DNA from: a virus
Taxonomy: Duplodnaviria > Caudoviricetes
Virus record (IMG/VR): IMGVR_UViG_3300035208_002098
Location: 1 to 64,000 of that record
Length of the DNA: 64,000 nt
Reading direction: 5' to 3' (one strand)
Shown here: positions 1-64,000 of the stretch, piece by piece
Layout: every line of letters starts with the position of its first letter
Position numbering within the stretch: position 1 is the stretch's first letter
Notes under the pieces: generated by a model
The model's input: the letters and a program-made list of their open reading frames with translations, nothing else
Databases searched by the model: none
Told to the model about the DNA's origin: nothing
Translations under genes and position numbers: made by a program

Positions 1-131
1 GCTTGTTGGAGAGTAATTACTTTCCAAATAAAACCGTCTTTTGTGATTTTCATAATCGTAAGTTTTTTAAGTTTGTATTATTAATTTGACTCTACAAAGA
101 TAATACATTTATTCGAGACTACCAAATTTAT

Positions 132-566
132 TTAGATATATTTTTTAGCTTCTAATGTTAAAGCTTTTAAATTTAATTTTATTTCTGAAATAAAATACCT
201 CAACCCAACAATATTAAACAATATACTTATAATGAACACGGTTTCACCCATAACAGTTAAATCAATTTTAGTAATATATGTGAATGCTAATATAGGAATT
301 AATAATGCACCACAAACCATACTCATTACTATACAGATAATACTATTCCGTATCAGCTTGTTTCTAGAATATAATATTTGAATCTGTTCAACTTTACAAT
401 TGTAATTTTTAACATCGGGTTGTTCCAATTCTTTTACTAATATTCTAGTTCTGTCAATACTTCTACCTAATCTATTAGATAATGTTAACAATACTAATCC
501 TACTCCAGATATTAATGCAATTGGTGTTATACATGATTGCAAAAATTTAATTAATTCTATTTCCAT
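132..566 (-). CDS. DUF2721-like small membrane protein
   Basis: ITPIALISGVGLVLLTLSNRLGR N-terminal motif and three hydrophobic helices, recognised by pattern. Confidence 0.6.
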   Translation of the reverse strand: MEIELIKFLQSCITPIALISGVGLVLLTLSNRLGRSIDRTRILVKELEQPDVKNYNCKVEQIQILYSRNKLIRNSIICIVMSMVCGALLIPILAFTYITKIDLTVMGETVFIISILFNIVGLRYFISEIKLNLKALTLEAKKYI

Positions 567-907
567 TATTTCATTTTTTTCATTACACCTTTATACAATA
601 ACTCTATTTCTGTTGGTGTTAAATTACCTTTAATTGTATTGAACCTTTTCGAGCAACCAACTACATTGGAATCTATATATCCTTTTGTATTATCTACTCT
701 ATCAAAAGTTAATTGATTGTCATCATTATGAATATTATTCAACTCAGCATTTGTGAAATAACATTTCTTTGTTAATAATAATTGTTTCACTTTTTTAAAG
801 GTCATATCGAATGGTATGTTCCTACTTTTAGCCGAGGTTGAAATTTGACACATCTTGTGTGCTACTTCTATATCACTTACCATAATATTATTCTTTTGAA
901 TCTTCAA
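566..907 (-). CDS. HNH-like endonuclease
   Basis: CYFT...TFDRVDNTKGYIDSNVVGC...N matches the phage HNH variant DR.DN..GY...N. Confidence 0.6.
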   Translation of the reverse strand: MKIQKNNIMVSDIEVAHKMCQISTSAKSRNIPFDMTFKKVKQLLLTKKCYFTNAELNNIHNDDNQLTFDRVDNTKGYIDSNVVGCSKRFNTIKGNLTPTEIELLYKGVMKKMK

Positions 908-1944
908 TGATTATTAATAAATCTGATACCATATTACCTATTCCACAACAAGCCTCACCATTCATTGAGTCCTCATCAAAATTCATTTCAAGTTCACGTA
1001 AGGTATTTAATTGTTCAGTTAACATTGGTACATCAATATTACTATACCAATTCATAATTGCTTGAACCAATAAAGCTTCTTTGCGTTGAATAGGTGTTGT
1101 ACCACAACCTTGACTACACATTAACATTTTTACTTTATTTTCTGTGTTGTATACCACTGCATCTATTGGGTGTATGCTGTACTTCAACGGTATTACTTTA
1201 TCAATGGTTTCACTTTGGTTTGATGTATTAGTAATAACATCAACTTCAGATTTATTAACCCATAGGTTTAAATTTTTAACTTCGGGGTGTGCAACATCTA
1301 ATGATAAAATAACTTCGTTAGAATCGTTTACAATAGCATCTAGCACCGTTGCTTTAAGACCATTTACCGAACCATAAATACTATGTTTTATTATTACTTC
1401 CATGATTTTAATTTTTGAATTGTGAATAACTTAATTTGACTTTGTAAAGATAAGTAAAATAATTCACACTACCAAATATAATGTGAATTATTTTAAATTT
1501 ATTTTAGTCTAAAGCTAAATCTACTGCTTTTGTCATACCACCTTCGAATTGAACAAATAATGTTTGTGATTCGGGTTCAACTTCATATTCACATCCAATG
1601 TATACCATTGCTTTGAAATCTTTATTGAAGAAATCTTCGGGTAACAAATCATAATTTGATTCTGTTAATGTTTCTCTATCTTCGGCTACTTCACATTCAA
1701 TGATTGTTCCACCATTAATAAATAAAGAATTGCTTTTAACAATATCTACCATATAACTACGACCATTACATTCTAATGTAACACCACCTAAATCATATTG
1801 GTTAACATCAACTTCACCATCAACTATAATGGTAACGTTTAAAAATTTTACTGTTTTCATAAGCTAAATGTTTTTAATTAATTTGACTCTACAAAGATAC
1901 AACATTAAATTGTAACTACCAAATATTATATGAATTATTCTAAA

Positions 1945-1974
1945 TAAAAAAGGTGGAATCCTACATTCCACCTT
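1945..1974 (-). terminator. Intrinsic terminator directly after a solitary CRISPR-like repeat
   Basis: Stem aaggtggaat/attccacctt with an A-run on its left (U-run on - strand). Confidence 0.75.
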
Positions 1975-2001
1975 ATACCTTAATTTGAACCTATTTACAA
2001 C
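1975..2001 (-). repeat. Solitary CRISPR-repeat variant (27 nt)
   Basis: ATACCTTAATTTGAACCTATTTACAAC versus array repeat ATACCTTATTTTGAAACCCATTTACAAC. Confidence 0.8.
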
Positions 2002-2277
2002 AATCGTCAAATTAATAAAAAAGGACGGACTTTATCGGGTGAGCGAGGTTGTCCGTCCTTATTAATCGTCAAATTAATTAATCACTTAAAAGAGAAGTGT
2101 TTTGCTCACCCTTATTTTGAAGCTCTTTATCTATCGTTCCACCGATGTTGTGATTCTTTGACTTATATATTTTAAAAAACTATCTGTACGTGCCATAAAT
2201 ATTGCTTGCATATTTATCTTCCAGACCGTATTGTGTACGTAAGGGAATTTAACCATTAATACAGTTAGTTTGTTTTT

Positions 2278-2694
2278 TTATTCGTTGGGGTTGCTTGTTA
2301 ATCCACCCGTTGATATATACGTTATAAACCCACCACCTAATGTACCAACCTCAACATTGTTTTTATATATATGTGATTCAGCTAAAGAATATTCTAAATT
2401 ACTACCCATAGCACCTTTAATAGAACAATATACTTGCCAATAAGGTTTTTCAACTCGCCATTCATATGTAAATAATTGTGGTTCTTCGATAATGAAATTT
2501 TGAAGATGACCTAAAGAATCCCCCATATAAACAGTTGTTTTTTCGGTTACAACCAATTCGTATCTGAAAACATCGTACCCAGTTTCGATATCTGTGGTAT
2601 CAATTGTTGCACTTTTAAGAGTTGGTTCGTTTTTTTCACATGAAGTGAATACTGTTAATGCAATTACACTTAGTAATAAAATAATTTTTTTCAT
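2278..2694 (-). CDS. Putative lipoprotein
   Basis: MKK, hydrophobic stretch, then FTSC lipobox. Confidence 0.6.
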   Translation of the reverse strand: MKKIILLLSVIALTVFTSCEKNEPTLKSATIDTTDIETGYDVFRYELVVTEKTTVYMGDSLGHLQNFIIEEPQLFTYEWRVEKPYWQVYCSIKGAMGSNLEYSLAESHIYKNNVEVGTLGGGFITYISTGGLTSNPNE

Positions 2695-5600
2695 AGGATT
2701 TAATTTTTTATATTGTTATTATTTCAATTTGACTTTACAAAGATACAACATTAATTTGACATATGCAAATTATTTACAACATTTTTTCATATTCATATGA
2801 ATATTTTTTTTGTTCAGATATTGGTAACTCAGCAACACACATAAATATTTCTTCTTCATTTAATTTAAAACCGTCATTCAGTAATTCAATTACCGATGTA
2901 TAATGATATACGGTATCATATGCTTCTATTGGTGCTTTATCTTTTGTATTCCAAATAACAAAATCTTCTTTTGATATGTTTTTCAATTCAATATCATTAT
3001 ATTCGATACTGTTACCATCTAAAAACATATCTATTTCTTCTATTATAGTATATGGTGAATCTAACATACATTCAAGTTCACCAATTATTTTACCATTTGA
3101 GAATATTGTAACCTCATTTACTTCACGTTCATCATTTTTTGATGTAACATATTGTATTATTTTTGACGTTTCCATGACTTTAATTTTTTAAAGATGAATA
3201 TTTTAATTTGACTCTACAAAGATAAGTAAAATAATCTACACTACCAAATATAATGTAGATTATTTTTAAATTATTTTACCATACTCTTAACCCACCATAT
3301 GTTAATGGAATACCTCTATCACCAAATTGTATTACTTCACTGTCAACGTGTATCATATCACCACTTACAGTATCTAAATAATATTGGAAACATTCAGCTT
3401 TAGTACCTTGATTAGGATAAAACCCATATATCAAATGATTACCTTGTTCAAACGTTCTAAAGAATACAATACGTAAGGCTGTACGTCCTCTGCCGTATGT
3501 ATGCACATCACCAAGTTCTTTAAATTGTTTAAATGATATACTTTCATTATATTCAGTTAATAAACCAAGTGTACGAAAATCTTTACCTACACGAATAGTA
3601 GCTTCAACAAATAATTGTTCAGCTTTTGCCTTTTCGAAATATTCACCGTATATGATATATCCTTTGTCTTGTTTACAACAACGATAAAAAAGATTTTTTT
3701 TGAATTCGGTATTACCCTCTGTGATATTTTCATTCTCTTTGAGAATTACTATATTGGCTTCTCCAAACATAATTGTAAGATTTAAAATGAATACTTTAAT
3801 TTGACATTACAAAGATAAAACAAAAAAGTGTAACTACCAAATATAATTACACTTTTTTTAAATTATTTCTATATGGTATTATATAGTTATACCTCATCAG
3901 CTTCTAAGAATCCATATTCAAACATGATTTGTCTTTCAATTTTTGTCATACCACGTTCAACAAATGTACTGAATGAACCATTAACTTTTTTTATTTGTTT
4001 TGGATTTAAACCTAAGTATCTACCAATACCACGCATAGCACGTTTTGATGTTCTACCATAATAACAATCTAATTGTAACGAACCAAATTTTGGTACAAAA
4101 ACTTCCCCAACTGATTCGGTATTCCAATACTTTTTAAAATCATCATATGAATTTATTTTATCTTTTGGGAATAAATGTTCTTGGTATACACCGTCACCTT
4201 TTAGGTAATATCCGTACTCTTCCTTTACATTCTTTTCAGAATAGAAACGATATTTTTTACATACACCACATTCTTTTAATAAAGCGTTTTGCGTATCAAT
4301 ATTTCCTTGTGAAATATCTTTTAATTGAATTGTTGTAAATCCACCCATGACTGTAAGTTTTAAATGTTATTATTAATTTGACTCTGTAAAGATACAACAT
4401 TTATTTATAACTACCAAATGTTTTTACAATTATTTTAAATAAAAAATGGTGTACCTACATTACATAGGATACGCCATTACCGTTGTGGAACGAAGAAATA
4501 TTTTAATAAACTCTTGTTATTTTTGTTTGACTTGAATTGTATATACTATCACCTACATTTAAACCGTATAATGGTTCTTTAATAAACATTAGCCAATTAC
4601 TTTGAAGACCATATAATGGAGATGGGTTACCATTTCGAATAAACATTGGCTTACCATTCGTTGGTGCTTTAAACATTGCACGAGCTTTTAATACTGGTTC
4701 AGAATAGTTGGTAGTATCTGTTACCACATCTTTAACTTCTTTCACCACAGCATTTAATTTCATCTCAAGTTTTTCAAGCTGTGATAAGATATGCACCCAA
4801 TATTTATATTCATTCGGGAATATAATAACAGATTGATTCTTTTTATATGCTTTCATCTTTGCTTCATGAAATGCTATACCACCTTTGGCTTGCTCTAAAG
4901 CTCCTTTGATATCTGTAACCTCTATTGGATTACCATTAATATCTGAAATAAATACACCTACCATAACTATAATAATTTAGAATATTTAGATTTCAATTTT
5001 CTCATCATTTTTTGGTAGCGTTCTCTCGTAGCTTTTCCACTTGGTAATGAAACATCTATTTCGCAAATGATTTCATTTGTTGTAGTACATCTCAATCCAC
5101 ATGAAAATGGTGTACTTGCTAATCCTGTATAAAATAAAATGTAATTCATATTATATAATATTAGATTCAATAAAACCTTTTGTTTGTAAACTTGTAATGA
5201 AAATATTAAACTTTTCTTTATTAGTAAATGTTGCTATGTCGAAAAAATCACTACCATCATTATGTTTTGATATACCATTATGGTAGTTAACTAAATATTT
5301 AGCTTTACCAACATTATACATGATATTATATCGTTTGAATGTTATATCCATTCGTACACCACGCCTATTTTTTGACTGAATATAATTGCCGTCCATATCA
5401 GTTAAATAGTGATGTACTATTTTTGGGTATTTAGTCTTATCCAAACAAGAAAAGTCTATTATTGCACACATCATTCCATCACCCTCAGTTGATTCATATC
5501 CATTATAACCATTGATAAATGTTGCTTCACCTTTATATGGTTTACCATTGAATAAAAATTGTTTCGGGAATTGTTCACCATCATCGAAAGTTTTTATGTT

Positions 5601-7829
5601 CATAGTAGTAAGTTTTAAATGTTATTATTAATTTGACCTTACAAAGATACAACAAATATTTGTAACTACCAAATTTATTTATTGTTTTCTTTAATAAATT
5701 CTTCAATCCATTGATAATAAGAACTACCCATTACCTCTTCAAAATCACCATCGTATTCACGATAGTCAATGCATACTAATTCATTACAAGGTGATGCATT
5801 TAACCAATTGATACAATGAGTTATCATTTGTGGTGTTGGTTCCATACCACTAAAATCTTCGATATATGCTTTACCCTCAGCTAAATCTTCAAATAGATTT
5901 TCTAAATCAGTTTCGGGTGTTATTCTATTTTGATATAAAGTAACAAGCATATGTTCACCATTGAAATGTAAACAAGCTATACCACCATCTTCACAAATCA
6001 CTGTAACATCTTTGTCACTTGACTTTGCATTGATAACTAAAAATTTTATTGTTTTCATAATAGTAATTGTTTTAATTTGACTCTGTAAAGATAATACAAT
6101 TATTTGTAACTACCAAATTATTGTACAACTATTTTTCGTAAAAATAATCTACATTGTACATCACGATTAAATTCTTCACTTTTCCATGAATAATCATATT
6201 GTAAACAATCTTTTAATATAATATAGGTTGCCTCATCTGAGATAACAACATTATATCCTTTATTAACTTCAATAATATTCAATATCGTTTTAATAGCATT
6301 CTTTTTACTAGAAAAACACATTCTATCATATGTACGAAATTCATTGCCGTTATATGCCATTTGCATATTCTCTAATAAGTAAATGTATTTTTTTCTCATA
6401 ACAATAAAGTATTAATTAATTGACTTAGCAAAGATACGACAATTTTTTATCAATTCCAAATTTTATACCTAATTTTTTCTCTATTTTTGGTAAATGTTTT
6501 GGTGCATCAAATGAATCATTCCAACCGCCATTTTGTAATGATAATCGTAACGTTTCTTCTGTAATATTATTATGTCGTTTTACTGGGTCAACACCCAAAC
6601 CATTTGGTGTAGAATCTAATAGTTTACCTCTTACTTTTAACATTATATGAGAACAGCTAGTTGGTAATCCTTCATTATGTTTTATGAATTTAGTATTAAT
6701 TTCATAATAATGATATGTACTAGAATATAAATAAACAAAACTAATTCTATGCATATATGGATAACCTTGTTTTTTTAACCATAGATACATAGCTAAGGCA
6801 GAATATCCACATCCACCATAATTAATGTTTTTTATACTATCTAAATATTTTCTTATTTCTTCAAGACCTTTAAGAATATCATTCGCTTTTTTCATTACTG
6901 TAGATATATTAGATTAATAACTTAATTTGACAATACAAAGATAAACAAAATAATCCATACTACCAAATATAATATGGATTATTTTTATAAATTATATATT
7001 ACATAAACATTGTTCAACAACCAAATTCCATGTAGCTGTTGGGTCTTCTTTTTGTATAGTTGGATATAATCTAAGTACGTCTTGTATTTGTTCATCTGTA
7101 ACACCATAACCTACACTACTTGCAACTTGTTCAACGTCCTCAGCAGTTATAGGACATATATCCTCAGCTGGCTTAAGATTATCAGATAATATACAACATA
7201 TCGTATCAAATGAATTTTCAATCTCATCGTATGTTGTATTGAAAAAATCTTGTGCTTCATCACTATACCTAGTACAATCTTGTTCTGTATTATCTATTAT
7301 CGCACTATCACCAAATTTAGCCATAACTATTTTATCAGTTAGTTCTGTGATTAATTCAATCAATCTTGAATTGTCGATATACACTTTTTTCATAAGAGTA
7401 AGTTTTTAAATGAATATTATTAATTTGACTTTACAAAGATAATACATTTAAATCTAATATCCAAATGTTTTTACAATTATTTTTACATTAATTCAAAATA
7501 ATACATACTTGCACACCAACTCATTGCTTCATCTAATGTTACATACTCTATAACAATTTCATTCGTTTTTCTATCAATTACTTTATATTGTTTCATATTA
7601 TATAGTTTTAATTGTTTAACATATTACAAAGATACAATATATATTTTAAAAAGTCAGTAGACGATAATCAACATATCAAAAATAAATAAAAAAATATATT
7701 GAAAATAATACATAAATAATTTGGTAGTTACATTTATTTGTTGTATCTTTGTAGTGTAGTAATAAACAAAACACTACCAACTGCATACACACCATGTGCC
7801 GAAAGTCTAGACTCCACCCTACAATAAAA

Positions 7830-7845
7830 TGTTCCACGTGGAACA
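7830..7845. promoter_or_regulatory. parS-like 16-bp palindrome
   Basis: TGTTCCACGTGGAACA fits the bacterial parS consensus TGTTNCACGTGNAACA. Confidence 0.7.
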
Positions 7846-8610
7846 TAACGAAAAGGTATACATAACTTTTTACAGCTACATATACCAATCGGTTTATATC
7901 ACATGTTACTGTGTATATTCTTATGGGGTTAATTAAAACCCTAATTCTTTTTTAATATATGACACTGCTCTAATATCAAAACTACCAATATGCCAATCAG
8001 TTAATTTTGTTTTTGCAATACCTTTACTACCACAATAATTTTTACCATCTTTATAATTATATATTGTTGCAATAGTACCATCTTTAAATTCGATTTCCCA
8101 TTCAGCATCTGTCTTATACCCATCACCTTTACTTGGTTCACCAAATACTTTTTTAAGTTGTGCAAAACTACATTGAATACTACCTACTAATGACGTACCA
8201 CTAATATTAATTTCTTTTTGATTGTGAGTTGAAAATTCCATGACTTTAATTTTTTAAATGAATACTATTAATTTGACTCTGTAAAGATACAACAAATATT
8301 TTACAATTCCAAATAAAATATGAATTATTTTTAATATTCTAATAGTAAATTCCAAAATTTAGTATAATACTTTATTTGATTACGGTTCTCCATTGGATAT
8401 AACTTTAAATCTTTAATAATATTATATGTAACACTTAATAGTGTTTCAATTGGTAATACATTTAATTCTTTTCGTATGTGTGCATGAACAAACTTATTTG
8501 TTACTAGCATTAATTTCTCCATAATAATAAGGTTTTTAATTTGACATATACAAAGATACACTAAAATAACTACACTACCAAATTATAATGTAGCTATTTT
8601 TAATATATTT

Positions 8611-9282
8611 TTAATGCTCTACAAAACATACATTCTTTTTAGTTACACAATATGTGCAATTTAAACCACATCTAAATTTAATATCACTATCCTTTGTAGC
8701 TGGACATATAAATGTATTATATTGATTATGTAAACTCTGACAATATTCTATATTACCATAGTTTAAATTACCTTGTACATAACTTTCAATTAAATTGAAA
8801 TTATTTAAACACTCAATATAATTAAAATTTAATATACCTTTAACCTTAGTATAAGCATAAAACTTTTTTAATGGAAATAATTTTATTATCTCACACCAAA
8901 ATTCAATATATTCTTGACTAAAGAAGTCACCCGATGAGTGGATACGAATTACATTTTCTTTATTATTACTTAATTGTAATATTATTAATTCTTTTAATAA
9001 TTCTTTATTCGTTAAGAATAATTGTAAATTACAATCTCTAAATATACGTGTATCAGTATATTGTCTCTCAGCTTTTCGAGCATAACAAGTACTTTTACAA
9101 TCTTTACAATTTAAACAAGTTCTTACAGCTGGTAAATCAAATATTAATATATTATATAATTTTGAATTACCTTTTGCTAATCTATTACTTGTTATATAAT
9201 GATTAAAAACTAAAAGATTTCTACCTTTACTTGGTTTTGTGTAATCTACTCTATTGGTTTTAAAATCAATTTTTGATTCCAT
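8611..9282 (-). CDS. Phage Gp88-family protein
   Basis: FDLPA..TC..C..C...CYA and RIHSSGDFFS motifs, Cys-rich C-terminus. Confidence 0.7.
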   Translation of the reverse strand: MESKIDFKTNRVDYTKPSKGRNLLVFNHYITSNRLAKGNSKLYNILIFDLPAVRTCLNCKDCKSTCYARKAERQYTDTRIFRDCNLQLFLTNKELLKELIILQLSNNKENVIRIHSSGDFFSQEYIEFWCEIIKLFPLKKFYAYTKVKGILNFNYIECLNNFNLIESYVQGNLNYGNIEYCQSLHNQYNTFICPATKDSDIKFRCGLNCTYCVTKKNVCFVEH

Positions 9283-9951
9283 AATGATAATATTTTAAAT
9301 GAATAACTTAATTTGACTTTGCAAAGATATAACAATTAAATTTAATATCCAAATAAATAACCAACTTTTTTAATTTATTTTTTCTATACCATATTATATA
9401 GTATATATTATATACCTTTACTTACAGTTTATCACTTTTATATACCCTTATTTGAAAAACTATCACTTTTACCCCGATAGAAAATTCAATTTTACTTACA
9501 TATCGTAACTAAATCAATTATTTTTAATAAATAATGAAAATAATACCTAAATAATTTGGTAGTCTCATTTATTATACCTATCTTTGTATTGTACTTAAGA
9601 GAAACAGTACGGGCTGAGATAAGAAAATATCTTAGGAGAGTAGACTCCACCCTACCTTATACTTTTTAACCCCTAAAATAATTTAAAAATAATTGCTAAT
9701 ATATTTGGAATTGTAAAATATTTGTTGTATCTTTGCAATGGTTTATATTTCATTATCTGTCTTATCCTACGCCATAGGTGAAACAGAACGCTGTGTCCTT
9801 AACTCTCTGAGTAGTGTGGAGAAATCCTCATACCCATGATTGTTCTGGACATTTTTTTTATCCCACAGTGAAAAATTCTACATTCACTGACATGGGAGAA
9901 ATATGTCCATTAATCACTGAGAGTTTTTATTTTTTAAGGTACAATTAATAT

Positions 9952-9967
9952 TGTTCCACGTGGAACA
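9952..9967. promoter_or_regulatory. Second parS-like palindrome
   Basis: TGTTCCACGTGGAACA, identical to 7830-7845. Confidence 0.7.
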
Positions 9968-10076
9968 TAATATCCCGTTTTTTAGGGGTAAATAACACCT
10001 TTTTGTCTAAATTTTACCCAAAAATTTATAGAGAATTTACACGGAACATAACCTACAAACATCATTTTATATATTG

Positions 10077-10459
10077 TACACTTTTGTGTATCTAATATTC
10101 CCACTTTTTACCACTTTTTTTCACAATTTCTTCTAAAGGTCCTATTTTAATAGCGTGTCGGGTTATCTTAATAGCGGAACATAAAAGATGTCAAATAAGG
10201 TACTTTTTAGCTATTCTAAGGGAGTCTTTCTGTGGTGTAAGGAAAGCACACACTTTTGTGTATGTAATGTCTTATATGGGATGTATTAGGGGTCTAAAAA
10301 GAGGGGTACACTTTTGTGTATTAAGGGGGTATTATATGTGTATGAAATAGTCCGGAAAATTTTTTTCTATAGGTGGATATTATGGATATTAGGGGGGTGA
10401 AATGTGTTAAGTACACTTTTGTGTATGTGGGTGTATGAGAGTATATACACTTTTGTGTG
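10077..10459. repeat. Five copies of the mini-palindrome TACACTTTTGTGTA
   Basis: Copies at 10077, 10249, 10307, 10412 and 10446 (two with a terminal mismatch). Confidence 0.85.
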
Positions 10460-10463
10460 TATA

Positions 10464-13326
10464 TTATTTAATTTCATAATTATGTAAAATGATATGGTTT
10501 TCATTAAAATAATAGCATCTCATTTTTTTATTATTTATTGTTTCATAAGAATATTTTAATTTACTAAGGTTTATTTTTTTGAGTGTAAATTCAAAAAACC
10601 CTAAACTTTCTTTATTTTCATTAATGAAGTTAAATCTAATAAGTTGATTGTTATTAATTCTTTTATAATACCCAGTCTTAGTATAAAATGCACTACAATG
10701 AGTTAGGTTTATTTTATCGGTGTTATATGTATAGCAGTCACAAACTTCAATATTATTACGGTTAATAATAAACGATAAAAATTTTATTGAATTATAGTTA
10801 TTAAAGTTCATAAATTAGTCTATATGGAAAAGTATATTAATATCATTATATTGTATTCTAATAGTATCTAGAATTATAATTTTACTATTATCTATAATAT
10901 TCCAGAAAGGTTTAAGATTAAAGAATACAAATTCTGGTTCATCGTATGCTTGATAATTTCCGTATACTACTTTAATAAGATTATTTTTATTGAAGGTAAG
11001 TGAAATAATATCTTCTATTTTAAAGTCAATTAATTGGAAGCAATGGGGTGTGAAGTATAGTTGATGTGAATGGTATGTATTAATGATATTATAATCTTCT
11101 AGGGTTTTAAAAGATATAAGGTTATTAGTAGGAGTATAGTTATTAAAGTTCATTATAAATGTTTAAAATTGAATACTATATTAATATCTTCTAGGTTTAA
11201 ACAAATATATTCTGCTGGATAAGGTTGTAGAACTTTATAGTTAGCAATAATCTTTTCTATAGGATATTTAAGATTAAAGAATATAGTTTCAGTTAAAATT
11301 TGGTCATCGTTATCTTTTAAATAATTTATAAATTCTACACATATAAGATTAGTTTTATTTTTAGATAGTTCAGTTATTTTTGTTAAATTAAAACCTAAAG
11401 TTTTAAAACCATAGTGGCTATAATTACATATAGTAGTATTATATTTTCCTATAACATTATAGTCATCTAATGATTTAAAGGTTAATTTATTTGATATGTA
11501 ATTATTAAAGTTCATTATTTAAAATTGAATAATATATTAATATCTTCTGGGGTTAAGTGAATATTTTTTTCATTTAATGGTTGTTCATTAATGAGGTTTT
11601 TATTAATTATATTATCAATTGAATTATTTAGGTTAAAAAATATACAATTATTCATATCGGTATATTTTTCTGTTATTTTATAATCTTTAGTGAATTTAAT
11701 TTTAATAATATTAGTATTCGAATAATTTAGTCTATATAAGTCGGTTAAATTAAAACTTAGTTTAATAAGATTATCAGGTATATATTTTTTTTGAATGACG
11801 GTGCTATAGGTCATTATTATTTTATAATCTTCTAATGATTTAAATGATAGTTTATGTGTATTATAATCGTTGAAGTTCATATTAGAATGGTATTATAGTA
11901 CGGCCCAATGAGTAACTTTATCCATAGTCATAAACCCTAAGATGTTTTTCATCTTCAACACCGTTTTCAAATCTAACAGCGTAGTAACCTTCGGTTTCAG
12001 GTAATCGTTCAGTAACTGGAATCCATACATAACTAGGGTCATCCATTAGTATTCTAACGTCTGAATTTGTTTCAATAACGTTACCTATATTATCCCAACC
12101 TATGTTATTTGGTTCTACAATTATGACTACTTTATTTTCGTCACATTTTTGTAATATTTGTATTAGTTGTTTAACTGTCATGATGTTTAATTTATAATAT
12201 TAGAATGGTGTTTCGGAAACTATGATTGATGTATTGGATGGGTATACTTGTATTCTATATACAGCTGGTATAAGATTAAGGATATATATATCTTCTTTAT
12301 CTATACGAACATTAATATTTTTAAGATAAGATATACCATTATCTGTTTTTTTAAGATTTTCAATTTCTATACGTAGATGTTTATAGTTAGATTGTGTTAT
12401 TTGGTAGAATGTAGGTTTTACCTTATATGTATTAATGTATTCTAGATATAATAACTTAATCTCATTAAGTATTGGTGTTTCATACTTAAAAGACATTAGG
12501 GTATTAGTAGGTATATAATTATTAAAGTTCATTGAAACAAGTTATTTTATCGACATTATTAAATACAATAGGGATATTCATATATCTATATGGTGTTGCT
12601 TGATATAGTTCTTCTGAGTCCATTTCGTTCATATATTTTATTCTATCTATATCTGGTATGTGTATTATAGTAGGTTTAGTTTTATTAGTTATACAGAACT
12701 TATAAATTGCCAGTTGTAATTCAATAAGGATAGGTTTATTGAATTGTAGATTTTCTGTAGGTTTATAATCATTAAATTTCATTATTGTTTAATCAAATAT
12801 TTCTCCACATCTACTACATACTTTTCTTTCATTACCATTTAGGTTAATAATATTTTTATATTTTCTATGTTTACAATTATGTCTGAGTTCAACATAGTCA
12901 TTGAAATATAATAATTTCAAGATGAATGTTATTATGTTATCTTTTATTTCCATAGTCTATTCTTAGTACGATATCAACATGTTTTATATCTATATTTATT
13001 GGTATATTAAGTTCTTTTTTGTGTTTAAATAATTGATTTAAATTTATATTATCTTTAAGTCTGAATCCAATAGCGTTAGTTAGTTTATTAATACTTTCTG
13101 GTATACATACTTTTCTATATTGAGAATTTATTCTTAAGTTGAAGTCTACAATGATAATATTATTATTTGATTCAGTTAATTCTAATAAGTCGACAATTCT
13201 GAATCTAATTTCATGTATATTATGTGCATTATGTATATCTTCTTTACCACCATATATTCCAATAACATTATAGTTTTCTAATGATTTAAAGGATAGCTTA
13301 TATGTTGACGTATAGTTATTAAACAT
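10464..13326 (-). CDS. Cluster of seven small paralogous ORFs with an MNFNNY-type N-terminus
   Basis: ORFs at 10464, 10815, 11153, 11515, 12200, 12522 and 12937 begin M[N/K]FN[N/D]Y..., followed about 8 aa later by F. Confidence 0.75.
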
Positions 13327-16300
13327 TGATTATATCATTGATTGTGTTGATTGTTTTATCAAATGCTTTATTAAGGAATATAATAAATTCTTCATTAGTT
13401 ATTTCCTTAATATACCCATCATTGATATCTTTTATATTTAGAAAACAATCGTCATTCATATCTACACTTATAGCACCACAAGCATGTTCTCCACCATATA
13501 TTTTAATACATTCGAAGTTTACTTTATTATTTTCTACATAACCAACACTGGTTAATTTTATAACTGAAGAAGCTGATAGTTTATAACATTTACCTATTAA
13601 ATTAGTATACTCATGATTGTTTAATTTCTCTAATTCTAGTTTTAGATTATTTACTTCTAATTGTTTTTCTTCAATTTGTTTTATAAGTTTATCTCTCATG
13701 ATTTATATGTTATTTTATTAATTCAACTTCAAGTTCACCATTATAAAATATGTTACGACAGTCAGTTTTTAAATATGGTTCATTATCTTTTCTCCAATCA
13801 GAATATTTCTGAGTAACAACATGAATAATACCATTGAAACGAAATCTATCATGTTTTTTTAGTTTGCTTATTATTGTTTTCATATTTATTTTTTAATGGT
13901 TTTAAAATATATTTCAAAAAATATTACCCAGATACAACTAAATAATCCTAAACAATATGGTATAATTTTATCTGTGTGGTAATTAAATATAATTGATAAG
14001 ACACTCAGTATACCTAATAGAGTATATATCTGTATTATATGGTTTCTTTTTATTAGTTTATCAATATCTATAATATAGTTATATATGAATATTTTACTAA
14101 TATTTTTATATAATACGAATATTATAAAACATAATATCATAACACACAAATAAAAACTTTCCACCATATTATTATTTATCTATATTTTCCATAGTTTACG
14201 TTACAGCTTTTTGTTTGGTCTTCTGGTTCACAATTACAATAGGTGCACCATATTATTTTACCATTTAGGTATGTATCTTTTTCTTCTTGTGTTTGAAATT
14301 CTTGTATATATTCTAGTTCCCATTCTGGTAATTGAGTTAATACTGATTTCCTAATAACTCGTTTAGCGAAGCCACATTCTTTTATATGGTATATACCAGT
14401 TTTCAAATCAAAATTGATTCCTGTATAACAATAGAATCCTTTTGGTATTTTCTTTTTTAATTTTCTAGGTAATTTATCCATTATTAGTTTTATTAACGAA
14501 TAAGTAATTAAGGGCACCAATTAACGTTTGTATGACAATATATGCTGTTACACCTATAATCATTACACAAGTTATAAATGTTTGTAAGAACGTCATTATA
14601 ATTGATGTTACGATGGTGTATGGTGCAAACGTAGTTAAGAACAATAATATTTTACCGGGTAGATTAAGTTTTTTAGAGAACTTAATTAACTTAAAGTAGA
14701 TAGAATAATCGTCTTCATATTTATGATAACGTTGGTTATATTTTAAACTAAATACGTCATGATATAGCGTTTCATCGTAACATACATCTTTAAAGAATTT
14801 TAAAGCTTTAATTATTTTATCTTTCATGGGTTATAATATATTTAAGTATTCATTGAATCTATGTTCTCTAATTGGTCTTACTTCTGGTTTTGTTGAAAAT
14901 CGTAATAATAGACATGGTGATATTTTATTATATGTATCAACGAATTCATATGAAATTAATTCATTATTTTTTATTCTGTTTTTTATTTTATTATGATATG
15001 GATACATTACTTTCTTTATTTTATACTACTGGTATTTCTTTATATAGAATAGTTGTTGTTACGTGGTGTGCTTGACCATCACCTGATGATGTTGATAATA
15101 AATTAATTATTTCTATATTATTTGATGAAAGAAATTCATTAATTAAAACTTCCAATGTAACATAACCATGGTTAGTGTTATTAATTGTGTGGAATACTTT
15201 TACTTTATACATATTATTTACTTAATTCTGTTATTAGTGCATCGAAACATATATTTCTGTTTTTCCTATCGAATTTTTTAACTGTGGACCACCAATAACC
15301 TTCATATTTTTTAATGTTTGGTTCTGGCTTTTTGAAGTTATATTTTTCAGATAATGACGTAATATTTCCAATATTAAATTCTGGTATATATTTATTCACA
15401 TGAATAATAAGGATATTGGTCTTATATTTTTTATCTATAATTCTGTCTATTGAAAAGCACATAGAATCTTTAATTTTACCACAATTTTCTTTAGAATTCA
15501 TATATTTTTGTGCTTCTAATAGAATTTCTATTTTTTCTTCGTTTGTTAATGACTTCATAATACATATTTTAAATTAGACATATGCAAAGATATAACATTA
15601 ATTTGATATAATCAAATAATTTATATTTTATCTAAGATTTATAGTTGTTAAATTAGACATATAAGTTTTATATTCTTCAATAGAATTAAATTTAAAAACA
15701 TCACCGGAATTATCTGTAGTTGTAATACATTTAACGGTACCTAGTTTTACATTAACAAATAGATATGTAGCACATTTATGGTGATTAAATAATATTCTAA
15801 AAATATCGTAAGTTCGGCAAGGGCTAAATCTAGCATCATAATTAATTAGATATGAATATTCACCACCTTTATTTATTATGTCGTAATATTCAAATTTTAG
15901 TAATGTTTCTAATTCACGAATTCTTTCCTTATAAAATATTTTATGATTATATTCGTTTAATTCTGAACACACATATTTAGTTTTAGCATCATTATCTTTA
16001 AATTTAGGTGAACTATTATTTAATTCATATACAATTTTAAATTCTTCATCGGTTAATTCGAAAACTACTAGTGATGATAAAGCATATTCATTACGAACTT
16101 TATCACATTCTTCTTTAGTTCCAACAAACACAATTTTATTGGTTTGGTCATCCGGGTGTATTTCTACTAATTTATGTGTAATCATAATAGTTTAATTTTT
16201 AAAATTTCTTTTTTGGTTTATTTCTTGCTACACGTATTAATCGTTCATTAGTACTAATTCGATATCCTCTTTTGTCACAAATATCATCAAAATCATCAGA

Positions 16301-17863
16301 CCTAAACCCACCACTCATATTGTTTTTGATTTCGTTATACATAAAAATAATATCATCATCTGATATATCTTTGAGTATTTTGGCTAATTTAGTTCTATCT
16401 TCTTTAGTTAAAATTGACATTCTAATCTTTTCATCAACCCACTCTTTACGTTTTTTATCTAATTCTTGTTGTTCTCTTTCATACACCCAATCAGATATAT
16501 CAGGACTATCACCTATTGAATCCATAATTATATATTTTAACGACTAGCCGCTTTAGCGGCTCTTAATCTATTTTCTTTAGTATGTTGTATTTCTTTTTCT
16601 AGAGTATCTTCAGTTGGATAAACTTGTCTATCTTCAACTGATTTACCTTCATTCATAAAAGGTTTAATAGCTTCTAATTTATCTATATTTTTTTCATGGT
16701 TGTTTAATATCATATAATGCTAATACTGGTGTACTACCATATTTCGTTTTAATAATATTTATTGGGAATCCCTCTTTATCTAATAACTTAAGAAGTATCT
16801 TTGTCATTATGTTTGTATCATACGACCAAGCGTACTTAATTAATTGTACTTCGGCTGCACTACCATAGATTTTAATATTTTCTTCTAATTGACTTATAGC
16901 AATATCTAAATCTTTCTTTACTTGTTCGGTATAATATGACAACAGATGCTGTTCAGCTTGAACCTGTTCGATTTTAAGCTCTGTATCACGTTTTTTAGCT
17001 AATTCTCTAAGTTTAAATACTTTTTTCATATTATATAAATGCATTAAGTATATAATTCTCGATAACACTTTCATCTATTTTAAGTTTACCACATTCTTTA
17101 TTAGATTTAACTATACTTAAAAAATATTCCATATTGGTTTCCATCCATCTAATGTCAAAACCACGGGTATATCTAGTATCAACAAAATAACCATCATTTT
17201 CTAAGATAGTCTTATGTTCATTTGATATATCAAATGTTGATATAAAAACAGAATACCAACCAAACTCGATAGCTTCGTTTATCTGTTTATATATTTTCCC
17301 CAATTCAGTAGTTTCTTTATTTTTGAATTGGGTTTTAATCTGTTCTCGTGCTTCAGATGCTGTCATATTATATATCTTTGATTAGATTTTTAAATTCTTC
17401 AATAGATACTTCTTTATCATTGATTATGATTTTAATATCCATTTTAGTTTTAGGTTCTTGTTTTGGTATTCTACGCCATTTAGTAGGATGCCATATATTA
17501 ACTGGATATTGTTTACTTTCATTATAATCTAATTCTCTACCACCATCAACGCATATACCATTCCCATGTTTATCTTGAGATAAGAATATACGTTTAGACC
17601 ATTCACCACTTAAATATACTTCAACTTCGTCACCCTCTTTTAATGGTGCTTCCCATTCAACTGAATCATCTAGGAATAAATCTAGACTATGTTCAGAATG
17701 AGTATTAAATCTACCGTTTATGAAATAACCATTTATGCTACCATCTGGTAAAATAGCTCGTAAAACATCACTATTAGATTGTAGGTAAGGTTCTTTTATA
17801 TGGATAAATTGCGTTATTTTTTTACCATGTCTTGTACAAAGTGGGTGACCTAAGTTTGCTAAT

Positions 17864-18817
17864 TCAAGAGAGAATTTTTTCATTTTTGTATCCATAATTT
17901 ATTAATTTATTTACTATCGTTTTATATGTATTAATTGGTAGACATTCAGAATGTCCTGAGAATTTAATTAATGGGTGATATTTTTTAATATTTTTTAACA
18001 ATTCTTTTTCGATATTAAATATCAAAAAAGGAGAATCTTTAAATTCAATAAGTGTTTTGAACCCATAAGGCATTCGAACATTTCTATTATACCTTTCTTT
18101 AACACTTTTACTAGTTATTCCTATTTTAAGAAATACTTCATTATCATTATAACATTCTAAAACATAAAATGTTGCTATATTATTTTTACAAATATTATTA
18201 AAGTCTGTTCTAGTCCAGAAACCTTTATTACAACAATTTGGGCAACCCTTTCCACTTAAATGAATACTTCTCGTTTGTTTAAATATAGTTTTACAATTTT
18301 TACAATATATTGTATACTTTTTTCTTTTTTTCAGACTATCATCTAGAAACTCTTCTAGACATAAACTGTAGTCATATTTATTTAAATGTAAACTATTTGC
18401 TTTTGTAGTAAAATTATTATAAGATTTCATATAAATACATTTTTTACATAATATATGTACTTTAGCATTTTCACCAGTTATAGTAAATAAATTATGACAT
18501 TTTTCGCATCTAATCGTTATTAGTCCATGCGTACCAATATAATTAATATTATAAAATGTAAACCGAGTATTATATTTATTTTCTAATAATACTTTTAGTC
18601 GTATAAAACTATTATTATTTTTTTCACAATCACAAATTTTTAGAAAACTTAAAAGATTAGATATTATTATACTATAATTTTTACCACAAGTCTTACATGT
18701 AAGAGTAATTTTGCTTTTATTATTCTTATAATTAGAAAGTGACATAATAAAATTATTACCATATTTTATTATTAGTTTTTCTAATACAAATTCTTGTGTG
18801 TTTGGTTTTCTACCCAT
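17864..18817 (-). CDS. Homing-endonuclease-like protein (repeated Zn-ribbon modules plus C-terminal GIY-YIG-like domain)
   Basis: Repeated CxxC modules and C-terminal FYVL...FLKIGIT...ERY...E. Confidence 0.65.
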   Translation of the reverse strand: MGRKPNTQEFVLEKLIIKYGNNFIMSLSNYKNNKSKITLTCKTCGKNYSIIISNLLSFLKICDCEKNNNSFIRLKVLLENKYNTRFTFYNINYIGTHGLITIRCEKCHNLFTITGENAKVHILCKKCIYMKSYNNFTTKANSLHLNKYDYSLCLEEFLDDSLKKRKKYTIYCKNCKTIFKQTRSIHLSGKGCPNCCNKGFWTRTDFNNICKNNIATFYVLECYNDNEVFLKIGITSKSVKERYNRNVRMPYGFKTLIEFKDSPFLIFNIEKELLKNIKKYHPLIKFSGHSECLPINTYKTIVNKLINYGYKNEKILS

Positions 18818-19031
18818 ATTATATTAATTCAAAAGGTTCATCATCCCACGTTAATTGTTTTCCGGTAAGTTTTAGTGATGTACCTTTTGGTACTTCTAAC
18901 CAAAAGCTTTGGTTTATAACATCATACCATCGATTAAACTCATTTCTTTCTGGTGAATTTTCATACATATATTCATCACCATTTTTATCTACTGCTATCC
19001 ACGCCATATTATTTCTTTTTATTAGAATAAT

Positions 19032-20581
19032 TTATACATTATTTACTGATAACAGATTAGAAACAACTTCAATAAATTTTTCCTCAGACATCGCTGGTGT
19101 ATTTGAATGCTCTTCATCAGTACCATCCATATAACAATCAGAATTTATCCTGAATAATCCTTGCAATTGTCTAACGTCTTCATGACGTTCTTTTTTAAAA
19201 GGCGTTTCAATCTCAATATCTTCAAACTCAATACAACTACCAAATTCATTAGTTGTGGTAGATTGTTTCTTACAGTCTTTAGAACATTTATCACAAGTAC
19301 CTCTTTCAACAATAGTTATAAAGCCATTGGTTAGTTTGGGTTTAATTATAGAATATAGATTATATCCACCACACGCACATTTATTGTGAGTTTCCATATC
19401 AACTTCAATAGATTCAAACTCACCATTAGTATTGTATTTATCAATAAGAGTTTGAATGTCTTGTGAAGATATTTGTGATTGGGTTGATATTAGTTTTTTA
19501 GCCATACTTATAGGTGTTGTTGTACCTACAGTAGATTGAATTACCGTTTTCGAAGTATCTGTATACCAATTCATCTTTAGTATACCAACACTAGGAGAAC
19601 TTGATGTGAGTTCATCCCAATAAAAATCATTAACTTCAATCTTATCTTTAGGGTCCAAACTAATTAGAATGATTTCTTGTGGTATAAAATGTTCGAAACT
19701 AAACATCATACGTTGGATTAATCTTAGTTCACCAAGTTTAACATCCGATAATGGTTTAATACATTTACCAATAATATAAATAGGTAATTCAACATATGTT
19801 GGGTCACACAATACTGGCCGTACAGTTATTTTATTCATAATTATTTCTTTTTATTATTGTTAAACCATTCTTTTATATTTGCATTTTGAGCATTTGTATG
19901 TCTATCGAAAAATTCAGATAGTAATTCCTCAACTTCATCATCATTATATAATGTTTTCTCTTCAGCTTTTCTAGCATTATAACCATCGATGAACCCCATA
20001 CATCTATCTTGTGAATGTTTTTGTCTAATATAATAATCTAGTGGGTAACCAATAACTTCATCTTCTACAATGGTTATAAAACCATTAGTTAATTTAGGAA
20101 AGACTGTTTTATATTTCTCATAATTACCATCAGTGGTTGGTTCATTATCAACTTCAATTTCAATATCCACATCTTCAAACATATTATTAGAATTGTATTG
20201 TTCAATAAACTTTTGAATATCTTCTGGTGATATTTGGTCATGAGTTACAGTTGTTATTACTTTGTTAAGATAGTCAGTAGTACTAAATGGGAATAGTTCA
20301 TTTGTAGCTAATACAACGGCATCATGTGTTTTATTAATACTATCAAATGAATATCTACATAATGTCTTATCACCCCATAAAACTAAATCACCATCTAATA
20401 AATTTTCTTCTTGGTCTATTGATATGAGGTTTAAATCAAATCCATACCAATTTTTATCAACTGAGAATACATCTTGCCATAAAGACAATTGATTTGTTTT
20501 ACAGTGTTTCCATAAGCCAACTTTAGTTGGAGAACTGTTATTATTAGGAACCAAAATTGGTGTTGCTGATATTTTTTCCAT
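19032..20581 (-). CDS. Two tandem paralogous hypothetical proteins
   Basis: Shared motifs LIS.D, QIS..DIQ..I..YN and PKLTNGFITIVE in ORFs 19032-19838 and 19841-20581. Confidence 0.7.
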
Positions 20582-20984
20582 TATTTTTATGTATTATTTA
20601 TGCAAATGTACGAATAATAATTTACAATTCCAAATATTTAATCTATTATTTCTGGTATTTCACACCAATGGGTTACAAATTCATCACAAAGTTCGTTTAT
20701 ATGTGGACTATCTGACACTAAATAGTCACAATGATTATCAAGTATATAAGCTGTTTGGCCATATTCTAATGTAGCCTCATTTCGAGTAACCTTGTCATCG
20801 AAAAAAGTAATTGTATCTTTATTACGCCAAGTAGTTTTAGCTCTAAAGATGACTTGTTTATCAAATGGTGGGAACTTATCAGTTATTTTAATCATTTCCA
20901 TATCCTAATAATTTAATTAAGATACAAAGATAATAAAAATAAATGTAATAAACAAGGAAATAATAATAAATCTAATATAAGCAC

Positions 20985-21665
20985 TTATTTAATTATTTTT
21001 GTTATGTAAATAGTAAAATCATTTTTTAAATAATCATCAATTATTTCGATATTAGTAAATTCACCAAACTCTTTCATAAATAATTTATACATTTCTTTTT
21101 TATCATAACCTCTTATAGCTTCTAAATCAGAATTTTTAGCGTAGGTGGATTCTAAAAAATTAACACCAACACCATATTTTGCTTGAGTAACACCAATTTT
21201 AATGGTTTGCATCATATCTTTTATAGGCGTATATACGGTAAATGCTCCCGATGAGATAAACCAATCATATTGTAGTTTAACATCATTTATATCTTTTATA
21301 GTTTTAAACATTACATTTGGATATTTATTTTTACATTTTTCAATAAAATCATCATTAATATCAACACCCACATACCCAAATTTATTATATTTTTCAGACA
21401 TATATTCATATAATGCACCTAAACCACATCCAAAATCTAAAATTGTGTCACCATTTTTAAAACCTATGTTTAATAAAACTTTAAATCTGGTATCTTGTTC
21501 TTTTTTAGAATCCCAACCAACAATTTGTGATTGATTTTTAGAATCATGGTAATATTCCGGGTAAAAACTTTTTATTATTTCTAAATTATCATTTTTATAT
21601 TTTTCAGTTAGAAATTCATGTATAGTTTTCGCTATTAATTTATTTGTATTAATATATTTATCCAT
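20985..21665 (-). CDS. Class I SAM-dependent methyltransferase
   Basis: ILDFGCGLG motif I and YVGVDI motif II. Confidence 0.85.
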   Translation of the reverse strand: MDKYINTNKLIAKTIHEFLTEKYKNDNLEIIKSFYPEYYHDSKNQSQIVGWDSKKEQDTRFKVLLNIGFKNGDTILDFGCGLGALYEYMSEKYNKFGYVGVDINDDFIEKCKNKYPNVMFKTIKDINDVKLQYDWFISSGAFTVYTPIKDMMQTIKIGVTQAKYGVGVNFLESTYAKNSDLEAIRGYDKKEMYKLFMKEFGEFTNIEIIDDYLKNDFTIYITKIIK

Positions 21666-21675
21666 AAATTTTTAA

Positions 21676-22296
21676 TTATAATTCATATGATTGTAATTTA
21701 TCATTAGGTCCAACTTGTAGGATGTTTTTAATTTTCTTCATATTATATAGTACCATCATATCTTCACCCCATCCAAAAGGATTGTGAACCATTTCATAGT
21801 CTATATTGTTATCCACATAGAATTGTCTTAAAACTTGTGTATTTGTAGGTTTAATAGCTTTATTATTAAGTATAATATTATTAAAGACATAAGCTTTAAC
21901 TTTATTATTTTCATCTATGAACCTTTGTAATCTTTCAATTACTAACTTTCTTAGTGTTTTAATAACATACGTATTAATAAATTCTAATAAGGTATTATAA
22001 TTAAGAACTGAATTATTAATATCATTACCAAGTTCTGCAGTAACAATATATAATTTTCTAGAACCTTTAGCATATTTTTTAGCTGTATCATAGTGTGTAG
22101 TTATGTATAATCCGGGGCCATATTCATATCTACCATTTTTCTGAGCTATATTATCATTATAATCATTAAGATTACCACCGTGGAAGAAGTTTTTAGTGTT
22201 AGGTATATTAGGTGGTGTAATAATATTTTCATGTAAAAATAGTTTCTTACGTAATTCTTCTTTAATAAATTGTTTTACTTCTTCCTTATGAGTCAT
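21676..22296 (-). CDS. Putative ADP-ribosyltransferase-fold protein
   Basis: FFHG...YGPGLYITT...AKKYA plus a late Glu strand (EDMMVLY), an H-Y-E type ART pattern. Confidence 0.5.
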   Translation of the reverse strand: MTHKEEVKQFIKEELRKKLFLHENIITPPNIPNTKNFFHGGNLNDYNDNIAQKNGRYEYGPGLYITTHYDTAKKYAKGSRKLYIVTAELGNDINNSVLNYNTLLEFINTYVIKTLRKLVIERLQRFIDENNKVKAYVFNNIILNNKAIKPTNTQVLRQFYVDNNIDYEMVHNPFGWGEDMMVLYNMKKIKNILQVGPNDKLQSYEL

Positions 22297-22309
22297 ATCA
22301 AAATGTTTA

Positions 22310-23400
22310 TTAATAAATATCAGTACAAGTTATTTTAGTATAGGTATCATCAATCATTATTGGAATACCACATACCATTGTTGGTGTATATTCGGTTTTT
22401 TCCCTAAATCTTACTTCATTAGTTATATAATCATTATAATTAGGCTTATTGAATATAAAATTTTGTATTTCACGATATATCTTATCTTCATGATATTGTG
22501 GCATAATAATAAATCTTGGTGTTGTTTCATTATTAGTTTCAAAAAAATCGTTAAGCTCATTTATAAGACTATCAAGACTAGATTCATTATTAAACGTCAT
22601 GAATGTCTTTGGTATATATTCATTGAAATTCATCACAAACAGTTCTATTTACATAACATTTAATTGAATCTGTATCATAATTAAATATAATATTCATATT
22701 GAATAGTATTAAGTTATTTGGTATTATATTACCTAAATTAAATTCTGAATTAACTTCTGTATATCTACTAACTGGTATAAACATAACGGTTGGTTCTAGA
22801 TTATGTTTATCGATATATTTTCGTTTAACATCTAACATTTGATGTGCTACAGTTTTATTATTAAATCTTAATTGATATCTAGGTTTATAATCATTAAAGT
22901 CCATAGTAATTACTCTTCAAAACAAATCGGTTTACCAATACCACCAGTAAATTCGACTTTCATACCAAATATTCTGGTATTATCTATCATTTTATGGGTT
23001 TCAAATTCATACATTGTTCTATGTGCATTTGGTAGAAATATTATTCTTGGTTCACAATCATTTTTACTTATAAATTCGTTCCTAATATCGTATAACATAT
23101 TAAGATATTTTGAGTTAAAATGTAAAGCTTTTTTTGGTTTATATTCTTTAAAATCCATTATTCTAATAAAACATTATCAATATTATCCATGAATATTATT
23201 TTAATACCTAAATAGTTATTAAATGTTACATTTTTATTAAGTTTATTTATATATTCAAATAGATATTTTGATGGTATGGTAATAAGTTGTGGTGATTTAT
23301 TATATTTTTTATTAAAAGAAATTACCTCATCATGAATAATTTCTATAATTGTAACATTAAATTTAATGTTTTTATTACCTATATAATTATTAAAATCCAT
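22310..23400 (-). CDS. Second cluster of four MNFNNY/MDFNDY-type small ORFs
   Basis: Starts MMNFNEYIP, MDFNDYKP, MDFKEYKP and MDFNNYIG. Confidence 0.75.
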
Positions 23401-25278
23401 ATCTTAAAATTGTCTTTCAATTTCCATTCGTTTTAAACAATCTAAAGCTGTTTCCTTTGGTAACATAATATACCCACAACCAGTTGTACCACCCTTCCAA
23501 CTACCTTTACGTTTACCACATTCTTTAGAAAAATGAATATCAATACTTCTATTAACAGTATTAAATAAACTAGTCCATTTTAACCATTTAGGTCTCCATT
23601 CTCTTTCTTCAACATATATTATAGTTGGTATTATTTCACCATCATAAATATCTATATAGTTATAAGTCCAAGATTTTTGTTTTTCCTTCCATTCATCTTC
23701 ATAGAAAGATTTCCTAGTATGTTTAGTCTCGTGTTCCCACGTATCATCTTTAAGCAATATAGATGTTCTAACCCAATCTTTATTAACAAATGGTATTTCC
23801 CATGTCCACCATTTATTACCACCATTCATATTACCTTGCCCACCTCTATATATCCAGAACGTGTTATTATGTATTGCGATACCCCATTTTGGTGAATCAC
23901 ATTCATCAGTCCATTTATTTTTAAATGGTAATATCAGGGTAAGGTTAAAGAATATAATATCTAAATTTATTCTAGGTCTATTATCAAAATAGCCACATGT
24001 TTCAAAGCTGATATCAAATACTTTACTCCAATAAAATACAATAAACTTATTTTGGTAAATCCACTTTTCTTTTATTTTCATATTATTTTTTCTTTTTAGG
24101 TTCCGGCATTGGAACTTCTTCTAGTTTAAATTTTCTATTGTCTCTACCAGCTTGTGGTTTAACAAATGGCCCAGCTATCCATTCACCTTCATTTATAAAG
24201 TAAACATAGTCTGGTATTGTTTTAGTATATCGTGCACCCATAACTTTATTCTCTATTTTGATATAATATCCGTTAATTCTTGTGAGTAAATAAACCCGGC
24301 ACCACTTATCATTTGAATCATGTATTCATCTGTATAACCTCTAGAATATCGTTTTATTAAATCCCAGTCATGTTTTTCAATTGCTCTCAACATACCGGGG
24401 TCTTTACCCCAAAACTCAAACACACCTTCACTTAATTCACCATCACACATACCAGCATTTCGTAGTGCATCATTATCTACATTATGGGCACCAATAAAAT
24501 CAGCCATACCATGTTCAGCTTCCCAAAAATCAATAGGTACTATAACGACAGTTCTTAGGTCTAGACCATATTTTTCTTCGTCATCCAAATAACTTAAATT
24601 ATCAATCGCAAATAATAATTCATTCGCTTTATATATTTTAGTATCTTCATCGTCACCACCAATACCAAAATGTTCTTCGAAATATTTATCTATATCACCC
24701 ATAAGTATATTTGTTTATTTATCCCAAACAGATTTAAATTTAGTTTTTAAAAATTTTAATGTTATATTATTTTGAGTTGAATAATAACAATCATTCTCAA
24801 CATTTTCGAATTCAACCAATAAACTTTCAGCTGGAATATCTTTAAGTAATTCTACTGTTTTATCACCATAGGAATATATACCTTCATACACCGCATTAAT
24901 ATCATTAAACCAACCAGCTAAAATATCGTCAGATGAAATATATTTTCTACTATATTTTTTCCATTGGTTACCACATGTACTACAATGATTTACTTCAGAT
25001 GTATTTATTTTTGAACTACCATATATGCTACCACTACCACAATAAAGTGAGCCTGATACATTACCTTTACCTTCAACGTTTGATATTTTATTTACAATTT
25101 TATTGGAGTTACATAAAGGACATGTCGAGTTATTAATTTTTTCTCGTTCTCTATCATGTTCAATACAAGATGATGCTTTTTTAGTAGCTAAAGCTTTTAA
25201 TACTGAGCAACCATCATCAATAAGTTTTTGTTGTTCTTTACTTAATATATTAAAGAATTTTCTAAATCTACTCATAGC

Positions 25279-26697
25279 TTATAATTTTTCTATTATACCT
25301 TTTCTATTAGTTATTTCTTTACATACTTTTGCTGGTATAAGATTTTTGCCTATATAGATATATGTACCTTGGTTAGCTGTGCCACCACTAATAAGAATTT
25401 GGTTTTTATTAACACTTAAATGTTTACCAGACCAATTTTCAGTTATTTTAATTTTAGCACCTTTCGAGAAATTATAACGAGTTTTTCTAATACTATTATT
25501 ACCTTTGGTAACTTGTTTTCTGGTTCCATCTGGATTTAATATTGGTGTTCTATATTGTCTCAAATTTTCACCATTAGTCGATTTATTTCGTTTTGTTCTA
25601 CCAGAATTTAATACATATCCGGTTTTTATTTCACCATCTCTTGAATCAATATATTTAGCATCTCTAAATGTTTGTAATGCTCTATTGTTTCTACGTTCAC
25701 ACTTAAGATTAATAGTTTCAGATATTTTATCTTTGTCAGTACCACCAGCTATAATAAAAGCATCGTTATGGTGAGATTTCTCAATTTTATTATGAATTCT
25801 ATTAGCTTTAGTAATATAACCGTGTGTATTAGTAATTTCTATATTGGGATATAATTCTCGTAATTGATTAAGAATTCTAGTTTTAATAATATTCATAAAT
25901 GTAGAATCTTTAAAACCTTTAACTTTAAAACCGTTTTTTTGCCAATCTACTAAGAATCCTTTTTCATGGTTTTTAGCTGTATGACATTTTTCACAAAGTG
26001 TTATTAAATTACTTGGTTTATCTGAACCACCATTACGTCTATATATAATATGATGTACGTTTAATACCGGTTTATAGTTTTTATCGTCTTTATGTTTACA
26101 ATCTGGATTTTGACATTTATGGTCATCTCTATGGAGAATATATTCTCTAATATTCCAATATCCTAATTGTTCACCTTGTTGATATTCAACACTAGTAATT
26201 AATGGGTTATTAATTTTCTGAATATCAAAATTAGCCGTTTCTAATATAATTTTAGTTATTGGCAATCTAGTAATTAGTTTATCAATCTGTTTGATATGAG
26301 TATCAAATTTGTGTTGAGTTGATGGTGGTAACCAATTATCTTTTCTAGTTCTAAAATCGAATCGCTTTGCACGATATCTAAGTCTACTCCTTCGTAAGCT
26401 ACGACATCGTTGTTTATCAGATATCAATGATTTGATATCATTACGAAGTTCCAATTCACAACCAAACAATTCTTCTTTAATTGTTAAAGCTGAAATTCCA
26501 ATGAATGAATAACCGGTATCAATACCAAGTGTAATTGGTTGTATGAATTCTGGTGTATCATATAGTAATTTAATAGTAAATGGTTCATGCGAAAAAATTT
26601 CAGCTTTACCATCTTTAATTAATCGCCTAACTTTACCGTATTTTTCGGTTGGCATAAGCGGTTCTCCGTTTTTGTTAAGTACGAATACTTTTTTCAT
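25279..26697 (-). CDS. iscB: IscB RNA-guided endonuclease (PLMP, split RuvC, HNH), CRISPR-associated
   Basis: PLMP motif; RuvC-I GIDTG; Arg-rich bridge helix RSLRRSRLRYRAKRF; RuvC-II LETANFD; HNH VHHI...N..TLCEKCH; RuvC-III SHHNDA; 472 aa. Confidence 0.95.
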   Translation of the reverse strand: MKKVFVLNKNGEPLMPTEKYGKVRRLIKDGKAEIFSHEPFTIKLLYDTPEFIQPITLGIDTGYSFIGISALTIKEELFGCELELRNDIKSLISDKQRCRSLRRSRLRYRAKRFDFRTRKDNWLPPSTQHKFDTHIKQIDKLITRLPITKIILETANFDIQKINNPLITSVEYQQGEQLGYWNIREYILHRDDHKCQNPDCKHKDDKNYKPVLNVHHIIYRRNGGSDKPSNLITLCEKCHTAKNHEKGFLVDWQKNGFKVKGFKDSTFMNIIKTRILNQLRELYPNIEITNTHGYITKANRIHNKIEKSHHNDAFIIAGGTDKDKISETINLKCERRNNRALQTFRDAKYIDSRDGEIKTGYVLNSGRTKRNKSTNGENLRQYRTPILNPDGTRKQVTKGNNSIRKTRYNFSKGAKIKITENWSGKHLSVNKNQILISGGTANQGTYIYIGKNLIPAKVCKEITNRKGIIEKL

Positions 26698-26719
26698 TTT
26701 GTTTTTAATTTAAATTAAT

Positions 26720-26945
26720 AAATAAATCAGGGTCGAAACCCTGTGGTCCACTTTGACAATGTTATAAAAGCTTGTAATTTACCTTCCACTTCTCCGTATA
26801 GGGTTAGAGATGTTTAGTCGGGTAACACATTGCTACAGGCTAGTGGAGCACCGTAGGTGTGATGACTTAAATAACGTAGGTTTCCCTGAGTCATAATTGT
26901 AATCATCGAGAACTTCATTCTCAATTTTAAAAATAAGGTATGTTT
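26720..26945 (-). ncRNA. omegaRNA scaffold with a 5' anti-repeat (tracr-like)
   Basis: - strand contains CTACGTT, ACCTACGG...CTGTAG, TAAAC, ATAACATTG and a terminal CAGGGTTTCGACCCTG hairpin resembling IscB omegaRNAs. Its 5' part ATACCTTATTTT...TTACAAT is complementary to the repeat. Confidence 0.85.
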
Positions 26946-26956
26946 TTAATATTTTT

Positions 26957-27519
26957 ATTCTAATGTTTTATATTTTTAATCCTATTTACAACGGAAAGAC
27001 CTGAGGCGAAAAAATTATGTGTGTTGTTTAATACCTTATTTTGAAACCCATTTACAACACTAACATGTCACAGTAAACAACTTCAACTGTTATTTAATAC
27101 CTTATTTTGAAACCCATTTACAACAAAGACAATAGATTATCAGCAGATTCATTTGTTGTTTAATACCTTATTTTGAAACCCATTTACAACACTAGTTTCT
27201 ATATTATAGAATATTATTCTGTTGTTTAATACCTTATTTTGAAACCCATTTACAACATCATAATGATATACAAAATATTATTGAAGGTTGTTTAATACCT
27301 TATTTTGAAACCCATTTACAACTCCATTGTTGTTTAGTTTAATTTTTTTATTGTTGTTTAATACCTTATTTGAATCCTATTTACAACTGGGATAGAACTT
27401 AATTTTTAAATTAAAACTTGTTTAATACCTTATTTTTGAAACCTATTTACAACTGATAAAGAATATGATAAGGAACTTATTAAATTGTTTAATACCTTAT
27501 TTTGAAACCCATTTACAAC
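26957..27519 (-). CRISPR. CRISPR array: 8 repeats plus 1 degenerate terminal repeat, 8 spacers of 29-30 nt
   Basis: + strand repeat GTTGTTTAATACCTTATTTTGAAACCCATTTACAAC at 27023, 27089, 27155, 27221, 27287, 27353, 27417 and 27484; degenerate copy ends at 26992; 66-nt period. Confidence 0.97.
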
Positions 27520-27571
27520 TCATTCGAGCATCTGAAGAACAACTACTTGTAAATTATTATATAAAACATTA

Positions 27572-27582
27572 TGTCAATGAAC
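27572..27582 (-). promoter_or_regulatory. boxA-like antitermination element in the CRISPR leader
   Basis: GTTCATTGACA on - strand, about 15 nt downstream of the -7 box; identical copies at 32561 and 52901. Confidence 0.65.
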
Positions 27583-27597
27583 TTTTTTATTATACTG

Positions 27598-27629
27598 CAA
27601 AGATAAAGAAAAATAAAATACGATGCAAG
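27598..27629 (-). promoter_or_regulatory. Promoter driving array, omegaRNA and iscB
   Basis: TTG(-33)...TATCTTTG(-7) on - strand. Confidence 0.8.
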
Positions 27630-30600
27630 TATTTTGTAATATTTTTTTTATTTTATTTTAAAATTAAACCCACATTTAGCACCTTCATTAAGTACAAATT
27701 CACATTTCATACCTATATAAGGTTTTATTGATTGTCTTTGAAAAAATCCACTACCACCAACTGATGTAGCATCCATTAATACTTGTTGATAACCTTCATC
27801 ATCAAGACCTCTACTACCTATTTCGAATAGTCTACCATCGTCTAATTTAACATAAGCATCTTTGGTTATTACACCTGTTAATATTTCTTGTTTCATGATA
27901 TATCGTATTCACCATTAAGGTAGTCATGGAAAAATAATAATGCTTTATATCCGGATAATGGATTTAACATACATTTCCTGAAATAATCTAAATTGTCATT
28001 GACTTGTTTATTTGAATATAGGTATACAATATTTTCTTTTTGATATTCTTCAGTAGCATTACATTCTAATTGTTCACGAACTCTAATCATATATTTTTCA
28101 AACATATTATTAATAAGAATATCGTAAGGTGTATTAATAAGATGTTCCAATTCTTCTGTAGTTTCACATGAAAATATATGGCTATCATCAGCATATAATA
28201 ATACATCTTTATTAGATACATCAATATCTTCTAACACACTTAAAACAATACCATTTGGTAATGTAAAAGTAATAACTAACTCACCGTTAGAATCATTTGT
28301 AGACTCTGGTAAGGAATATCCTCTTATAATATCTAAAGTTAAATTCATATTATTTTCTACTATTAATGTAACCTAATCTAAAACCCTCTAGTATTGGATA
28401 TAATATCTTTTCGAATGATGGTGGGTTTTTAATTTTACGCCAAACACTCATTTTAATTATATCATTACTTCTAATTATTGATATTTGTTTTTGATATTTA
28501 AATCTACCACCAGCTAATTCGTCAGTATATGTTTCAAATTTATCACCTAAAGCTTCTTTAATTTTTTCAACATGTTCATCTGTATGAGAATCACCATCAT
28601 CATAACTCATTAAATCTAGAAAGTCTAAATCTGCTTGATTGATGAAAATGTTTTTAAAATTTTCATATGGTTTTAATTCAACCTTATTATCAAGGGGATT
28701 GTATGGCAATTTACTTAGATTAAAACCACTAATTCGCCACTCACCATAATCATTAAAATTTGGTGTTGAAACACCAATATGTAGTAATCGATTATCAACT
28801 ACAAAATACAATGCACCATTGAAGTAAGTAACACCAGCGTGTATATGTTTAATTTCTATATTATTCATATTATTTTCTAGTTTTAATGGTTTCAATAGCC
28901 TTTAATATAGCATCTACTCTACCTTCTTTTGATGTTAGAAAACCTAATGGTGATGTATCTGTTATAGTAGTAGCATAATCATCTAAATCAACTATATCCC
29001 AAGTAAATCTATGTCCAGTTTTATCTGAAACACTTACTAATGTTGGGAAGACATCTACAAATAATTTATGTTTATCTTCTAACCAATCAATAACATCTTG
29101 CCAAGTTGGTGCTGCAACCCAATCATTTTTATATAAATTATTATGAGAAGCTAACCCACTTGACATTTGCGTTTTTGTACAATAATCTATATCATATTCA
29201 AAAGGTTTTTTACTCCCACAAGCATCTTTCATATAAGTAGCAAAACACGGTTCATCAAAACCAAGTTCTTTAAGTTCTTTAGCTATTTGGTATGTAGTAA
29301 ATTTATCTTTCATATTATATAAGTTTTATTTTACCATCAACAATTTCAACATCCCAATCTAATTTAGGTTCGAATGTCTTAAGTATTCTCTTCATACATT
29401 TAGTAAATGTTTCATCATTTTCTTCACGTGAAAGCCATGCCTCACTTATACACTCCCTTAAATTATCTAAGGTATATATTTTATGTTTATTATCTTCTAA
29501 AGCTTGTGTATATCCATCGTAGAAACCAAATTCTTCTTCTTCAAGATAATTTCTTTCATTAGTATAATCAGATGCTAATTTTTCTATATTAACCTCCCCT
29601 ATTAATTCAAGTATTTCTGATAATTTTAAATAGGATTCATCAATTGGTGATGTTGAATGTGTTACTCTTTTGCCACCAGCTAATACATTAAGTTTAGATA
29701 TTTTATCACCAGTATATTTTGATGTATACCAACCTCTACCATGACCATTTAAGCCAATAGCAAAAGTAGCTATAATACAACCATTAATGATTTCAGAATC
29801 ATCAATAATAGCGAATTCACATGAATCAATTCTAATTAATTTCATTGTTTTAATTTAATACATTCTAAACTATCTTTAGTTACATTTGCTACAAACATAC
29901 CACCTTTGGGTCCTTGAAACAATTTATAATGCATACCAGATGTATAATAATCTGTTGCGTATGTACCACACGTCATTGTTTTAACACCACTAATTTCTTC
30001 AGTGGTATCACTAGATTTTTTTGGTTGTGTTTCATATTCATATATTTTAACACCAACAGATATTAAAATGGTTACGATTATACACATGATTAATATAAAA
30101 TATATTTTAAATCCCATTGTATTATATTACTAATTTACATTCTTTTACCCATGATTTACCTTCTAAGTACATACCTAGATTGAAAAACTTATTTTTCTTT
30201 AAGTCAAATATTATCTCGGTACCATCTTGAGGTGTTACTTTTACTTTAAGAGCTTTAACTGGCTCGTTTTTTAATACATCACCGGTAATGATAATGGTAT
30301 CACCTTGTTTAATATCGGTTAATGTGGTTACATCCTTTAATTCCATTTTATTGTGCTATATAAATTGATGTTGGTCGAACATATGATTTAAGTCCAGCCG
30401 AAGCGTCTGCTTGCCAATCTTCAGTATCTGAAATATTTGGTGTGTCATCACATTTGATAGCATAATGTATTTGACATCCAGCTATTATAATATGATTTTT
30501 TTCAGAACCAAGTTTAGCAAACCAATTAGTACTATTTCGATTAGTTTTTATCCCTAAGAATTTATCTTCAAGTATTTCAATTTTACCCCAAGCTGCTCTA

Positions 30601-30834
30601 TAGCTTTTACCGTCTGGTGCTGTGAACCAAGCATCGGTTGTTATTAAATAATTTCCTATCATATACTTTATTCTTCTAAAGGTTTATCACCACAACCTAA
30701 TATCCAATTAAGGGCATCTTTAATACCTTCTTCATAGCTCATACCGTGGTATATTTCACCAGATTCAATTCTTTCCGATGCTAAGTCAATCTGTTCGTAA
30801 ATTTCTTCTTGTTTTGGCATAATAATATTTTTAA

Positions 30835-31137
30835 TTATGGATGTTTAAGATAATATTTTTTTACTATTTTACTATTTTCTTGATTAAATTTAATTATTTC
30901 TTTGGTTTTAATATACTTATCTATAGCAGACTTTGCTTCATCTAAGCGATTAAATTCGTTTGTGTTTGGGTCATAATAACTATATACATTTTGCCATGTA
31001 TATTTATCCGTTAAAAAACCGGCCCAACCTAATATTGGTATTAAGTAAAAATACCACGGGTAAAACTCACCCTTTTTTTCAATAGTAAATGTTTCACCGC
31101 CACCTTTAGTAACTGTTACACTAATTCTTGTTTCCAT
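30835..31137 (-). CDS. Paralog 1 of a ~100-aa single-TM family (M.TRI...P..GW...IDKY...HP)
   Basis: Motifs shared with ORFs 32640-32939 and 34645-34947. Confidence 0.7.
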   Translation of the reverse strand: METRISVTVTKGGGETFTIEKKGEFYPWYFYLIPILGWAGFLTDKYTWQNVYSYYDPNTNEFNRLDEAKSAIDKYIKTKEIIKFNQENSKIVKKYYLKHP

Positions 31138-31621
31138 AATATATAATTTTTAGCACCTATAATACACAAATTTTATTAGAATATTGATGCATTATTAAGG
31201 TCTAGCTTGGTTCTCATTAGCATTGATAAATGCGTTTTAGTCTCTAGGTAATAACTCCCGTCTCTAAACCACTAATTCTTTGAACGAACACATTCCCTTA
31301 CCAAAGGGGAACAATACTTCTAGGATTTCTCCATAAGTTGGTTTATCTTAGGTCACACCTTAACAACCATGTTAACTTTTCCACTTACAACTTGTTAAAC
31401 CAAGTTTAGTATCTATTTATACTCTCAATGTTTAGCGAGTGAAGGTTTAAATGCTTAACGTCTATTGTACCTACAAGTAAGACAGTATTAAAATAAGACT
31501 CTTGGCGAGTGTTGCAACACCTGAGAAGGTGATTTAACGGTTATACCAGCAACAGAGCTTGACTATCCATTCAGTAAGTTATCTCGGTTATTCTTACTTA
31601 GAATCTTATTATGTTTTAGTG

Positions 31622-31781
31622 TGGGTAGGTCAGGAGTTGAACCTGAAGGTCTAACCTCGTGTACTTAGAAGTTCAAACAACCTATGACTTTTATTAATAC
31701 TTTGTACTACTTTGTACGCCTACGCCATAGTTTACTTATATTTGTTTATTATCAATGATGACACCATGTCAGTTCCCACCC
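31622..31781 (-). ncRNA. Oversized tRNA-like RNA A (~160 nt)
   Basis: Acceptor GGGTGGG/CCTACCC; T-arm TCAGG-TTCAACT-CCTGA; no canonical anticodon arm. Confidence 0.6.
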
Positions 31782-31798
31782 GAATGTTTTAAAAATAA

Positions 31799-32003
31799 TT
31801 GTGATGACAGGATTCGAACCTGTACAGAAACTGTTCAGTTAGACGATATAACCGTCATGCCTAACCTCTTTGAAGTGCTACATAATGTAAATTATAGGCC
31901 TAGACTTATTAACCAATTTACCCCTCTAATAGTTTATTTTCAAGGTTATCACTATCGTTTCCTCTCAAAGTAGATGCTTTTGGTCTAATTCAGCCACATC
32001 ACA
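31799..32003 (-). ncRNA. Oversized tRNA-like RNA B (~205 nt)
   Basis: Acceptor TGTGATG/CATCACA; D-stem GCT/AGC; T-arm ACAGG-TTCGAAT-CCTGT. Confidence 0.65.
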
Positions 32004-32047
32004 ATTATTATGGTTTTAAGAGCTGTTCAAACACATTTAACTGACAA

Positions 32048-32084
32048 GGTGTAAAAATACCTTAATTTGAAACCTATTTACAAC
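32048..32084 (-). repeat. Solitary CRISPR-repeat variant inside a stem-bounded ncRNA module
   Basis: ggtgtaaaaATACCTTAATTTGAAACCTATTTACAAC, flanked by complementary aagagctgt and acagcactctt. Confidence 0.85.
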
Positions 32085-32124
32085 TCACTAGACAGCACTC
32101 TTTAATTTTAAATTTTAAAAACAA

Positions 32125-32292
32125 TCATAGTAATAGGATTTTAACCTATAAAACAGTTTTCATTAGTTTTTATACTGGGACATTTACGCCAGAGACTTAA
32201 CTGAAAAGTCCGCTACTATTAGTTTCACCCTAGATTCATTTCAAATCTAAATTACACAATGGGATAGTGTCTTTACATTCCACCACACTATA
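32125..32292 (-). ncRNA. Oversized tRNA-like RNA C (~168 nt)
   Basis: TATAGTG-TG-GTGGAATGTAAAGACAC 5' half; degenerate T-arm ATAGG-TTAAAAT-CCTAT; 3' acceptor strand TACTATG. Confidence 0.55.
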
Positions 32293-32560
32293 ATTGTTTA
32301 TATTTTAAAATGATTGATAATCTGACTTCTTATGGCTACAAGATTGTATCAGCTTATGCTGTGTGATAGTATCAATCATTTATATTTTAAAATAGATTTT
32401 GAAAGATATAGGCTTAGTCTCTTCATCCTTATTCTGGCGAGATACTGTGAGAGTTGAGTATTTCTACTACATTACTAACCATCGTACTTATCTAACTCAA
32501 TAGACCTTTTCTTAATCTTCTCACGAAGATATTATCTATTTTATATTTTTTATTTTATTC

Positions 32561-32622
32561 TGTCAATGAACTTTGTACTTTTAACTACACTGCAAAGATA
32601 AAATTATTTTTAACATATGCAA
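32561..32622 (-). promoter_or_regulatory. Promoter plus boxA-like element heading ncRNA cluster 1
   Basis: TTG...TATCTTTG (-7 box at 32593-32600), then GTTCATTGACA at 32561-32571. Confidence 0.7.
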
Positions 32623-32639
32623 GTATTTTAGATAAAAAA

Positions 32640-32939
32640 TTATGGGTGTTTAAAATAAATTTTTTTAACTATTCTCCCATTTTCTTCCTTTTCTTTTTCG
32701 TGTGATATATCTTGTAAATATTTATCGATAGCTAATTTAGCTTTCTCTAAAGAATAAAAATTATTCCTACCAAATATATCATCATTTAAATTTTCCCAAA
32801 ATAAAAAATCTACTATAAAGAAGGTCCACCCAAATATAGGAATAGCGTATATAAACCAACTTACATCCGAACCTTTTTTTTGCGTTATATAAGTTTCTTT
32901 ACCATCTTTGGTAATTTTTAAGACTATCCTTGTTTTCAT
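32640..32939 (-). CDS. Paralog 2 of the TRI...HP family
   Basis: MKTRI...PIFGW...AKLAIDKY...FKHP. Confidence 0.7.
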   Translation of the reverse strand: MKTRIVLKITKDGKETYITQKKGSDVSWFIYAIPIFGWTFFIVDFLFWENLNDDIFGRNNFYSLEKAKLAIDKYLQDISHEKEKEENGRIVKKIYFKHP

Positions 32940-34644
32940 TTATTAAAATGGTTTAAGCTTTTTGTTTTACTTTAATATCAAATACTTTAATATTTTGTTT
33001 AATAGTTGAATTACCACTATTAATAACTTTCTCAATATGTTCTTTGATTTGTGATTCATTAAAGTTAACCCAATCACTAACCACTTCAATTTCTATTTTA
33101 TATACTGATGCCATATTATACTTTTTTCCAACCGCTTAATAATTTAGTTAATTCTTCGTTACTATAATTACTACGAAAATTAGCCATAATAAATTGTTTG
33201 TTATTATCCAATTTCATCAATAACAAATTATCTTCTATGAAAATATTAGTTATTTGGTTAACACCAGTTAAAAACTGTATTGGGTCATCATGGGAGTTTT
33301 CAACAAAGAAATGTCCTTGCCATTCAATCATGTCACCAATATGTACATTCACATATTTGGTTACACCATTTTCTTGTTCGAATTCATCATAGATTTTATC
33401 TATTTTAGACATAACAGCTTTAGGTTTGCCGTAAGCATCTTTGTCATCACGAAACATTTGTTTAGCTTGTTCTCTATTCATAATTATTTTAATAAGACAT
33501 TAATATATTCAGTTGCTTTTTCATACCCCCAAGCGTGAATTAATTTCTCATACTTAGTAACATCTTCATTGGGGAATAACGCTTCTGCAGATTCTTTTAT
33601 AATTGAATCACACCAATCGATACAAATAACACGTTTCCTCCAACCTATTTTGATTCTACCTTTTGTAGTAGTAACAACAAACCATGGTAAATGTTTTGAA
33701 TAATAACTATCATCATAACCATTTGGTATTTGTTCTACAAAGATAACTCTATCACCAAAACAATTAATAATACCAGTTTTTTCATTAATGGCATCTATTT
33801 TACTTTGAGGGTTAATACTAATAGTTTCAGCTTGGATAGATTCTATTAATCTACGTATATGATAATTAATATTAGCTTTATCAATTTCAGTAAATTCTCT
33901 ACCAACATCTAATAAAAGTTCTAAATCTATTGATTGATTAACACCAATTGTCTTAATTGTAATTACTGATTCTTTCATATTTTACGTTTTTTATAAACTT
34001 TAATAAAATGAACACACGATATTATACCTGATATTATGAAACAAGACCCACAAAAAAACTGCATAAACATTTTATTTGTTATATATAAGTCTACTAACCA
34101 AAGAATTGCACCTAATAACCATATAAGGGCTATATTTAAATTTACATTTCTCATATTATTTTTCGCTATAAATTAATAACCATAACGGATAACCAGATGA
34201 TGCATTCACAAATGGTACAACAGCTAGAAGTTTACATTTTTTCTTAGTATATTCTTTTAGGAAAATATCAATTTGGTCCATATCCATATTACCAAACGCT
34301 CCGGTACCCCAATCTTTACCTGTTGCTTTTTTAATAGCACCTTTATAATCACCATCCCAACCAACAAGTCTATCGGTATAAAGACTATTTATGTTAGCTT
34401 TTGGAAATTGTTTCTTTATTTGTTCGAAAACTTCCATGGTTTCTTCAGTAGTTATTTTAGTACCAATAGCATAGTTACTAGAATACATTCCTCTAAAGTC
34501 AAATGGGTATTTTATTAACCCATATTTAAGTGGGTGCACCGTAAAATATCCGTAGTCATAATTTATAAACATAATTTTTATATTTTAATATTATAATACA
34601 AAGATAAAACAAATAATTGTAACTACCAAATAAATAACTATAAA

Positions 34645-34947
34645 TTATGGATGATTAATATAATATGTTTCACTTATTTTTTTACGAGCTTCTTCTTCTT
34701 TATCTTGGTTATAGCTAACTAAGTATTTATCAATCGTTTCTTTAGCTGTTTCAAGTGTATTGAATTTATTAGTGGCTCTTGAATAATATATGGTACTCCA
34801 AACATACTTATCGTATATGTAATGAATCCAACCAAATACTGGTACAAAATATTTAAATATATCGTCAGTATCTACATTATCTCGTGATTCGATAGTATAT
34901 GTTTTTACTGAATAAGGGTTAACATCAATTTTAATTCTTGTTTTCAT
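34645..34947 (-). CDS. Paralog 3 of the TRI...HP family
   Basis: MKTRI...PVFGW...AKETIDKY...INHP. Confidence 0.7.
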   Translation of the reverse strand: MKTRIKIDVNPYSVKTYTIESRDNVDTDDIFKYFVPVFGWIHYIYDKYVWSTIYYSRATNKFNTLETAKETIDKYLVSYNQDKEEEARKKISETYYINHP

Positions 34948-37903
34948 ATATTATTGTACTTTAAGCCATTCTTTAAGACATTTCTCAAATTCTTCTTCTA
35001 ATTCATCATCAGAGAATTCATTATTTTTATAAAAGTGAAAAGATTTACGACATATCGCTTCAATTTCTTTCATTGAAATAGATTTTTTAACTTTTGGTTT
35101 TTTAGGTACTTCCACACGTTTAAGTACTATTATCTCATCTGGCGAATCAGCATCACACAAACCGCCATCTTTACGATATTGGCTAATAGTAAATGATAGT
35201 GCCATTGTTTCGGTTAAGTCATATATGTATGTTGTGATTAGATAATCACTACCCATTTTTTATTTATTATCACCGTTCCAAACCATATCGAATAACCCAT
35301 TTAAATCTTTTTCATCCAATATGTCTTCGATTTCATCTTCCATATCAACATCAGTACCATGTTGAATTAACGCATCGAGTAAATCATTTTTTATATCATC
35401 CCAACATGTAATGGTATAAAGTTCTTCATAAGTATATTTTGCCATAATATTATTTTTTACGTTTTTTCTTTTTTGGTGTTATATTGGTTGGTTTATGTCT
35501 TACTTTACGTTTATAACCATCTTCATTATAATATAATGGGTCACGTACAATTATTTCGTTTGAATTACCATCTGTTTTAATAGTCCAACCTCTTGGTAAT
35601 TCTTTACCTTCGTATCTATCTCCTTCTGTCATACTGATTCACCCCACATTTTATTAAGTTTTTTCCAAAACACACCAATCTCATATAAAAATAAATCGGT
35701 TGTTTCTTGAACAGTTAAACCACCACTATCATTTGGCGTGTCTTCAATATTCAAATAAAAACCCATAGAATATCTGATATCATCCTCATATTTCCAATCG
35801 CCATTGTCTAAATCAATTTGTATTGATTCATCCCAATCTTCTGGTAATGTATGGTGATACCCAACAATTTCAATTGTAAATGATTCTGGTCCTCTATTAC
35901 AAAAAAACTCAATTAATTTGTTATCAGGGAAAACTTCATCAATTAACACACTATCAATTTGTCTATAACCATTTAGTTTTTTATAAGTTTTTATAAATGG
36001 TTTAATTAAATCTTCTATTTCTTTAGATGGAAATGGTAAATATTCATTTACGGTTTTTTTCTTACTCATAAGGATTATTTCAAAAATTCACCTTTAAACC
36101 ATTTTCGTTCAACACTATTTGGGTCTTGTAAATATTCTTTTAATGAATCTGTTAGTTTATCTATTGATTCAACTGCAAATTTTTGACACCCAACTCTAAC
36201 TACATACCCAAAATCTAATGATTCGATTTCAATAAATCTAGCTTTATTTGTTCTTGATTCTGCTTCAACCATAACTTCACCACCATTAGAACACTTTGGT
36301 TCATCAGGCAATGGACGTTCTGCCATAGGTCTTTCATCTAATACTTCATTCATACTTTTACTTGTTAAATTAATTTATATTATTTTTAAAGTACAAAGAT
36401 ATATAAACTATTTTATTATTTCAAGTTATGTTTTAGTTTTATTTCTTCAGTATTAATTAAAGTCTCTTTTCTTTTCCAATTATTATTTTCATCACCAACT
36501 CTATAAGAGAGATAAGTTATGTATGTTTTCTTAACCACTTTGTATGGATTAATTAAATTATCCTTAAACCATTGGAAAACATCTTCACGTTCTTTAGGTA
36601 TATAATAGGTTTTCCAACCTTCTTGGTGAGACACTAATATTTTTTCATCAAATTCTAAATATTCTTCAAAGCATTCACTAGCCGAAAACATATATGTCAT
36701 ATGCCACCACATTGAATCTTTCCCAGATAACTTTTCAGCCAATTTCCAAATAAAGTCATTAGCATCACGAGCTCTATCTCTATGTTGTAACAAAGTTTTT
36801 TTATCATCTAATCCGTATTTTTTTAACCGATATTCATCAGCGTAATAACGAACCCTAATAATATTATAATCAGTACATTTCATAATTTATTCAGTAAAAT
36901 ATTTAACATATCTATCAAATATTGCAACACATTCAGCTTTACAAGCTTCGATATCCTCTAATTTAAAGTATCTTTGTGTAATAATTTCGTATTCAACTTC
37001 ATTACCGCATTCACCAGTATATAATCTATCACCGGTTATTCCACGTCTATCAATTCTTAGCCAATCTAATGGAACATCTTTATTTCTATAAGAATAATTA
37101 CCATGTTCACCTTCAGATAATCCAACAGATAAAAATACTTGTCCTTTAAAGTCAACAGATATTCCTCGCCAATAATTATCGGCCTCTGGTTTTTCATATA
37201 GGTATTGTTCAATAAATTCCAATTTACCTAATTGTGTTTTTTTAAATTCCATATTATTCAATATTTGTGGTTTCATTTTTATCTTCAGGGCACCCATCTT
37301 CTTTCCATTCTTTAATATCATCCAATACCCATTTCACTAAATCTTTATGTTCTTCTAGAATTTTATGATTTTTAGCTAATATTTCAATAGCTTCGGGTGT
37401 ATCACCACCATTTTTATCAACTGGTAAAGACATTTGACCACCATGTTTTATAATTAGATAAGATTCTATTGTTACCTTAACTCTTACTTCTAATGGTATC
37501 CTTTTTAATATATCGGAAATCCTATTATTGTGTTCCATTTAATTTAATTATTAATGATTTTTTCTTAGACAGTTTTAATCGTGATAAACCTTCTAGAACT
37601 CTACGTACATATGGTATATTACATTCAAATATTTCATCAATTGATAAAAACGATAGTTTCTTAAATAACTCAATCTTATTATATATGAACTCACCAGTTT
37701 CATCATATGAAGTTACAACTAAATTAAGGTCATCAACTGTTAAATTATAGCCATTAAGTTTTAATTGTTTATTATTCATAGCAATCTTTATATCACTAGA
37801 ATATAAGCCATTAAGTCTTAATAATTTATCAATTGTTAATATATCAGTCGTTTCCATTTATTTTAATTACTTTCTTTAATACCATTAAGAATGAATTCAT
37901 CGT

Positions 37904-38545
37904 TCAATTAAACTTATTTATCTCTATGTAAGTCTCATCTTCTTGTTTCACTCTTACTTTACTTTTTAGGGGAGTAAACTCCTTGTCATCCATAATTGGT
38001 AAGTCCACAAGCGTATATTCGGACAAACGTTGCCCTATTTTATTTTCATTATATAATCTGTTACCTTCATACTCTATATTAATACTTGCATTAACATCCC
38101 TATCAATTTCTAACCCACAATTATCACACTTATATATCCTATCTGATAACTTTAAGTTATATTTGATGTTTCCACAACAACTACATTTCTTTGATGATGG
38201 ATACCATCTACTAACTAAAACCATTTCTCTACCATACCATTTAGACTTATATTCAATTTGTTTTCTCATTTCATATAAACCTAATTCAGCGATAGCTTTA
38301 CTTAATTTATGATTTATCATCATTCCACTAACATTTAAATCTTCTAATATAATTATTTGGTTCTCTTTAACTATTTTAGTTGTTATGTTATGAAGGTAAT
38401 CTAACCTCTGATTCTTTATTTTTTCATGTTTTCTGGCTAATTTTAATTTACTTTTATATCTATTATTACTACGACTATTGATAGTCCAATAAAAATGTTT
38501 CTTTTTTTCATATTTATAATTTATTAAATTTCTTCTAATATCCAA
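37904..38545 (-). pseudogene. tnpB: 5'-truncated TnpB (RuvC-II, Zn finger and RuvC-III only)
   Basis: ILEDLNVSGM, PSSKKCSCCG...CDNCG and DRDVNASINI present; RuvC-I and the N-terminal half are missing. Confidence 0.85.
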
Positions 38546-41500
38546 TCAGTTAATAATGTGTCAGCCATTACTTCATTATAAGCCCACGAACACTTTGTCC
38601 AGACAAACGTATCTTTAAATTGTTTATGAATCGTACCATCTTGAGCAACCCGTAATGTAAATTTCTGATATCCTTCTTTATCAGGATATCGTTTAGCATA
38701 TTTAAATGCTGATGAAAGACCATGGGTTGCTGTCTCATAAATTTTACCTCTTTTAGATACGTTAGAACCTCTATGTCTATGTGGTTGGTAGTATAACCCT
38801 GTGGGTACATGTTTTACTTTATATGGTTTCATTTTACTTCTAATTTATCTAATATTTCTATTTGAGCGTTGACTTTATTAAATAATTTACCGAATTCTAT
38901 CGGATAAGATAGTCTGTAGCCATCATCATCAAAAGCTTGTGATGCCATAAAATCATATAAATCAATTAAATCTTCTTTAGATTTAACTTCTGATAATCTT
39001 CGTTCAACAGAAGAAATAAATAAATTACTATATTCATCTTTAGTTGATGAACCTTTGGCCATTAGTAACCATATTCCACTTGAAAACATAAAGGATAAAA
39101 ATGTAATCATGGTTGTATCACCAAGTATGTTAAAAAATAGTAATATTAATGTAATTAATAACCCACTAACGAAAATAATTAAACCAATTGTTGACATTAC
39201 ATTTGAAAATTTATTTTCTGTCCAGTCATATTTTTTATTTTCCATAATTATTTCATTCTTTTTGAAGTTTCACCATTCCAATTATCTAATCTAGCGTAAT
39301 ATGGGAACATTTTATAAAACATTGCCCACACTCGTTTTGACCTATTTTTCTTTGGGTATCTAACTTTATGACAATTTTCACCACCACTACCAACATACGT
39401 ACCTTTATTATCCCTAGTTTCTTTTTCAGGACTTTGAGAATACACTAGACCACGTTTATATTTATTAGATTCTAAATTAATAAACATGTCACGAATACTA
39501 TCATATGTTAACCCAAGTTTAATACCTATATTATAAATTTCGAATACTTTATTAATAATAATAAGCTCTTCTTCAGCACCTTTATGATTAACTAAACCCG
39601 TTAATTCTATTTTACGTAGCTTAATATAATTAATATCTGTATGCCTTAAATAGCCACTATATCTAGGTTTATATAAATACTTATTCAGTAATTTCTTATA
39701 CTCTCTTAATTCTTTAGATTCTACCATAATATTCTAATATTGTTTATATTCACTTAAATCAAAACATTTTAAATTACCATCTTTATCCCACCCAACTTCG
39801 TGTCTACATCTACCAGCAAATAGTATCTGTTTCATACTCATTTTTCTTTCATCCCATTTAATTGGATTACAGAATTCTTGTTCGATAACATTACCATTAA
39901 GTTCTAAAGATGTTTTAGCTAATTTAGTACGATTTTCTTCTGATGATTTTCTCCACACCTCAAATTCCTCAAGGTTGTAATCTTTGTGGTCTTTTTCAAT
40001 TAAGAATTTAATGACTTTAGTTTTATCAGCATTAACAAACACATGGCGAGTTAACCCTGAATCCCAATATGCAAAAGCTTCACCATTATATAAAACAATA
40101 TCACTTGTTACATCTCGTTTTTTTTGTTCTAGTATTTGTTCTATTTTCATCTTTAAATTTTTTAATAACCTCTAATAATTTTTTATCTTCTTTTTCTCCA
40201 TAGAAATAAGATTCACTATAGTTTAATCTAGTAAGTATTTCTTCTAGTTTATCACCAAAATAATCGGCTTTAGTTTTTTCATACTTGTATGCTGCCTTAT
40301 CAGCTTTAATAGTAGCGTTTAAGATATCAATTTCACTTTGATGTTTAGTTTTATTTCGTTTGAAGTACCATCTAGCATTATTATGACTAGTATTTAACAT
40401 AGCTAGTTTAATATTTTCTATAAAGGTTATTAACGTAAAATCTTTAAAATAATTTTGTTTATCTCGTTCAAAAAAATATGTAGCATGGTCTTTAGATATA
40501 TCCATGTCATTTAAAAACTTAGTTATTAAACCAGTTACTTCTGAATCATCAGTACCTTGTTCATATACAAATACATCAACTACTTTAATAAATAATTCTG
40601 GGTCTGTATTTTCAAAATAGTCTTGGACTAGTTTTTGAATTTGTTGTATATCACTCATAATACTTAATTTATTATATAATGTTCTATATCTAACGTTTCA
40701 TAATATTCAGCTTTTAGTGCTGAGATTTTTCTATCTAGTTCATCAGTATATTCTATGGTATGTTCTTTAAACCATTTAGAAGAAATTAAAGCATTGAAAT
40801 CGAAGTTATATAATAAACAATCAATTGCATCTTCGGCTTCACTAGTTTTAATAAAATTACCAATACCACCAACCCAAATACATTCTTTACCAGCCACAAT
40901 GCATTTGCCAGTGTCTAATAATTTTCTTGCAATACCTTCCCATCCGGCATATTCATCATTTTTGAAAAAATGTAATAACAAGTATTCTTTTTGATAATGA
41001 GTTAATTTCATATTATTATATTTTAATTATAATACAAAGATATAACAAAGTTTTTACAATTCCAAATATTTTATGGTAAATCTTCTATTCTAGATTCAAT
41101 TAATTTAAATTTCCTAACACCACATACTATAACGTCACAATTAAAATCAGTTGATATATTAATACAAGAATTTGAATTATGGCCAATTAGATATATATTC
41201 ATTGAGCTACCAGTATATTGGTAAGTATCCGTTATAGTCTCTACATCACCATTAGTATATGTCACATTTAGTGTATAATGATATAAATGTTTTTGTTTTT
41301 TTGTCGAACAAGATAGTAAAATAATTAGTATGGTTATTAAATATATTATTTTTTTCATTTATTGTAGGAATATATAATTTAACTTTGATTTATATAAATC
41401 ACCATCTATTTTAAAGAAAAAATCTGATGTGTATATACCAATATAATTCCCAAAATCTTTAATTTGACTAACATTATTAGGCAAATAGATTGTGTTTTCA

Positions 41501-42959
41501 TTTTTATATGTTTGTACAAATAAACATTCCATACCAAGTAATGATTGACCTTTAACATTTTCAATTTGTGAAAGAACTCTTTCTGGTAATTCTTTAAGTG
41601 ATGATTCAATTTTTTCGAATTCATCTTTACTAATAGCTGTTATTGTCATATTATTTATTTTTTTTAAGATAATCGTTAACTATGTTTTTAGGTGTTGGGT
41701 CCAAATGGTCACCAGCTAAAGCCACTAATAAATGACCATATTTATCAGTGCATTCTTTATAGATATAATCAAGGAATAACAACAAATCATCTTCTCTTTT
41801 ATGTTTAATAAAGCGGTCTCTAGCAATAACAAATAATAATGCTTCAATTCTACCCGGTGTTATAATATGACATTTATCCAATAATGATAAAGGTAAAATA
41901 CTCATATCTTTAGTTTTTACAAACTCTCTTATTTGGTCATCAGTTAAAAACTCTAAGTCTTCCCGTTTTAATTTTGCCATAATTATAAAATTTCAACTGA
42001 TTGTAAACATGAGAAACCTATGGTAAATGGTCTACCATCATTATCTCTATCGTCAGATATAAAATTAAAACTAGTATCATTATAACCTAATTTACGTTGA
42101 AGATGGCCTCTATAATAATATAATATATTATTATTAGGGCCAACTTGTACTGAGACTCTAAGGTTGCTTTCTTCATTGCAAGTTCTTAATAACTCAAGAG
42201 CATCTTTACGAAATTGTTTTTCTTCATCAAGTAAACAATTAATTTCATTGTTTAATACTTCTTTTTCTGACGAATATTCACTTCTTATTCTATATGATAT
42301 TTCGTTTTCAATTTTTTTTAAAGATTCAAAGTTTTCACTTCTTTTAATGCGATTATCTTTATTTAAGATTACTTTTTTTTCCATAATACTATTTTTTAGG
42401 TTAATACTATGCAAATATATAACATTAATTTGAATTAACCAAATATTTTAACTATTAATTTGCTGTATGGGTATTTTGTTCTCGTTCTTCAGGTGAAGCA
42501 TTTTCCCATTCTTCTGTAGTAAATAATTTACCTGTTTTACCAATAACCATTTCATGCATTGCTAATACACTCTCAACATCATTTGGAGTTAAATTCATAG
42601 CCAATTGATTTGGATTAGGGTCGTGTACTATATTTAAATCTTTATCAACAATAACAGCATGAGAAACACCATCAAATGTTTGGCTAGGTACTGATGCATA
42701 AAAATATCCGTCAACACCACCATCAAAGTGTGTTACTTTAATTAAGAAATCTGTAGATTTACGTTCTTTATAAATGGAACACATACGATATCCTTTATCA
42801 TGGAGGAATCCATACATAGTTGTATGCCAATTTCCATCTTCTACAAACTCAATAAAATTTGGTACGTCATTTAATTCTAAATCAAGTAAACTAGCAATAG
42901 CTGCTTGCATACAATTACCTTTTTCACTATCAATAATTGTTTGATATACTTTTTTCATA

Positions 42960-43415
42960 TTATAATTTAAGATTTGTTGCGGTGTTATATAATATTAAAG
43001 CTAATTGGCCTGACATATGAAACTTTGTTTTACAAATATCAATACTATCATATATATTACCACCTTTAGTTCTTTCGGCTGCAGAAACCCAATCAAAAAA
43101 TGCTTCAACTAAATCACCTAAGTCAAACCCATTAATACCATTATCATGAAATTCTGGGTGATGTGAATTAGTTTTATAATGATGCTCTAATATTTCTTCT
43201 AAATCTCCCATATTAGATTTATATTCTTCACTCCCATATACTAAATCCTTTAATTTTGGTGTCATATGGTCAAGAACTGATTTCTCAGGTTCCTCTAGTT
43301 TTGAATTATCATGGTTCTCAGCACGTAATTGTAATTGTACTATAAAAGCATTCATAAGTTCTTTGACTCGTTCTTTGTGCTTTAATGTATCTTCTGTTGA
43401 ATCGTATATCCCCAT
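42960..43415 (-). CDS. HD-like/DUF5662-type phage protein
   Basis: H...HD.SK...HHY..N.HHPE...D...DW motif. Confidence 0.55.
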   Translation of the reverse strand: MGIYDSTEDTLKHKERVKELMNAFIVQLQLRAENHDNSKLEEPEKSVLDHMTPKLKDLVYGSEEYKSNMGDLEEILEHHYKTNSHHPEFHDNGINGFDLGDLVEAFFDWVSAAERTKGGNIYDSIDICKTKFHMSGQLALILYNTATNLKL

Positions 43416-43416
43416 A

Positions 43417-43995
43417 TTACATTAAGGTATTAAATTTAATCTCAAAATCATTATAATCATCACAAAAAATTATGAAATCATAATAAACCCCAAGTTCATT
43501 GAAAATGTCTAATAATACTTTTTTCCATAAACTACCAAGCACAAACATTTTAATATCTGTTGATTTACTTAGAGTAACTATATTAATTACTAACATAATT
43601 TCTGCTAATGTTCCAACACTACCCTTTTGTACAACAAATAATTCAGTGTCTTCAGTTAATGTTTCTAGTCTAGAACAAATAGTTTTATTTCTAAATCTAT
43701 ATTTTAAATAATCATTACCAATACTAGTTTTATGTACATCATCACATAAACAACCAATGGTTTCACCACCGGCTTCTTGTGCTCCTTTTGATACAGCTTC
43801 CATTAACCCAAAGTATCCACCAGAACTTACAGTATATCCCTTCTCAGCTAAAAATTTACCTATTAGAATCGTTTCCGCATATTCTTGTGTGGTTCTGTCA
43901 TTTTGTCCACCACCAAAAAATGTAACATCTTTTATTTCATTCATAATTTTATTGTTTATAATTTTTAGGTATATAATTGTAATATGTAAGAACAC
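43417..43995 (-). CDS. LOG/SLOG family nucleotide-binding protein
   Basis: GG..GLMEAVSKGA..AGG and GSVGTLAE motifs. Confidence 0.8.
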   Translation of the reverse strand: MFLHITIIYLKIINNKIMNEIKDVTFFGGGQNDRTTQEYAETILIGKFLAEKGYTVSSGGYFGLMEAVSKGAQEAGGETIGCLCDDVHKTSIGNDYLKYRFRNKTICSRLETLTEDTELFVVQKGSVGTLAEIMLVINIVTLSKSTDIKMFVLGSLWKKVLLDIFNELGVYYDFIIFCDDYNDFEIKFNTLM

Positions 43996-44246
43996 CTATT
44001 AACCAATAAATGTTTAAATCTGTACTATAGATTGTACTGCCTTCTTCATTTTTAACTTCGTAATGGTTATTTAAAATCATTACAGAGCACAATTCATTAA
44101 TGTAGCAATTATCACCACATTCTTTTAAGCCATTTTTTATTAAAAAGTTTTTTACTATATCCATTTTAAAAAGTATTTTCTATTTTTTTATAATTCCATA
44201 AACATAATCTACACATATCCACTTGATAATTAAATTTTTATGTTCT

Positions 44247-45494
44247 TCAACTAGTGGTGTACTTTTTGTGCCTATCAATGTCGCTTTCCATGTGAACTAT
44301 ATCTATCTCTTTAGGTATAGATACTTCGGAAGTCAATACTCCTACTAACGTAGGCAGCTCGTTCCGATTTTTAAGTCTAAGTTCCTTAGACAAGTTTATT
44401 AATGCGAATGATTTGATATTGTTGCTTGCTAACAAGTCTCTATTGTGTGTTGTATGACAAGATTGACAAGTCCAAATTCTATCACTAAGTTTTAATTCTT
44501 TGTTTACCACACCACAAGTGCACATTCTACTACTTGGTTCAAATTGACCTATACGTAATTGATTACAACCATACCACTCAGATTTATAATCAAGCATTTC
44601 ATTGAATTTGCCAATAGCAATATCTGATAATGCTTGAGCAAGTTTATGATTCTTAATCATATTACTTGGTTTTAGTGTTTCAAGGCAAATAGTATCATAA
44701 TTTGTAGTTAAGTAATGACTTATTTTGTGCAAGAAATCCTCACGTTTATTAGCAACTTGTTCATGTAACAAAGCTATTCTTTCTTTTGTTCTTTTACCTT
44801 TAAATCTTGAATATTTACTTTGAGTGTATTTTAATTTACTCATAGCTTTTTTAAGATATTTAGGGTTTTCAATTTCTATCCCATTAGATAATACAGCAAA
44901 TGTTTTAATTCCTAAATCAATTCCAATAGCTTGGTTTTCACTAATTGGTTTCTTGGTAGGTATTTCTTCATTAACTTCTACTAATATAGAAATATAATAC
45001 TTCCCAGTAGGTGTTTTACTGATTGTAGATGTTTTTATAATTCCGTCAAAAACTCTATGTAATTTTACTCTTATCCCTTTTTTGAATTTAGGTATGTGTA
45101 TTTCTTCGTTACACAAGTCAATTTTTGTATGTTGTGGTATACTGAAAGATTGTGAATTATTGTGCTTTGATTTGAAGTTAGGGAATCCTTTTTTATCTCT
45201 AAAGAATTTAGTAAATGCGTTGTCTAAATTTTCTAAAGCTGATTGTAATGTTTGTGAATTAACTTCTTTCAACCAACAAGTGGCTTCATTATTTTTAAGA
45301 ATAGGTAAATTCTTTTGAATATCAAATCGACTAATAGTTTTCTTATCTAACTGATATGATTTAACTTTAAGGTCTAACCCATAATTGTAAATATAACGGC
45401 TACAACCAATGTGCATAGCAATTAGCTGCTTTTGTTCTTTGGTTGGATATAGACGATATTTATAAGCTTTATAAATCATAATGCAAATATACAA
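44247..45494 (-). CDS. tnpB: Full-length TnpB (IS200/IS605 OrfB); probable start MIYKAYKYRLYP at ~45479
   Basis: KAYKYRLYPT HTH, GIDLG RuvC-I, LETL RuvC-II, Zn finger and RDLLASNNI RuvC-III. Confidence 0.93.
   Translation of the reverse strand: MYICIMIYKAYKYRLYPTKEQKQLIAMHIGCSRYIYNYGLDLKVKSYQLDKKTISRFDIQKNLPILKNNEATCWLKEVNSQTLQSALENLDNAFTKFFRDKKGFPNFKSKHNNSQSFSIPQHTKIDLCNEEIHIPKFKKGIRVKLHRVFDGIIKTSTISKTPTGKYYISILVEVNEEIPTKKPISENQAIGIDLGIKTFAVLSNGIEIENPKYLKKAMSKLKYTQSKYSRFKGKRTKERIALLHEQVANKREDFLHKISHYLTTNYDTICLETLKPSNMIKNHKLAQALSDIAIGKFNEMLDYKSEWYGCNQLRIGQFEPSSRMCTCGVVNKELKLSDRIWTCQSCHTTHNRDLLASNNIKSFALINLSKELRLKNRNELPTLVGVLTSEVSIPKEIDIVHMESDIDRHKKYTTS
44272..44400 (-). ncRNA. TnpB reRNA/omegaRNA 3' region and guide
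   Basis: GAAG-TATCTAT...ATAGATA hairpin, then GTTCAC (44292-44297), resembling an IS200/IS605 right end; predicted guide ATGGAAAGCGACATTGATAG. Confidence 0.6.
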
Positions 45495-46041
45495 ATAATT
45501 TTTGTATAAACCAAGTTTTTTTAGTTAATAATTGTTTTATTCTTACATCATGATTAAAACAAAAACGATAACCATTTACCTCATTAAGTTCTATTAATTT
45601 AATATCAGCTACCTCATCTTTTTCAGAATTATTAGTGTTAAATTCATTAATCATTTGAAATAAAGTTTCTTTCGAAGTTATTATATCAAACTGATAATAT
45701 AATGTAACATTTTGTTTATTAGTTATTTTTTCAGTAATAACAAATTTTGGTTGTTCATTATATTTAAAATCATATTTATCAATGTCTAACCCAGTTTCTT
45801 CATATATTTCCCTTTTAGCTGCATTAGCACCAGATTCATCCCAATCTAAATACCCACAAGGTAAATTCCAATACCCTTGAAAATCTGGTGTACCGGTTCC
45901 ACGTTTATTAATCAATACATATGACTTATTTTTAACTTTCACATTAACTAAAGCAACAACAGCAACACTTCTTGATATCCAATATTCTATACCATCTGAT
46001 ATGATACATTTATTTGGTGTGTTATTAAATTTCTTTCCCAT
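45469..46041 (-). CDS. NUDIX hydrolase
   Basis: G.....E....AA.RE..EE.G Nudix box (CGYLDWDESGANAAKREIYEETG). Confidence 0.9.
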   Translation of the reverse strand: MGKKFNNTPNKCIISDGIEYWISRSVAVVALVNVKVKNKSYVLINKRGTGTPDFQGYWNLPCGYLDWDESGANAAKREIYEETGLDIDKYDFKYNEQPKFVITEKITNKQNVTLYYQFDIITSKETLFQMINEFNTNNSEKDEVADIKLIELNEVNGYRFCFNHDVRIKQLLTKKTWFIQKLFVYLHYDL

Positions 46042-46386
46042 TATTGATTTAATTTAACTAATAATTCATTATATTCATCTTCAGTACCAACAAAATGAAT
46101 GTAAAACTCATTTGTTTTATCGGTATGGTCTGAAATGTCATGTTCTATCCAACCTTGCTGTTTCATTAATAGCGTTAATGCTCTCACACTTTCTAACCTT
46201 AATTTATCGTTTGTGTAATATTCAATCATTAATTGGGCGTTATCAATACCATATTGTATATAATCATCGTTTTTAAATATCGGTGAATTTTTAGTGGTTG
46301 ATTCATGTAATTTACCTAATTGGTAAGAAAAGAAATCACGTAATTCAGATTTTTCTAATCCAATATGTACTTCATTATCTTTCATA

Positions 46387-46992
46387 TTATTCAGTTTTAT
46401 TTGTTTCAAAAATTATTGATGTATTACACGTGATTACTTGGCTTTTAATATCTTTTTCAGTACAAATAACATACGATGCGTATTTTATTAAATCATTGTG
46501 TGATGATTGATGTGAACTAATTGCATCGAATCGTGCTTGATTATCACCATCACGTTTCATAACTCTATTATACCTAATTAATAAATCATTCTTTTCATCA
46601 TATGATGCTATAACTGATATTACTTTATCAAATCGTTTATCTAAACCAACCTCTAACCCTTGTGCACATTCAACTATAATATACGGACTTGTTTGTTGAG
46701 AATACCAATAGTTTAATTCACCAAAAATTAATTTACCCATGAAATGTTGTATGGTATCCCTCTTATATTTATTTTTGAAGAATATATCTAAATATTTATG
46801 GTTTAATTTATAATTATCGGTAAAACAATCATGTCCAAGTACATCACGATACATATTTTGAACTGATTCATTAGTTAGTAATAAATTTCTATTAACGGTA
46901 TCAAAGTTAAATATAGGTATACCAAGCTCTTCAAATATTTTTGAAACTGTTGTTTTACCAGCACCAATACCACCAACTAATAATACTTTCAT
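46387..46992 (-). CDS. coaE: Dephospho-CoA kinase
   Basis: GGIGAGKTTV P-loop, LGIPIF..D, and R...RD...Q lid motif. Confidence 0.8.
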   Translation of the reverse strand: MKVLLVGGIGAGKTTVSKIFEELGIPIFNFDTVNRNLLLTNESVQNMYRDVLGHDCFTDNYKLNHKYLDIFFKNKYKRDTIQHFMGKLIFGELNYWYSQQTSPYIIVECAQGLEVGLDKRFDKVISVIASYDEKNDLLIRYNRVMKRDGDNQARFDAISSHQSSHNDLIKYASYVICTEKDIKSQVITCNTSIIFETNKTE

Positions 46993-49185
46993 TTATTGTA
47001 AACTTTTCATGTTTTCTCGTTCAACACCTCTACGAAATTGTTTGTCTTTTTCACAAGTGAATTTTTCGTAAACTTTTATTACGGCACCATCTAATGTTAC
47101 CACTGCTTTGTTTTCTTCGAATTTAGTTTTATACTTTTTCATATTAAATATTTTTTACAAAGTTACTTTATTTATTTCTATTTTTCAAGGTATTAATAAA
47201 ATATAATTTAATTTACTATTAAAATCCCATTTTCAACTGTAAATTGATTATATATTAATATAACATTATTAAACTCTATCATAGCAAAATCATTCACATA
47301 ACTTTCTTCACTAATATCATATCGTGTTACGATTATTTTTAAAGGATTTACAGCTCTTTCATCATCTGATATAAGTTGAATACATTTATATTTATATTGG
47401 CGTTCTAACGCTTTATTTTTAAATAAATAATTTATTGCGTTTATAACACTTTGTATTCTAATATCATTACATCTAACGTTAATACATTCATCATTAAATT
47501 TATTTAAGTTATAAATACTAGACATTATATTTATAGGAACCAAAAAATATCCGGGTATATCAATTTCTTCGTACTGTCGTTCACGTAAATTACCTTGTGG
47601 CATCATAACAAATTGGTTACGATTATTCAGTTCATTAAAATGTTTATTAACGATAGCTTGATAATGGGGATAAGAAATAGTAACAGTAAAAATTGGTATA
47701 TATTCCACAAAGCAATTTATTATAACCCATTACCTTTAACTAACTTAAAGATAACACCACATTTATTACATGAGCGTGAATCACTAGTTTTATAACTATG
47801 ATATCCGGGTCCTAAAACACCATTATTTTCATAAGTACTATTATCAGATATATTTTTAGATTTACAAACCGGACATTTAATAACTAATTTTGGTTCTTCT
47901 TTTTTAATACGATTATCAATTTTTAAATTATCTGGGTTAGAAAAATATTCATTAATAGTCGTTGCTGCCGATACTGGGTCATAATCTTTTGTATAAAAGC
48001 TTTTTTCTATTAATTCTAGTGGAATAAGTTTATCTAAAGCACTTGGTATTTTACCAATAAATGGTTTACCAATAGTACGTTCAATCGGTTCTATTTTTTT
48101 CTTTGACATAATTAATATCGATAATTGTTATTATTAAAATTATTTGTGTCCATATCTGCATCAAACTCATTAGTAACAGCCCAATAGAATATACCTACAC
48201 AAGCTAAGAATACTAATATATAGACTATTACAGCATTCCCACGCATTTTAAATATTCGTGATACTGCATCAATTACTGTATACCCATCACGCATTACTTT
48301 AGAACAAATTAATACGTTACCATTACCTTTTTTCGGATATTGTTTTGGTGATTCATTTGTTATGTTTGGCATCCAAAGAATTAAATCCATGTTCATTTCA
48401 TGTGGTAAACTATCTAATGTACCACCATTAATCACTTCAGTTATTTCTAATTGATTTGCTATTTTAGTAACTACTGACGAACTCTTTGGTTCATCACCAA
48501 AATTACCACCTACAATTAAAGTTTGTATATTTTTATTTATTACCATTGTATTGAGAATGAGATTAAACCATGTATTTTTTTGAATGAAAAGAATTTCTCT
48601 TTTGGTTTACTAAATTGTTTATGATAGTTAATTAGACGTAACCACATTTGGAAATCTTCTTTTTCTTTAACCGTTAATTTACTATTTAATGTTTCAAAGA
48701 TATCTCTAGTTATTTTAGAATCATTTGAAACCGTAATTAATTGTGATGCGTTAAATTGTTCCATTATCATATTTTTTAAATAATTCTTTTAATTTAATAT
48801 TGGTATTTGACTGACATCTATCAAACATGTCATCAATAGAACTACTAATTTCTCGTTTAAATTCAATTATTTGTCCATAATACACAGTGTATGTAAAAGA
48901 TAATGACAATTTAAATGAATATTCATCATAGATTAAACCACCGCTTACTTCGCTAAAATAAAATATAATACCATTGGATTGTAATCTAATAAGATATTCC
49001 TTTATTCCGTGTAATAAATACTGTGTGTATTTATTTGGGTCCAAAATTCTATTTATAAAATTAATATTAACTTCATCAATAATCTTATCAATACCAGTAT
49101 CAACTTTATTATATTCATCTAAGTTTGAATTACTTATGTAACACCTACCTTGATTACTTATTTTAATTGCTAAATCAATCATGTT

Positions 49186-49629
49186 TTATTTATGTTTTAA
49201 TAATTCTGGGTTTTGATGAATATTACCAACCACAATAACATATGATTTAAGTGGAACTAATTTATATTCTCTTATTTGTTTACCATGATTATATTTAGAA
49301 CCATTTCTAGTACAAAAACAACCATTATAGAATATAACCTCACAATTAATTGTAGTACCGTTATTACCATCTTTACAAGCAACTATATCACCATCATAAA
49401 TTTTAGTACCTTTACGGTCATCAACACCAGTATACTGACCTAATGTTTGATAAAGTATATCAGTAAATTGGTTAAATTGGTCACCACAAGGGTCTGACAT
49501 TGTTGGGTTTGTTTGTATAAACTCTACAATTTGATGACAACATTTAGCTGCGTTATAATGTGGGTAACCATAATGCCACGCACCATCATTTAAACCCCGA
49601 TAGTCAATTTCTCTTTTCATTATTTCCAA
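49186..49629 (-). CDS. YopX-family phage protein
   Basis: REI.YRG, GQYTG..D..G..IY.GDI and VVGNIHQNPELL motifs. Confidence 0.85.
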   Translation of the reverse strand: MEIMKREIDYRGLNDGAWHYGYPHYNAAKCCHQIVEFIQTNPTMSDPCGDQFNQFTDILYQTLGQYTGVDDRKGTKIYDGDIVACKDGNNGTTINCEVIFYNGCFCTRNGSKYNHGKQIREYKLVPLKSYVIVVGNIHQNPELLKHK

Positions 49630-51438
49630 GAATATTTAATTTTAAAATCCCAATCACCGATAAAACGTTTTCTAAATACTTGTTTAGCTTTTTGTATTAC
49701 ATCTTCTGGTGTGTCAAATCTATATGTTGGTTCATCAACATCATAATCTTCAAATCTTTTAGCATGTAATGTTTTATCTGATTGTGTAATCATTCTATTA
49801 AGTTCAATAGTCCAATTTACCCAACCAATTGGAAAATCACCATCCGCAAATGTATTCCATGTTTTACCATCAGTACCTTCAAATTCTACATCAGCACCCT
49901 CAAAGGTAAGTTTACCATAATAATGGATTGCATCACCAGATATACCACGATATGAAGTTATGTTAAGAGTAACTTTTCTTTTTGTGTTTTTACGTACACT
50001 TTCTAAACTAGCTGTGTATACTCTTTCACCTTTAGTAAATTGGTCACCATGTTTTACTGAATGGTAATCAATTGTATCAGGAGCATTTTCTTTTGAATCG
50101 TCACCAAATATAACTCTTTTCTTAAAATAGATAATAATCTCATCATCACCATCTAATATTTCAACATTATCAAAATCTTTCTCTTCCTCAACTTCTTTGA
50201 TAACTTCAACTGATTTTTGATTTTCATCATATAATAATTCACCGGTTATTTTATTAACCCAATAATAATTAAAATAATCGTCTTCATCTGGTTCATCGTG
50301 TTCTTTAACGATATATTCAGTGCCATCTTCATCCCAAACAGTTACTACAATAGCGTTTTGATTTCTATTTTTAATAGCATCGATTAAATCAATACCAGTA
50401 ATAACACTTTCAACGCCTCTGTGATGTAAGTACATTGCGTATCGACATTTATATGATTTATTAGACATAATATATTATTTTAAATTAAACATATGCAAAG
50501 ATAAATAAAATAAATGATAATACCAAATATATTATGATTTATTTTTTAATTTACGTTTTTGGCCATGATATTCAATACCTTTAAAACTATTTTTATCAAA
50601 ACCATGTGATTCAATTTTAATTAAATCAGTGATTTCTTCTTTTTTTAATTTTATTTCTTCATCGGTTAGGAAAGAATATTGTTTTTCATATCGAGCCCAT
50701 TTTTTATATCGTCTGTCATTTAATTGTTTACGGTGTCTATCTTCTCGTTTAAGACGATGATATTCTTTATCGTTAACATCATCAAAATGTTTCCAAAAAC
50801 CACTTACAACTATTCTAGCCCAACGTCTAGGATTATCACGCCAAGTTAAATTGTTTTTAATTTCACCAGTTTCATTATGATGATAACCTTCAGCATAATC
50901 ATATGATTCGAATGTTACACCATTACTAGTATCTTTTTTACGTTTACGATATCTTTTTTTATATTCAGGATTTATTTGGATGTTACCTTTATCATCAACA
51001 ATGTACTCGCTTGGATAGCTAGAATATCCCCAGCTTTGGTGTTGGTTAAAGTTATCTAGAAATTCATATTGTTCATAAACTTTAACTTGATTACAATAAT
51101 AACTAAAGGCTTTATCAAATGATTTACCTAAGAATTTTTTAATAACTCTTTCTGCTTTAACCCAAGGGTAATCACTTTTTTCACTTCTATAATGTGGATG
51201 GTCAAAACGTGGTAAATCCCACATATCACCATATTTTCTAGTAATATAAGCTTTTCTACCTTCTTTGAATGGAAGAGTTTCTAATATTTCAATATGTTGT
51301 TCCATGTAATACATTATTATAAATAGATAAAAAAAATGGTAGCTTACCTACCAGCACGAGTCTGAAACGCTCCGAGTGTCTACCCAGCCACACCGGTCTC
51401 CAACCAGTTGTCTATCAGGTACTTAATTGTGGCAATCG

Positions 51439-51570
51439 TGGGGGAACAGGCATCGAACCTGTATTTACACTTTGGACTGTCGTGCAATTATTACGCATTT
51501 CGTGGCACCATTCTGTCCTAGACTCGGCTTATCCATACGTTATAGTGTCTACCAATTCCACCATCTCCCC
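51439..51570 (-). ncRNA. Oversized tRNA-like RNA D (~132 nt)
   Basis: GGGGAGATGGTGGAATTGGTAGACAC (Leu-like D-arm) ... ACAGGTTCGATGCCTGTTCCCCCA. Confidence 0.65.
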
Positions 51571-51675
51571 AAATGTAGTCTTTTCCTACAGTCAACGTTA
51601 ACCTATTGCAGTCTAAACGTATGTGAGTTCCTCCGATTTGAAAGGTGTCGCTTAACTCATTCGTGCATATCCTTG

Positions 51676-51803
51676 TAGGATGAATAGGATTCGAACCTAT
51701 AATGTGTTGCCCGTAAGACGCTTGGTTGCGGAGCAGTGCTATTTCACAACGCTTACTCTATTACTCTCTCAGGACTCGTGTATACCAATTCCACCACCAC
51801 CCT
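51676..51803 (-). ncRNA. Oversized tRNA-like RNA E (~128 nt)
   Basis: AGGGTGGTGGTGGAATTGGTATACAC ... ATAGGTTCGAATCCTATTCATCCTA. Confidence 0.65.
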
Positions 51804-52026
51804 ATTTTGCTTTACATTGAGATTACATATAAAGTCTAGTTATTATCGGTTTTCTTTCTTTCAATAAACCTGCCACACTTCTGTTGTTTAAAAAAGTCAA
51901 ACTACTTGGAGCCTCTGTTACCTAGCTTTTATTCCCAACGAAACTGGCGTTTAAGGATGTCCAGTTCAATACCCTACCCATTGTTATAAGTCTTGGGTTA
52001 AAGACCACTTGTACCTCTTACAATTG

Positions 52027-52097
52027 TGCTGCGAATAGGACTCGAACCTACATCCTGAAGTATTTCCCTCCCTGTTCTACCATTAAACTACCGCATC
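52027..52097 (-). tRNA. Normal-length tRNA-like gene with non-canonical anticodon loop (pseudo-tRNA)
   Basis: GATGCGG-TA-GTTTAATGGTAGAAC...GTAGGTTCGAGTCCTAT-TCGCAGC-A; loop GGAAATA lacks U33. Confidence 0.55.
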
Positions 52098-52252
52098 ATT
52101 GTTGACTCGACTTTAGCCCAGTCTTTTATATAAGCATATAGGTTATATATCTTATATGGCTACCTAGAATTATGTCTAGCTCACATCTAGGGGACTCAAC
52201 CTTTACACTTGAATCAGAGGTGGTTGGTACTATTCATTATGTGTTAGAGACA

Positions 52253-52294
52253 GTTGTTTTAAAAATATATCTTAATTTGAAATCTATTTACAAC
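52253..52294 (-). repeat. Solitary 42-nt CRISPR-repeat variant
   Basis: GTTGTTTTAAAAATATATCTTAATTTGAAATCTATTTACAAC on + strand. Confidence 0.8.
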
Positions 52295-52508
52295 CCATTC
52301 CACCACATCACCATTTAATCTTTAAAAATACTACATCTGGTTAAGTGTTCGCCTCCACTGTTCACCAATTATTGAGTGCCTTACTGTAAAAGTAGGTGAC
52401 CCATTTTACACCCCCGATATCGGTAAACGACCTCCTAATCAGGTTAATATAGTATAAAGTTTTAAAAAGAATCATTATGTTTAGGTTTTTGTTACTATTA
52501 ATTAGAGT

Positions 52509-52550
52509 GTTGTTTTCAAAATATACCTTAATTTCAAACCTATTTACAAC
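52509..52550 (-). repeat. Solitary 42-nt CRISPR-repeat variant
   Basis: GTTGTTTTCAAAATATACCTTAATTTCAAACCTATTTACAAC on + strand. Confidence 0.85.
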
Positions 52551-52900
52551 GATACTCCCCTTTCGGCATGTAACTCGCTCAACCATGCATAAGATTCTCT
52601 ATATTTTAAAAACCATTAGTCTTGTGATGAATAAACTTCAATGTGCGGTGGGTAGCAAACTCGGCTTCTTTTCAGATAACTTATACTGTTTATATTGTCA
52701 CTAACATGAATCACAACTTCATATATAATAAGTAGTTCTTGCATACTATTTGGTTGGTATGTAGGCTGAAAGCCAGCTTTAGCAACGCTCTTATTATTGT
52801 TAGCTCCAATCTAATGGTTAATATTTAAAAGGGGTTACTCAATGGAACACTATATATTTGTCATAGCTCTTATCACTGTATTAACTTCACCCCAATTTTA

Positions 52901-52911
52901 TGTCAATGAAC
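52901..52911 (-). promoter_or_regulatory. boxA-like element within ncRNA cluster 2
   Basis: GTTCATTGACA on - strand. Confidence 0.6.
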
Positions 52912-52917
52912 TAATTG

Positions 52918-53050
52918 TGCCCGTAGGAGGACTCGAACCTCCATGGTTTTGTTTTATATCATCACGTTAATGACTTTATTATAAACCGTATCCCACGTTC
53001 AAGGCTTGCAATCCCATCCTGTGTAGCTTTACCAATTTGCTTATACGGGC
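52918..53050 (-). ncRNA. Oversized tRNA-like RNA G (~133 nt)
   Basis: Perfect acceptor GCCCGTA/TACGGGC; D-arm AGC-AAATTGGTAAA-GCT; T-arm GGAGG-TTCGAGT-CCTCC. Confidence 0.7.
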
Positions 53051-53060
53051 ATTTATTTTG

Positions 53061-53194
53061 ATGGTCTATTAGGATTCGAACCTAAGTAAATGCTACCATC
53101 AGAGCTTATCCCTACTCTCACATTTACTTTCTACTCTCCATTCCCAGTTGATAGTTCGTGCACAGACAAATCAACCTTCTGTAGATATACACCC
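53061..53194 (-). ncRNA. Oversized tRNA-like RNA H (~134 nt, degenerate)
   Basis: T-arm TTAGG-TTCGAAT-CCTAA; imperfect acceptor GGGTGTA/TAGACCA. Confidence 0.45.
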
Positions 53195-53195
53195 A

Positions 53196-53441
53196 TTATT
53201 TAATAGGTAGTTTATTTAAATATTCTATTAAACCACCAACGTTTTTAATTGCTTCAGCATCTTCATCAGAAATATTTACTTTAAGCTCCTTTTCTATACG
53301 CATTACTAATTCTATACCATCAATACTATCGAAACCTAAATCATTATAGAAATCGGCATTATCAACAATATCTTCTAATTCAAGGCCACTATAATCAAGT
53401 ATAATACCCCTAACTTTTTTTCCTAATTCTTCTTTATTCAT
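53196..53441 (-). CDS. acpP: Acyl carrier protein
   Basis: DLGFDSID phosphopantetheine-attachment motif; 81 aa, acidic. Confidence 0.9.
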   Translation of the reverse strand: MNKEELGKKVRGIILDYSGLELEDIVDNADFYNDLGFDSIDGIELVMRIEKELKVNISDEDAEAIKNVGGLIEYLNKLPIK

Positions 53442-53492
53442 ATTAAATTTACATTCTTCAATTAACTCATCACATATTTTTGTCGCTTTAAA

Positions 53493-53530
53493 TTTTCAAA
53501 ATATACCTTAATTTGAAATCTCTTTACAAC
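53493..53530 (-). repeat. Solitary CRISPR-repeat variant just downstream of a promoter
   Basis: TTTTCAAAATATACCTTAATTTGAAATCTCTTTACAAC; -7 box at 53553-53560. Confidence 0.8.
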
Positions 53531-55108
53531 TGCATTATGTTTGATTATAATGCAAAGATAATATAAAAAATTAACATATTCAAGTAAAACGGTAAATATT
53601 TTATCCGTGAATTAAAGTTTTTTTAGGCTCCGATTTAACTACTTTATTGTTATTATAAGAATTACCTTTAAATAACATACTACATAAGAAATTAAGTTCC
53701 CATGCTTGGAATAATGTTATTGTTTTAAGACCGAATAATGTTGGCATTAACCAATCCCATAATAACATAACCGGAATAGATGATAATGCAGCTACTAATA
53801 CTATAAGTATAATACCACCTAAAAACCCAGTTATACCGAGTATAATGTTTTCTTTCATTTGTTTTAATTTATTTTAAAATTTTAATTGCTTTTCTAATAT
53901 TTTTAATTGTAATTGTTCTTTCTTTATTCCACTTGATAAACTTATCTTCTACCCATTGTTCGGTACCGCTTCTTTTATACCTAGTGTAAAATTTTTTACG
54001 GTCATCTAATAATTTATTTAAATGTTCCTCTAATATTTGTATAGCTGTCATATTACGTTATTTATATAATCTATCTCTATTATATTTGACAATATCATTT
54101 ATTGGTAAATAATTTTCTTTAATTAATTCTAAAGAATTTGGTTCGTCAATATATTGATTTACAATTTCAGCGAATTTAATATTTGATTCAGTAATTTCAT
54201 CATATGTACCATCAATACATTCTAATATAGCTTCTTCATATTCACTAATAAACATATCAGTATGAAAACCATTTAACCCATATTTTTCAACAAATTGATG
54301 TGCGTAGCACCAAATACAGATACATATTTTTTCACGTAATAAATATACCAAATTTGAATCTACTATAAATCTATCAAAACCATATAATCCATCACCACAA
54401 CCATGACCTAACATAATAATTCTATCATGTTCTTTGATTAGTTTCTTCAAACCAGAATTTGATGGATTCCAGTCAATGACTTCCCAACCCTTGTTAGCAT
54501 ATATAGCTTTTAAGAAATCGGTTGATGTATCTTTTGGATGTATAACTAATGTTTTCATTATATATAATTTAATTACTTATGCAAATATAATACTATTATT
54601 TAATATATCCAAATATTTTATTAAATATTTTTAAAAAGGTAAATATTCTTTTTTAGGTATTGGTTCTAATTTAGTTCTTAATTCACTAGAAGTTATAAAT
54701 AATTTACCAATCCAGAAACCATAGCTACCACCATTATCGGCAACCTTAAAGAAGCCTCAGGGACCTGAACCAATTTAAGATTCGATTTTTTTCTCCTAAT
54801 GGATATGACCATTTGCCTGTGATTAGAAAGCAAAAAGGTATTCCAATAAGCATTAAAATCATCAATGAAATTGCAAATGGTAGCGTAAATCTCATCCACG
54901 TTTTAACAGGCGTTTTTTCATCGGTATAAAAATCAACACCTAATTCAATCCACCTATCACACATATCTTCACTTGATACTTTATTTAGTTCAGGGAAAAT
55001 TTCTCTGAATTTTGGGATGTAATTCGCATCGTTGTGAGACCAAGTTCTTTTTAATTTTCTGTACATTTTATTTAGTTTTTAAGTTTAAAATTCGATTGAT
55101 AAAAGGCA

Positions 55109-55205
55109 GCCGATAACACGTAATATAAAAAATTGGCTATCAGCGTTTGTGGTAACTTGAAAGCGACTACAAAGCCAACTTTTCATATTACCATCGTTAC
55201 CACCA
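55109..55205. mobile_element. attC-like imperfect inverted repeat 1
   Basis: TAACacgtaatataaaaaattggc ... gccaacttttcatattaccatcGTTA. Confidence 0.6.
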
Positions 55206-55449
55206 ATTAAGAATTATCGCCACCATCTCCACCATCACATATTATTGATGTTGGATATAATTCATTTTCATACCAATTACCATTTATCCTTATATGCAAT
55301 CTACCATTTGCGAATAATTCAACTCTACCTGAATCCATTCTTTCTATACGCTCAATTGCACGTATGTATTTTTCTTCATTTTCTGTTAATTCAAATTCTC
55401 TACCTTTCGTGTCTTTTACTGTTCTACAATTCATAATTTTAAAAATAAC

Positions 55450-55540
55450 TGGTGGTAACAAATGCTAAAAAACATAGCCATAAAGCTCCTACCTATTATG
55501 AAACGTAATTAATTGGCTACGTTTCTTAGCCTGTTACCGT
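55450..55540. mobile_element. attC-like imperfect inverted repeat 2
   Basis: ggTAACaaatgctaaaaaacatagcca ... tggctacgtttcttagcctGTTAcc. Confidence 0.6.
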
Positions 55541-55956
55541 TAGGTTTAATTTACAGTCAGACCTATGTCAAATTCTTTTATCTCCTTATCCAACCATTCT
55601 TTAACCATATTATAAAATTCTTCTTGCTCTGGAATACTTTCAACATTTCCAATATTACGTGTGTTAATGTTCATTCCACGAAGTTTTCTTGTTTCTAAAT
55701 AAAGATAATATTCTGAATAATTTTTTAATTGTTTCGTTTTTCATACTAGCTTTGTTAATATCTAAAAATGATTTCCCATAATAATTAATTAAAGTATTGG
55801 AACAAAGATACTACTATTTTTTGACATATGCAATTTTTTAGATATTTATTATTGAAAAAAATATATTTTATTGTTATGGATGATTATCATTCGAAATATT
55901 AGACCTAAATAGAGTTAAATACATCAACTCTATGACTTAATTAATGGAGGAAATGT

Positions 55957-56883
55957 ATGAAAACATTTTTAAAAAATAGTGTTGGTTTAAGCACTATAAA
56001 CAAATGGGAACCAAATTGTTGGGTAAATGTAGAATCACCTACAGAATCTGATAAAAAATATCTATTAAATGAATTAGAAATACCTGAAGATTTTTATAGT
56101 GATATAGAAGATATTGATGAAAAACCACGTATTGAAATTGAAGATGGGTGGACTCTTATCATTATTAGAATACCAATTAAAAATGCTGATGAAAAAACTT
56201 CATACTCAACAGTACCATTCGGTATTATATTTAAAGATGATGTTTTTATATCTGTGTGTGTTAATAAAACAGAAATGGTATCTGATTTGATTACACACCT
56301 TAAAAAGAAAAAAACATTTATTGAAGACCGTTACGAATTTGGGTTTAAATTATTATTATCTGCTAGTGTATGGTATCTTAAATATCTTAAATTAATAAAC
56401 CAAGATATTAAATCAGCTGAAGAAAAATTAGAAAAATCAATTGCAAATAAAGATTTACAAGGGTTATTACAAATTCAAAAATGTTTAGTATATTTTACAA
56501 CCGCATTAAAAGGTAATGACTTATTAGTGCATAGGCTTAAAAATTCTAAACTACGTAGAGACTTTGTTGATATTGAATTAATTGAAGATGTTGATATTGA
56601 ACTTAGACAAGCTTTAGAGACTACAAATATCTACACTAACATTTTAACCGGTATGATAAATACATACGGGTCAGTTATTTCAAATAACCTTAACGTTATA
56701 ATGAAACAATTAACATCAGTATCAATTATATTAATGATACCAACATTAGTTGCTAGTTTATTTGGAATGAATGTTCCTAATGGCCTTGAACAAAACCAAC
56801 TAGGGTTTGTTATAGCTATTACTATTTCATTTATATTATCTGGATTAGGGGCTCTTATATTTTTTAAGAGGAAATGGTTTTAA
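55957..56883 (+). CDS. corA: CorA-family Mg2+/Co2+ transporter
   Basis: PTLVASLFGMNV signature and two C-terminal TM helices; the only long + strand gene in the window. Confidence 0.93.
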   Translation: MKTFLKNSVGLSTINKWEPNCWVNVESPTESDKKYLLNELEIPEDFYSDIEDIDEKPRIEIEDGWTLIIIRIPIKNADEKTSYSTVPFGIIFKDDVFISVCVNKTEMVSDLITHLKKKKTFIEDRYEFGFKLLLSASVWYLKYLKLINQDIKSAEEKLEKSIANKDLQGLLQIQKCLVYFTTALKGNDLLVHRLKNSKLRRDFVDIELIEDVDIELRQALETTNIYTNILTGMINTYGSVISNNLNVIMKQLTSVSIILMIPTLVASLFGMNVPNGLEQNQLGFVIAITISFILSGLGALIFFKRKWF

Positions 56884-57088
56884 TTAAATAATTAATTTCA
56901 CTGTACCAGTATCGTCATATCTCAAGGTCGGCTCTGCTATTACACCCATAGATGTGCTTCTTTGCCTATGACGTATCCTGATATACTGTACGCATACAGT
57001 ATAGGTAGTTTTTGTCACGGTACTACCAACCACTTCACCCGAATTTACGGGTCTGTGTAGTCTCACTTATTTCAGAGGATAATATACC

Positions 57089-57505
57089 TCACCTACCGTT
57101 ATCTTTTATTAAATCATTACATTCTTCAATCCATTTAGATTGGTCCAATGAAAAATTAAATAACCAAACACAACCGACATTTTTAGTGTTGTCTTTGATA
57201 TGTTTTATCTGTTCGAAATTATCATCAAGATGAAATATAAAATCATCGTGTTGTGAGAAATATTCACCTTTATCTACTAAACCAGTAAATACTATATGCT
57301 CTCTGCTAATACCTATATTATCGGCAATACAATATAATTCATCATTATTATATTCATGACCATATAATGGGTCTTTACTAGGATTTTCAAAACGTAGTGT
57401 AACAATCCATACTTCAAATCCTTTGTCAACTAATTCTTTAGCATATGCTTGTACTGATGGTCTACTTAATGTGGCATCAAAATCAAATGATACTTTTTTA
57501 TTCAT
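57089..57505 (-). CDS. HAD-superfamily phosphatase-like protein
   Basis: SFDFDAT motif I, IVT motif II and HLDD motif IV. Confidence 0.7.
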   Translation of the reverse strand: MNKKVSFDFDATLSRPSVQAYAKELVDKGFEVWIVTLRFENPSKDPLYGHEYNNDELYCIADNIGISREHIVFTGLVDKGEYFSQHDDFIFHLDDNFEQIKHIKDNTKNVGCVWLFNFSLDQSKWIEECNDLIKDNGR

Positions 57506-59563
57506 ATTTATTTTATCTTTTTTAAATAATCAGCGTAATGCCGTAGCTTTCTTACAATCAACTGTTTTATCAGATTGAGATATGTGATGGTCACATTTAC
57601 CACAACCCTTACTTCCTATCATATTTTCTGTAAATGGACACTGCAACATGCATACATCACCACAAACAATATATTCTAATCTCATAATTACTTATCAATT
57701 TTAGATAATATATCGATACAACGTTTAACATTTTGAATCTCTTTTTGAATAAATTCACTACAAATATCAACATCAGGTGATTCAAGCATAGCACATAGGT
57801 TTTTCATTGGTGATAACTTATTTCTTATATCAGCACCAAGATTTTCTTTCGTTTCTTGAACCATTCTACTAGCAAAATCACTTAAAGCATATATAGCCTC
57901 TGGTTTTGTAGCAACTATATGGTCACCACCCTTTTGTTTATTTTTTAAATATTGTTCAGCTTGTGTATCAAAATCTTTCATATTATTCTTCGGGTAAAGT
58001 ATTTATAACACCACAAGGACACGTCATAGTTGTAACACCACCACCGAATGAACCACCAAAGGTATATTGGCCGGTATCTCTACAATTAGAACATTTATAT
58101 TTAGGTAATTCTATTTGTGTTTTCACAATAAATGGGCACCATTCAGGTATAGGGATTTTCTTTTCCTCATGCCATTCAACATAGCTTTGGATTTCTTTTT
58201 CACCACCATTTGCTAAACAAAACCAATCATAGTTAGGTGCTTCAAAAGAATCTGGACTAACATATTTCCCACGTCTTTCTTCAAAATGTGGGCATTTTTT
58301 ACAACTTTTGATATCTAATGTTATTTTTACCATATTATTATATTTTATTTATTACAATTACTGTACCTTGGCCATTCATTATATTAAAAAAATAATCATG
58401 AATTAAATGTAATTCAGCAGTGAATTGATTTCCAACGGTTTCATACTCTTCTTCTGTTGCTTCACGACCATATTTTTTAGCGTATTCAAAAAAGAAGAAA
58501 TATAAATCTTCATTAGGAAATCTGCCTTTACCGTATTCACGTTCACTATATTCTTTAGAATCATACTTACTAATAACCCTTTCAAGTATTCTAGTAAATT
58601 TCTCACATGTATCATATTTCATATGAAATCTATCTATTTGAGATTGCTCCATAGCTTCTTGTTTCGCTATATTGTCAAAATAATCGTGAACAGATTTTTT
58701 ACCTTCTTCTGATTCAAGAGATTCCCTTAATTTTAAAAACCAATCACTTTCCATACATTTATCTATTACGATATTTCAATTTCATTGCCTGTTCGAGGAT
58801 GCACACGGATATAATCTGAATGTTCCGGTTCCTCACCATGAGTTATTTTGTTGATATTTAAACGACCATCAACACTTTCACTTAATCGATAACTATCTTT
58901 ACCAATATAAACAATTAAAGTCTTAACTTCTTGTTTTTGAGTTTCTCTTGCTGTTCTAAATTCCATTTTATTATGTATTAATATAAATTTTCTGATATAA
59001 GTTCTGAATCTTCACCATTATCTGATGCCTTTAACCCAAATTTAATTTGGTTATTAGCTAAGGCTATCTTCCAAGCCTCTTTCCTATCCACAAATCGATT
59101 TAAAGATGTCATAAAGCCTTGTTTTTCTCTACCGGGTGTAAGTGTTTCATCAATACCCAATAACCCTTCTAAAAGTCTATTACAATCCCCATGACGATAA
59201 CCACAAACTATATGACCATTATAGTCAGCTGCAGCACATAATATAAATTCGTTTTTATCCATTGTATATAATTTTATTCAGCAAATATACAACATTATTT
59301 TTACATATGCAAATATTTTAATCAAATCTTTTACTATCTTCAATTGAATCTCCACAAGTCCTACAACAATTATAATCTATTTGTGTAAATTGATTATAAA
59401 CTAGGTGACAATTATCACAATATAATTCATCACATCGTTCACATCTATATAATTCATCACTTTTATTACCACAAACTGAACATCTATCAAAAAATGTTAA
59501 ATCTTCATATGGTTCATAAGTAATTTTATTTAAATTATTGAAGAACGACATTATACATAATTA

Positions 59564-59953
59564 TTAACGTTTATGTTTAACATCACCACTCATAGTTGAA
59601 ACAGAGCCACCGATATTACCACAATCAACATCACCACTCATTGTTTTAACATCACCAGTAACATAACCATGTATCTCAACATCACCACTCATAGTTTTAA
59701 CTTTAGTTGCATTACCTGATACAGTTACCTTATCACAAGCATCAACGTTTAAGTTATCAACATTACCTTCAACTGAAATTGTTATGTTTTTTGATTCTGG
59801 GGTAACATCTTTACCATCAATAATTACTTTACCATTTGTAATGGTAATACTATTACCAACATAACTGTTATTATTTATTCTAATTGTACCCATACTTATA
59901 TTAGTTTTAATTGAATTACCCCAAAAATTTTTAAAAAAATTATTTAGACCCAT
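59564..59953 (-). CDS. Beta-solenoid repeat protein (DUF4097-like)
   Basis: Three V[K/S]TMSGDV repeats. Confidence 0.6.
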   Translation of the reverse strand: MGLNNFFKNFWGNSIKTNISMGTIRINNNSYVGNSITITNGKVIIDGKDVTPESKNITISVEGNVDNLNVDACDKVTVSGNATKVKTMSGDVEIHGYVTGDVKTMSGDVDCGNIGGSVSTMSGDVKHKR

Positions 59954-59954
59954 A

Positions 59955-60995
59955 TTAATATTTAAATGATTGTCCTTCAGTTATTTTTATAAGTGTTTCA
60001 TATATAGCATTTACTGTCGCTGTAATATCATCTTTATGAACGGTTTCAACTGTTGTATGCATATAAGCTAACGGTAGTGAGAATAGTACTGATGGACAAC
60101 CTTGTGGGTAAGCATAGCTATCAGTGTTTGTTCCGGTACCACCAGAACTTGCCATCATTCTAAATTTGATTTCTTTTTCTTTAAGTGTTTCTTTTACAAA
60201 ACGTAAAAGTTTATTATTAACAGCTGGTGCTACACTCAATACTGTACCTTCACCACCTTTGAATTGTTTCGTTTTATATGCCGGTGAAGAATCTTCGTGA
60301 CACACATCTATAATAAATGCTACATTTGGTTTCATATTATTTGAAATCATCGCAGCACCCTTTAGACCAATTTCTTCTTGTACTGTATTAGCAACAATTA
60401 ATTTAAATGGTAAATTAAAATTATTATCTTTAAGTTTTTTCAAGACTTGGATATTAATATACCCACCAATTTTATCATCTAATGCTCTACCAGCAATGAA
60501 ATTTTTTCCAAGTTCCATGTAGCCATCAACATACGTTACTACCGTACCAACTTCAATGCCCATTTCTTCAACTTCTTTATCAGTCCTCGCACCTATATCA
60601 ATGAATAGGTCTTTAAGTTCAACCTTCTCAGGTCTTTCTTTAACATGTATTGCTGGGTGACCAAACACACCAACCACTTTACCATTATTACCCCAAAGAT
60701 TAACTCTTGATGATGGTGCCGTTTGATGGTCTGTACCACCATTACGAACAACTCGTAAGTACCCAGTTTTTTCAATGCTTGATACTAACCAAGATATTTC
60801 ATCAGCGTGAGCATCTAATAAAACACTATATTCTGATGTAATATTACCAGCAAGAGCGTATGCCGTGCCGTAATTATCTGAATCAACATGTGATGCGTAT
60901 TTCGCAGCTTCTTTCATCCATACTTTTTGACCACCTAATTCCATTTCAAATCCAACTGGTGATGGGGTGTTAAGATATTCTTCTAAAAATGTCAT
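59955..60995 (-). CDS. M42-family metallopeptidase
   Basis: DAHADEI, ALDDK, VQEEIG.KGA, IDV and YMHT..E motifs. Confidence 0.92.
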   Translation of the reverse strand: MTFLEEYLNTPSPVGFEMELGGQKVWMKEAAKYASHVDSDNYGTAYALAGNITSEYSVLLDAHADEISWLVSSIEKTGYLRVVRNGGTDHQTAPSSRVNLWGNNGKVVGVFGHPAIHVKERPEKVELKDLFIDIGARTDKEVEEMGIEVGTVVTYVDGYMELGKNFIAGRALDDKIGGYINIQVLKKLKDNNFNLPFKLIVANTVQEEIGLKGAAMISNNMKPNVAFIIDVCHEDSSPAYKTKQFKGGEGTVLSVAPAVNNKLLRFVKETLKEKEIKFRMMASSGGTGTNTDSYAYPQGCPSVLFSLPLAYMHTTVETVHKDDITATVNAIYETLIKITEGQSFKY

Positions 60996-62330
60996 ATTTA
61001 TTGTTTAATAAAGGTTACTAAATCTTCTAATTTGTCTACATTATCACGGCTAATGATAAATTCTTCAAAACAACCGTATCTACATTTATACCCAAAAATA
61101 TATTTTATGGCATATATTAATCGTTTAAAAAAACTCAATTTTGATAAATGTATTTGTACATAAGCCTCTCGGCCTATAACTTCATCAATATCTTTGATGA
61201 TTATTATTTGATGCTCTGTTGAAGAACAATCACATAAAACTACTTCAGGTTCAAATGGTAATTTCATATTTATAAATTACTTTTCCAATTATTACCATAT
61301 TTTCCAACTAACCAACCGTAATATACTGCAGCGAATATAGCTTCTTCTACTTCACTAGCAAAAATACCCGGTTTTTTATCGTTATCAGCTTCAGCAATAT
61401 CGATTAAAAATTCTGAATTTTTAATCGCTGACTCATACATAATTTTAACTTTTGCATTCATATTATTGTATTTCAGTTTGTATAACGTAATTAAATATAT
61501 CTCGTAATTTAATCATAGAAGGGGATAAATCGTCTCTTCTATCATAAGCAATATATATCGTTTTTTCTCTAGGTTTAACCCTATGACCCTCTTCCCTAAC
61601 TTTGGCATGTAGTCTATATCGATATTTTTTAAAAATAACTGCGTTATTTTTTGTCATAACATTACCTAAATTGTGTGTAAAATAATATAACATATTAAAA
61701 AAGTTTAAATTTACGTTTTTTCTTTACTTGTTCTGAATACCAAACTTTAGTTTGCTTAGTATCCTTATGTCTAAATTTTTCACCATAGTCAGCTATTATC
61801 CATAATTTAAGTACTGTGATGGATTCTTCCTCAGTTTTAAAATATTTAATAGCACAATCATTATAATCAGTTAATCTATAAAATGGTAATCCTCGATGTT
61901 TAACAGCCCATAATTCCATTTCTGTTGGATTTGAACTTAGCTCATCAATTCTAACTATACTATAACGTTTTCTAACCTTCTTTAATAATTTAGCCTTCAT
62001 TTATTTAGATTCAATAAATGTTACGGTTCCTTCCATCATACCAAAAGTACTTGATTCCTGAAATGTATATCTTTTTGGTTTAAAGTTAGAATCACCTTGT
62101 TCTGTAAGGTACCACAAATCTGAATTTTTCCATGTTGCATTTACTAACTTTTGATTTGGTTGTAAATTAATAGTCATGTTACCACCAAATGATTTTGCAC
62201 GAGTTTGTTCCGTACACGATGTAAACCAAATAACTGCGAATACTGATACTGCTAATAAAATTCTTTTCATTTTTTTAATTTTTAATTTTAACAAAGATAT
62301 AATTTAATTTTAATATAAACAAGTATTTGT

Positions 62331-63203
62331 TTATTTTTTTTCTGTAATATATTCATCCATTAGAAATGCCCCACATGAAGACCCAATATCTAGTCCCGGA
62401 GGGGTGTATATTTCATATTCAACACAAGATACATCAAATTTCTTCATAAAATATTCAACACTAGTTGATGCTTTATAGTTATTACTATCCTTTTCGTTAT
62501 AGTGTAAAAATTTAACATTAAAATTCGTGCACTCAAATAATACACCCAGAAGATATGCGTTTATTTGTTTATCATTAATATCCTTAATAAGAGCGTAATG
62601 TATTTCTACATCATTACCGGTATATGAATAAAAGAATTTAAGAGCTTCAATTGATGGGTCAATATTTAAAACTGCTGGCATCCATTCTCTTCTAGTTATA
62701 TCATCAGTATAATGAAGTGAAAAATGAAGTTTAACTTCCAAATTACGTTCTTTAACTAAGAAAACAAAGTTAAAAAAATCTCTAATATTTTTTTCCGGTA
62801 TACACGTAGCAACACCAAATTTAACAACACCATCTGTTGTATCTCTAATAAAACGCATTGATTCAATAACATTTTCAACATTAGCCATTGGTTCACCAAC
62901 ACCCATATATGATATTAATAACGGTATATTATTATCTTTTAAATTCAAATTACTATATATGAATTTAATCCCGTCTGATATTTCAAGTGCCGATAAATTT
63001 CGTACCTTTATTTTACCAATAAAATCTGTTGTATGGCAAAATTTGCAACCTAAGTTACACATTGTTTGACACGGCACACAAATAATATCTTTACCATCAT
63101 TTTTATTTATGTATGTGAATTCAACTACACGATTATCGTCTGTTAAAAAAACGTATTTTATCGCATTATCCGTTTGTGATTCTACTTTTTTACTTAATTC
63201 CAT
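62331..63203 (-). CDS. RlmN/Cfr-like radical SAM RNA methyltransferase
   Basis: C.LGCKFC cluster motif, MGVGEP, SLH and C-terminal DIGSSCG catalytic Cys. Confidence 0.8.
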   Translation of the reverse strand: MELSKKVESQTDNAIKYVFLTDDNRVVEFTYINKNDGKDIICVPCQTMCNLGCKFCHTTDFIGKIKVRNLSALEISDGIKFIYSNLNLKDNNIPLLISYMGVGEPMANVENVIESMRFIRDTTDGVVKFGVATCIPEKNIRDFFNFVFLVKERNLEVKLHFSLHYTDDITRREWMPAVLNIDPSIEALKFFYSYTGNDVEIHYALIKDINDKQINAYLLGVLFECTNFNVKFLHYNEKDSNNYKASTSVEYFMKKFDVSCVEYEIYTPPGLDIGSSCGAFLMDEYITEKK

Positions 63204-63204
63204 A

Positions 63205-63762
63205 TTATTTTTCTTTACTTAGTTCAAATAATTTATTTTGTAATATTTTTTTACCTCTATGATATTGAGATTTTGATGTAGATACTGTGATACCTAAAAT
63301 TTCAGCTATTTCTTTATGTTTATAACCTTCGATAGCATATAAATTAAATATTGTTTTAGTACCTTGTGGTAATACTTTTAATGTACTTAATAGTTCCTCT
63401 AAAGTAAAATCAGACTCTTTAATATCAATATCTTTAATCGTTGATTCATTAATTTCAGTAATATCTTCTTGATTATAATGTTTTAGCTGGAGATTATAAT
63501 TTGTTATTGCTGTATTAACAATAATTCTTTTAACCCATCCATCAAAAGAATTACCTTTATTGAATTGTCTTAAATTTGAAAATATTTTAATAAACCCATC
63601 TTGAAGTATATCATTAGCTTCATCAGAATCTTTGGCATATCTAAGACAAATAGAATATAATTTACTACTATATAAATCATATATCTTCTTCTGCGATATT
63701 CTATCATTATTAATAGAGCCAGATATTAAATCATTTAATTCAACCATATTATTTATTCTCAA
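63205..63762 (-). CDS. ECF (sigma70 group 4) RNA polymerase sigma factor
   Basis: DILQDGFIKIF, FDGWVKRIIVNTAI and EGYKHKEIAEILGI...TSKSQ. Confidence 0.92.
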   Translation of the reverse strand: MRINNMVELNDLISGSINNDRISQKKIYDLYSSKLYSICLRYAKDSDEANDILQDGFIKIFSNLRQFNKGNSFDGWVKRIIVNTAITNYNLQLKHYNQEDITEINESTIKDIDIKESDFTLEELLSTLKVLPQGTKTIFNLYAIEGYKHKEIAEILGITVSTSKSQYHRGKKILQNKLFELSKEK

Positions 63763-64000
63763 TTATAGTATAATTTTCTGATATATTATCATCTAGTTTT
63801 TTAATACAATCCAATAGCAAATATAGATATTCGAAACTAGAATAATCTAATTCACTTACATTTTCTAGTTGAAACTCAAGAGCTTCTACTACAATACCAT
63901 TACCAGTATCAATGGCAGTAATTAATTTGGTATTACGAAAATGTTGAGCCCAAATATCTGATTTACTTGATTTAAGAGTATACTTAGTTTGTTTAGTCTC

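Follow-up and report, generated by a model that had tools for sequence, protein, structure and literature searches.

A jumbo phage that encodes IscB, a small CRISPR-guided DNA cutter, was found to carry five lone copies of the CRISPR repeat in its non-coding RNA (ncRNA) genes. These copies belong to the IscB repeat lineage, lie in the transcribed orientation within ncRNA units and are able to pair with the IscB anti-repeat. Judging from the sequence, we tentatively favour the reading that they act as stand-alone crRNAs of the phage's own CRISPR-IscB, whose targets would be the repeat-less alleles of sibling phages. If this is true, the phage programs an OMEGA nuclease by moving a repeat, not by acquiring spacers. 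Such a system would join IscB transposon homing to dual-RNA CRISPR and would offer a testable route for the origin of array and tracrRNA on the way towards Cas9.

Solitary repeats in ncRNA units

The window analysed is a stretch of 64,000 nucleotides from a record of 248,412 bp, and all coordinates refer to it. A first-pass annotation had described five dispersed copies of the repeat on the minus strand, non-coding and all oriented as transcription; positions, strand, non-coding location and orientation were verified in the sequence. The genome-wide scan that it had proposed was performed on the whole record with the 28-nt repeat core as query, allowing up to 5 edits, and returned the five solitary copies (S1 to S5) and eight array repeats, nothing else. 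No match was obtained from five order-4 Markov shuffles scanned in the same way. Since the record is about 70% complete, further solitary copies may exist.

S1 (1975..2001) consists of the 27-nt core only and is followed by a terminator hairpin at about 1946-1974. S2 (32048..32084, about 37 nt) lies in ncRNA operon 1 (31138-32639), with a tRNA-like gene on either side; the promoter box and boxA-like motif of this operon are located at 32561..32600, also on the minus strand. S3 (52253..52294) and S4 (52509-52550), the latter within a stem-closed unit (52468-52598), are indeed two full 42-nt repeats, each with both terminal motifs. S5 (53493..53530, 38 nt) precedes an acyl-carrier-protein gene at the head of ncRNA operon 2. 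S1, S2 and S5 stop at about 27, 37 and 38 nt, and the copies share no common 3' end.

All five copies are inside ncRNA units. Unit boundaries were set by eye; were orientation free, five out of five would occur by chance in 1 of 32 cases. Each is a single intergenic repeat with no other within 100 bp, the nearest pair being S3 and S4, 214 nt apart. No stable fold was predicted for the units alone.

At repeat position 20 every solitary copy has T and every array copy A. This is the shared variant that had been noticed earlier, and it does add one mismatch to the local anti-repeat, with refinements: S1 lacks one T, S3 has one more mismatch (G25A), and in S4 the mismatch at position 16 becomes a G-U pair. 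Positions 1-8 are identical in all five. Few substitutions separate the copies, and no significant signal of selection was detected among them.

The IscB locus and the lineage of the repeats

The array belongs to an IscB locus on the minus strand. The iscB gene (25279..26697, 472 aa) retains intact PLMP, RRXRR, RuvC (D60, E153, H309/D312) and HNH motifs. Next to it were found a HEARO-like omegaRNA scaffold (26741..26941; 57 bits, E 5e-10, under the gathering score of 83), an anti-repeat with an inserted hairpin (26896..26942), which pairs with repeat positions 1-7 and 13-28, and the CRISPR array (26982..27519), with eight 36-nt repeats at a period of about 66 nt and a degenerate ninth. The array unit has a Bacteroidota-type -7 promoter box and a boxA-like motif (27572..27605). 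One genome combines an intact IscB with array, anti-repeat and scaffold. The search for a second anti-repeat, also suggested by the first-pass annotation, yielded none in the record, about 70% complete, and neither did searches of it for Cas1, TnpA and RNase III.

Over 28 nt, the solitary copies are identical at 24-26 positions to the phage's own array or to that of a sister phage (locus L045); among 86 type II-C repeats of Bacteroidota the best reaches 21-23. They have A at position 6 and a purine-rich block at positions 9-12, as do phage IscB repeats, whereas G at position 6 and a GC end of block 9-12 are common to all 86 host arrays. The position-20 variant is also present in the IscB array and anti-repeat of the sister phage, whose IscB is 74% identical, so that host mimicry is not needed to explain it. 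By these sequence characters the solitary copies are members of the phage's own CRISPR-IscB lineage.

The resemblance to the 5' ends of Bacteroidota type II-C repeats that had been noted earlier is real, with 14-20 of the 5' 22 nt identical, and promoter boxes indicate a Bacteroidota host. It had been taken to suggest RNA anti-CRISPRs, repeat mimics sequestering the tracrRNA or Cas9 of a host type II-C system. Solitary repeats of phages are known as Racrs (PMC10651486), and the location of the copies in operons of unexplained small RNAs would suit such a role. We consider it improbable, however, on account of position 6 and block 9-12, where no host array agrees with the copies. Moreover, no array of the solitary type was found in 185,579 species genomes (exact pattern) or in 401 genomes of the Bacteroidota phylum (2 mismatches allowed). 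Predicted duplexes with three real Bacteroidota tracrRNAs reached -9 to -18 kcal/mol, against -28 for the cognate pair, and were no better than those of the phage's own array. A chimera of crRNA and tracrRNA makes up the sole validated Cas9 rAcr (bioRxiv 10.64898/2026.06.03.729762). The solitary units are not of this type: they have no tracrRNA-like 3' part, and a single tracr-like motif was seen (2076), in a hairpin arm upstream of S1. As between decoys for host Cas9 and extra guides against sibling phages, the latter are most likely; if this holds, solitary repeats of phages should not be taken for anti-CRISPR RNAs by default.

No further copy came up when viral, metagenome and genome collections were scanned for the exact pattern. 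Forty-three viral matches to a 20-mer were attributed to chance, as was one similar sequence in an Ignavibacteriae MAG, which overlaps the start of a kinase gene. Distant relatives in IMG/VR showed no repeats above background, and the IscB matches there were ordinary HEARO loci.

With the phage's own anti-repeat, the solitary copies are predicted to form duplexes of the same shape as the array repeat apart from one extra mismatch, at -4.7 to -12.7 kcal/mol (array repeat, -11.3); S3 is the weakest, and the duplexes of four of the five fall short of those of array repeats by 2.5-6.6 kcal/mol, the position-20 mismatch being present in all. With the L045 anti-repeat each copy pairs as well or better (-10.1 to -15.9), in contrast to the poor pairing of the phage's own array (-6.3). 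The additional pairs formed by the S3-S5 tails were disregarded, the tails being the palindromic operon linker.

This pattern would be expected of decoys against a rival IscB, that is, non-targeting crRNA mimics soaking up the omegaRNA of L045-type competitors in co-infection. We regard such a function as unlikely: shared ancestry accounts for the pairing equally well, the AU-rich, self-complementary tail, which is the operon linker, contributes to the gain, and a search of this genome with the single L045 spacer observed gave no match (20/30 at best).

In three sister loci (L052, L053 and L216) a promoter box stands 11-16 nt ahead of the anti-repeat. One of them, L053, also contains a second mini-array, which is remote and lies downstream of iscB. 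As the anti-repeat can thus have a promoter of its own and a mini-array can lie apart from the main one, pairing in trans is plausible. Phage IscBs of this clade would then be natural dual-RNA compact nucleases.

Flanks as candidate guides and sibling alleles as candidate targets

Guides of 16-18 nt are used by DelIscB, which in single-guide form can do without the duplex from position 20 onwards (PMC12660989). The predicted 5' flanks of four solitary copies are close to this length, as delimited by promoter, linker and tRNA-like starts. That of S1 (2002..2016, minus strand) comprises 15 nt and is preceded by a hairpin and T-run, that of S2 (32085..32102, minus strand) 18 nt after an AU-rich linker, and that of S3 (52295..52312, minus strand) 18 nt that form the 5' end of a tRNA-like gene. 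For S5 a promoter box (53553-53560, in segment 53531..53560, minus strand) ends 22 nt before the repeat, predicting a leader of 15-18 nt; this length follows from the established start-site offset of Bacteroidota promoters. The S4 flank, of 48 nt, is outside guide length.

The search with the sequence upstream of each copy, proposed by the first-pass annotation, was carried out: neither flanks nor spacers had a convincing target in the phage's own genome, GenBank phages, plasmids, the 401 Bacteroidota-phylum genomes or the loci of relatives, and for S1, S2 and S5 the only target obtained was the duplicate of the S1 flank itself (2064-2078). The idea that the S3 flank guides to host tRNA genes was dropped, no exact 15-mer being found in five Bacteroidota genomes. 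Locking of the flanks in closing stems found no support either (p 0.12-0.59 against shuffles); their accessibility is similar to that of array spacers.

The S1 flank can also be read as regulatory. Over the 11 nt from its start it is antisense to the leader of a class of the phage's own early promoters, at least 10 in number (-10.7 kcal/mol), its 15-nt duplicate, 62 bp upstream, is perfect, and short guides in Cas9 systems repress without cutting. S1 could be a short guide or antisense RNA damping the phage's own early promoters, or the copies could serve in ncRNA operons as omegaRNA-directed RNase III cut sites. Such regulatory use has little probability in our view, as the part of the flank that matches the promoters is TAM-distal, with mismatches in the seed, and linkers and tRNA-like ends already provide for processing of the operons. 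The S1 flank can fold back on the repeat, where the same 9-mer occurs, and so may be simply a fold-back arm.

Sibling sequences bear on the targets of the proposed crRNAs. A contig from sequencing run X3 contains the same RNA unit without S4: a 59-nt segment (52492..52550, minus strand), comprising S4 and 17 nt, is missing, and the gap ends exactly at the first base of the repeat. This empty allele is represented by one contig only, at depth 3.3, and could reflect loss in the sibling as readily as gain in this phage. The contig match also stops at the start of S3 (52293). For both S3 and S4, near-identical flanks lacking the repeat are present in run X3 and are candidate targets. A relative 75-85% identical has neither S5 nor an ncRNA operon at that place. 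Run X4 had no coverage of 52338-52671 and was left out; runs X1 and X2 and loci L044, L058, L059 and L197 are the same phage and not independent.

In L045, iscB is directly followed by a homologue of the tRNA-like gene at 52911-53058, which argues that the cassette once sat in the operon holding S3-S5. The copies could then be inert or near-inert remnants, scars left by the array-omegaRNA-iscB cassette at its earlier positions or by recombination with array DNA, and tolerated nowhere but in ncRNA operons. The ragged 3' ends, the older state kept at position 20 in all five, the resemblance of S5 to a promoter with a first repeat and a sibling that does without S4 agree with this. We nevertheless hold it to be rather unlikely, given the uniform orientation, the five intact 5' ends and the four guide-length flanks; besides, S1 and S2 are distant from both known cassette sites, and the differences between S3 and S4 (4 of 42 positions) all spare positions 1-8.

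For the stand-alone crRNAs that we favour, the following course may be envisaged. Transcription or processing would leave the repeat with a 5' flank of 15-18 nt; through pairing in trans with the tracr-like omegaRNA the repeat would load on IscB, and the flank would be the guide. As the flank is older sequence that siblings share without the repeat, the empty allele of the sibling would be its perfect target, and the copy in the phage itself would be spared because the repeat occupies the TAM position. In co-infection the sibling would be cut and the repeat-bearing allele favoured, by exclusion or homing. Most simply, a unit would be born by a junction event, exact at the 5' end of the repeat and ragged at the 3' end, for which repair against array DNA and half-site integration by host Cas1-Cas2 are candidate routes.

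Trans guides for IscB had been the other option of the first-pass annotation. Guide-length flanks, IscB-type anti-repeat pairing, separately promoted sister anti-repeats, a remote mini-array and a repeat-less allele speak for it as a putative function. Somewhat doubtful in its full form is the proposal that a repeat of 27-59 bp behind an existing RNA 5' end makes a minimal RNA-guided homing element against siblings' repeat-less alleles, gaining new guides without spacer acquisition, with nuclease and tracr-like RNA supplied in trans.

Comparison with known systems

CRISPR-associated IscB was reportedly described by Altae-Tran et al. in 2021. As in DelIscB (PMC12660989), a PLMP-RuvC-HNH IscB is found here downstream of an array, with an anti-repeat, a HEARO-like scaffold and, by prediction, short guides. 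The present system differs in being phage-borne, in belonging to a clade with Bacteroidota promoters, in having repeat copies 5-27 kb from the locus and in sister loci that transcribe the anti-repeat from its own promoter, as a true tracrRNA.

Solitary repeat units or Racrs (PMC10651486; reviewed in PMC11656645) are also single intergenic viral repeats, some directly after a promoter. Here, in contrast, the nearest repeat is that of the phage's own IscB (24-26/28) and not the best Bacteroidota repeat (21-23/28), and the phage encodes the matching effector and anti-repeat. The phage small RNA rAcrIIA1 (bioRxiv 10.64898/2026.06.03.729762) likewise has a type II repeat-like part but is a full crRNA-tracrRNA chimera, whereas no tracr part follows the repeat here. 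With viral CRISPR mini-arrays for inter-virus competition (PMC11656645) the solitary units would share the use of minimal CRISPR parts against related viruses; they are not repeat-spacer-repeat structures, their repeats are not host-identical, and the effector would be the phage IscB.

IscB cuts empty donor sites using flank-derived guides (PMC10055086). Donor-joint homing by IscB and TnpB, with PATE-borne omegaRNAs (PMC10055086), would be alike, if the flanks are guides, in the guide taken from flanking DNA, the empty-allele target and the nuclease acting in trans. PATEs have paired hairpin ends and TnpA in trans; the solitary units have no shared 3' end, no stable fold and no full omegaRNA, and no Y1 transposase (TnpA) was found in the record, about 70% complete. 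Compared with these elements, the solitary unit is only 27-59 bp long and would need its scaffold in trans.

Solitary repeats and their resemblance to phage and host arrays

The window covers the initial 64 kb of a virus record (248,412 bp, 27.7% GC, about 70% complete) that carries phage replication and tail genes, promoter boxes of the Bacteroidota type and about 50 tRNAs. The same phage is also represented by an ENA assembly, which continues beyond the left end of the record, and about 95 kb are estimated to lie outside the record. In this assembly (L197) the segment 8280-9734, flanked by inverted promoter-like repeats, is inverted and is possibly an invertible element; about 4.9 kb of extra DNA is found at 66-127, between two promoter repeats.

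The five solitary repeats described in the first-pass annotation were found exactly at the positions claimed: S1 (1975-2001), S2 (32048-32084), S3 (52253-52294), S4 (52509-52550) and S5 (53493-53530), all on the minus strand. A scan of the whole record allowing up to 5 edits retrieved only these and the eight repeats of the array; shuffled sequences yielded none. All five are located in non-coding stretches, on the strand with 81% of the genome's ORF cover, and each starts at the first base of the repeat, with differing end points.

The likeness to Bacteroidota II-C repeats noted in the annotation was borne out: a loose pattern retrieves their 46-47 nt arrays. All 86 of these host arrays, however, carry G at position 6 and have a block 9-12 unlike that of the solitary copies, and the phage anti-repeat carries the base pairing with their A6. 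Over 28 nt, S1-S5 showed 24-26 identities with the phage's own array or that of the sister phage L045 (IscB 74% identical) versus 21-23 with the best host repeat. That the copies are decoys for host Cas9, one of two options offered in the annotation, is very unlikely and the least fitting reading: predicted pairing with real host tracrRNAs reached about half of that for a cognate pair, and the Cas9 rAcr that has been validated is a chimeric RNA (bioRxiv 10.64898/2026.06.03.729762). Many Bacteroidota II-C repeats (L060-L139) have a TAnnTTTG box 19 nt past the first four bases, which the tails of S2-S5 merely approximate.

Position 20 is T in S1-S5 and A in the phage's own array. This variant is present in the L045 array, where the anti-repeat matches it, and the core containing it also occurs in L052, L053, L216 (other IscB loci) and host repeats. 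By parsimony, T is therefore the older state, kept in the solitary copies, and the phage's own array and its anti-repeat changed together later; host mimicry is not needed to explain the variant.

The IscB locus and possible pairing in trans

The phage IscB (25279-26697, minus strand) shows PLMP, RRXRR, RuvC and HNH motifs. Its upstream region holds, besides a HEARO-like scaffold, an anti-repeat into which a hairpin is inserted, and a 36+30 array. Searches of the record for Cas1, TnpA and RNase III gave nothing, so spacers and processing would depend on the host. A TnpB (IS605 OrfB) gene is located at 44247-45494.

Repeats and an anti-repeat accompany 6/6 of the nearest IscBs whose DNA was read, all within one 11-member group (SH-aLRT 99 in a quick tree with midpoint root), and each phage has its own repeat with a matching anti-repeat. 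In the clade of phage-like IscBs (L045-L053 and L216), 36-nt repeats and hairpin-interrupted anti-repeats stand upstream of iscB. In three of these loci, L052, L053 and L216, the anti-repeat is preceded by a promoter box of its own, which amounts to a natural dual-RNA layout. A second array in L053, a mini-array of two repeats (2889-2990), overlaps the iscB 3' end, and the reading frame continues into it; lying downstream of iscB, it could only pair in trans.

S1-S5 are predicted to form with their own anti-repeat a duplex of cognate shape, mostly somewhat weaker than that of the array repeats. In single-guide DelIscB, a characterised CRISPR-associated IscB, the duplex from position 20 onward is removable (PMC12660989). 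S1-S5 are predicted to pair as well or better with the L045 anti-repeat, as would suit decoys for a rival phage's IscB, a reading we consider quite unlikely.

Operon context and strain comparison

S2 is part of one ncRNA operon (31138-32639, minus strand), where tRNA-like genes stand on either side of it, and S3-S5 belong to a second one (51315-53560, minus strand) whose tRNA-like genes have long inserts. Both operons share with the array unit a promoter, a boxA-like motif and AU linkers. S1 stands between a hairpin and a terminator; it is the one copy that speaks for a regulatory use of the repeats, which seems very unlikely. The repeat is separated from the closest likely RNA 5' end, itself a prediction, by 15 nt in S1, 18 in S2 and S3, 15-18 in S5 and 48 in S4. 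In DelIscB, guides of 16-18 nt work and about 15 nt are read (PMC12660989).

About ten tRNA-like genes (31600-32300 and 51438-53190) have D- and T-arms and anticodon-arm inserts of 45-120 nt; one is 82.5% conserved in L045. An acyl carrier protein gene (53196-53441) separates S5 from the rest of its operon. Small genes at 63-9380 each have an early promoter; these promoters, at least 10 in number, are nearly identical, and their leader 9-mer is the same as the solitary-repeat core.

In the sequencing run X3, one 538-nt contig of a sibling phage matched 52551-52612 (1 difference) and 52293-52491 (4 differences) and lacked 52492-52550, that is, S4 plus 17 nt: an empty allele. The joint is unambiguous, on a single contig of depth 3.3; the match ends two bases into S3, and the empty unit is still predicted to fold to a closed stem. 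Run X4 contains S3 and S5 together with their flanking sequence; it also has a joint, weak because its side is 30 nt and the intervening letters are missing, that puts a repeat start behind 53107. On these comparisons the repeat 5' end is a recurrent junction. A relative of 75-85% identity has neither S5 nor an ncRNA operon at this place. In X1 contigs of the same phage (also L058 and L059), a 20-nt deletion at 50930-50949, either a strain variant or an assembly difference, truncates a 257-aa gene to 119 aa.

In L045, iscB lies directly before the homologue of the tRNA-like gene 52911-53058, so that the whole cassette of array, omegaRNA and iscB has at some time stood in this operon. That the cassette has moved, and that the array changed while the copies stayed as they were, would both be expected of remnants; this explanation is a serious rival, if an unlikely one.

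A candidate role as stand-alone guides

Repeat identity, lineage, context, predicted pairing and one empty allele are observed here; from these we infer that the solitary units would be expressed, processed and loaded on IscB, with the flank serving as guide. By construction such a guide would be identical to the sibling's flank, so that the empty allele would be its natural target; the filled allele would be safe because the repeat stands in the place of the TAM. Our preferred reading, held tentatively, is that S1-S5 are stand-alone crRNAs for the phage's own IscB, directed at the empty alleles of siblings. That the repeat also spreads by homing is more doubtful.

In a literature search, incomplete in coverage, no earlier description was found of solitary repeats that are dispersed over a phage genome and serve its IscB. 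Each element is already known by itself: solitary repeats, CRISPR-IscB, and homing guided by a flank. For IscB at donor joints (PMC10055086) the guide is likewise derived from the flank and the empty allele is the target.

Follow-up and report, generated by a model that had tools for sequence, protein, structure and literature searches.

A probable CRISPR-associated IscB in an accessory cassette of a large Bacteroidota phage

Whether an IscB nuclease carried by a phage can be programmed from a CRISPR array, and how such a system would relate to Cas9, is the question raised by a 2.4-kb cassette in the 64,000-nucleotide stretch of DNA analysed here (the window). The stretch belongs to a 248-kb record (∼70% complete) of a large Bacteroidota phage, and iscB appears to be guided from the array. 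CRISPR-associated IscB is a known, published kind of system, reportedly described in Altae-Tran et al. 2021 (Science 374:57), and the cassette belongs to it. With a probability of roughly 80%, the locus is a working CRISPR-associated IscB, an accessory cassette of its phage. This reading is carried by the anatomy of the locus, its catalytic residues, purifying selection, clade-wide co-variation, differing spacers and accessory status.

All parts lie on the minus strand, in the order promoter, boxA-like site, array, anti-repeat-bearing omegaRNA and intact iscB, as expected of the single unit that had been proposed:

27597-27628, minus strand: Bacteroidota -33/-7 promoter, predicted +1 at 27593
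27572-27582, minus strand: boxA-like motif in the array leader, in a non-coding RNA context, with a similar leader motif in relatives
27520-27549, minus strand: leader-derived sequence 5' of the first repeat, a putative first guide (ninth possible guide)
27023-27519, minus strand: CRISPR array of 8 repeats (35-37 nt) and 7 spacers (29-30 nt), period 66
26993-27022, minus strand: eighth spacer, different from the spacer at the equivalent place in relative L013
26957-26992, minus strand: degenerate terminal repeat, 5' part kept and half conserved, present in L013 too
26925-26941, minus strand: anti-repeat (upper stem), an inverted match to the repeats, with compensatory change in L013
26908-26922, minus strand: hairpin between upper and lower stem, from cofolding; relatives have a hairpin of other sequence there
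26896-26902, minus strand: lower stem, paired to the repeat's first 7 nt
26728-26895, minus strand: omegaRNA (HEARO) core, with its 3' terminal hairpin at 26728-26743
25279-26697, minus strand: iscB (472 aa), with intact catalytic residues and without a REC insertion
25267-27647, no strand assigned: extent of the accessory cassette, from the empty site in a related contig

The protein has the anatomy of an IscB: a PLMP N-terminus, a split RuvC, a bridge helix, an inserted HNH and a length within 400-500 aa. Pfam searches returned RRXRR (E 6.6e-56) and HNH (E 2.7e-10). The RuvC residues D60, E153, H309 and D312 correspond to D61, E193, H340 and D343 of OgeuIscB, and the HNH residues H215/H216, N230 and H239 are present and invariant in 10 relatives, in agreement with the intact motifs originally reported. 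Only 17 residues separate the bridge helix from the W-L-P-P-S motif, so there is no REC insertion, and the description of a compact enzyme holds. Against L013, dN/dS is 0.24 (470 codons); this purifying selection supports a gene that is probably working. Type II-D CRISPR-Cas9d (PMC9755519, PMC12339737) likewise combines an array with a tracrRNA, places HNH inside RuvC and often lacks cas1/cas2, but has a REC lobe and ∼600 aa or more, whereas the protein here is REC-less, begins with PLMP, is paired with a full omegaRNA core and scores far better with IscB structures (fold comparison: E 5e-26 versus 2e-9 for type II-D Cas9). In a Cas9 profile search of the record no control gave a signal, which leaves that search uninformative.

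The RNA adjoining the gene combines an omegaRNA scaffold with an array. Rfam HEARO (RF02033) matches over its full length at 26741-26941 on the minus strand (E 2.7e-10), with 57.3 bits, short of the gathering score (83); across the clade, 32 of the 48 predicted pairs of the core show two-sided change. The lower stem takes the place of the guide adaptor hairpin of classic omegaRNAs (equivalence: PMC9640706). Upstream, the regular array reported at first was found with 8 spacers, all different; its three promoter-side repeats carry variants. The promoter follows the Bacteroidota consensus, including G at -5 (PMC6847099), and the record has 38 TTG...TAnnTTTGC sites, this one included, of which 36 lie on one strand (shuffles, 5.2 ± 2.5); a sigma-70 scan stayed at chance level and sought the wrong promoter type. 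The boxA-like motif has 8 copies on its strand, all in tRNA, non-coding or array regions, and 3 on the other; similar motifs lie in the leaders of L003, L030, L034 and L041, and the motif may act in antitermination. Promoter prediction gave the unit a single promoter and none of its own to the 26720-26945 RNA.

From this layout a mechanism can be proposed. Host RNA polymerase would make one transcript that begins at ∼27593 and covers array, omegaRNA and probably iscB, and which host RNase III might process, or which might pair in cis without RNase III. Each spacer-repeat unit would pair with the anti-repeat at the 5' end of the omegaRNA through a 7-bp lower stem, the inserted hairpin and a 12-16-bp upper stem, restoring the one-piece helix of a classic omegaRNA, and IscB would cut TAM-flanked double-stranded DNA using ∼16 nt of the spacer nearest the repeat. 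For DelIscB (457 aa, TAM NAC), whose layout is the same, DNA cleavage has been demonstrated with guides of 16 nt (PMC12660989). It shares with this locus, as a CRISPR-associated IscB, the compact protein, the upstream non-coding RNA with array, repeat and anti-repeat, and the lack of adjoining adaptation genes; judged against its description, the present system differs in being phage-borne and accessory, in its Bacteroidota promoter, varied positions and solitary repeats, and in having relatives with a separately promoted tracr-like scaffold.

The cassette is accessory, being missing from one related contig and at another position in a second relative. In the first (run X3, record 17), ∼97% alike, 25266 is joined to 27648 with 31 other letters between, giving an in-frame gene junction; ten codons of the adjoining gene gave way to the insertion. 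In L013 the cassette sits beside DNA homologous to 53058-52911. "Domesticated", as the original prediction had it, is thus too strong. Three bases (25276-25278), rather than the four first counted, separate the iscB stop from the next start, and the point drawn from them, that no room is left for a 3' IS end, stands. No tnpA (Y1_Tnp), cas1, cas2 or cas4 was found in the 248-kb record (∼70% complete), extending the absence of tnpA, cas1 and cas2 noted earlier; cas1 is also absent from the 98% complete record of L030. The locus accordingly lacks the cas1/cas2 of an adaptive type II system. IscB-omegaRNA of IS200/IS605 elements (OgeuIscB, HEARO RF02033) has the same protein domains, catalytic residues and omegaRNA core and provides the nearest tree neighbours, whereas this cassette has a repeat:anti-repeat pairing for the guide adaptor hairpin and array guides, with no tnpA found, no room for a 3' IS end and no exact insertion.

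This accessory status bears on a selfish alternative, in which the nuclease serves mainly to propagate its own cassette: it would cut co-infecting relatives that lack one, and the array would enlarge the set of relatives open to cutting. The empty site, the other position in L013 and the repeats on both sides of iscB in L012 would fit it, and IscB of IS elements serves element retention (PMC10734277). We nevertheless regard homing as unlikely, if the least unlikely of the alternatives: no spacer matches the record's own DNA (the longest repeat-side match of an array guide is 11 nt), none fits the empty junction at its repeat-side end by eye, and the replacement of ten codons is no clean insertion, with no tnpA in the record as sequenced.

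As a CRISPR-associated IscB, the system would probably be directed at co-infecting phages or other mobile DNA. The spacer search intended to reveal targets and a TAM yielded no protospacer for any spacer, hence neither a TAM nor direct evidence that the system is used: none was found in INPHARED phages, PLSDB plasmids, the record itself or the related loci compared, nor for three spacers scanned exactly against IMG/VR, and in 401 Bacteroidota genomes the best match was 26/30, with repeat-side mismatches and an A/T-rich spacer. Because no target was found, we infer both the TAM and the function. A match of the L030 array in a Flavobacterium phage lies mostly on the repeat, within a gene, and was taken as chance; an omegaRNA motif scan of metagenomes returned one locus only, unrelated. 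In the opposite direction, none of 1,138 Bacteroidota II-C spacers matched the record in full, hence no host call.

Spacer content differs among relatives, in L013, in a new repeat-spacer-repeat of run X3 and in the array lengths of L040-L042. No polarised gain was seen, and in runs of two studies the compared segments were unchanged, with no acquisition seen in this phage. Over its first 21 nt, the repeat agrees at 16-19 positions with II-C repeats of Bacteroidota that were retrieved by a pattern built for that likeness. Bacteroidota II-C repeats in general are mostly 46-47 nt long, not 36. No host array with this repeat was found, the exact repeat being absent from the viral and genome collections searched. 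Acquisition by II-C in trans into a 36-nt-repeat array has been shown in Flavobacterium (PMC8092290): the adaptation-less type VI-B array of F. columnare has no cas1/cas2 of its own, and its 36-nt repeats share the 5' GTTGT end with II-C repeats, whereas here the effector is a phage-encoded, DNA-cutting IscB for which we infer the loading in trans. On balance, loading by host II-C Cas1-Cas2 is slightly favoured.

Repeats also occur singly:

53493-53530, minus strand: solitary repeat preceded, at 18 nt, by its own promoter (+1 at 53548)
52509-52550, minus strand: solitary 42-nt repeat in a non-coding RNA cluster
52253-52294, minus strand: solitary 42-nt repeat in the same cluster
32049-32084, minus strand: solitary repeat in a second non-coding cluster
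1974-2001, minus strand: solitary partial repeat, followed by a terminator-like hairpin

These five lie in transcribed non-coding regions, one with its own promoter and 18-nt 5' segment, and for three of them the pairing with the anti-repeat is comparable to that of damaged array repeats. They might be fixed single-guide genes of a host-takeover system whose guides repress or cut host genes. That use is improbable: spacers are not conserved among relatives, and 401 and 151 sampled Bacteroidota genomes had no match above chance (a weak test), the flanks of the solitary repeats giving chance-level matches only in the 151. Elsewhere in the window are two tnpB genes; their use of the solitary repeats was considered and rejected, no arrays lying near them.

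Pairing between repeat and anti-repeat links array and gene. Across 11 related loci (36-74% protein identity), full-length repeats are identical at 14-32 of 36 positions in pairwise comparison, and the anti-repeat varies in step. Cognate duplexes average -23.5 kcal/mol versus -12.3 ± 3.5 for non-cognate ones and are best in 9 of the 11 loci, a result reached by none of 100,000 permutations. The present duplex (-15.8 kcal/mol) is among the two weakest of the clade; 5 of 200 shuffles are as strong, and this repeat pairs equally well with the L010 segment.

The same pairing bears on a reading in which IscB would draw on the terminal spacer alone, presented in cis on an undivided omegaRNA, the remaining array being a decaying by-product. 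The terminal repeat retains the bases of the lower stem and can fold in cis with the scaffold, and three upstream repeats are damaged; yet the anti-repeat fits the full repeats rather than the terminal one (-15.8 versus -6.0 kcal/mol), and six relatives have a scaffold that includes no guide and so has to receive one in trans. This reading, too, is improbable. That an iscB of IS origin came to lie beside an orphan array by chance, the refuting case named at the outset, can be dismissed: phages often have either element singly, and this record has tnpB genes as well, but the anti-repeat changes with the repeat across the 11 loci, relatives retain array, anti-repeat and iscB together, the classic 5' stem is lost exactly where repeats appear, and array and iscB are jointly absent at the empty site.

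The working CRISPR-associated IscB favoured here falls in a core clade of 15 proteins (SH 0.99, bootstrap 94/100, FastTree); a wider clade of 23 reaches a bootstrap of only 45/100 (FastTree). The classic 5' stem is present in every one of 15 outgroup viral loci, none of which has an array, and is missing from the clade loci. In six relatives a dedicated promoter serves the scaffold, which starts at the anti-repeat, a true tracrRNA layout like the separate tracrRNA of type II-D Cas9; this locus, with no internal promoter, matches DelIscB, whose description leaves unsettled whether its RNA is split (PMC12660989). From its sequences, the clade appears to be a family of phage systems in which the guide RNA is either undivided or, as in Cas9, made of two parts. 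To call the cassette an IscB-to-Cas9 intermediate was an overstatement, because the protein is an IscB of the ordinary kind, without REC, and IS-type IscBs with classic omegaRNAs are its nearest outgroups. It would represent a parallel to the Cas9 path rather than a shown ancestor, and nothing puts it on the Cas9 lineage. TranC, including the phage-borne CauTranC9 (bioRxiv 10.64898/2026.03.27.714800), similarly involves a transposon nuclease recruited to an array, with the RNA split before protein growth, and is found in phage, but is TnpB-derived, on the type V side; here the nuclease is IscB and no phage target was found.

More tentatively, Bacteroidota phages could be running an independent, continuing replay of the IscB-to-Cas9 path, with co-transcribed loci (as in this window) and fully split crRNA/tracrRNA loci with a promoter at the anti-repeat in one clade, a zinc-finger insertion at the REC position in a sister group, all loaded by host II-C Cas1-Cas2, employed between phages and supplied with additional guides by solitary repeats around the genome; we hold this possible, at somewhat less than even odds. 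The step from a one-piece omegaRNA to crRNA plus tracrRNA is an open question of Cas9 origin. The clade offers natural joined/split guide pairs on related 470-500-aa proteins, and its eleven matched repeat/anti-repeat sets make the splitting step testable by part swaps. Compact nuclease candidates are a further yield, as is an instance of phages that carry programmable weapons while having no adaptation genes.

The open reading frame at 25279-26697 encodes a 472-aa IscB whose RuvC residues D60, E153, H309 and D312 correspond to those of OgeuIscB, an IS-type reference, and whose HNH residues are intact. The AlphaFold model of the protein is middling (pLDDT 69.6, pTM 0.50); a structure search with it placed IscB structures at the top (E 5e-26), with type II-D Cas9 much weaker (E 2e-9). 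The gene has a dN/dS of 0.24 against its 74% identical relative in contig L013. Upstream of iscB lie a full-length HEARO (omegaRNA) match, a half-conserved terminal repeat and an array of eight repeats with a period of 66 and eight different spacers. Ahead of the array are a boxA-like motif and a single promoter with a predicted +1 near 27593.

The nearest IscB homologues were followed back to their contigs. A repeat is present in ten further loci, with a different sequence in each and an anti-repeat altered to suit. The pairing plan is constant. The repeat's first 5-7 nt form a stem with the bases immediately preceding the conserved core; after an intervening hairpin, its middle-to-3' portion binds the 5' end of the scaffold. 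Duplex energies averaged -23.5 kcal/mol for cognate versus -12.3 kcal/mol for non-cognate pairs, and the cognate partner was the best in 9 of 11 loci, the exceptions being the window locus and L013; none of 100,000 permutations reached the observed cognate sum. Because contigs break at arrays, two of the repeats compared are partial and two were assembled from neighbouring copies. The core RNA shows two-sided changes at 32 of 48 predicted pairs. Two repeat-like units, both degenerate, are present in locus L034, and no repeat was found in the 394 nt present upstream of the IscB gene in L038. In the outgroup, all 15 loci have the classic omegaRNA 5' stem without an array. On these sequence comparisons, the array is assigned to IscB. 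A second anti-repeat-like sequence occurs at L011:103-135, in the segment after the last repeat.

A core clade of 15 proteins is well supported (SH 0.99, bootstrap 94/100). Once L030 and the proteins whose bridge helix is followed by a zinc-finger insertion are included, the group widens to 23; its SH value is 0.99, but its bootstrap is 45/100. The relatives' flanking genes and source contigs are phage-like in appearance. L030 itself is a 675-kb virus record (98% complete) in which cas1 was not found; its IscB (L030:5986-8440) has 529 aa and a zinc-finger insertion. The wider-clade IscB at L038:1-2467 has 690 aa and a long C-terminal insertion. About 7 kb from its IscB locus, the element that carries P0121 (L040:15816-18957) also has cas6, a Cas7fv-like gene and cas3.

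Guide organization differs among these loci. A -7 element lies between array and scaffold in L010, L011, L012, L033, L036 and L041, with a predicted +1 no more than 2 nt from the first base of the anti-repeat. As predicted from these positions, the scaffold RNA must lack a guide of its own and need crRNAs in trans, a tracrRNA layout. No such element was found between array and scaffold in the window, L003, L013, L030 or L039, and array and scaffold therefore probably share one transcript there, as described for the published CRISPR-associated DelIscB (PMC12660989). Gene order also varies: in L030, iscB precedes the array and then the scaffold, and in L012 repeats flank iscB on both sides, the first downstream repeat overlapping the last iscB codons. 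The literature searched, which did not extend to Altae-Tran 2021, gave no description of a phage clade in which joined guides occur alongside promoter-split ones.

Spacers vary among relatives, as seen in the last spacer of L013 and a new repeat-spacer-repeat in metagenome run X3. The arrays of L040-L042 are unequal in length, which may reflect loss or assembly collapse. Damaged repeats occur at the promoter side of the window array, as in L003 and L030, and the opposite side is closed by a fixed truncated repeat. Over its first 21 nt, the window repeat agrees with those of Bacteroidota arrays at 16-19 positions; since the pattern used in the search had been designed to find such likeness, the agreement shows resemblance, not origin. 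Both such arrays checked lie beside cas9 and cas1, with cas2 confirmed for one. In F. columnare, an array has 36-nt repeats sharing only this end, and II-C Cas1 loads it in trans (PMC8092290). Most of the host repeats recovered measure 46-47 nt, which counts against in-trans loading by host II-C Cas1-Cas2, a plausible route for the window array. No spacer target was found in INPHARED phages, PLSDB plasmids, 401 Bacteroidota genomes or the fetched loci, nor by exact IMG/VR scans of three spacers, and no array spacer matched the record itself. By analogy with Cas9d and CauTranC9 arrays, the array might be used against competing phages or plasmids. The spacer at 27323-27352 resembles a start codon preceded by an A-rich 5' leader and may, on that resemblance, have been drawn from a gene start.

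Five array-like repeats stand alone in the window.

Solitary repeats (all in transcribed orientation)
1974-2001, solitary repeat
32049-32084, solitary repeat
52253-52294, solitary repeat
52509-52550, solitary repeat
53493-53530, solitary repeat

Shuffled patterns gave almost no such matches. These repeats are closer to the L013 repeat than to those of the local array. Duplexes with the anti-repeat come out at -13.8 to -15.7 kcal/mol for three of them and are weak for the other two. Single-guide genes and leftovers from an earlier cassette position are both candidate explanations. No targets were found in the record itself or for their flanks in 151 Bacteroidota genomes. A promoter of its own lies ahead of the repeat at 53530, with an 18-nt 5' segment in between. 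In this stretch (53531-53556), the last 8 nt of the segment are complementary to the promoter's -7 region; a hairpin or self-regulation are candidate roles. Directly behind this repeat is a phage acyl carrier protein gene (53196-53441, minus strand).

The virus record is linear, 248,412 bp long, 27.7% G+C and ~70% complete, with a gp23-type capsid match and 48 tRNA genes; searches of it for cas1, cas2, cas4 and tnpA found none of them. By the published consensus (PMC6847099), it holds 38 sites for promoters of the Bacteroidota -33/-7 type, of which 36 lie on the minus strand, versus ~5 in shuffles, an excess that points to a Bacteroidota host. Near-identical DNA occurs in one landfill and one groundwater metagenome from two studies, and one of these may be the sample from which the record came. 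Several further features lie on the minus strand of the window. An Acb3 family CBASS inhibitor (23404-24081; Pfam E 4.2e-37) lies 1.2 kb downstream of iscB. Of two tnpB genes (37904-38545 and 44247-45494), one is 5'-truncated and the other encodes 415 aa and has its own promoter; no arrays were found near them. A 1.5-kb non-coding operon (31140-32640) has a promoter, a boxA-like motif and tRNA-like 3' ends, without a match by Rfam or ARAGORN. Three tRNA-like genes (51676-51803, 52027-52097 and 52918-53050) score above the Rfam gathering threshold and are missed by ARAGORN; two have ~55-60 extra nt, and the element at 52918 is kept in L013.

Related phage DNA shows that the cassette is accessory. 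In an X3 contig ~97% alike over 767 nt, position 25266 is joined to 27648 via 31 other letters; the absent stretch, 25267-27647, is almost exactly the IscB-array cassette. On the minus strand of this empty junction, the upstream gene's stop lies one base before a start codon that reads in frame into the downstream gene, ten codons replacing the window's three. The support is a 27-nt anchor in a single contig at depth 5; since the junction is in frame, a chance origin appears unlikely. In L013, the DNA directly after the iscB stop is 82.5% alike to 53058-52911 of the record, a non-coding cluster with three solitary repeats. Among related phages, the cassette has therefore sat at no fewer than two positions.

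The cassette shows all the testable features of a CRISPR-associated IscB, whereas it does not show the tested features of Cas9d or of an intact IS element. IscB-CRISPR associations of independent origin (PMC10734277) and viral HEARO loci (PMC9755519) are already known. The cassette is real, and CRISPR-associated IscB as such is already known; judged from its organization, the cassette is predicted to work like a minimal type II system.

Follow-up and report, generated by a model that had tools for sequence, protein, structure and literature searches.

A phage-borne CRISPR-associated IscB with an omegaRNA probably split at the loop of its first guide-adaptor hairpin

The first 64 kb of a linear IMG/VR virus record of 248,412 bp (27.7% G+C, ~70% complete), from a large uncultured phage and analysed here as a whole and referred to as the window (64,000 nucleotides), contain a phage-borne CRISPR-associated IscB. 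Its omegaRNA is probably divided within the first guide-adaptor hairpin, at the loop, and would work like a crRNA plus a tracrRNA. This reading draws directly on the complementarity between the CRISPR repeats and the start of the omegaRNA, the compensatory conservation of that complementarity among related loci, a topology held in common with unsplit omegaRNAs, and the intact domains of the IscB protein.

All elements of the locus lie on the minus strand, in the order leader promoter box, CRISPR array, HEARO/omegaRNA, terminal stem-loop and iscB, and every motif quoted in an earlier sequence-only reading of this DNA was found on that strand where it had been placed. The array (26957..27519) consists of 9 repeats of 36 nt (R1 to R9) and 8 spacers of 29-30 nt with a period of 66; five of the repeats are identical, and all 8 spacers are unique and of near-constant length. 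A motif search located a TATCTTTG box at 27598..27605, in an ACTTG-N20-TATCTTTGCA configuration of Bacteroidota type, which by the Bacteroidota -33/-7 consensus is a putative leader promoter, and at which the array transcript likely starts. On the 3' side of this box, a boxA-like motif (AAGTTCATTGAC in the window, 27560-27597; ACGTTCTTTGAA in the related loci L003 and L169) may act as an antitermination signal for the array transcript. At its other end the array closes with spacer 8 (26993..27022), the sole spacer adjacent in cis to the omegaRNA, and with the degenerate terminal repeat R9 (26957..26992), which has kept GTTGTAA and lost the upper-stem segment; an AT-rich linker (26942..26956) separates R9 from the anti-repeat. 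The omegaRNA opens with an upper-stem anti-repeat (26926..26941), made up of ATACCTTATTTT (26941-26930) and 3 more pairs past a 1x1 mismatch, and continues with a hairpin designated SL2/hp2 (26905..26925; core GAGAA-TGAAG-TTCTC at 26922-26908, extendable to 9 bp over 26925-26905), the lower-stem anti-repeat TTACAAT (26896..26902), whose partner is repeat bases 1-7, and the HEARO scaffold (26741..26895; Rfam RF02033). It ends in a terminator-like terminal stem-loop with a T-run (26718..26743), the stem of which is kept in 8/8 loci. The cognate omegaRNA, which harbors an anti-repeat complementary to the direct repeat, is located directly upstream of iscB (25279..26697; 472 aa) on the same strand, the CRISPR array is co-oriented with and adjacent to both, and a further gene adjoins iscB directly on its downstream side.

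Judged from its sequence, the protein has the make-up of an IscB, namely an N-terminal PLMP/RRXRR region, a split RuvC, an inserted HNH and a length within ~400-500 aa. Pfam matches were obtained for RRXRR (6.6e-56; residues 4-175) and HNH (2.7e-10; residues 195-245), the best relatives of solved structure are IscB chains (11hr_A, E 1.7e-47; OgeuIscB, 1.6e-46), and the residues conserved in the clade include D60, H215/H216 and D312. The last ~60 residues (414-472; window 25279-25458) did not align with the ordinary relative P0091, and array-bearing members of the clade have proteins with 20-40 aa more; the divergent C-terminal end may represent a different target-adjacent-motif domain. No Y1 transposase (tnpA) that would indicate residence in an IS200/IS605 element was found in the 248-kb record (~70% complete), nor was any gene for Cas1, Cas2 or RNase III found in this phage record, so that a host enzyme would be needed for RNase III processing.

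Checking the RNA against the omegaRNA covariance model, as the sequence-only reading had proposed, gave a single HEARO match in the whole 248-kb record (RF02033; 26941-26741; 57.3 bits; E 3.6e-10), which falls below the gathering score of 83, mainly because the 5' strand of stem P1 is missing. The anti-repeat lies exactly at the 5' edge of this match. Alignment of the omegaRNAs of 8 loci yielded 52 consensus pairs, 28 of which show compensatory changes, a pattern from which we infer that the scaffold is under structural selection; the anti-repeat region is unpaired in this consensus.

The pairing itself is extensive. Bases 17-28 of the consensus repeat GTTGTAAATGGGTTTCAAAATAAGGTATTAAACAAC, that is AAAATAAGGTAT, are the exact complement (12/12) of the omegaRNA start ATACCTTATTTT, and the 5' GTTGTAA of the repeat pairs with TTACAAT through 6 Watson-Crick pairs and 1 G-U pair, so that both pairings described in the sequence-only reading hold. 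The repeat:anti-repeat energy was -14.7 kcal/mol, compared with -5.6 +/- 2.5 kcal/mol for 500 shuffled repeats, of which only 1/500 reached the observed value, placing the complementarity beyond chance. Co-folding of repeat and omegaRNA recovered the predicted duplex, with a 7-bp lower stem, 5 unpaired repeat bases, an upper stem of 12-15 bp and the hairpin retained on the omegaRNA strand; this lower stem, unpaired segment and upper stem geometry is borne out by the co-folds and by compensatory change across relatives. Being AU-rich, the 7-bp lower stem is weak alone, and thermodynamics by itself gives no confident prediction of it; a junction held by the protein would explain this weakness. 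The upper stem, also AU-rich, is short for RNase III at 12-15 bp.

The anti-repeat fits the internal repeats better than its own neighbour. The repeat alignment confirmed that the terminal repeat, which begins GTTGTAAATAGGATTAAAAATATAAAACATT..., has no AAGGTAT, and the window anti-repeat pairs with the internal repeat at -13.1 kcal/mol vs -6.7 kcal/mol with R9, in keeping with the preference that had been noticed from the letters. When the complete 881-nt precursor was folded with a partition function, the upper anti-repeat paired with the internal repeats at a summed probability of ~0.97 and with R9 at 0.00.

We compared the locus with other IscB loci. A viral search with the single protein returned nothing, and relatives were found by alignment-based scans. 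The closest ones share 50-74% identity and are carried on short metagenome contigs, many of which end a few hundred bases upstream of iscB, as is usual for assemblies at repeats. The contexts of two further proteins, P0112 and P0006, were uninformative, with no DNA for one and only 47 nt upstream for the other. Seven related loci displayed at least part of the repeat and of the omegaRNA start, which gives, with the window, the 8 loci compared. All 7 have the same arrangement with divergent repeat and anti-repeat sequences, each cognate pair being still complementary. When the repeats were set against the omegaRNA 5' regions in an 8x8 matrix, the cognate combination was the best in 8/8 rows (mean of -17.4 vs -3.9 kcal/mol for non-cognate combinations). 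The closest relative, L171 (74% identity), has the repeat AAATTAAGG vs AAAATAAGG in the window, and each of the two anti-repeats fits its own repeat; compensatory variants of the lower stem occur in L006 and L007. Wherever internal and terminal repeats could both be assessed (4/4 loci, window included), the internal repeat pairs about twice as well as the terminal one, with energies of -10.8 and -3.7 kcal/mol in L171, -21.9 and -7.5 kcal/mol in L005, and -25.1 and -11.5 kcal/mol in L007. Strong internal and weak adjacent pairing in these four loci indicates that selection keeps the pairing with internal repeats while the adjacent repeat decays.

Such covariation bears on the idea that the complementarity is a relic of the ancestral hairpin, or that its role lies in folding or attenuation of the precursor, with no loading of guides. 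An array born by duplication of one hairpin strand is expected to be complementary at the outset, and the searches made for spacer targets were negative: the array had no match in the phage collection, spacers 6, 7 and 8, each queried by its 3' 24 nt, had none in IMG/VR, and the spacers showed no significant match to the phage's own genome. A relic, however, should decay as R9 has decayed, whereas repeat and anti-repeat have fully diverged between loci and yet remain matched, and the spacers are unique and constant in length; we therefore consider this explanation improbable. Another search concerned the repeat itself. Its 28-nt core, with 5 free positions, occurred in 0/185,579 species genomes and in 0 IMG/VR contigs, and no host array or close phage was found. 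This result, together with the fact that the phage has its own matching array, speaks against the notion that the phage omegaRNA pairs with the crRNAs of a host CRISPR system in order to disarm or borrow them; although a phage-Cas9 tracrRNA matching host repeats has been described (PMC10910872), we regard hijacking of this kind as very improbable here.

As to the hairpin within the anti-repeat region, the 5' part of the HEARO consensus consists of stem P1 enclosing two hairpins, and three non-CRISPR relatives (L130, L118 and L146) likewise fold as P1 enclosing two hairpins. The hairpin is predicted in every co-fold and is retained in all 8 loci, with a different sequence in each. Given the topology shared by the consensus and these relatives, the lower stem of the window is P1, and the upper stem is the first hairpin with its loop opened. 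The guide-adaptor region has been equated with the repeat:anti-repeat duplex by Hirano 2022 (PMC9581776) and Kato 2022 (PMC9640706). The sequence-only reading had described a 5' end rebuilt as an anti-repeat with an inserted hairpin; by comparison with the HEARO consensus, the non-CRISPR relatives and published work (PMC9581776), this element is instead the second of the two hairpins in the ancestral guide-adaptor three-way junction, neither inserted nor part of a rebuilt end. The crRNA:tracrRNA-like interpretation offered in that reading is thus upheld as regards the duplex and the preference for internal repeats, and the insertion of a hairpin is dropped from it.

In a quick midpoint-rooted tree, array-bearing IscBs and ordinary relatives are split by a branch of 99% support, the rooting carrying no claim on the direction of change. 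A pair of identical 30-nt repeats separated by a 35-nt spacer is visible in L088 (2150-2300) and L128 (2150-2300), two loci within the ordinary-IscB clade, and this looks like an independent, incipient array; as L088/L128 fall among the ordinary IscBs, arrays seem to have arisen more than once. Both L088/L128 and L003 bear a mini-array whose intact last repeat stands in cis, with a loop of 13-24 nt to the anti-repeat, and by their sequence these mini-arrays are best described as an ordinary omegaRNA with a duplicated 5' half. Among the other relatives, L007 (50% identity) has, besides its upstream repeats, two well-kept repeats and one spacer just downstream of iscB (2890-2990).

In five relatives (L005, L006, L007, L168 and L172), the end of a TAnnTTTG box lies 1-6 nt ahead of the first base at which the anti-repeat pairs, against a background of ~0.001 per nt. 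By the consensus, this box is the Bacteroidota -7 element. Its location directly 5' of the anti-repeat implies that the omegaRNAs of these five relatives should have their 5' end at the anti-repeat and be made apart from the array transcript. No such box was found before the anti-repeat in the window, L171 or L003, and a sigma-70 scan of the locus performed no better than on shuffled sequences. For the window, the array and the omegaRNA would probably form a single precursor, in which the initial pairing may be intramolecular and long-range; long-range pairing in a single array-omegaRNA precursor and pairing between molecules are equally likely here. A further candidate promoter, TTTTTAAAA, which occurs in the anti-repeat region and upstream of three solitary repeat units (see below), was rejected as it displayed neither enrichment nor strand bias.

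Use of the adjacent repeat alone, with spacer 8, R9, the linker and the scaffold forming the working omegaRNA and the upstream repeats being unloaded tandem duplicates of its 5' end, would accord with the lack of a promoter box between array and anti-repeat in the window, with the clearly cis organisation of L088/L128 and L003, and with DelIscB, which functions as one cis RNA (PMC12660989); R9 moreover retains GTTGTAA, and 9 AU pairs between R9 and the anti-repeat region are still possible. It does not account, however, for the following: (i) the upper-stem complement, gone from R9, is complete in five internal repeats of identical sequence, (ii) the anti-repeat tracks the internal and not the terminal repeats in four loci, (iii) the promoter box between array and anti-repeat in five relatives would exclude a cis transcript there, and (iv) solitary repeat units elsewhere in the window have kept the pairing segment alone. 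We thus judge exclusive cis use unlikely. Guide use of non-adjacent repeats by IscB is indirectly supported by the promoter boxes, the solitary units and the downstream repeats of L007.

Under the preferred reading, that of a split omegaRNA, the 5' strands of the guide-adaptor region would be provided by the first 28 nt of each repeat (GTTGTAA, then five bases left unpaired, then the strand of the upper stem), while their 3' counterparts would have stayed at the omegaRNA start as the upper anti-repeat, the second hairpin and TTACAAT. Transcription from the leader promoter near 27600 would probably yield the array and the omegaRNA in a single precursor, and any well-formed repeat pairing with the anti-repeat would rebuild the three-way junction. 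The spacer 5' of the paired repeat would then take the ordinary guide position of an omegaRNA, with which IscB would find DNA; internal spacers as well as the guides of solitary units would be loaded in this manner, and host nucleases, possibly RNase III, would trim the product.

Aside from the array, the window contains five solitary repeat units, four of them recovered by BLAST and the fifth confirmed by a direct check. They are located at 32057..32084 (SRU1), 52523..52550 (SRU2), 52267..52294 (SRU3), 1975..2001 (SRU4, followed by a terminator hairpin) and 53503..53530 (SRU5), all on the array's strand (minus), and they correspond to the first 28 nt of the repeat. Their similarity to the repeat runs from GTTGTAAAT to AAGGTAT, which is exactly the pairing segment and nothing beyond. 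All five harbor the variant AAATTAAGGTAT, the form present in the L171 array, and have one consistent mismatch to the anti-repeat; SRU3 pairs poorly (-3.5 kcal/mol). A TATCTTTG box (53560-53553) lies 22 nt upstream of SRU5 and represents a putative promoter of the same type as that of the array leader, so placed that the guide would be ~16-17 nt, in agreement with the 16-nt guide reported for DelIscB (PMC12660989). From these features the solitary units look like single-guide crRNA genes served by one omegaRNA. More tentatively, and with somewhat less than even confidence, it may be envisaged that a single tracrRNA-like omegaRNA serves both the eight-spacer array and dispersed single-guide crRNA genes, at least SRU5 having its own promoter for a ~16 nt guide. 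This would constitute a natural dual-RNA IscB network, in which the split of the omegaRNA into crRNA and tracrRNA is complete although the protein has not grown; the phage could use such a network against rivals or for regulation.

The 15/16 self-matches of the SRU5 and SRU4 guides were rejected as targets, being within chance or ascribable to local duplication. The 15 nt before SRU4 (ATTAATTTGACGATT) recur 62 nt upstream (2078-2064, minus strand; region 2002-2078), with a terminator hairpin between the two ATTAATTTGACGATT copies and another after SRU4; the recurrence may reflect local duplication or provide a built-in target. Two of the solitary units are situated in an ORF-poor stretch of ~1.9 kb (window 51676-53050, minus strand), which also contains Rfam tRNA matches at 52097-52027, 53050-52918 and 51803-51676, two of them with insertions of 59-69 nt in the anticodon region; ARAGORN found no tRNA in the window. 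The 16 nt preceding SRU3 (52294) resemble the 5' part of a tRNA.

CRISPR-associated IscBs were first reported in 2021 (Altae-Tran et al., Science 374:57, as summarised in PMC11610941). In the DelIscB system, the RNA comprises spacers, repeats and an anti-repeat, and the duplex can be shortened into a single guide (PMC12660989). The experiments on DelIscB used a single cis RNA, and its authors state that it has yet to be investigated whether processing yields separate crRNA-like and tracrRNA-like parts (PMC12660989). A repeat/anti-repeat duplex in a CRISPR-associated IscB has thus already been published, and what is added here is the comparative series, the promoters of the relatives and the solitary units. 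As far as these sources describe them (Altae-Tran 2021, in summary; DelIscB, PMC12660989), the systems share with ours a small IscB without a REC lobe, a scaffold upstream of the gene, an array joined to that scaffold, a direct-repeat/anti-repeat duplex replacing the guide-adaptor hairpin, and the absence of adjacent cas1/cas2. Compared by description, the present locus differs in its 248-kb phage record, its 8 spacers, its decayed terminal repeat and its dispersed solitary units, and in having relatives with a promoter box directly before the anti-repeat.

The Type II crRNA:tracrRNA arrangement is similar in that the spacer is followed by the repeat, the repeat is antiparallel to the anti-repeat at the scaffold's 5' end, and the guide abuts the duplex. 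In contrast to Type II Cas9, the protein here is of 472 aa with PLMP/RRXRR and no REC lobe, the record yielded no gene for Cas1, Cas2 or RNase III, the scaffold is a ~200-nt HEARO omegaRNA, and the duplex forms a three-way junction with a retained hairpin. With the transposon IscB-omegaRNA systems (OMEGA; RF02033; OgeuIscB 7xht/8csz), the locus has in common the protein family and a scaffold with a conserved pseudoknot region and a terminal hairpin; unlike them, it has no tnpA in the record and a next gene directly after iscB, and its omegaRNA lacks the 5' strands of both P1 and the first hairpin, which would be supplied by the repeats. An analogous functional RNA splitting has been described for the TnpB-derived TranC (Jin et al. 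2025, as cited in bioRxiv 10.64898/2026.03.27.714800). According to that account, in TranC, too, a transposon guide RNA has come apart into a crRNA and a tracrRNA-like part while the protein has not grown; its nuclease is a TnpB and its RNA gene lies at the element's right end, whereas an IscB is involved here.

The locus reveals no new kind of system. The transition from omegaRNA to the crRNA and tracrRNA of Cas9 is still discussed, and the phage clade offers a graded series for it, from (i) an unsplit omegaRNA, through (ii) a cis-joined mini-array, to (iii) full arrays with a decayed terminal repeat, some of them with a promoter at the anti-repeat. This series places the split in the loop of the first guide-adaptor hairpin, with the second hairpin kept, and a split point known in such a series makes the question of the crRNA/tracrRNA split directly testable in a system that is both small and compact. 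For IscB editors with dual guides or multiplexing, the series also points to a design rule.

Two distantly related proteins with downstream arrays, those of L050 and L139 (520-555 aa; 33-36% identity), were set aside as too distant to bear on the finding, and no omegaRNA-like sequence was seen on reading the DNA upstream of either. Their arrays, composed of 36-nt GTTGTGTATT... repeats, are located downstream of the gene (L050, 4180-4650; L139, 2330-3030), and one of the two loci sits on a 675-kb viral contig.

Follow-up and report, generated by a model that had tools for sequence, protein, structure and literature searches.

Two non-coding islands of a giant phage contain RNA units that have the shape of a tRNA and carry 50-150 extra bases at the position of the anticodon arm. 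In the relatives that could be compared, this shape is conserved through compensatory changes, the inserts are themselves conserved, and the flanks are like those of true tRNAs. Our preferred reading, to which we give about an even chance, is that the units are non-decoding, tRNA-framed small RNAs that are cut from long non-coding transcripts by tRNA-processing enzymes, with the middle as payload, and that the same cuts free neighbouring segments carrying an IscB repeat. The window is the whole 64,000-nt stretch that was analysed; it is part of a record, 248 kb or longer, from a jumbo phage of Bacteroidota.

We scanned for T arms, defined by a 5-bp stem and a TTCRA loop, that lead into an acceptor stem. 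The minus strand has 10 T-arm motifs and the plus strand has 1, compared to 1.8 in shuffled sequence, and the eight resulting units all lie on the minus (gene) strand and only within two ORF-free islands, 31138-32639 (island 1) and 51315-53195 (island 2). The scan confirmed the two clusters of oversized tRNA-like elements described in the initial annotation, with coordinates shifted by a few bases at most. Six units are well formed and oversized (128-205 nt), one is weak, and one is of normal length:

31622-31781, minus strand: tRNA-like unit, 160 nt (scans, fold)
31799-32003, minus strand: oversized tRNA-shaped RNA, 205 nt (scans, fold, model R1)
32125-32292, minus strand: tRNA-derived unit, 168 nt (scans, homologue L212:1285-1389)
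51439-51570, minus strand: oversized tRNA-shaped RNA with a Leu-type D arm, 132 nt (homologue L211:523-655)
51676-51803, minus strand: oversized tRNA-shaped RNA with a Leu-type D arm, 128 nt (RF00005 30.7 bits, homologues, covariation)
52027-52097, minus strand: normal-length tRNA shape, 71 nt (RF00005 38.5 bits; no call by ARAGORN at default settings)
52918-53050, minus strand: oversized tRNA-shaped RNA, 133 nt (RF00005 36.2 bits, scans, constrained fold)
53061-53194, minus strand: weak tRNA-like unit directly 3' of the acpP stop (scans)

The claim that these elements keep an acceptor and T-arm frame held for most units. Six or seven pairs of a 7-bp acceptor form in 7 of 8 units, with all seven Watson-Crick in 52918-53050 and 31799-32003. 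A canonical T arm (5-bp stem, G53-C61, 7-nt UUCRANY loop) is likewise present in seven; the exception is 32125-32292, where the T loop is degenerate (UUAAAAU, encoded as TTAAAAT, rather than TTCGA), and the frame of 53061-53194 is weak. The programs suggested for checking the elements gave a divided answer: ARAGORN at default settings found zero tRNAs in the window, while a search with Rfam RF00005 (gathering cut-off 29 bits) placed three of the eight units above the cut-off, all on the minus strand and none in island 1.

In island 2, the acceptor of 52918-53050 is accompanied by a 3-bp D stem with G18G19 and a T arm GGAGG-UUCGAGU-CCUCC; constrained folding resolves its middle into two hairpins of about 30 and 47 nt, and its trailer reads A, then CAAUU. 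In 51439-51570, a long middle arm contains a conserved 34-nt loop region; a variable-arm-type hairpin stands apart from this arm, a T arm is present, and the 3' strand of the acceptor is one base short. The weak unit at 53061-53194 has a canonical T arm (UUAGG-UUCGAAU-CCUAA; trailer U, then CAAA), but its D arm and the 5' strand of its acceptor are poor, with either 6/7 pairs and a G.G mismatch or a 108-nt alternative; it scored 14 bits (E about 0.9) with model R1. In island 1, 31799-32003 combines the acceptor UGUGAUG/CAUCACA with U8, a D-like arm, the T arm ACAGG-UUCGAAU-CCUGU and a branched middle of about 150 nt (23 bits, E 0.005 with model R1; a partial Rfam match of 17.6 bits, under the cut-off). 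The acceptor of 32125-32292 has 7 pairs, 2 of them G-U, with a Leu-type TGGTGGAAT D arm that starts with the Leu-type UGGUGGAAU. The unit at 31622-31781 pairs GGGUGGG with CCUACCC in its acceptor, has a D-like hairpin that contains GG, and carries the T arm UCAGG-UUCAACU-CCUGA, followed by a trailer that reads A, then CACUA; it has no U8, and its match to model R1 is partial (17.9 bits). As the initial annotation had stated, the middles are mutually unrelated: no alignment was found among them.

None of the eight units, as encoded, has a canonical anticodon arm (5-bp stem, 7-nt loop, U33, purine 37). The normal-length unit, correctly singled out earlier for its non-canonical anticodon loop, carries GGAAAUA (G33, U37) without any insert and is probably non-decoding; its positional counterparts L211:347-419 and L212:1676-1765 have anticodon arms that are odd in different ways. 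Among the oversized units, deleting any single segment failed to rebuild an anticodon stem-loop in five of six, including 52918-53050, in which neither an anticodon loop nor a split one was found. The proposal that the anticodon arm has been replaced is unsafe for 51676-51803, the only unit that fits an anticodon arm after removal of 52 nt.

This exception raises the possibility that the units are intron-bearing tRNA genes, whose exons would be joined into ordinary decoding tRNAs once the insert is cut out, as has been proposed for the Lak megaphages; we consider this unlikely for the set as a whole. The case is best made by 51676-51803, in which a 4-5-bp anticodon-type stem is followed by the 52-nt insert and then UCUUAC, such that an intron may lie between nucleotides 32 and 33 and give a tRNA(CUU), or a tRNA(CAC) in the homologues from L220 and L221. 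All four family members keep a covarying 5-bp anticodon-type stem (GUCC/GGGC, CUCC/GGGG, CUCG/CGGG), with one nucleotide before the insert and U-NNN-R-N directly after it (UCUUAC twice, UCACGA, UCACAA), and no conserved helix holds these six bases. The phage record encodes an RNA ligase domain at 132080-132649, and introns in phage tRNA genes have been reported (Devoto et al., 2019; PMC6784885). The oversized shape is also common in the IMG/VR phage sample, where two classes can be told apart, split-loop tRNA-Leu and arm-replaced: among 73 unique oversized Leu-type shapes, no anticodon loop of any kind could be rebuilt in 49, and 19 have a split but complete Leu loop, which reads exactly CUUAAAA in 14, compared to 2.6 in shuffles. 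This excess indicates that real split-loop tRNAs exist in phages.

Several observations argue against splicing in the window, beginning with the five units whose anticodon arm is not rebuildable. ARAGORN in intron mode (-i) gave weak-stemmed calls for two of the seven units, Ile(AAU) and Leu(GAG), and its intron calls imply implausible A34 anticodons; tRNA-Ile(AAU) with an intron is an implausible reading of 51439-51570. The inserts had first been described as looking too short for group I introns; no match to RF00028, another ribozyme or any other Rfam family was found at E up to 5, and the inserts of the four 128-133-nt units (about 50-60 nt) are far below the length of known self-splicing introns (about 200 nt or more for group I). 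We know of no self-splicing intron near 52 nt in size. Neither EndA (PF01974) nor RtcB was found in the searched 70% of the phage record (in the controls, EndA occurred only in archaea), and reading by eye revealed no strict bulge-helix-bulge motif at the unit junctions. In addition, splicing would leave a variable loop of 7-8 nt and, in the window copy, combine a Lys anticodon with a Leu-type D arm; an invariant core of 40 nt would be odd for a protein-removed intron, and the units are separate from the phage tRNA arrays at 93-162 kb.

Homologues in other phage contigs were found for three units, and the evidence for selection covers these; none were found for 52918-53050, 31799-32003 or 31622-31781. 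The best-documented family is that of 51676-51803, with homologues at L212:1984-2109, L220:1132-1258(-) and L221:1623-1749. Across its four members, both bases differ in 14 of 27 pairs, pairing is retained in 96% of cells, compensation extends to all 7 acceptor pairs, and 0 of 500 shuffles reach the family's pairing pattern; the extended stem seen in the single-sequence fold is not conserved. About 40 nt at the core of the insert do not vary over four divergent frames with different D-arm types from four samples. Between 51439-51570 and its L211 homologue (91% identity), 4 pairs are compensated and 0 broken, with identity throughout the 34-nt loop region. The 3' 105 nt of 32125-32292 match the L212 homologue at 80% identity with one compensated pair. 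Pairing in the acceptor, D, anticodon-type and T stems is thus kept through compensatory changes in the compared homologues, and the inserts are better conserved than the tRNA frame. The compensatory changes in two families indicate selection on the shape of the tRNA frame, as judged from these alignments, and so lend the initial interpretation partial support. Since relatives keep both shape and inserts, we interpret the units as working RNAs.

By the same comparisons the units are not decay products. The annotation had named random decay without covariation as the outcome that would count against it; this is not what the homologues display, because their middles are conserved rather than random, and their stems covary. 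We therefore regard it as very unlikely that the islands are functionless debris, left by insertion into tRNA genes, inter-tRNA recombination or mobile-element traffic in a variable region. The absence of the island from the same site in L091, the closest relative with sequence there, where an integrase gene and a 408-aa gene replace it, indicates that it is dispensable and would suit debris. So would the TnpB neighbours described below and the degenerate features of 53061-53194, the 51439-51570 acceptor and the 32125-32292 T loop. The inserts are also not unusually stable compared to shuffled sequence (z -1.06 to +0.73), leaving a structured cargo unsupported. A separate point against the preferred reading is that neither a target nor a partner was found: within the 248-kb record the inserts have no complementarity beyond tRNA parts. 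Debris would not, however, explain compensatory changes in every stem of two comparable families with no pair broken, a core kept over four divergent frames, or the retention of tRNA-type trailers.

A quite improbable alternative is that the units are decoys or sponges, look-alikes that do not decode and soak up host factors recognising the body or acceptor end of a tRNA, such as tRNA-cutting or tRNA-modifying defence toxins or sensors, without disturbing translation. Acceptor, elbow and A73 are intact while anticodon loops are missing or non-canonical, one phage carries several different frames, and many of its true tRNAs also sit on unusual long-arm bodies, all of which would suit a decoy. 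The middle would then matter only as an arm that is not an anticodon arm, which leaves unexplained why inserts are better conserved than frames, and we identified no defence or toxin partner.

The flanks of the units resemble those of tRNAs. In the 48 true tRNAs of this phage, a C follows N73 in 46 and CAA in 29; an N73-C(AA) trailer is found at five or six of the eight units and in three of four homologues. A trailer common to units and true tRNAs fits shared processing of the RNase P/Z type. Oversized tRNA shapes with this trailer also occur in a distant complete relative (G002), which has an island of its own at locus L209. Between and beside the units lie further elements:

32057-32084, minus strand: solitary copy of the IscB-array CRISPR repeat (pattern search, 0 mismatches)
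51337-51437, minus strand: conserved 3' non-coding RNA segment and intrinsic terminator at the end of island 2 (terminator scan, L211)
51804-52026, minus strand: conserved non-coding segment between two tRNA-shaped units (match to L212)
52267-52294, minus strand: solitary CRISPR repeat (pattern search)
52523-52550, minus strand: solitary CRISPR repeat within island 2 (pattern search)

The repeat at 32057-32084 is separated by 41 nt from unit 32125-32292, which it follows, and by 44 nt from the subsequent unit 31799-32003, and the 18-nt stretch preceding 52267-52294 resembles a Leu-type tRNA 5' end. In both the window and L211, repeat-bearing segments have a tRNA or tRNA-like unit on either side; L211 reads tRNA, 17 nt, repeat, 50 nt, tRNA-like. 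The segment at 51804-52026 is about 75% identical to L212:1766-1983 within one 373-nt match. An intrinsic terminator with a T run (51337-51353) closes island 2, and the 51337-51437 region matches L211:505-768 at 85% identity, including a 46-nt identical stretch. The window also holds two TnpB copies, and in L212 an IS605-type TnpB element abuts the homologue of 32125-32292.

Among published cases, T4 rnaC and the Lak 'enigmatic introns' come closest. According to the AF158101 annotation, together with its sequence and fold, T4 species 1 RNA (rnaC, 139 nt) is a phage-encoded stable RNA whose gene adjoins tRNA genes. Its T arm is canonical (CCGGG-UUCGAAU-CCCGG), its 5' and 3' ends form a terminal helix, and about 100 nt replace the D and anticodon arms. 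Unlike the units, rnaC has two U.U mismatches in the terminal helix and no clear D arm, and no sequence similarity to them is evident by eye. T4 has one such RNA adjoining true tRNAs, whereas here seven or eight occur in two non-coding islands among solitary CRISPR repeats. In design (about 120-200 nt, canonical T arm, terminal helix, no anticodon loop, a place among tRNA or non-coding RNA genes) the units match rnaC, for which no function is known. T4 species 2 RNA (rnaD) is another small stable RNA of the T4 tRNA cluster.

The Lak megaphages share with this phage oversized tRNA genes, huge AT-rich genomes and Bacteroidota hosts, and their tRNA genes contain 'enigmatic introns' (Devoto et al., 2019; PMC6784885), for which that paper presents no splicing evidence. 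Between genomes the Lak inserts show high conservation, and a tRNA-like piece is present in some of them, comparable to the T arms nested inside the L209 inserts. However, the Lak cases have a defined anticodon and intron (tRNAscan eukaryote mode), while most units here have no recoverable anticodon arm. Bacterial Y RNA (YrlA, the partner of Ro60/Rsr) is similarly non-decoding and mimics the tRNA elbow and acceptor. Its ends form a Ro-binding stem rather than an acceptor. The units have no Rfam Y RNA match, the searched phage record contains no TROVE/Ro60 gene, and no tmRNA was found by the ARAGORN tmRNA search or Rfam. Engineered tRNA scaffolds and polycistronic tRNA-guide RNA arrays have reportedly been built by Ponchon and Dardel in 2007 and by Xie et al. 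in 2015. In the scaffolds, the RNA of interest takes the place of the anticodon arm and the tRNA frame provides processing and stability; in the arrays, tRNAs are set between the guides for release by RNase P and RNase Z, and the layout of the window and L211 (tRNA or tRNA-like unit, leader, repeat, tRNA-like unit) follows the same logic. These are laboratory designs, and a phage use of the principle is what we infer here.

Under the preferred reading of tRNA-framed small RNAs, each island would be transcribed from the minus strand as a long non-coding precursor, running in island 2 from behind acpP to the terminator. Host RNase P would cleave at the 5' end of the acceptor stem of each unit, and 3' maturation would occur at N73-C(AA) as in the 48 true tRNAs, by RNase Z or exonucleases followed by CCA addition. 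The trailers and layout suggest such cuts, which would yield stable, tRNA-shaped RNAs with protected ends and free the segments between units, some with a solitary IscB CRISPR repeat. Handle and armour would be provided by the acceptor stem, D arm and T arm; the middle domain, conserved in sequence, would be the payload or working part and would probably bind a protein or nucleic acid. For the 51676-51803 family we also weighed a tRNA split at 32/33 by an intron of a new class, 52 nt long with 40 invariant core nucleotides, which would be removed by a route such as a new small ribozyme or tRNA-processing cuts with sealing by the phage RNA ligase. We think this improbable; if true, maturation of the 51676-51803 tRNA would be conditional on infection.

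The source, an IMG/VR virus record whose first 64 kb make up the window (248,412 bp, 27% G+C, an estimated 70% or so complete), carries its genes almost exclusively on the minus strand and has about 48 ordinary tRNA genes, arranged in arrays at 93-162 kb, outside the window; within the window, ARAGORN at default settings reported no tRNA. The segments 31138-32639 (island 1) and 51315-53195 (island 2) are devoid of ORFs of 100 aa or more. In island 2 the Rfam tRNA model gave three minus-strand matches passing its cut-off (52027-52097, 52918-53050 and 51676-51803), and it fitted the latter two only with some 59 and 69 nt inserted in place of the anticodon arm. A custom scan required a 5-bp T stem (G53-C61) with a UUCRA loop and, after it, an acceptor strand able to pair with a strand 60-420 nt upstream; it recovered eight T arms, none of them on the plus strand or outside the two islands. 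The T-arm motif occurred 10 times on the minus strand and once on the plus strand, with 1.8 occurrences in shuffled sequence.

tRNA-shaped units of the two islands, with the trailer (the bases after discriminator N73) where recorded
31622-31781, minus strand: well-formed oversized unit; A followed by CACUA
31799-32003, minus strand: well-formed oversized unit
32125-32292, minus strand: well-formed oversized unit
51439-51570, minus strand: well-formed oversized unit; A followed by CGAUU
51676-51803, minus strand: well-formed oversized unit; A followed by CAAGG
52027-52097, minus strand: normal-length unit with G33 and U37, lacking an anticodon arm despite having no insert; A followed by CAAUU
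52918-53050, minus strand: well-formed oversized unit; A followed by CAAUU
53061-53194, minus strand: weak unit, with a good T arm and trailer and a poor 5' half; U followed by CAAA

The Rfam matches and the T-arm scan confirmed the family of oversized tRNA-like RNAs described in the initial annotation, with slightly shifted coordinates and one member (53061-53194) that is weak. The middles, described there as mutually unrelated, did not align with one another, and the only unit of normal length has the non-canonical anticodon loop GGAAAUA, as had been noted. Outside the window, the record has further oversized units at 109063-109189 and 110244-110371. No normal-length paralogue marked an insertion point, since none of the 48 genome tRNAs closely matched any unit. 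About 12 true tRNAs at 95-160 kb of the record (loci L002, L003 and L005, outside the window) measure 83-90 nt and have a long variable region (for example, 97954-98039, 100562-100647 and 117367-117547). These are specific for Thr, Lys, Glu, Gln, Val, Cys, Arg, Asn, Ile, Trp and Met; most have a 3-bp D stem, and they usually have a neighbour of normal length that shares their anticodon.

A close relative of the phage is absent from IMG/VR, where the closest match to the DnaB-type helicase shares 59% identity and neither two of the flank proteins nor the local CRISPR repeat retrieved a close relative. GenBank phages gave no match, the flank proteins acpP and 30835-31137 had no relatives in a collection of 5.8 billion proteins, and the distant relatives G001-G005 held no inserts homologous to those of the window. 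The protein at 50532-51314, just downstream of island 2, did have relatives in metagenome assemblies, and their contigs yielded homologues of 51676-51803 (L212:1984-2109), of 51439-51570 (L211:523-655) and of the 3' 105 nt of 32125-32292 (L212:1285-1389); intervening and 3' non-coding segments of island 2 were likewise conserved in these contigs. Searching with 20 nt of the 51676-51803 insert revealed two more members in other metagenomes, L220:1132-1258 (minus strand) and L221:1623-1749, the latter within a tRNA array. Used as exact patterns, the insert cores had no hits in IMG/VR or genome_contigs and the 3' RNA of island 2 had none in metagenomes, while a model search for tRNA-shaped units in 142 sources (the window and 141 loci) mostly re-found tRNAs and added no 51676-51803 members. 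No homologues of 52918-53050, 31799-32003 or 31622-31781 were found.

The position of 52027-52097 is conserved, but its tRNA has an odd anticodon arm that differs from phage to phage: the loop is GGAAAUA here and UUAAACA in L211:347-419, these two sharing AAA at positions 34-36, and in L212:1676-1765 the stem has 8 bp and the loop 14 nt. The RNA that comes last in island 2 before the terminator (51354-51437, minus strand) is conserved in L211:656-768, including 46 identical bases; in it, a T-arm-like hairpin (ACUGG-UUGGAGA-CCGGU) precedes pieces that resemble a D arm and an anticodon arm, an unusual order. Immediately upstream of island 2 is the acyl carrier protein gene acpP (53196-53441, minus strand; PP-binding, E 3.6e-15).

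In a four-way alignment of the 51676-51803 family, the acceptor stems were wholly different among the members, yet all seven pairs were kept, and the D, anticodon-type and T stems showed double changes too. Overall, 96% of cells were paired and 14 of 27 pairs had changed on both sides; shuffles and slid registers fell far short of this pairing. The D stems were of the 3-bp Leu type in two members and of the 4-bp class I type in the other two. An insert core of about 40 nt, GAGUAAUAGAGUAAGCGU.GUGAAAUAGCACUGCUCCGC, was invariant or nearly so in all four. Between 51439-51570 and its L211 homologue (91% identity), four pairs were compensated, four showed G-U-type changes and none was broken, and a 34-nt loop region was identical. 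Pairing kept through compensatory changes, together with the conserved inserts, excludes for these two families the random decay without covariation that the initial annotation had set against its own reading: their stems covary. That the units are debris might be suspected from L091, the closest relative with sequence at the site, which has an integrase gene and a 408-aa gene instead of island 2, but the compensated and unbroken pairs of one family and the near-complete pairing of the other make this very unlikely. An attP remnant was rejected because both acceptor strands are present and covary.

Whether the inserts are introns was judged by deleting any one segment and looking for a rebuilt 5-bp stem and 7-nt loop (U33, R37) where the D arm fixes it. 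Only 51676-51803 passed, with stem AGUCC/GGGCA, U32, a 52-nt insert, U-CUU-A-C and a variable region of 7 nt. The three homologues of this unit share the same grammar; the family stems covary (GUCC/GGGC, CUCC/GGGG, CUCG/CGGG), and the bases directly 3' of the insert are UCUUAC, UCACGA or UCACAA. A long extended stem, which the single-sequence fold of 51676-51803 places over these six bases, was discarded, as the homologues do not keep it (61% paired, no covariation). No anticodon arm was recoverable in the other oversized units, so the proposal that this arm has been replaced stands for them but is doubtful for 51676-51803, where the split stem-loop also fits an intron. The conserved, rebuildable split stem-loop of this one family is the main ground for reading the units as intron-bearing tRNAs, which we regard as unlikely: there was no match to a group I intron or ribozyme model, the record (about 70% complete) has no EndA or RtcB gene, and the invariant 40-nt core, 7-8-nt variable loop and mixed D-arm types would be odd for a spliced decoder. 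The record encodes one RNA ligase domain. In the 51676-51803 family the insert may be an intron between nt 32 and 33 of tRNA(CUU) or tRNA(CAC); the more specific reading that it is a new class of 52-nt intron we consider slightly less probable than the general intron reading. Rfam searches, including permissive thresholds on the islands, likewise gave no match to small ribozymes, tmRNA, Y RNA, GOLLD/ROOL and others, and the lack of a group I match agrees with the earlier remark that the inserts look too short for such introns.

The inserts folded no better than shuffled sequence, showed no homology to one another within the genome, matched no Rfam family and had no antisense targets or complements in the 248-kb record except tRNA parts. 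Their conservation at the sequence level points to a specific partner, which may be a protein or an RNA or DNA bound by base pairing, rather than to a merely bulky arm. We think it improbable that the units serve as decoys for tRNA-binding host factors.

Among the true tRNAs of the phage, C directly follows the discriminator in 46 of 48, and CAA does so in 29. The N73-C trailer recurs in the six units whose trailers are given in the list of units, in three of four homologues and in five tRNA-like units (four oversized, one of 77 nt) of an island in the distant relative G002. The 5' leaders of the units are AU-rich, like those of true tRNAs, and an intrinsic terminator (51337-51353) ends island 2. 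These trailers, leaders and terminator fit a model in which the islands would be transcribed as long precursors and cut by tRNA-processing enzymes. We give roughly even odds to the reading that the units are small RNAs on a tRNA frame that do not decode, that are freed and made stable by tRNA processing, and whose middle is the payload. The interpretation offered in the initial annotation is partly supported.

The shape is not confined to this phage. An IMG/VR pattern (Leu-type D arm, 70-100 nt, GGTTCGA) matched at least 116 loci. Among the matches listed, at least 88 had sound acceptor and T stems, at least 85 of these being 101-141 nt long and at least 73 unique. In 19 of the 73 unique shapes among the matches listed, the insert interrupts an otherwise complete Leu anticodon loop, 14 of the 19 having the exact CUUAAAA loop and a proper class II variable arm (2.6 in shuffles); 49 of the 73 had no rebuildable anticodon loop of any kind. 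By these counts, phages carry two classes, split-loop tRNA-Leu and arm-replaced shapes, the former probably true introns. The units of the window belong to the arm-replaced class, except for the doubtful 51676-51803. Split-loop tRNA-Leu(UAA) genes (CUUAAAA, insert of about 50 nt) occur in the IMG/VR loci L116, L142, L146, L147, L157, L158, L162, L173 and L180. The insert of this family is a minihelix with an ACCA end, and that of L162 has its own T-arm-like hairpin; the insert looks like the acceptor end of a tRNA set within the anticodon loop and could be an RNase P substrate. G002, a complete 362-kb relative, has a minus-strand non-coding island of about 1.6 kb (locus L209, G002:32071-35109) with four oversized tRNA shapes of 113-132 nt, all with the N73-C trailer; in two of them the insert contains another canonical T arm. 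Such islands are thus a lineage trait, with differing contents.

The islands also contain four solitary copies of the repeat from the IscB-associated CRISPR array of the phage. In island 1, the repeat unit lies 41 nt after one tRNA-shaped unit and 44 nt before the next. L211 has the order tRNA (347-419), 17 nt, IscB-type CRISPR repeat (437-472), about 50 nt and the 51439-51570 homologue (523-655); L211:347-655 has the appearance of a crRNA-like unit bracketed by predicted tRNA-type processing sites, resembling a natural tRNA-guide array. Cuts at tRNA-type ends would free the solitary-repeat units, a logic shared, if only suggestively, with engineered tRNA-guide RNA arrays. Directly 5' of the solitary repeat at 52267-52294 are 18 nt, GGTGATGTGGTGGAATGG (52295-52312, minus strand), resembling the 3' part of the acceptor and the D-arm start of Leu-type tRNA or tRNA-like genes, as well as the start of 31799-32003. 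At five other phage loci, oversized tRNA shapes have 5' ends that match this stretch with 2 mismatches in 16. If read as a guide, this segment would point at tRNA-like genes.

Within L212:3-1389, a full IS605-type TnpB gene stops 2 nt short of the homologue of the 3' part of 32125-32292, and a shared TTGAAC after the TnpB stop marks the end of the element. Given this end mark and abutment, the element seems to have inserted into an RNA gene homologous to 32125-32292. The window itself has a truncated TnpB copy (37904-38545, minus strand; 83% identity over 188 aa) and a second full TnpB (44247-45494, minus strand; 34%). The islands are variable between relatives, as seen in the L091 replacement and the L212 TnpB.

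The closest described design is that of T4 rnaC (species 1 RNA), which is 139 nt long and adjoins tRNA-Arg; its own ends form a terminal helix, its T arm is canonical, and about 100 nt lie between these. After about fifty years, species 1 RNA is still not known to have a function. Conserved "enigmatic" introns, found by tRNAscan in eukaryote mode, have been described in Lak megaphage tRNA genes, with no evidence of splicing (Devoto et al., 2019; PMC6784885). This kind of RNA is therefore already known from the T4 and Lak cases. What is new is the density, with 7-8 units in two dedicated operons apart from the tRNA arrays, the comparative evidence that constraint is tighter on the insert than on the frame (acceptor, D arm and T arm), the two-class split, and the link to solitary CRISPR repeats.

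A dense set of units, with homologues showing selection on frame and insert, could make these "enigmatic" RNAs testable, and the two-class split in the IMG/VR sample could add to the testability of the oversized phage tRNA question. Dedicated non-coding operons with solitary IscB CRISPR repeats could do so too, and they suggest that tRNA-type cuts may act as punctuation in other RNAs of phages. Should the frame be a natural scaffold for expression and processing, it would be nature's version of a trick in wide laboratory use, and if one family does carry a 52-nt intron, bacterial viruses would have a type of RNA splicing that is new.
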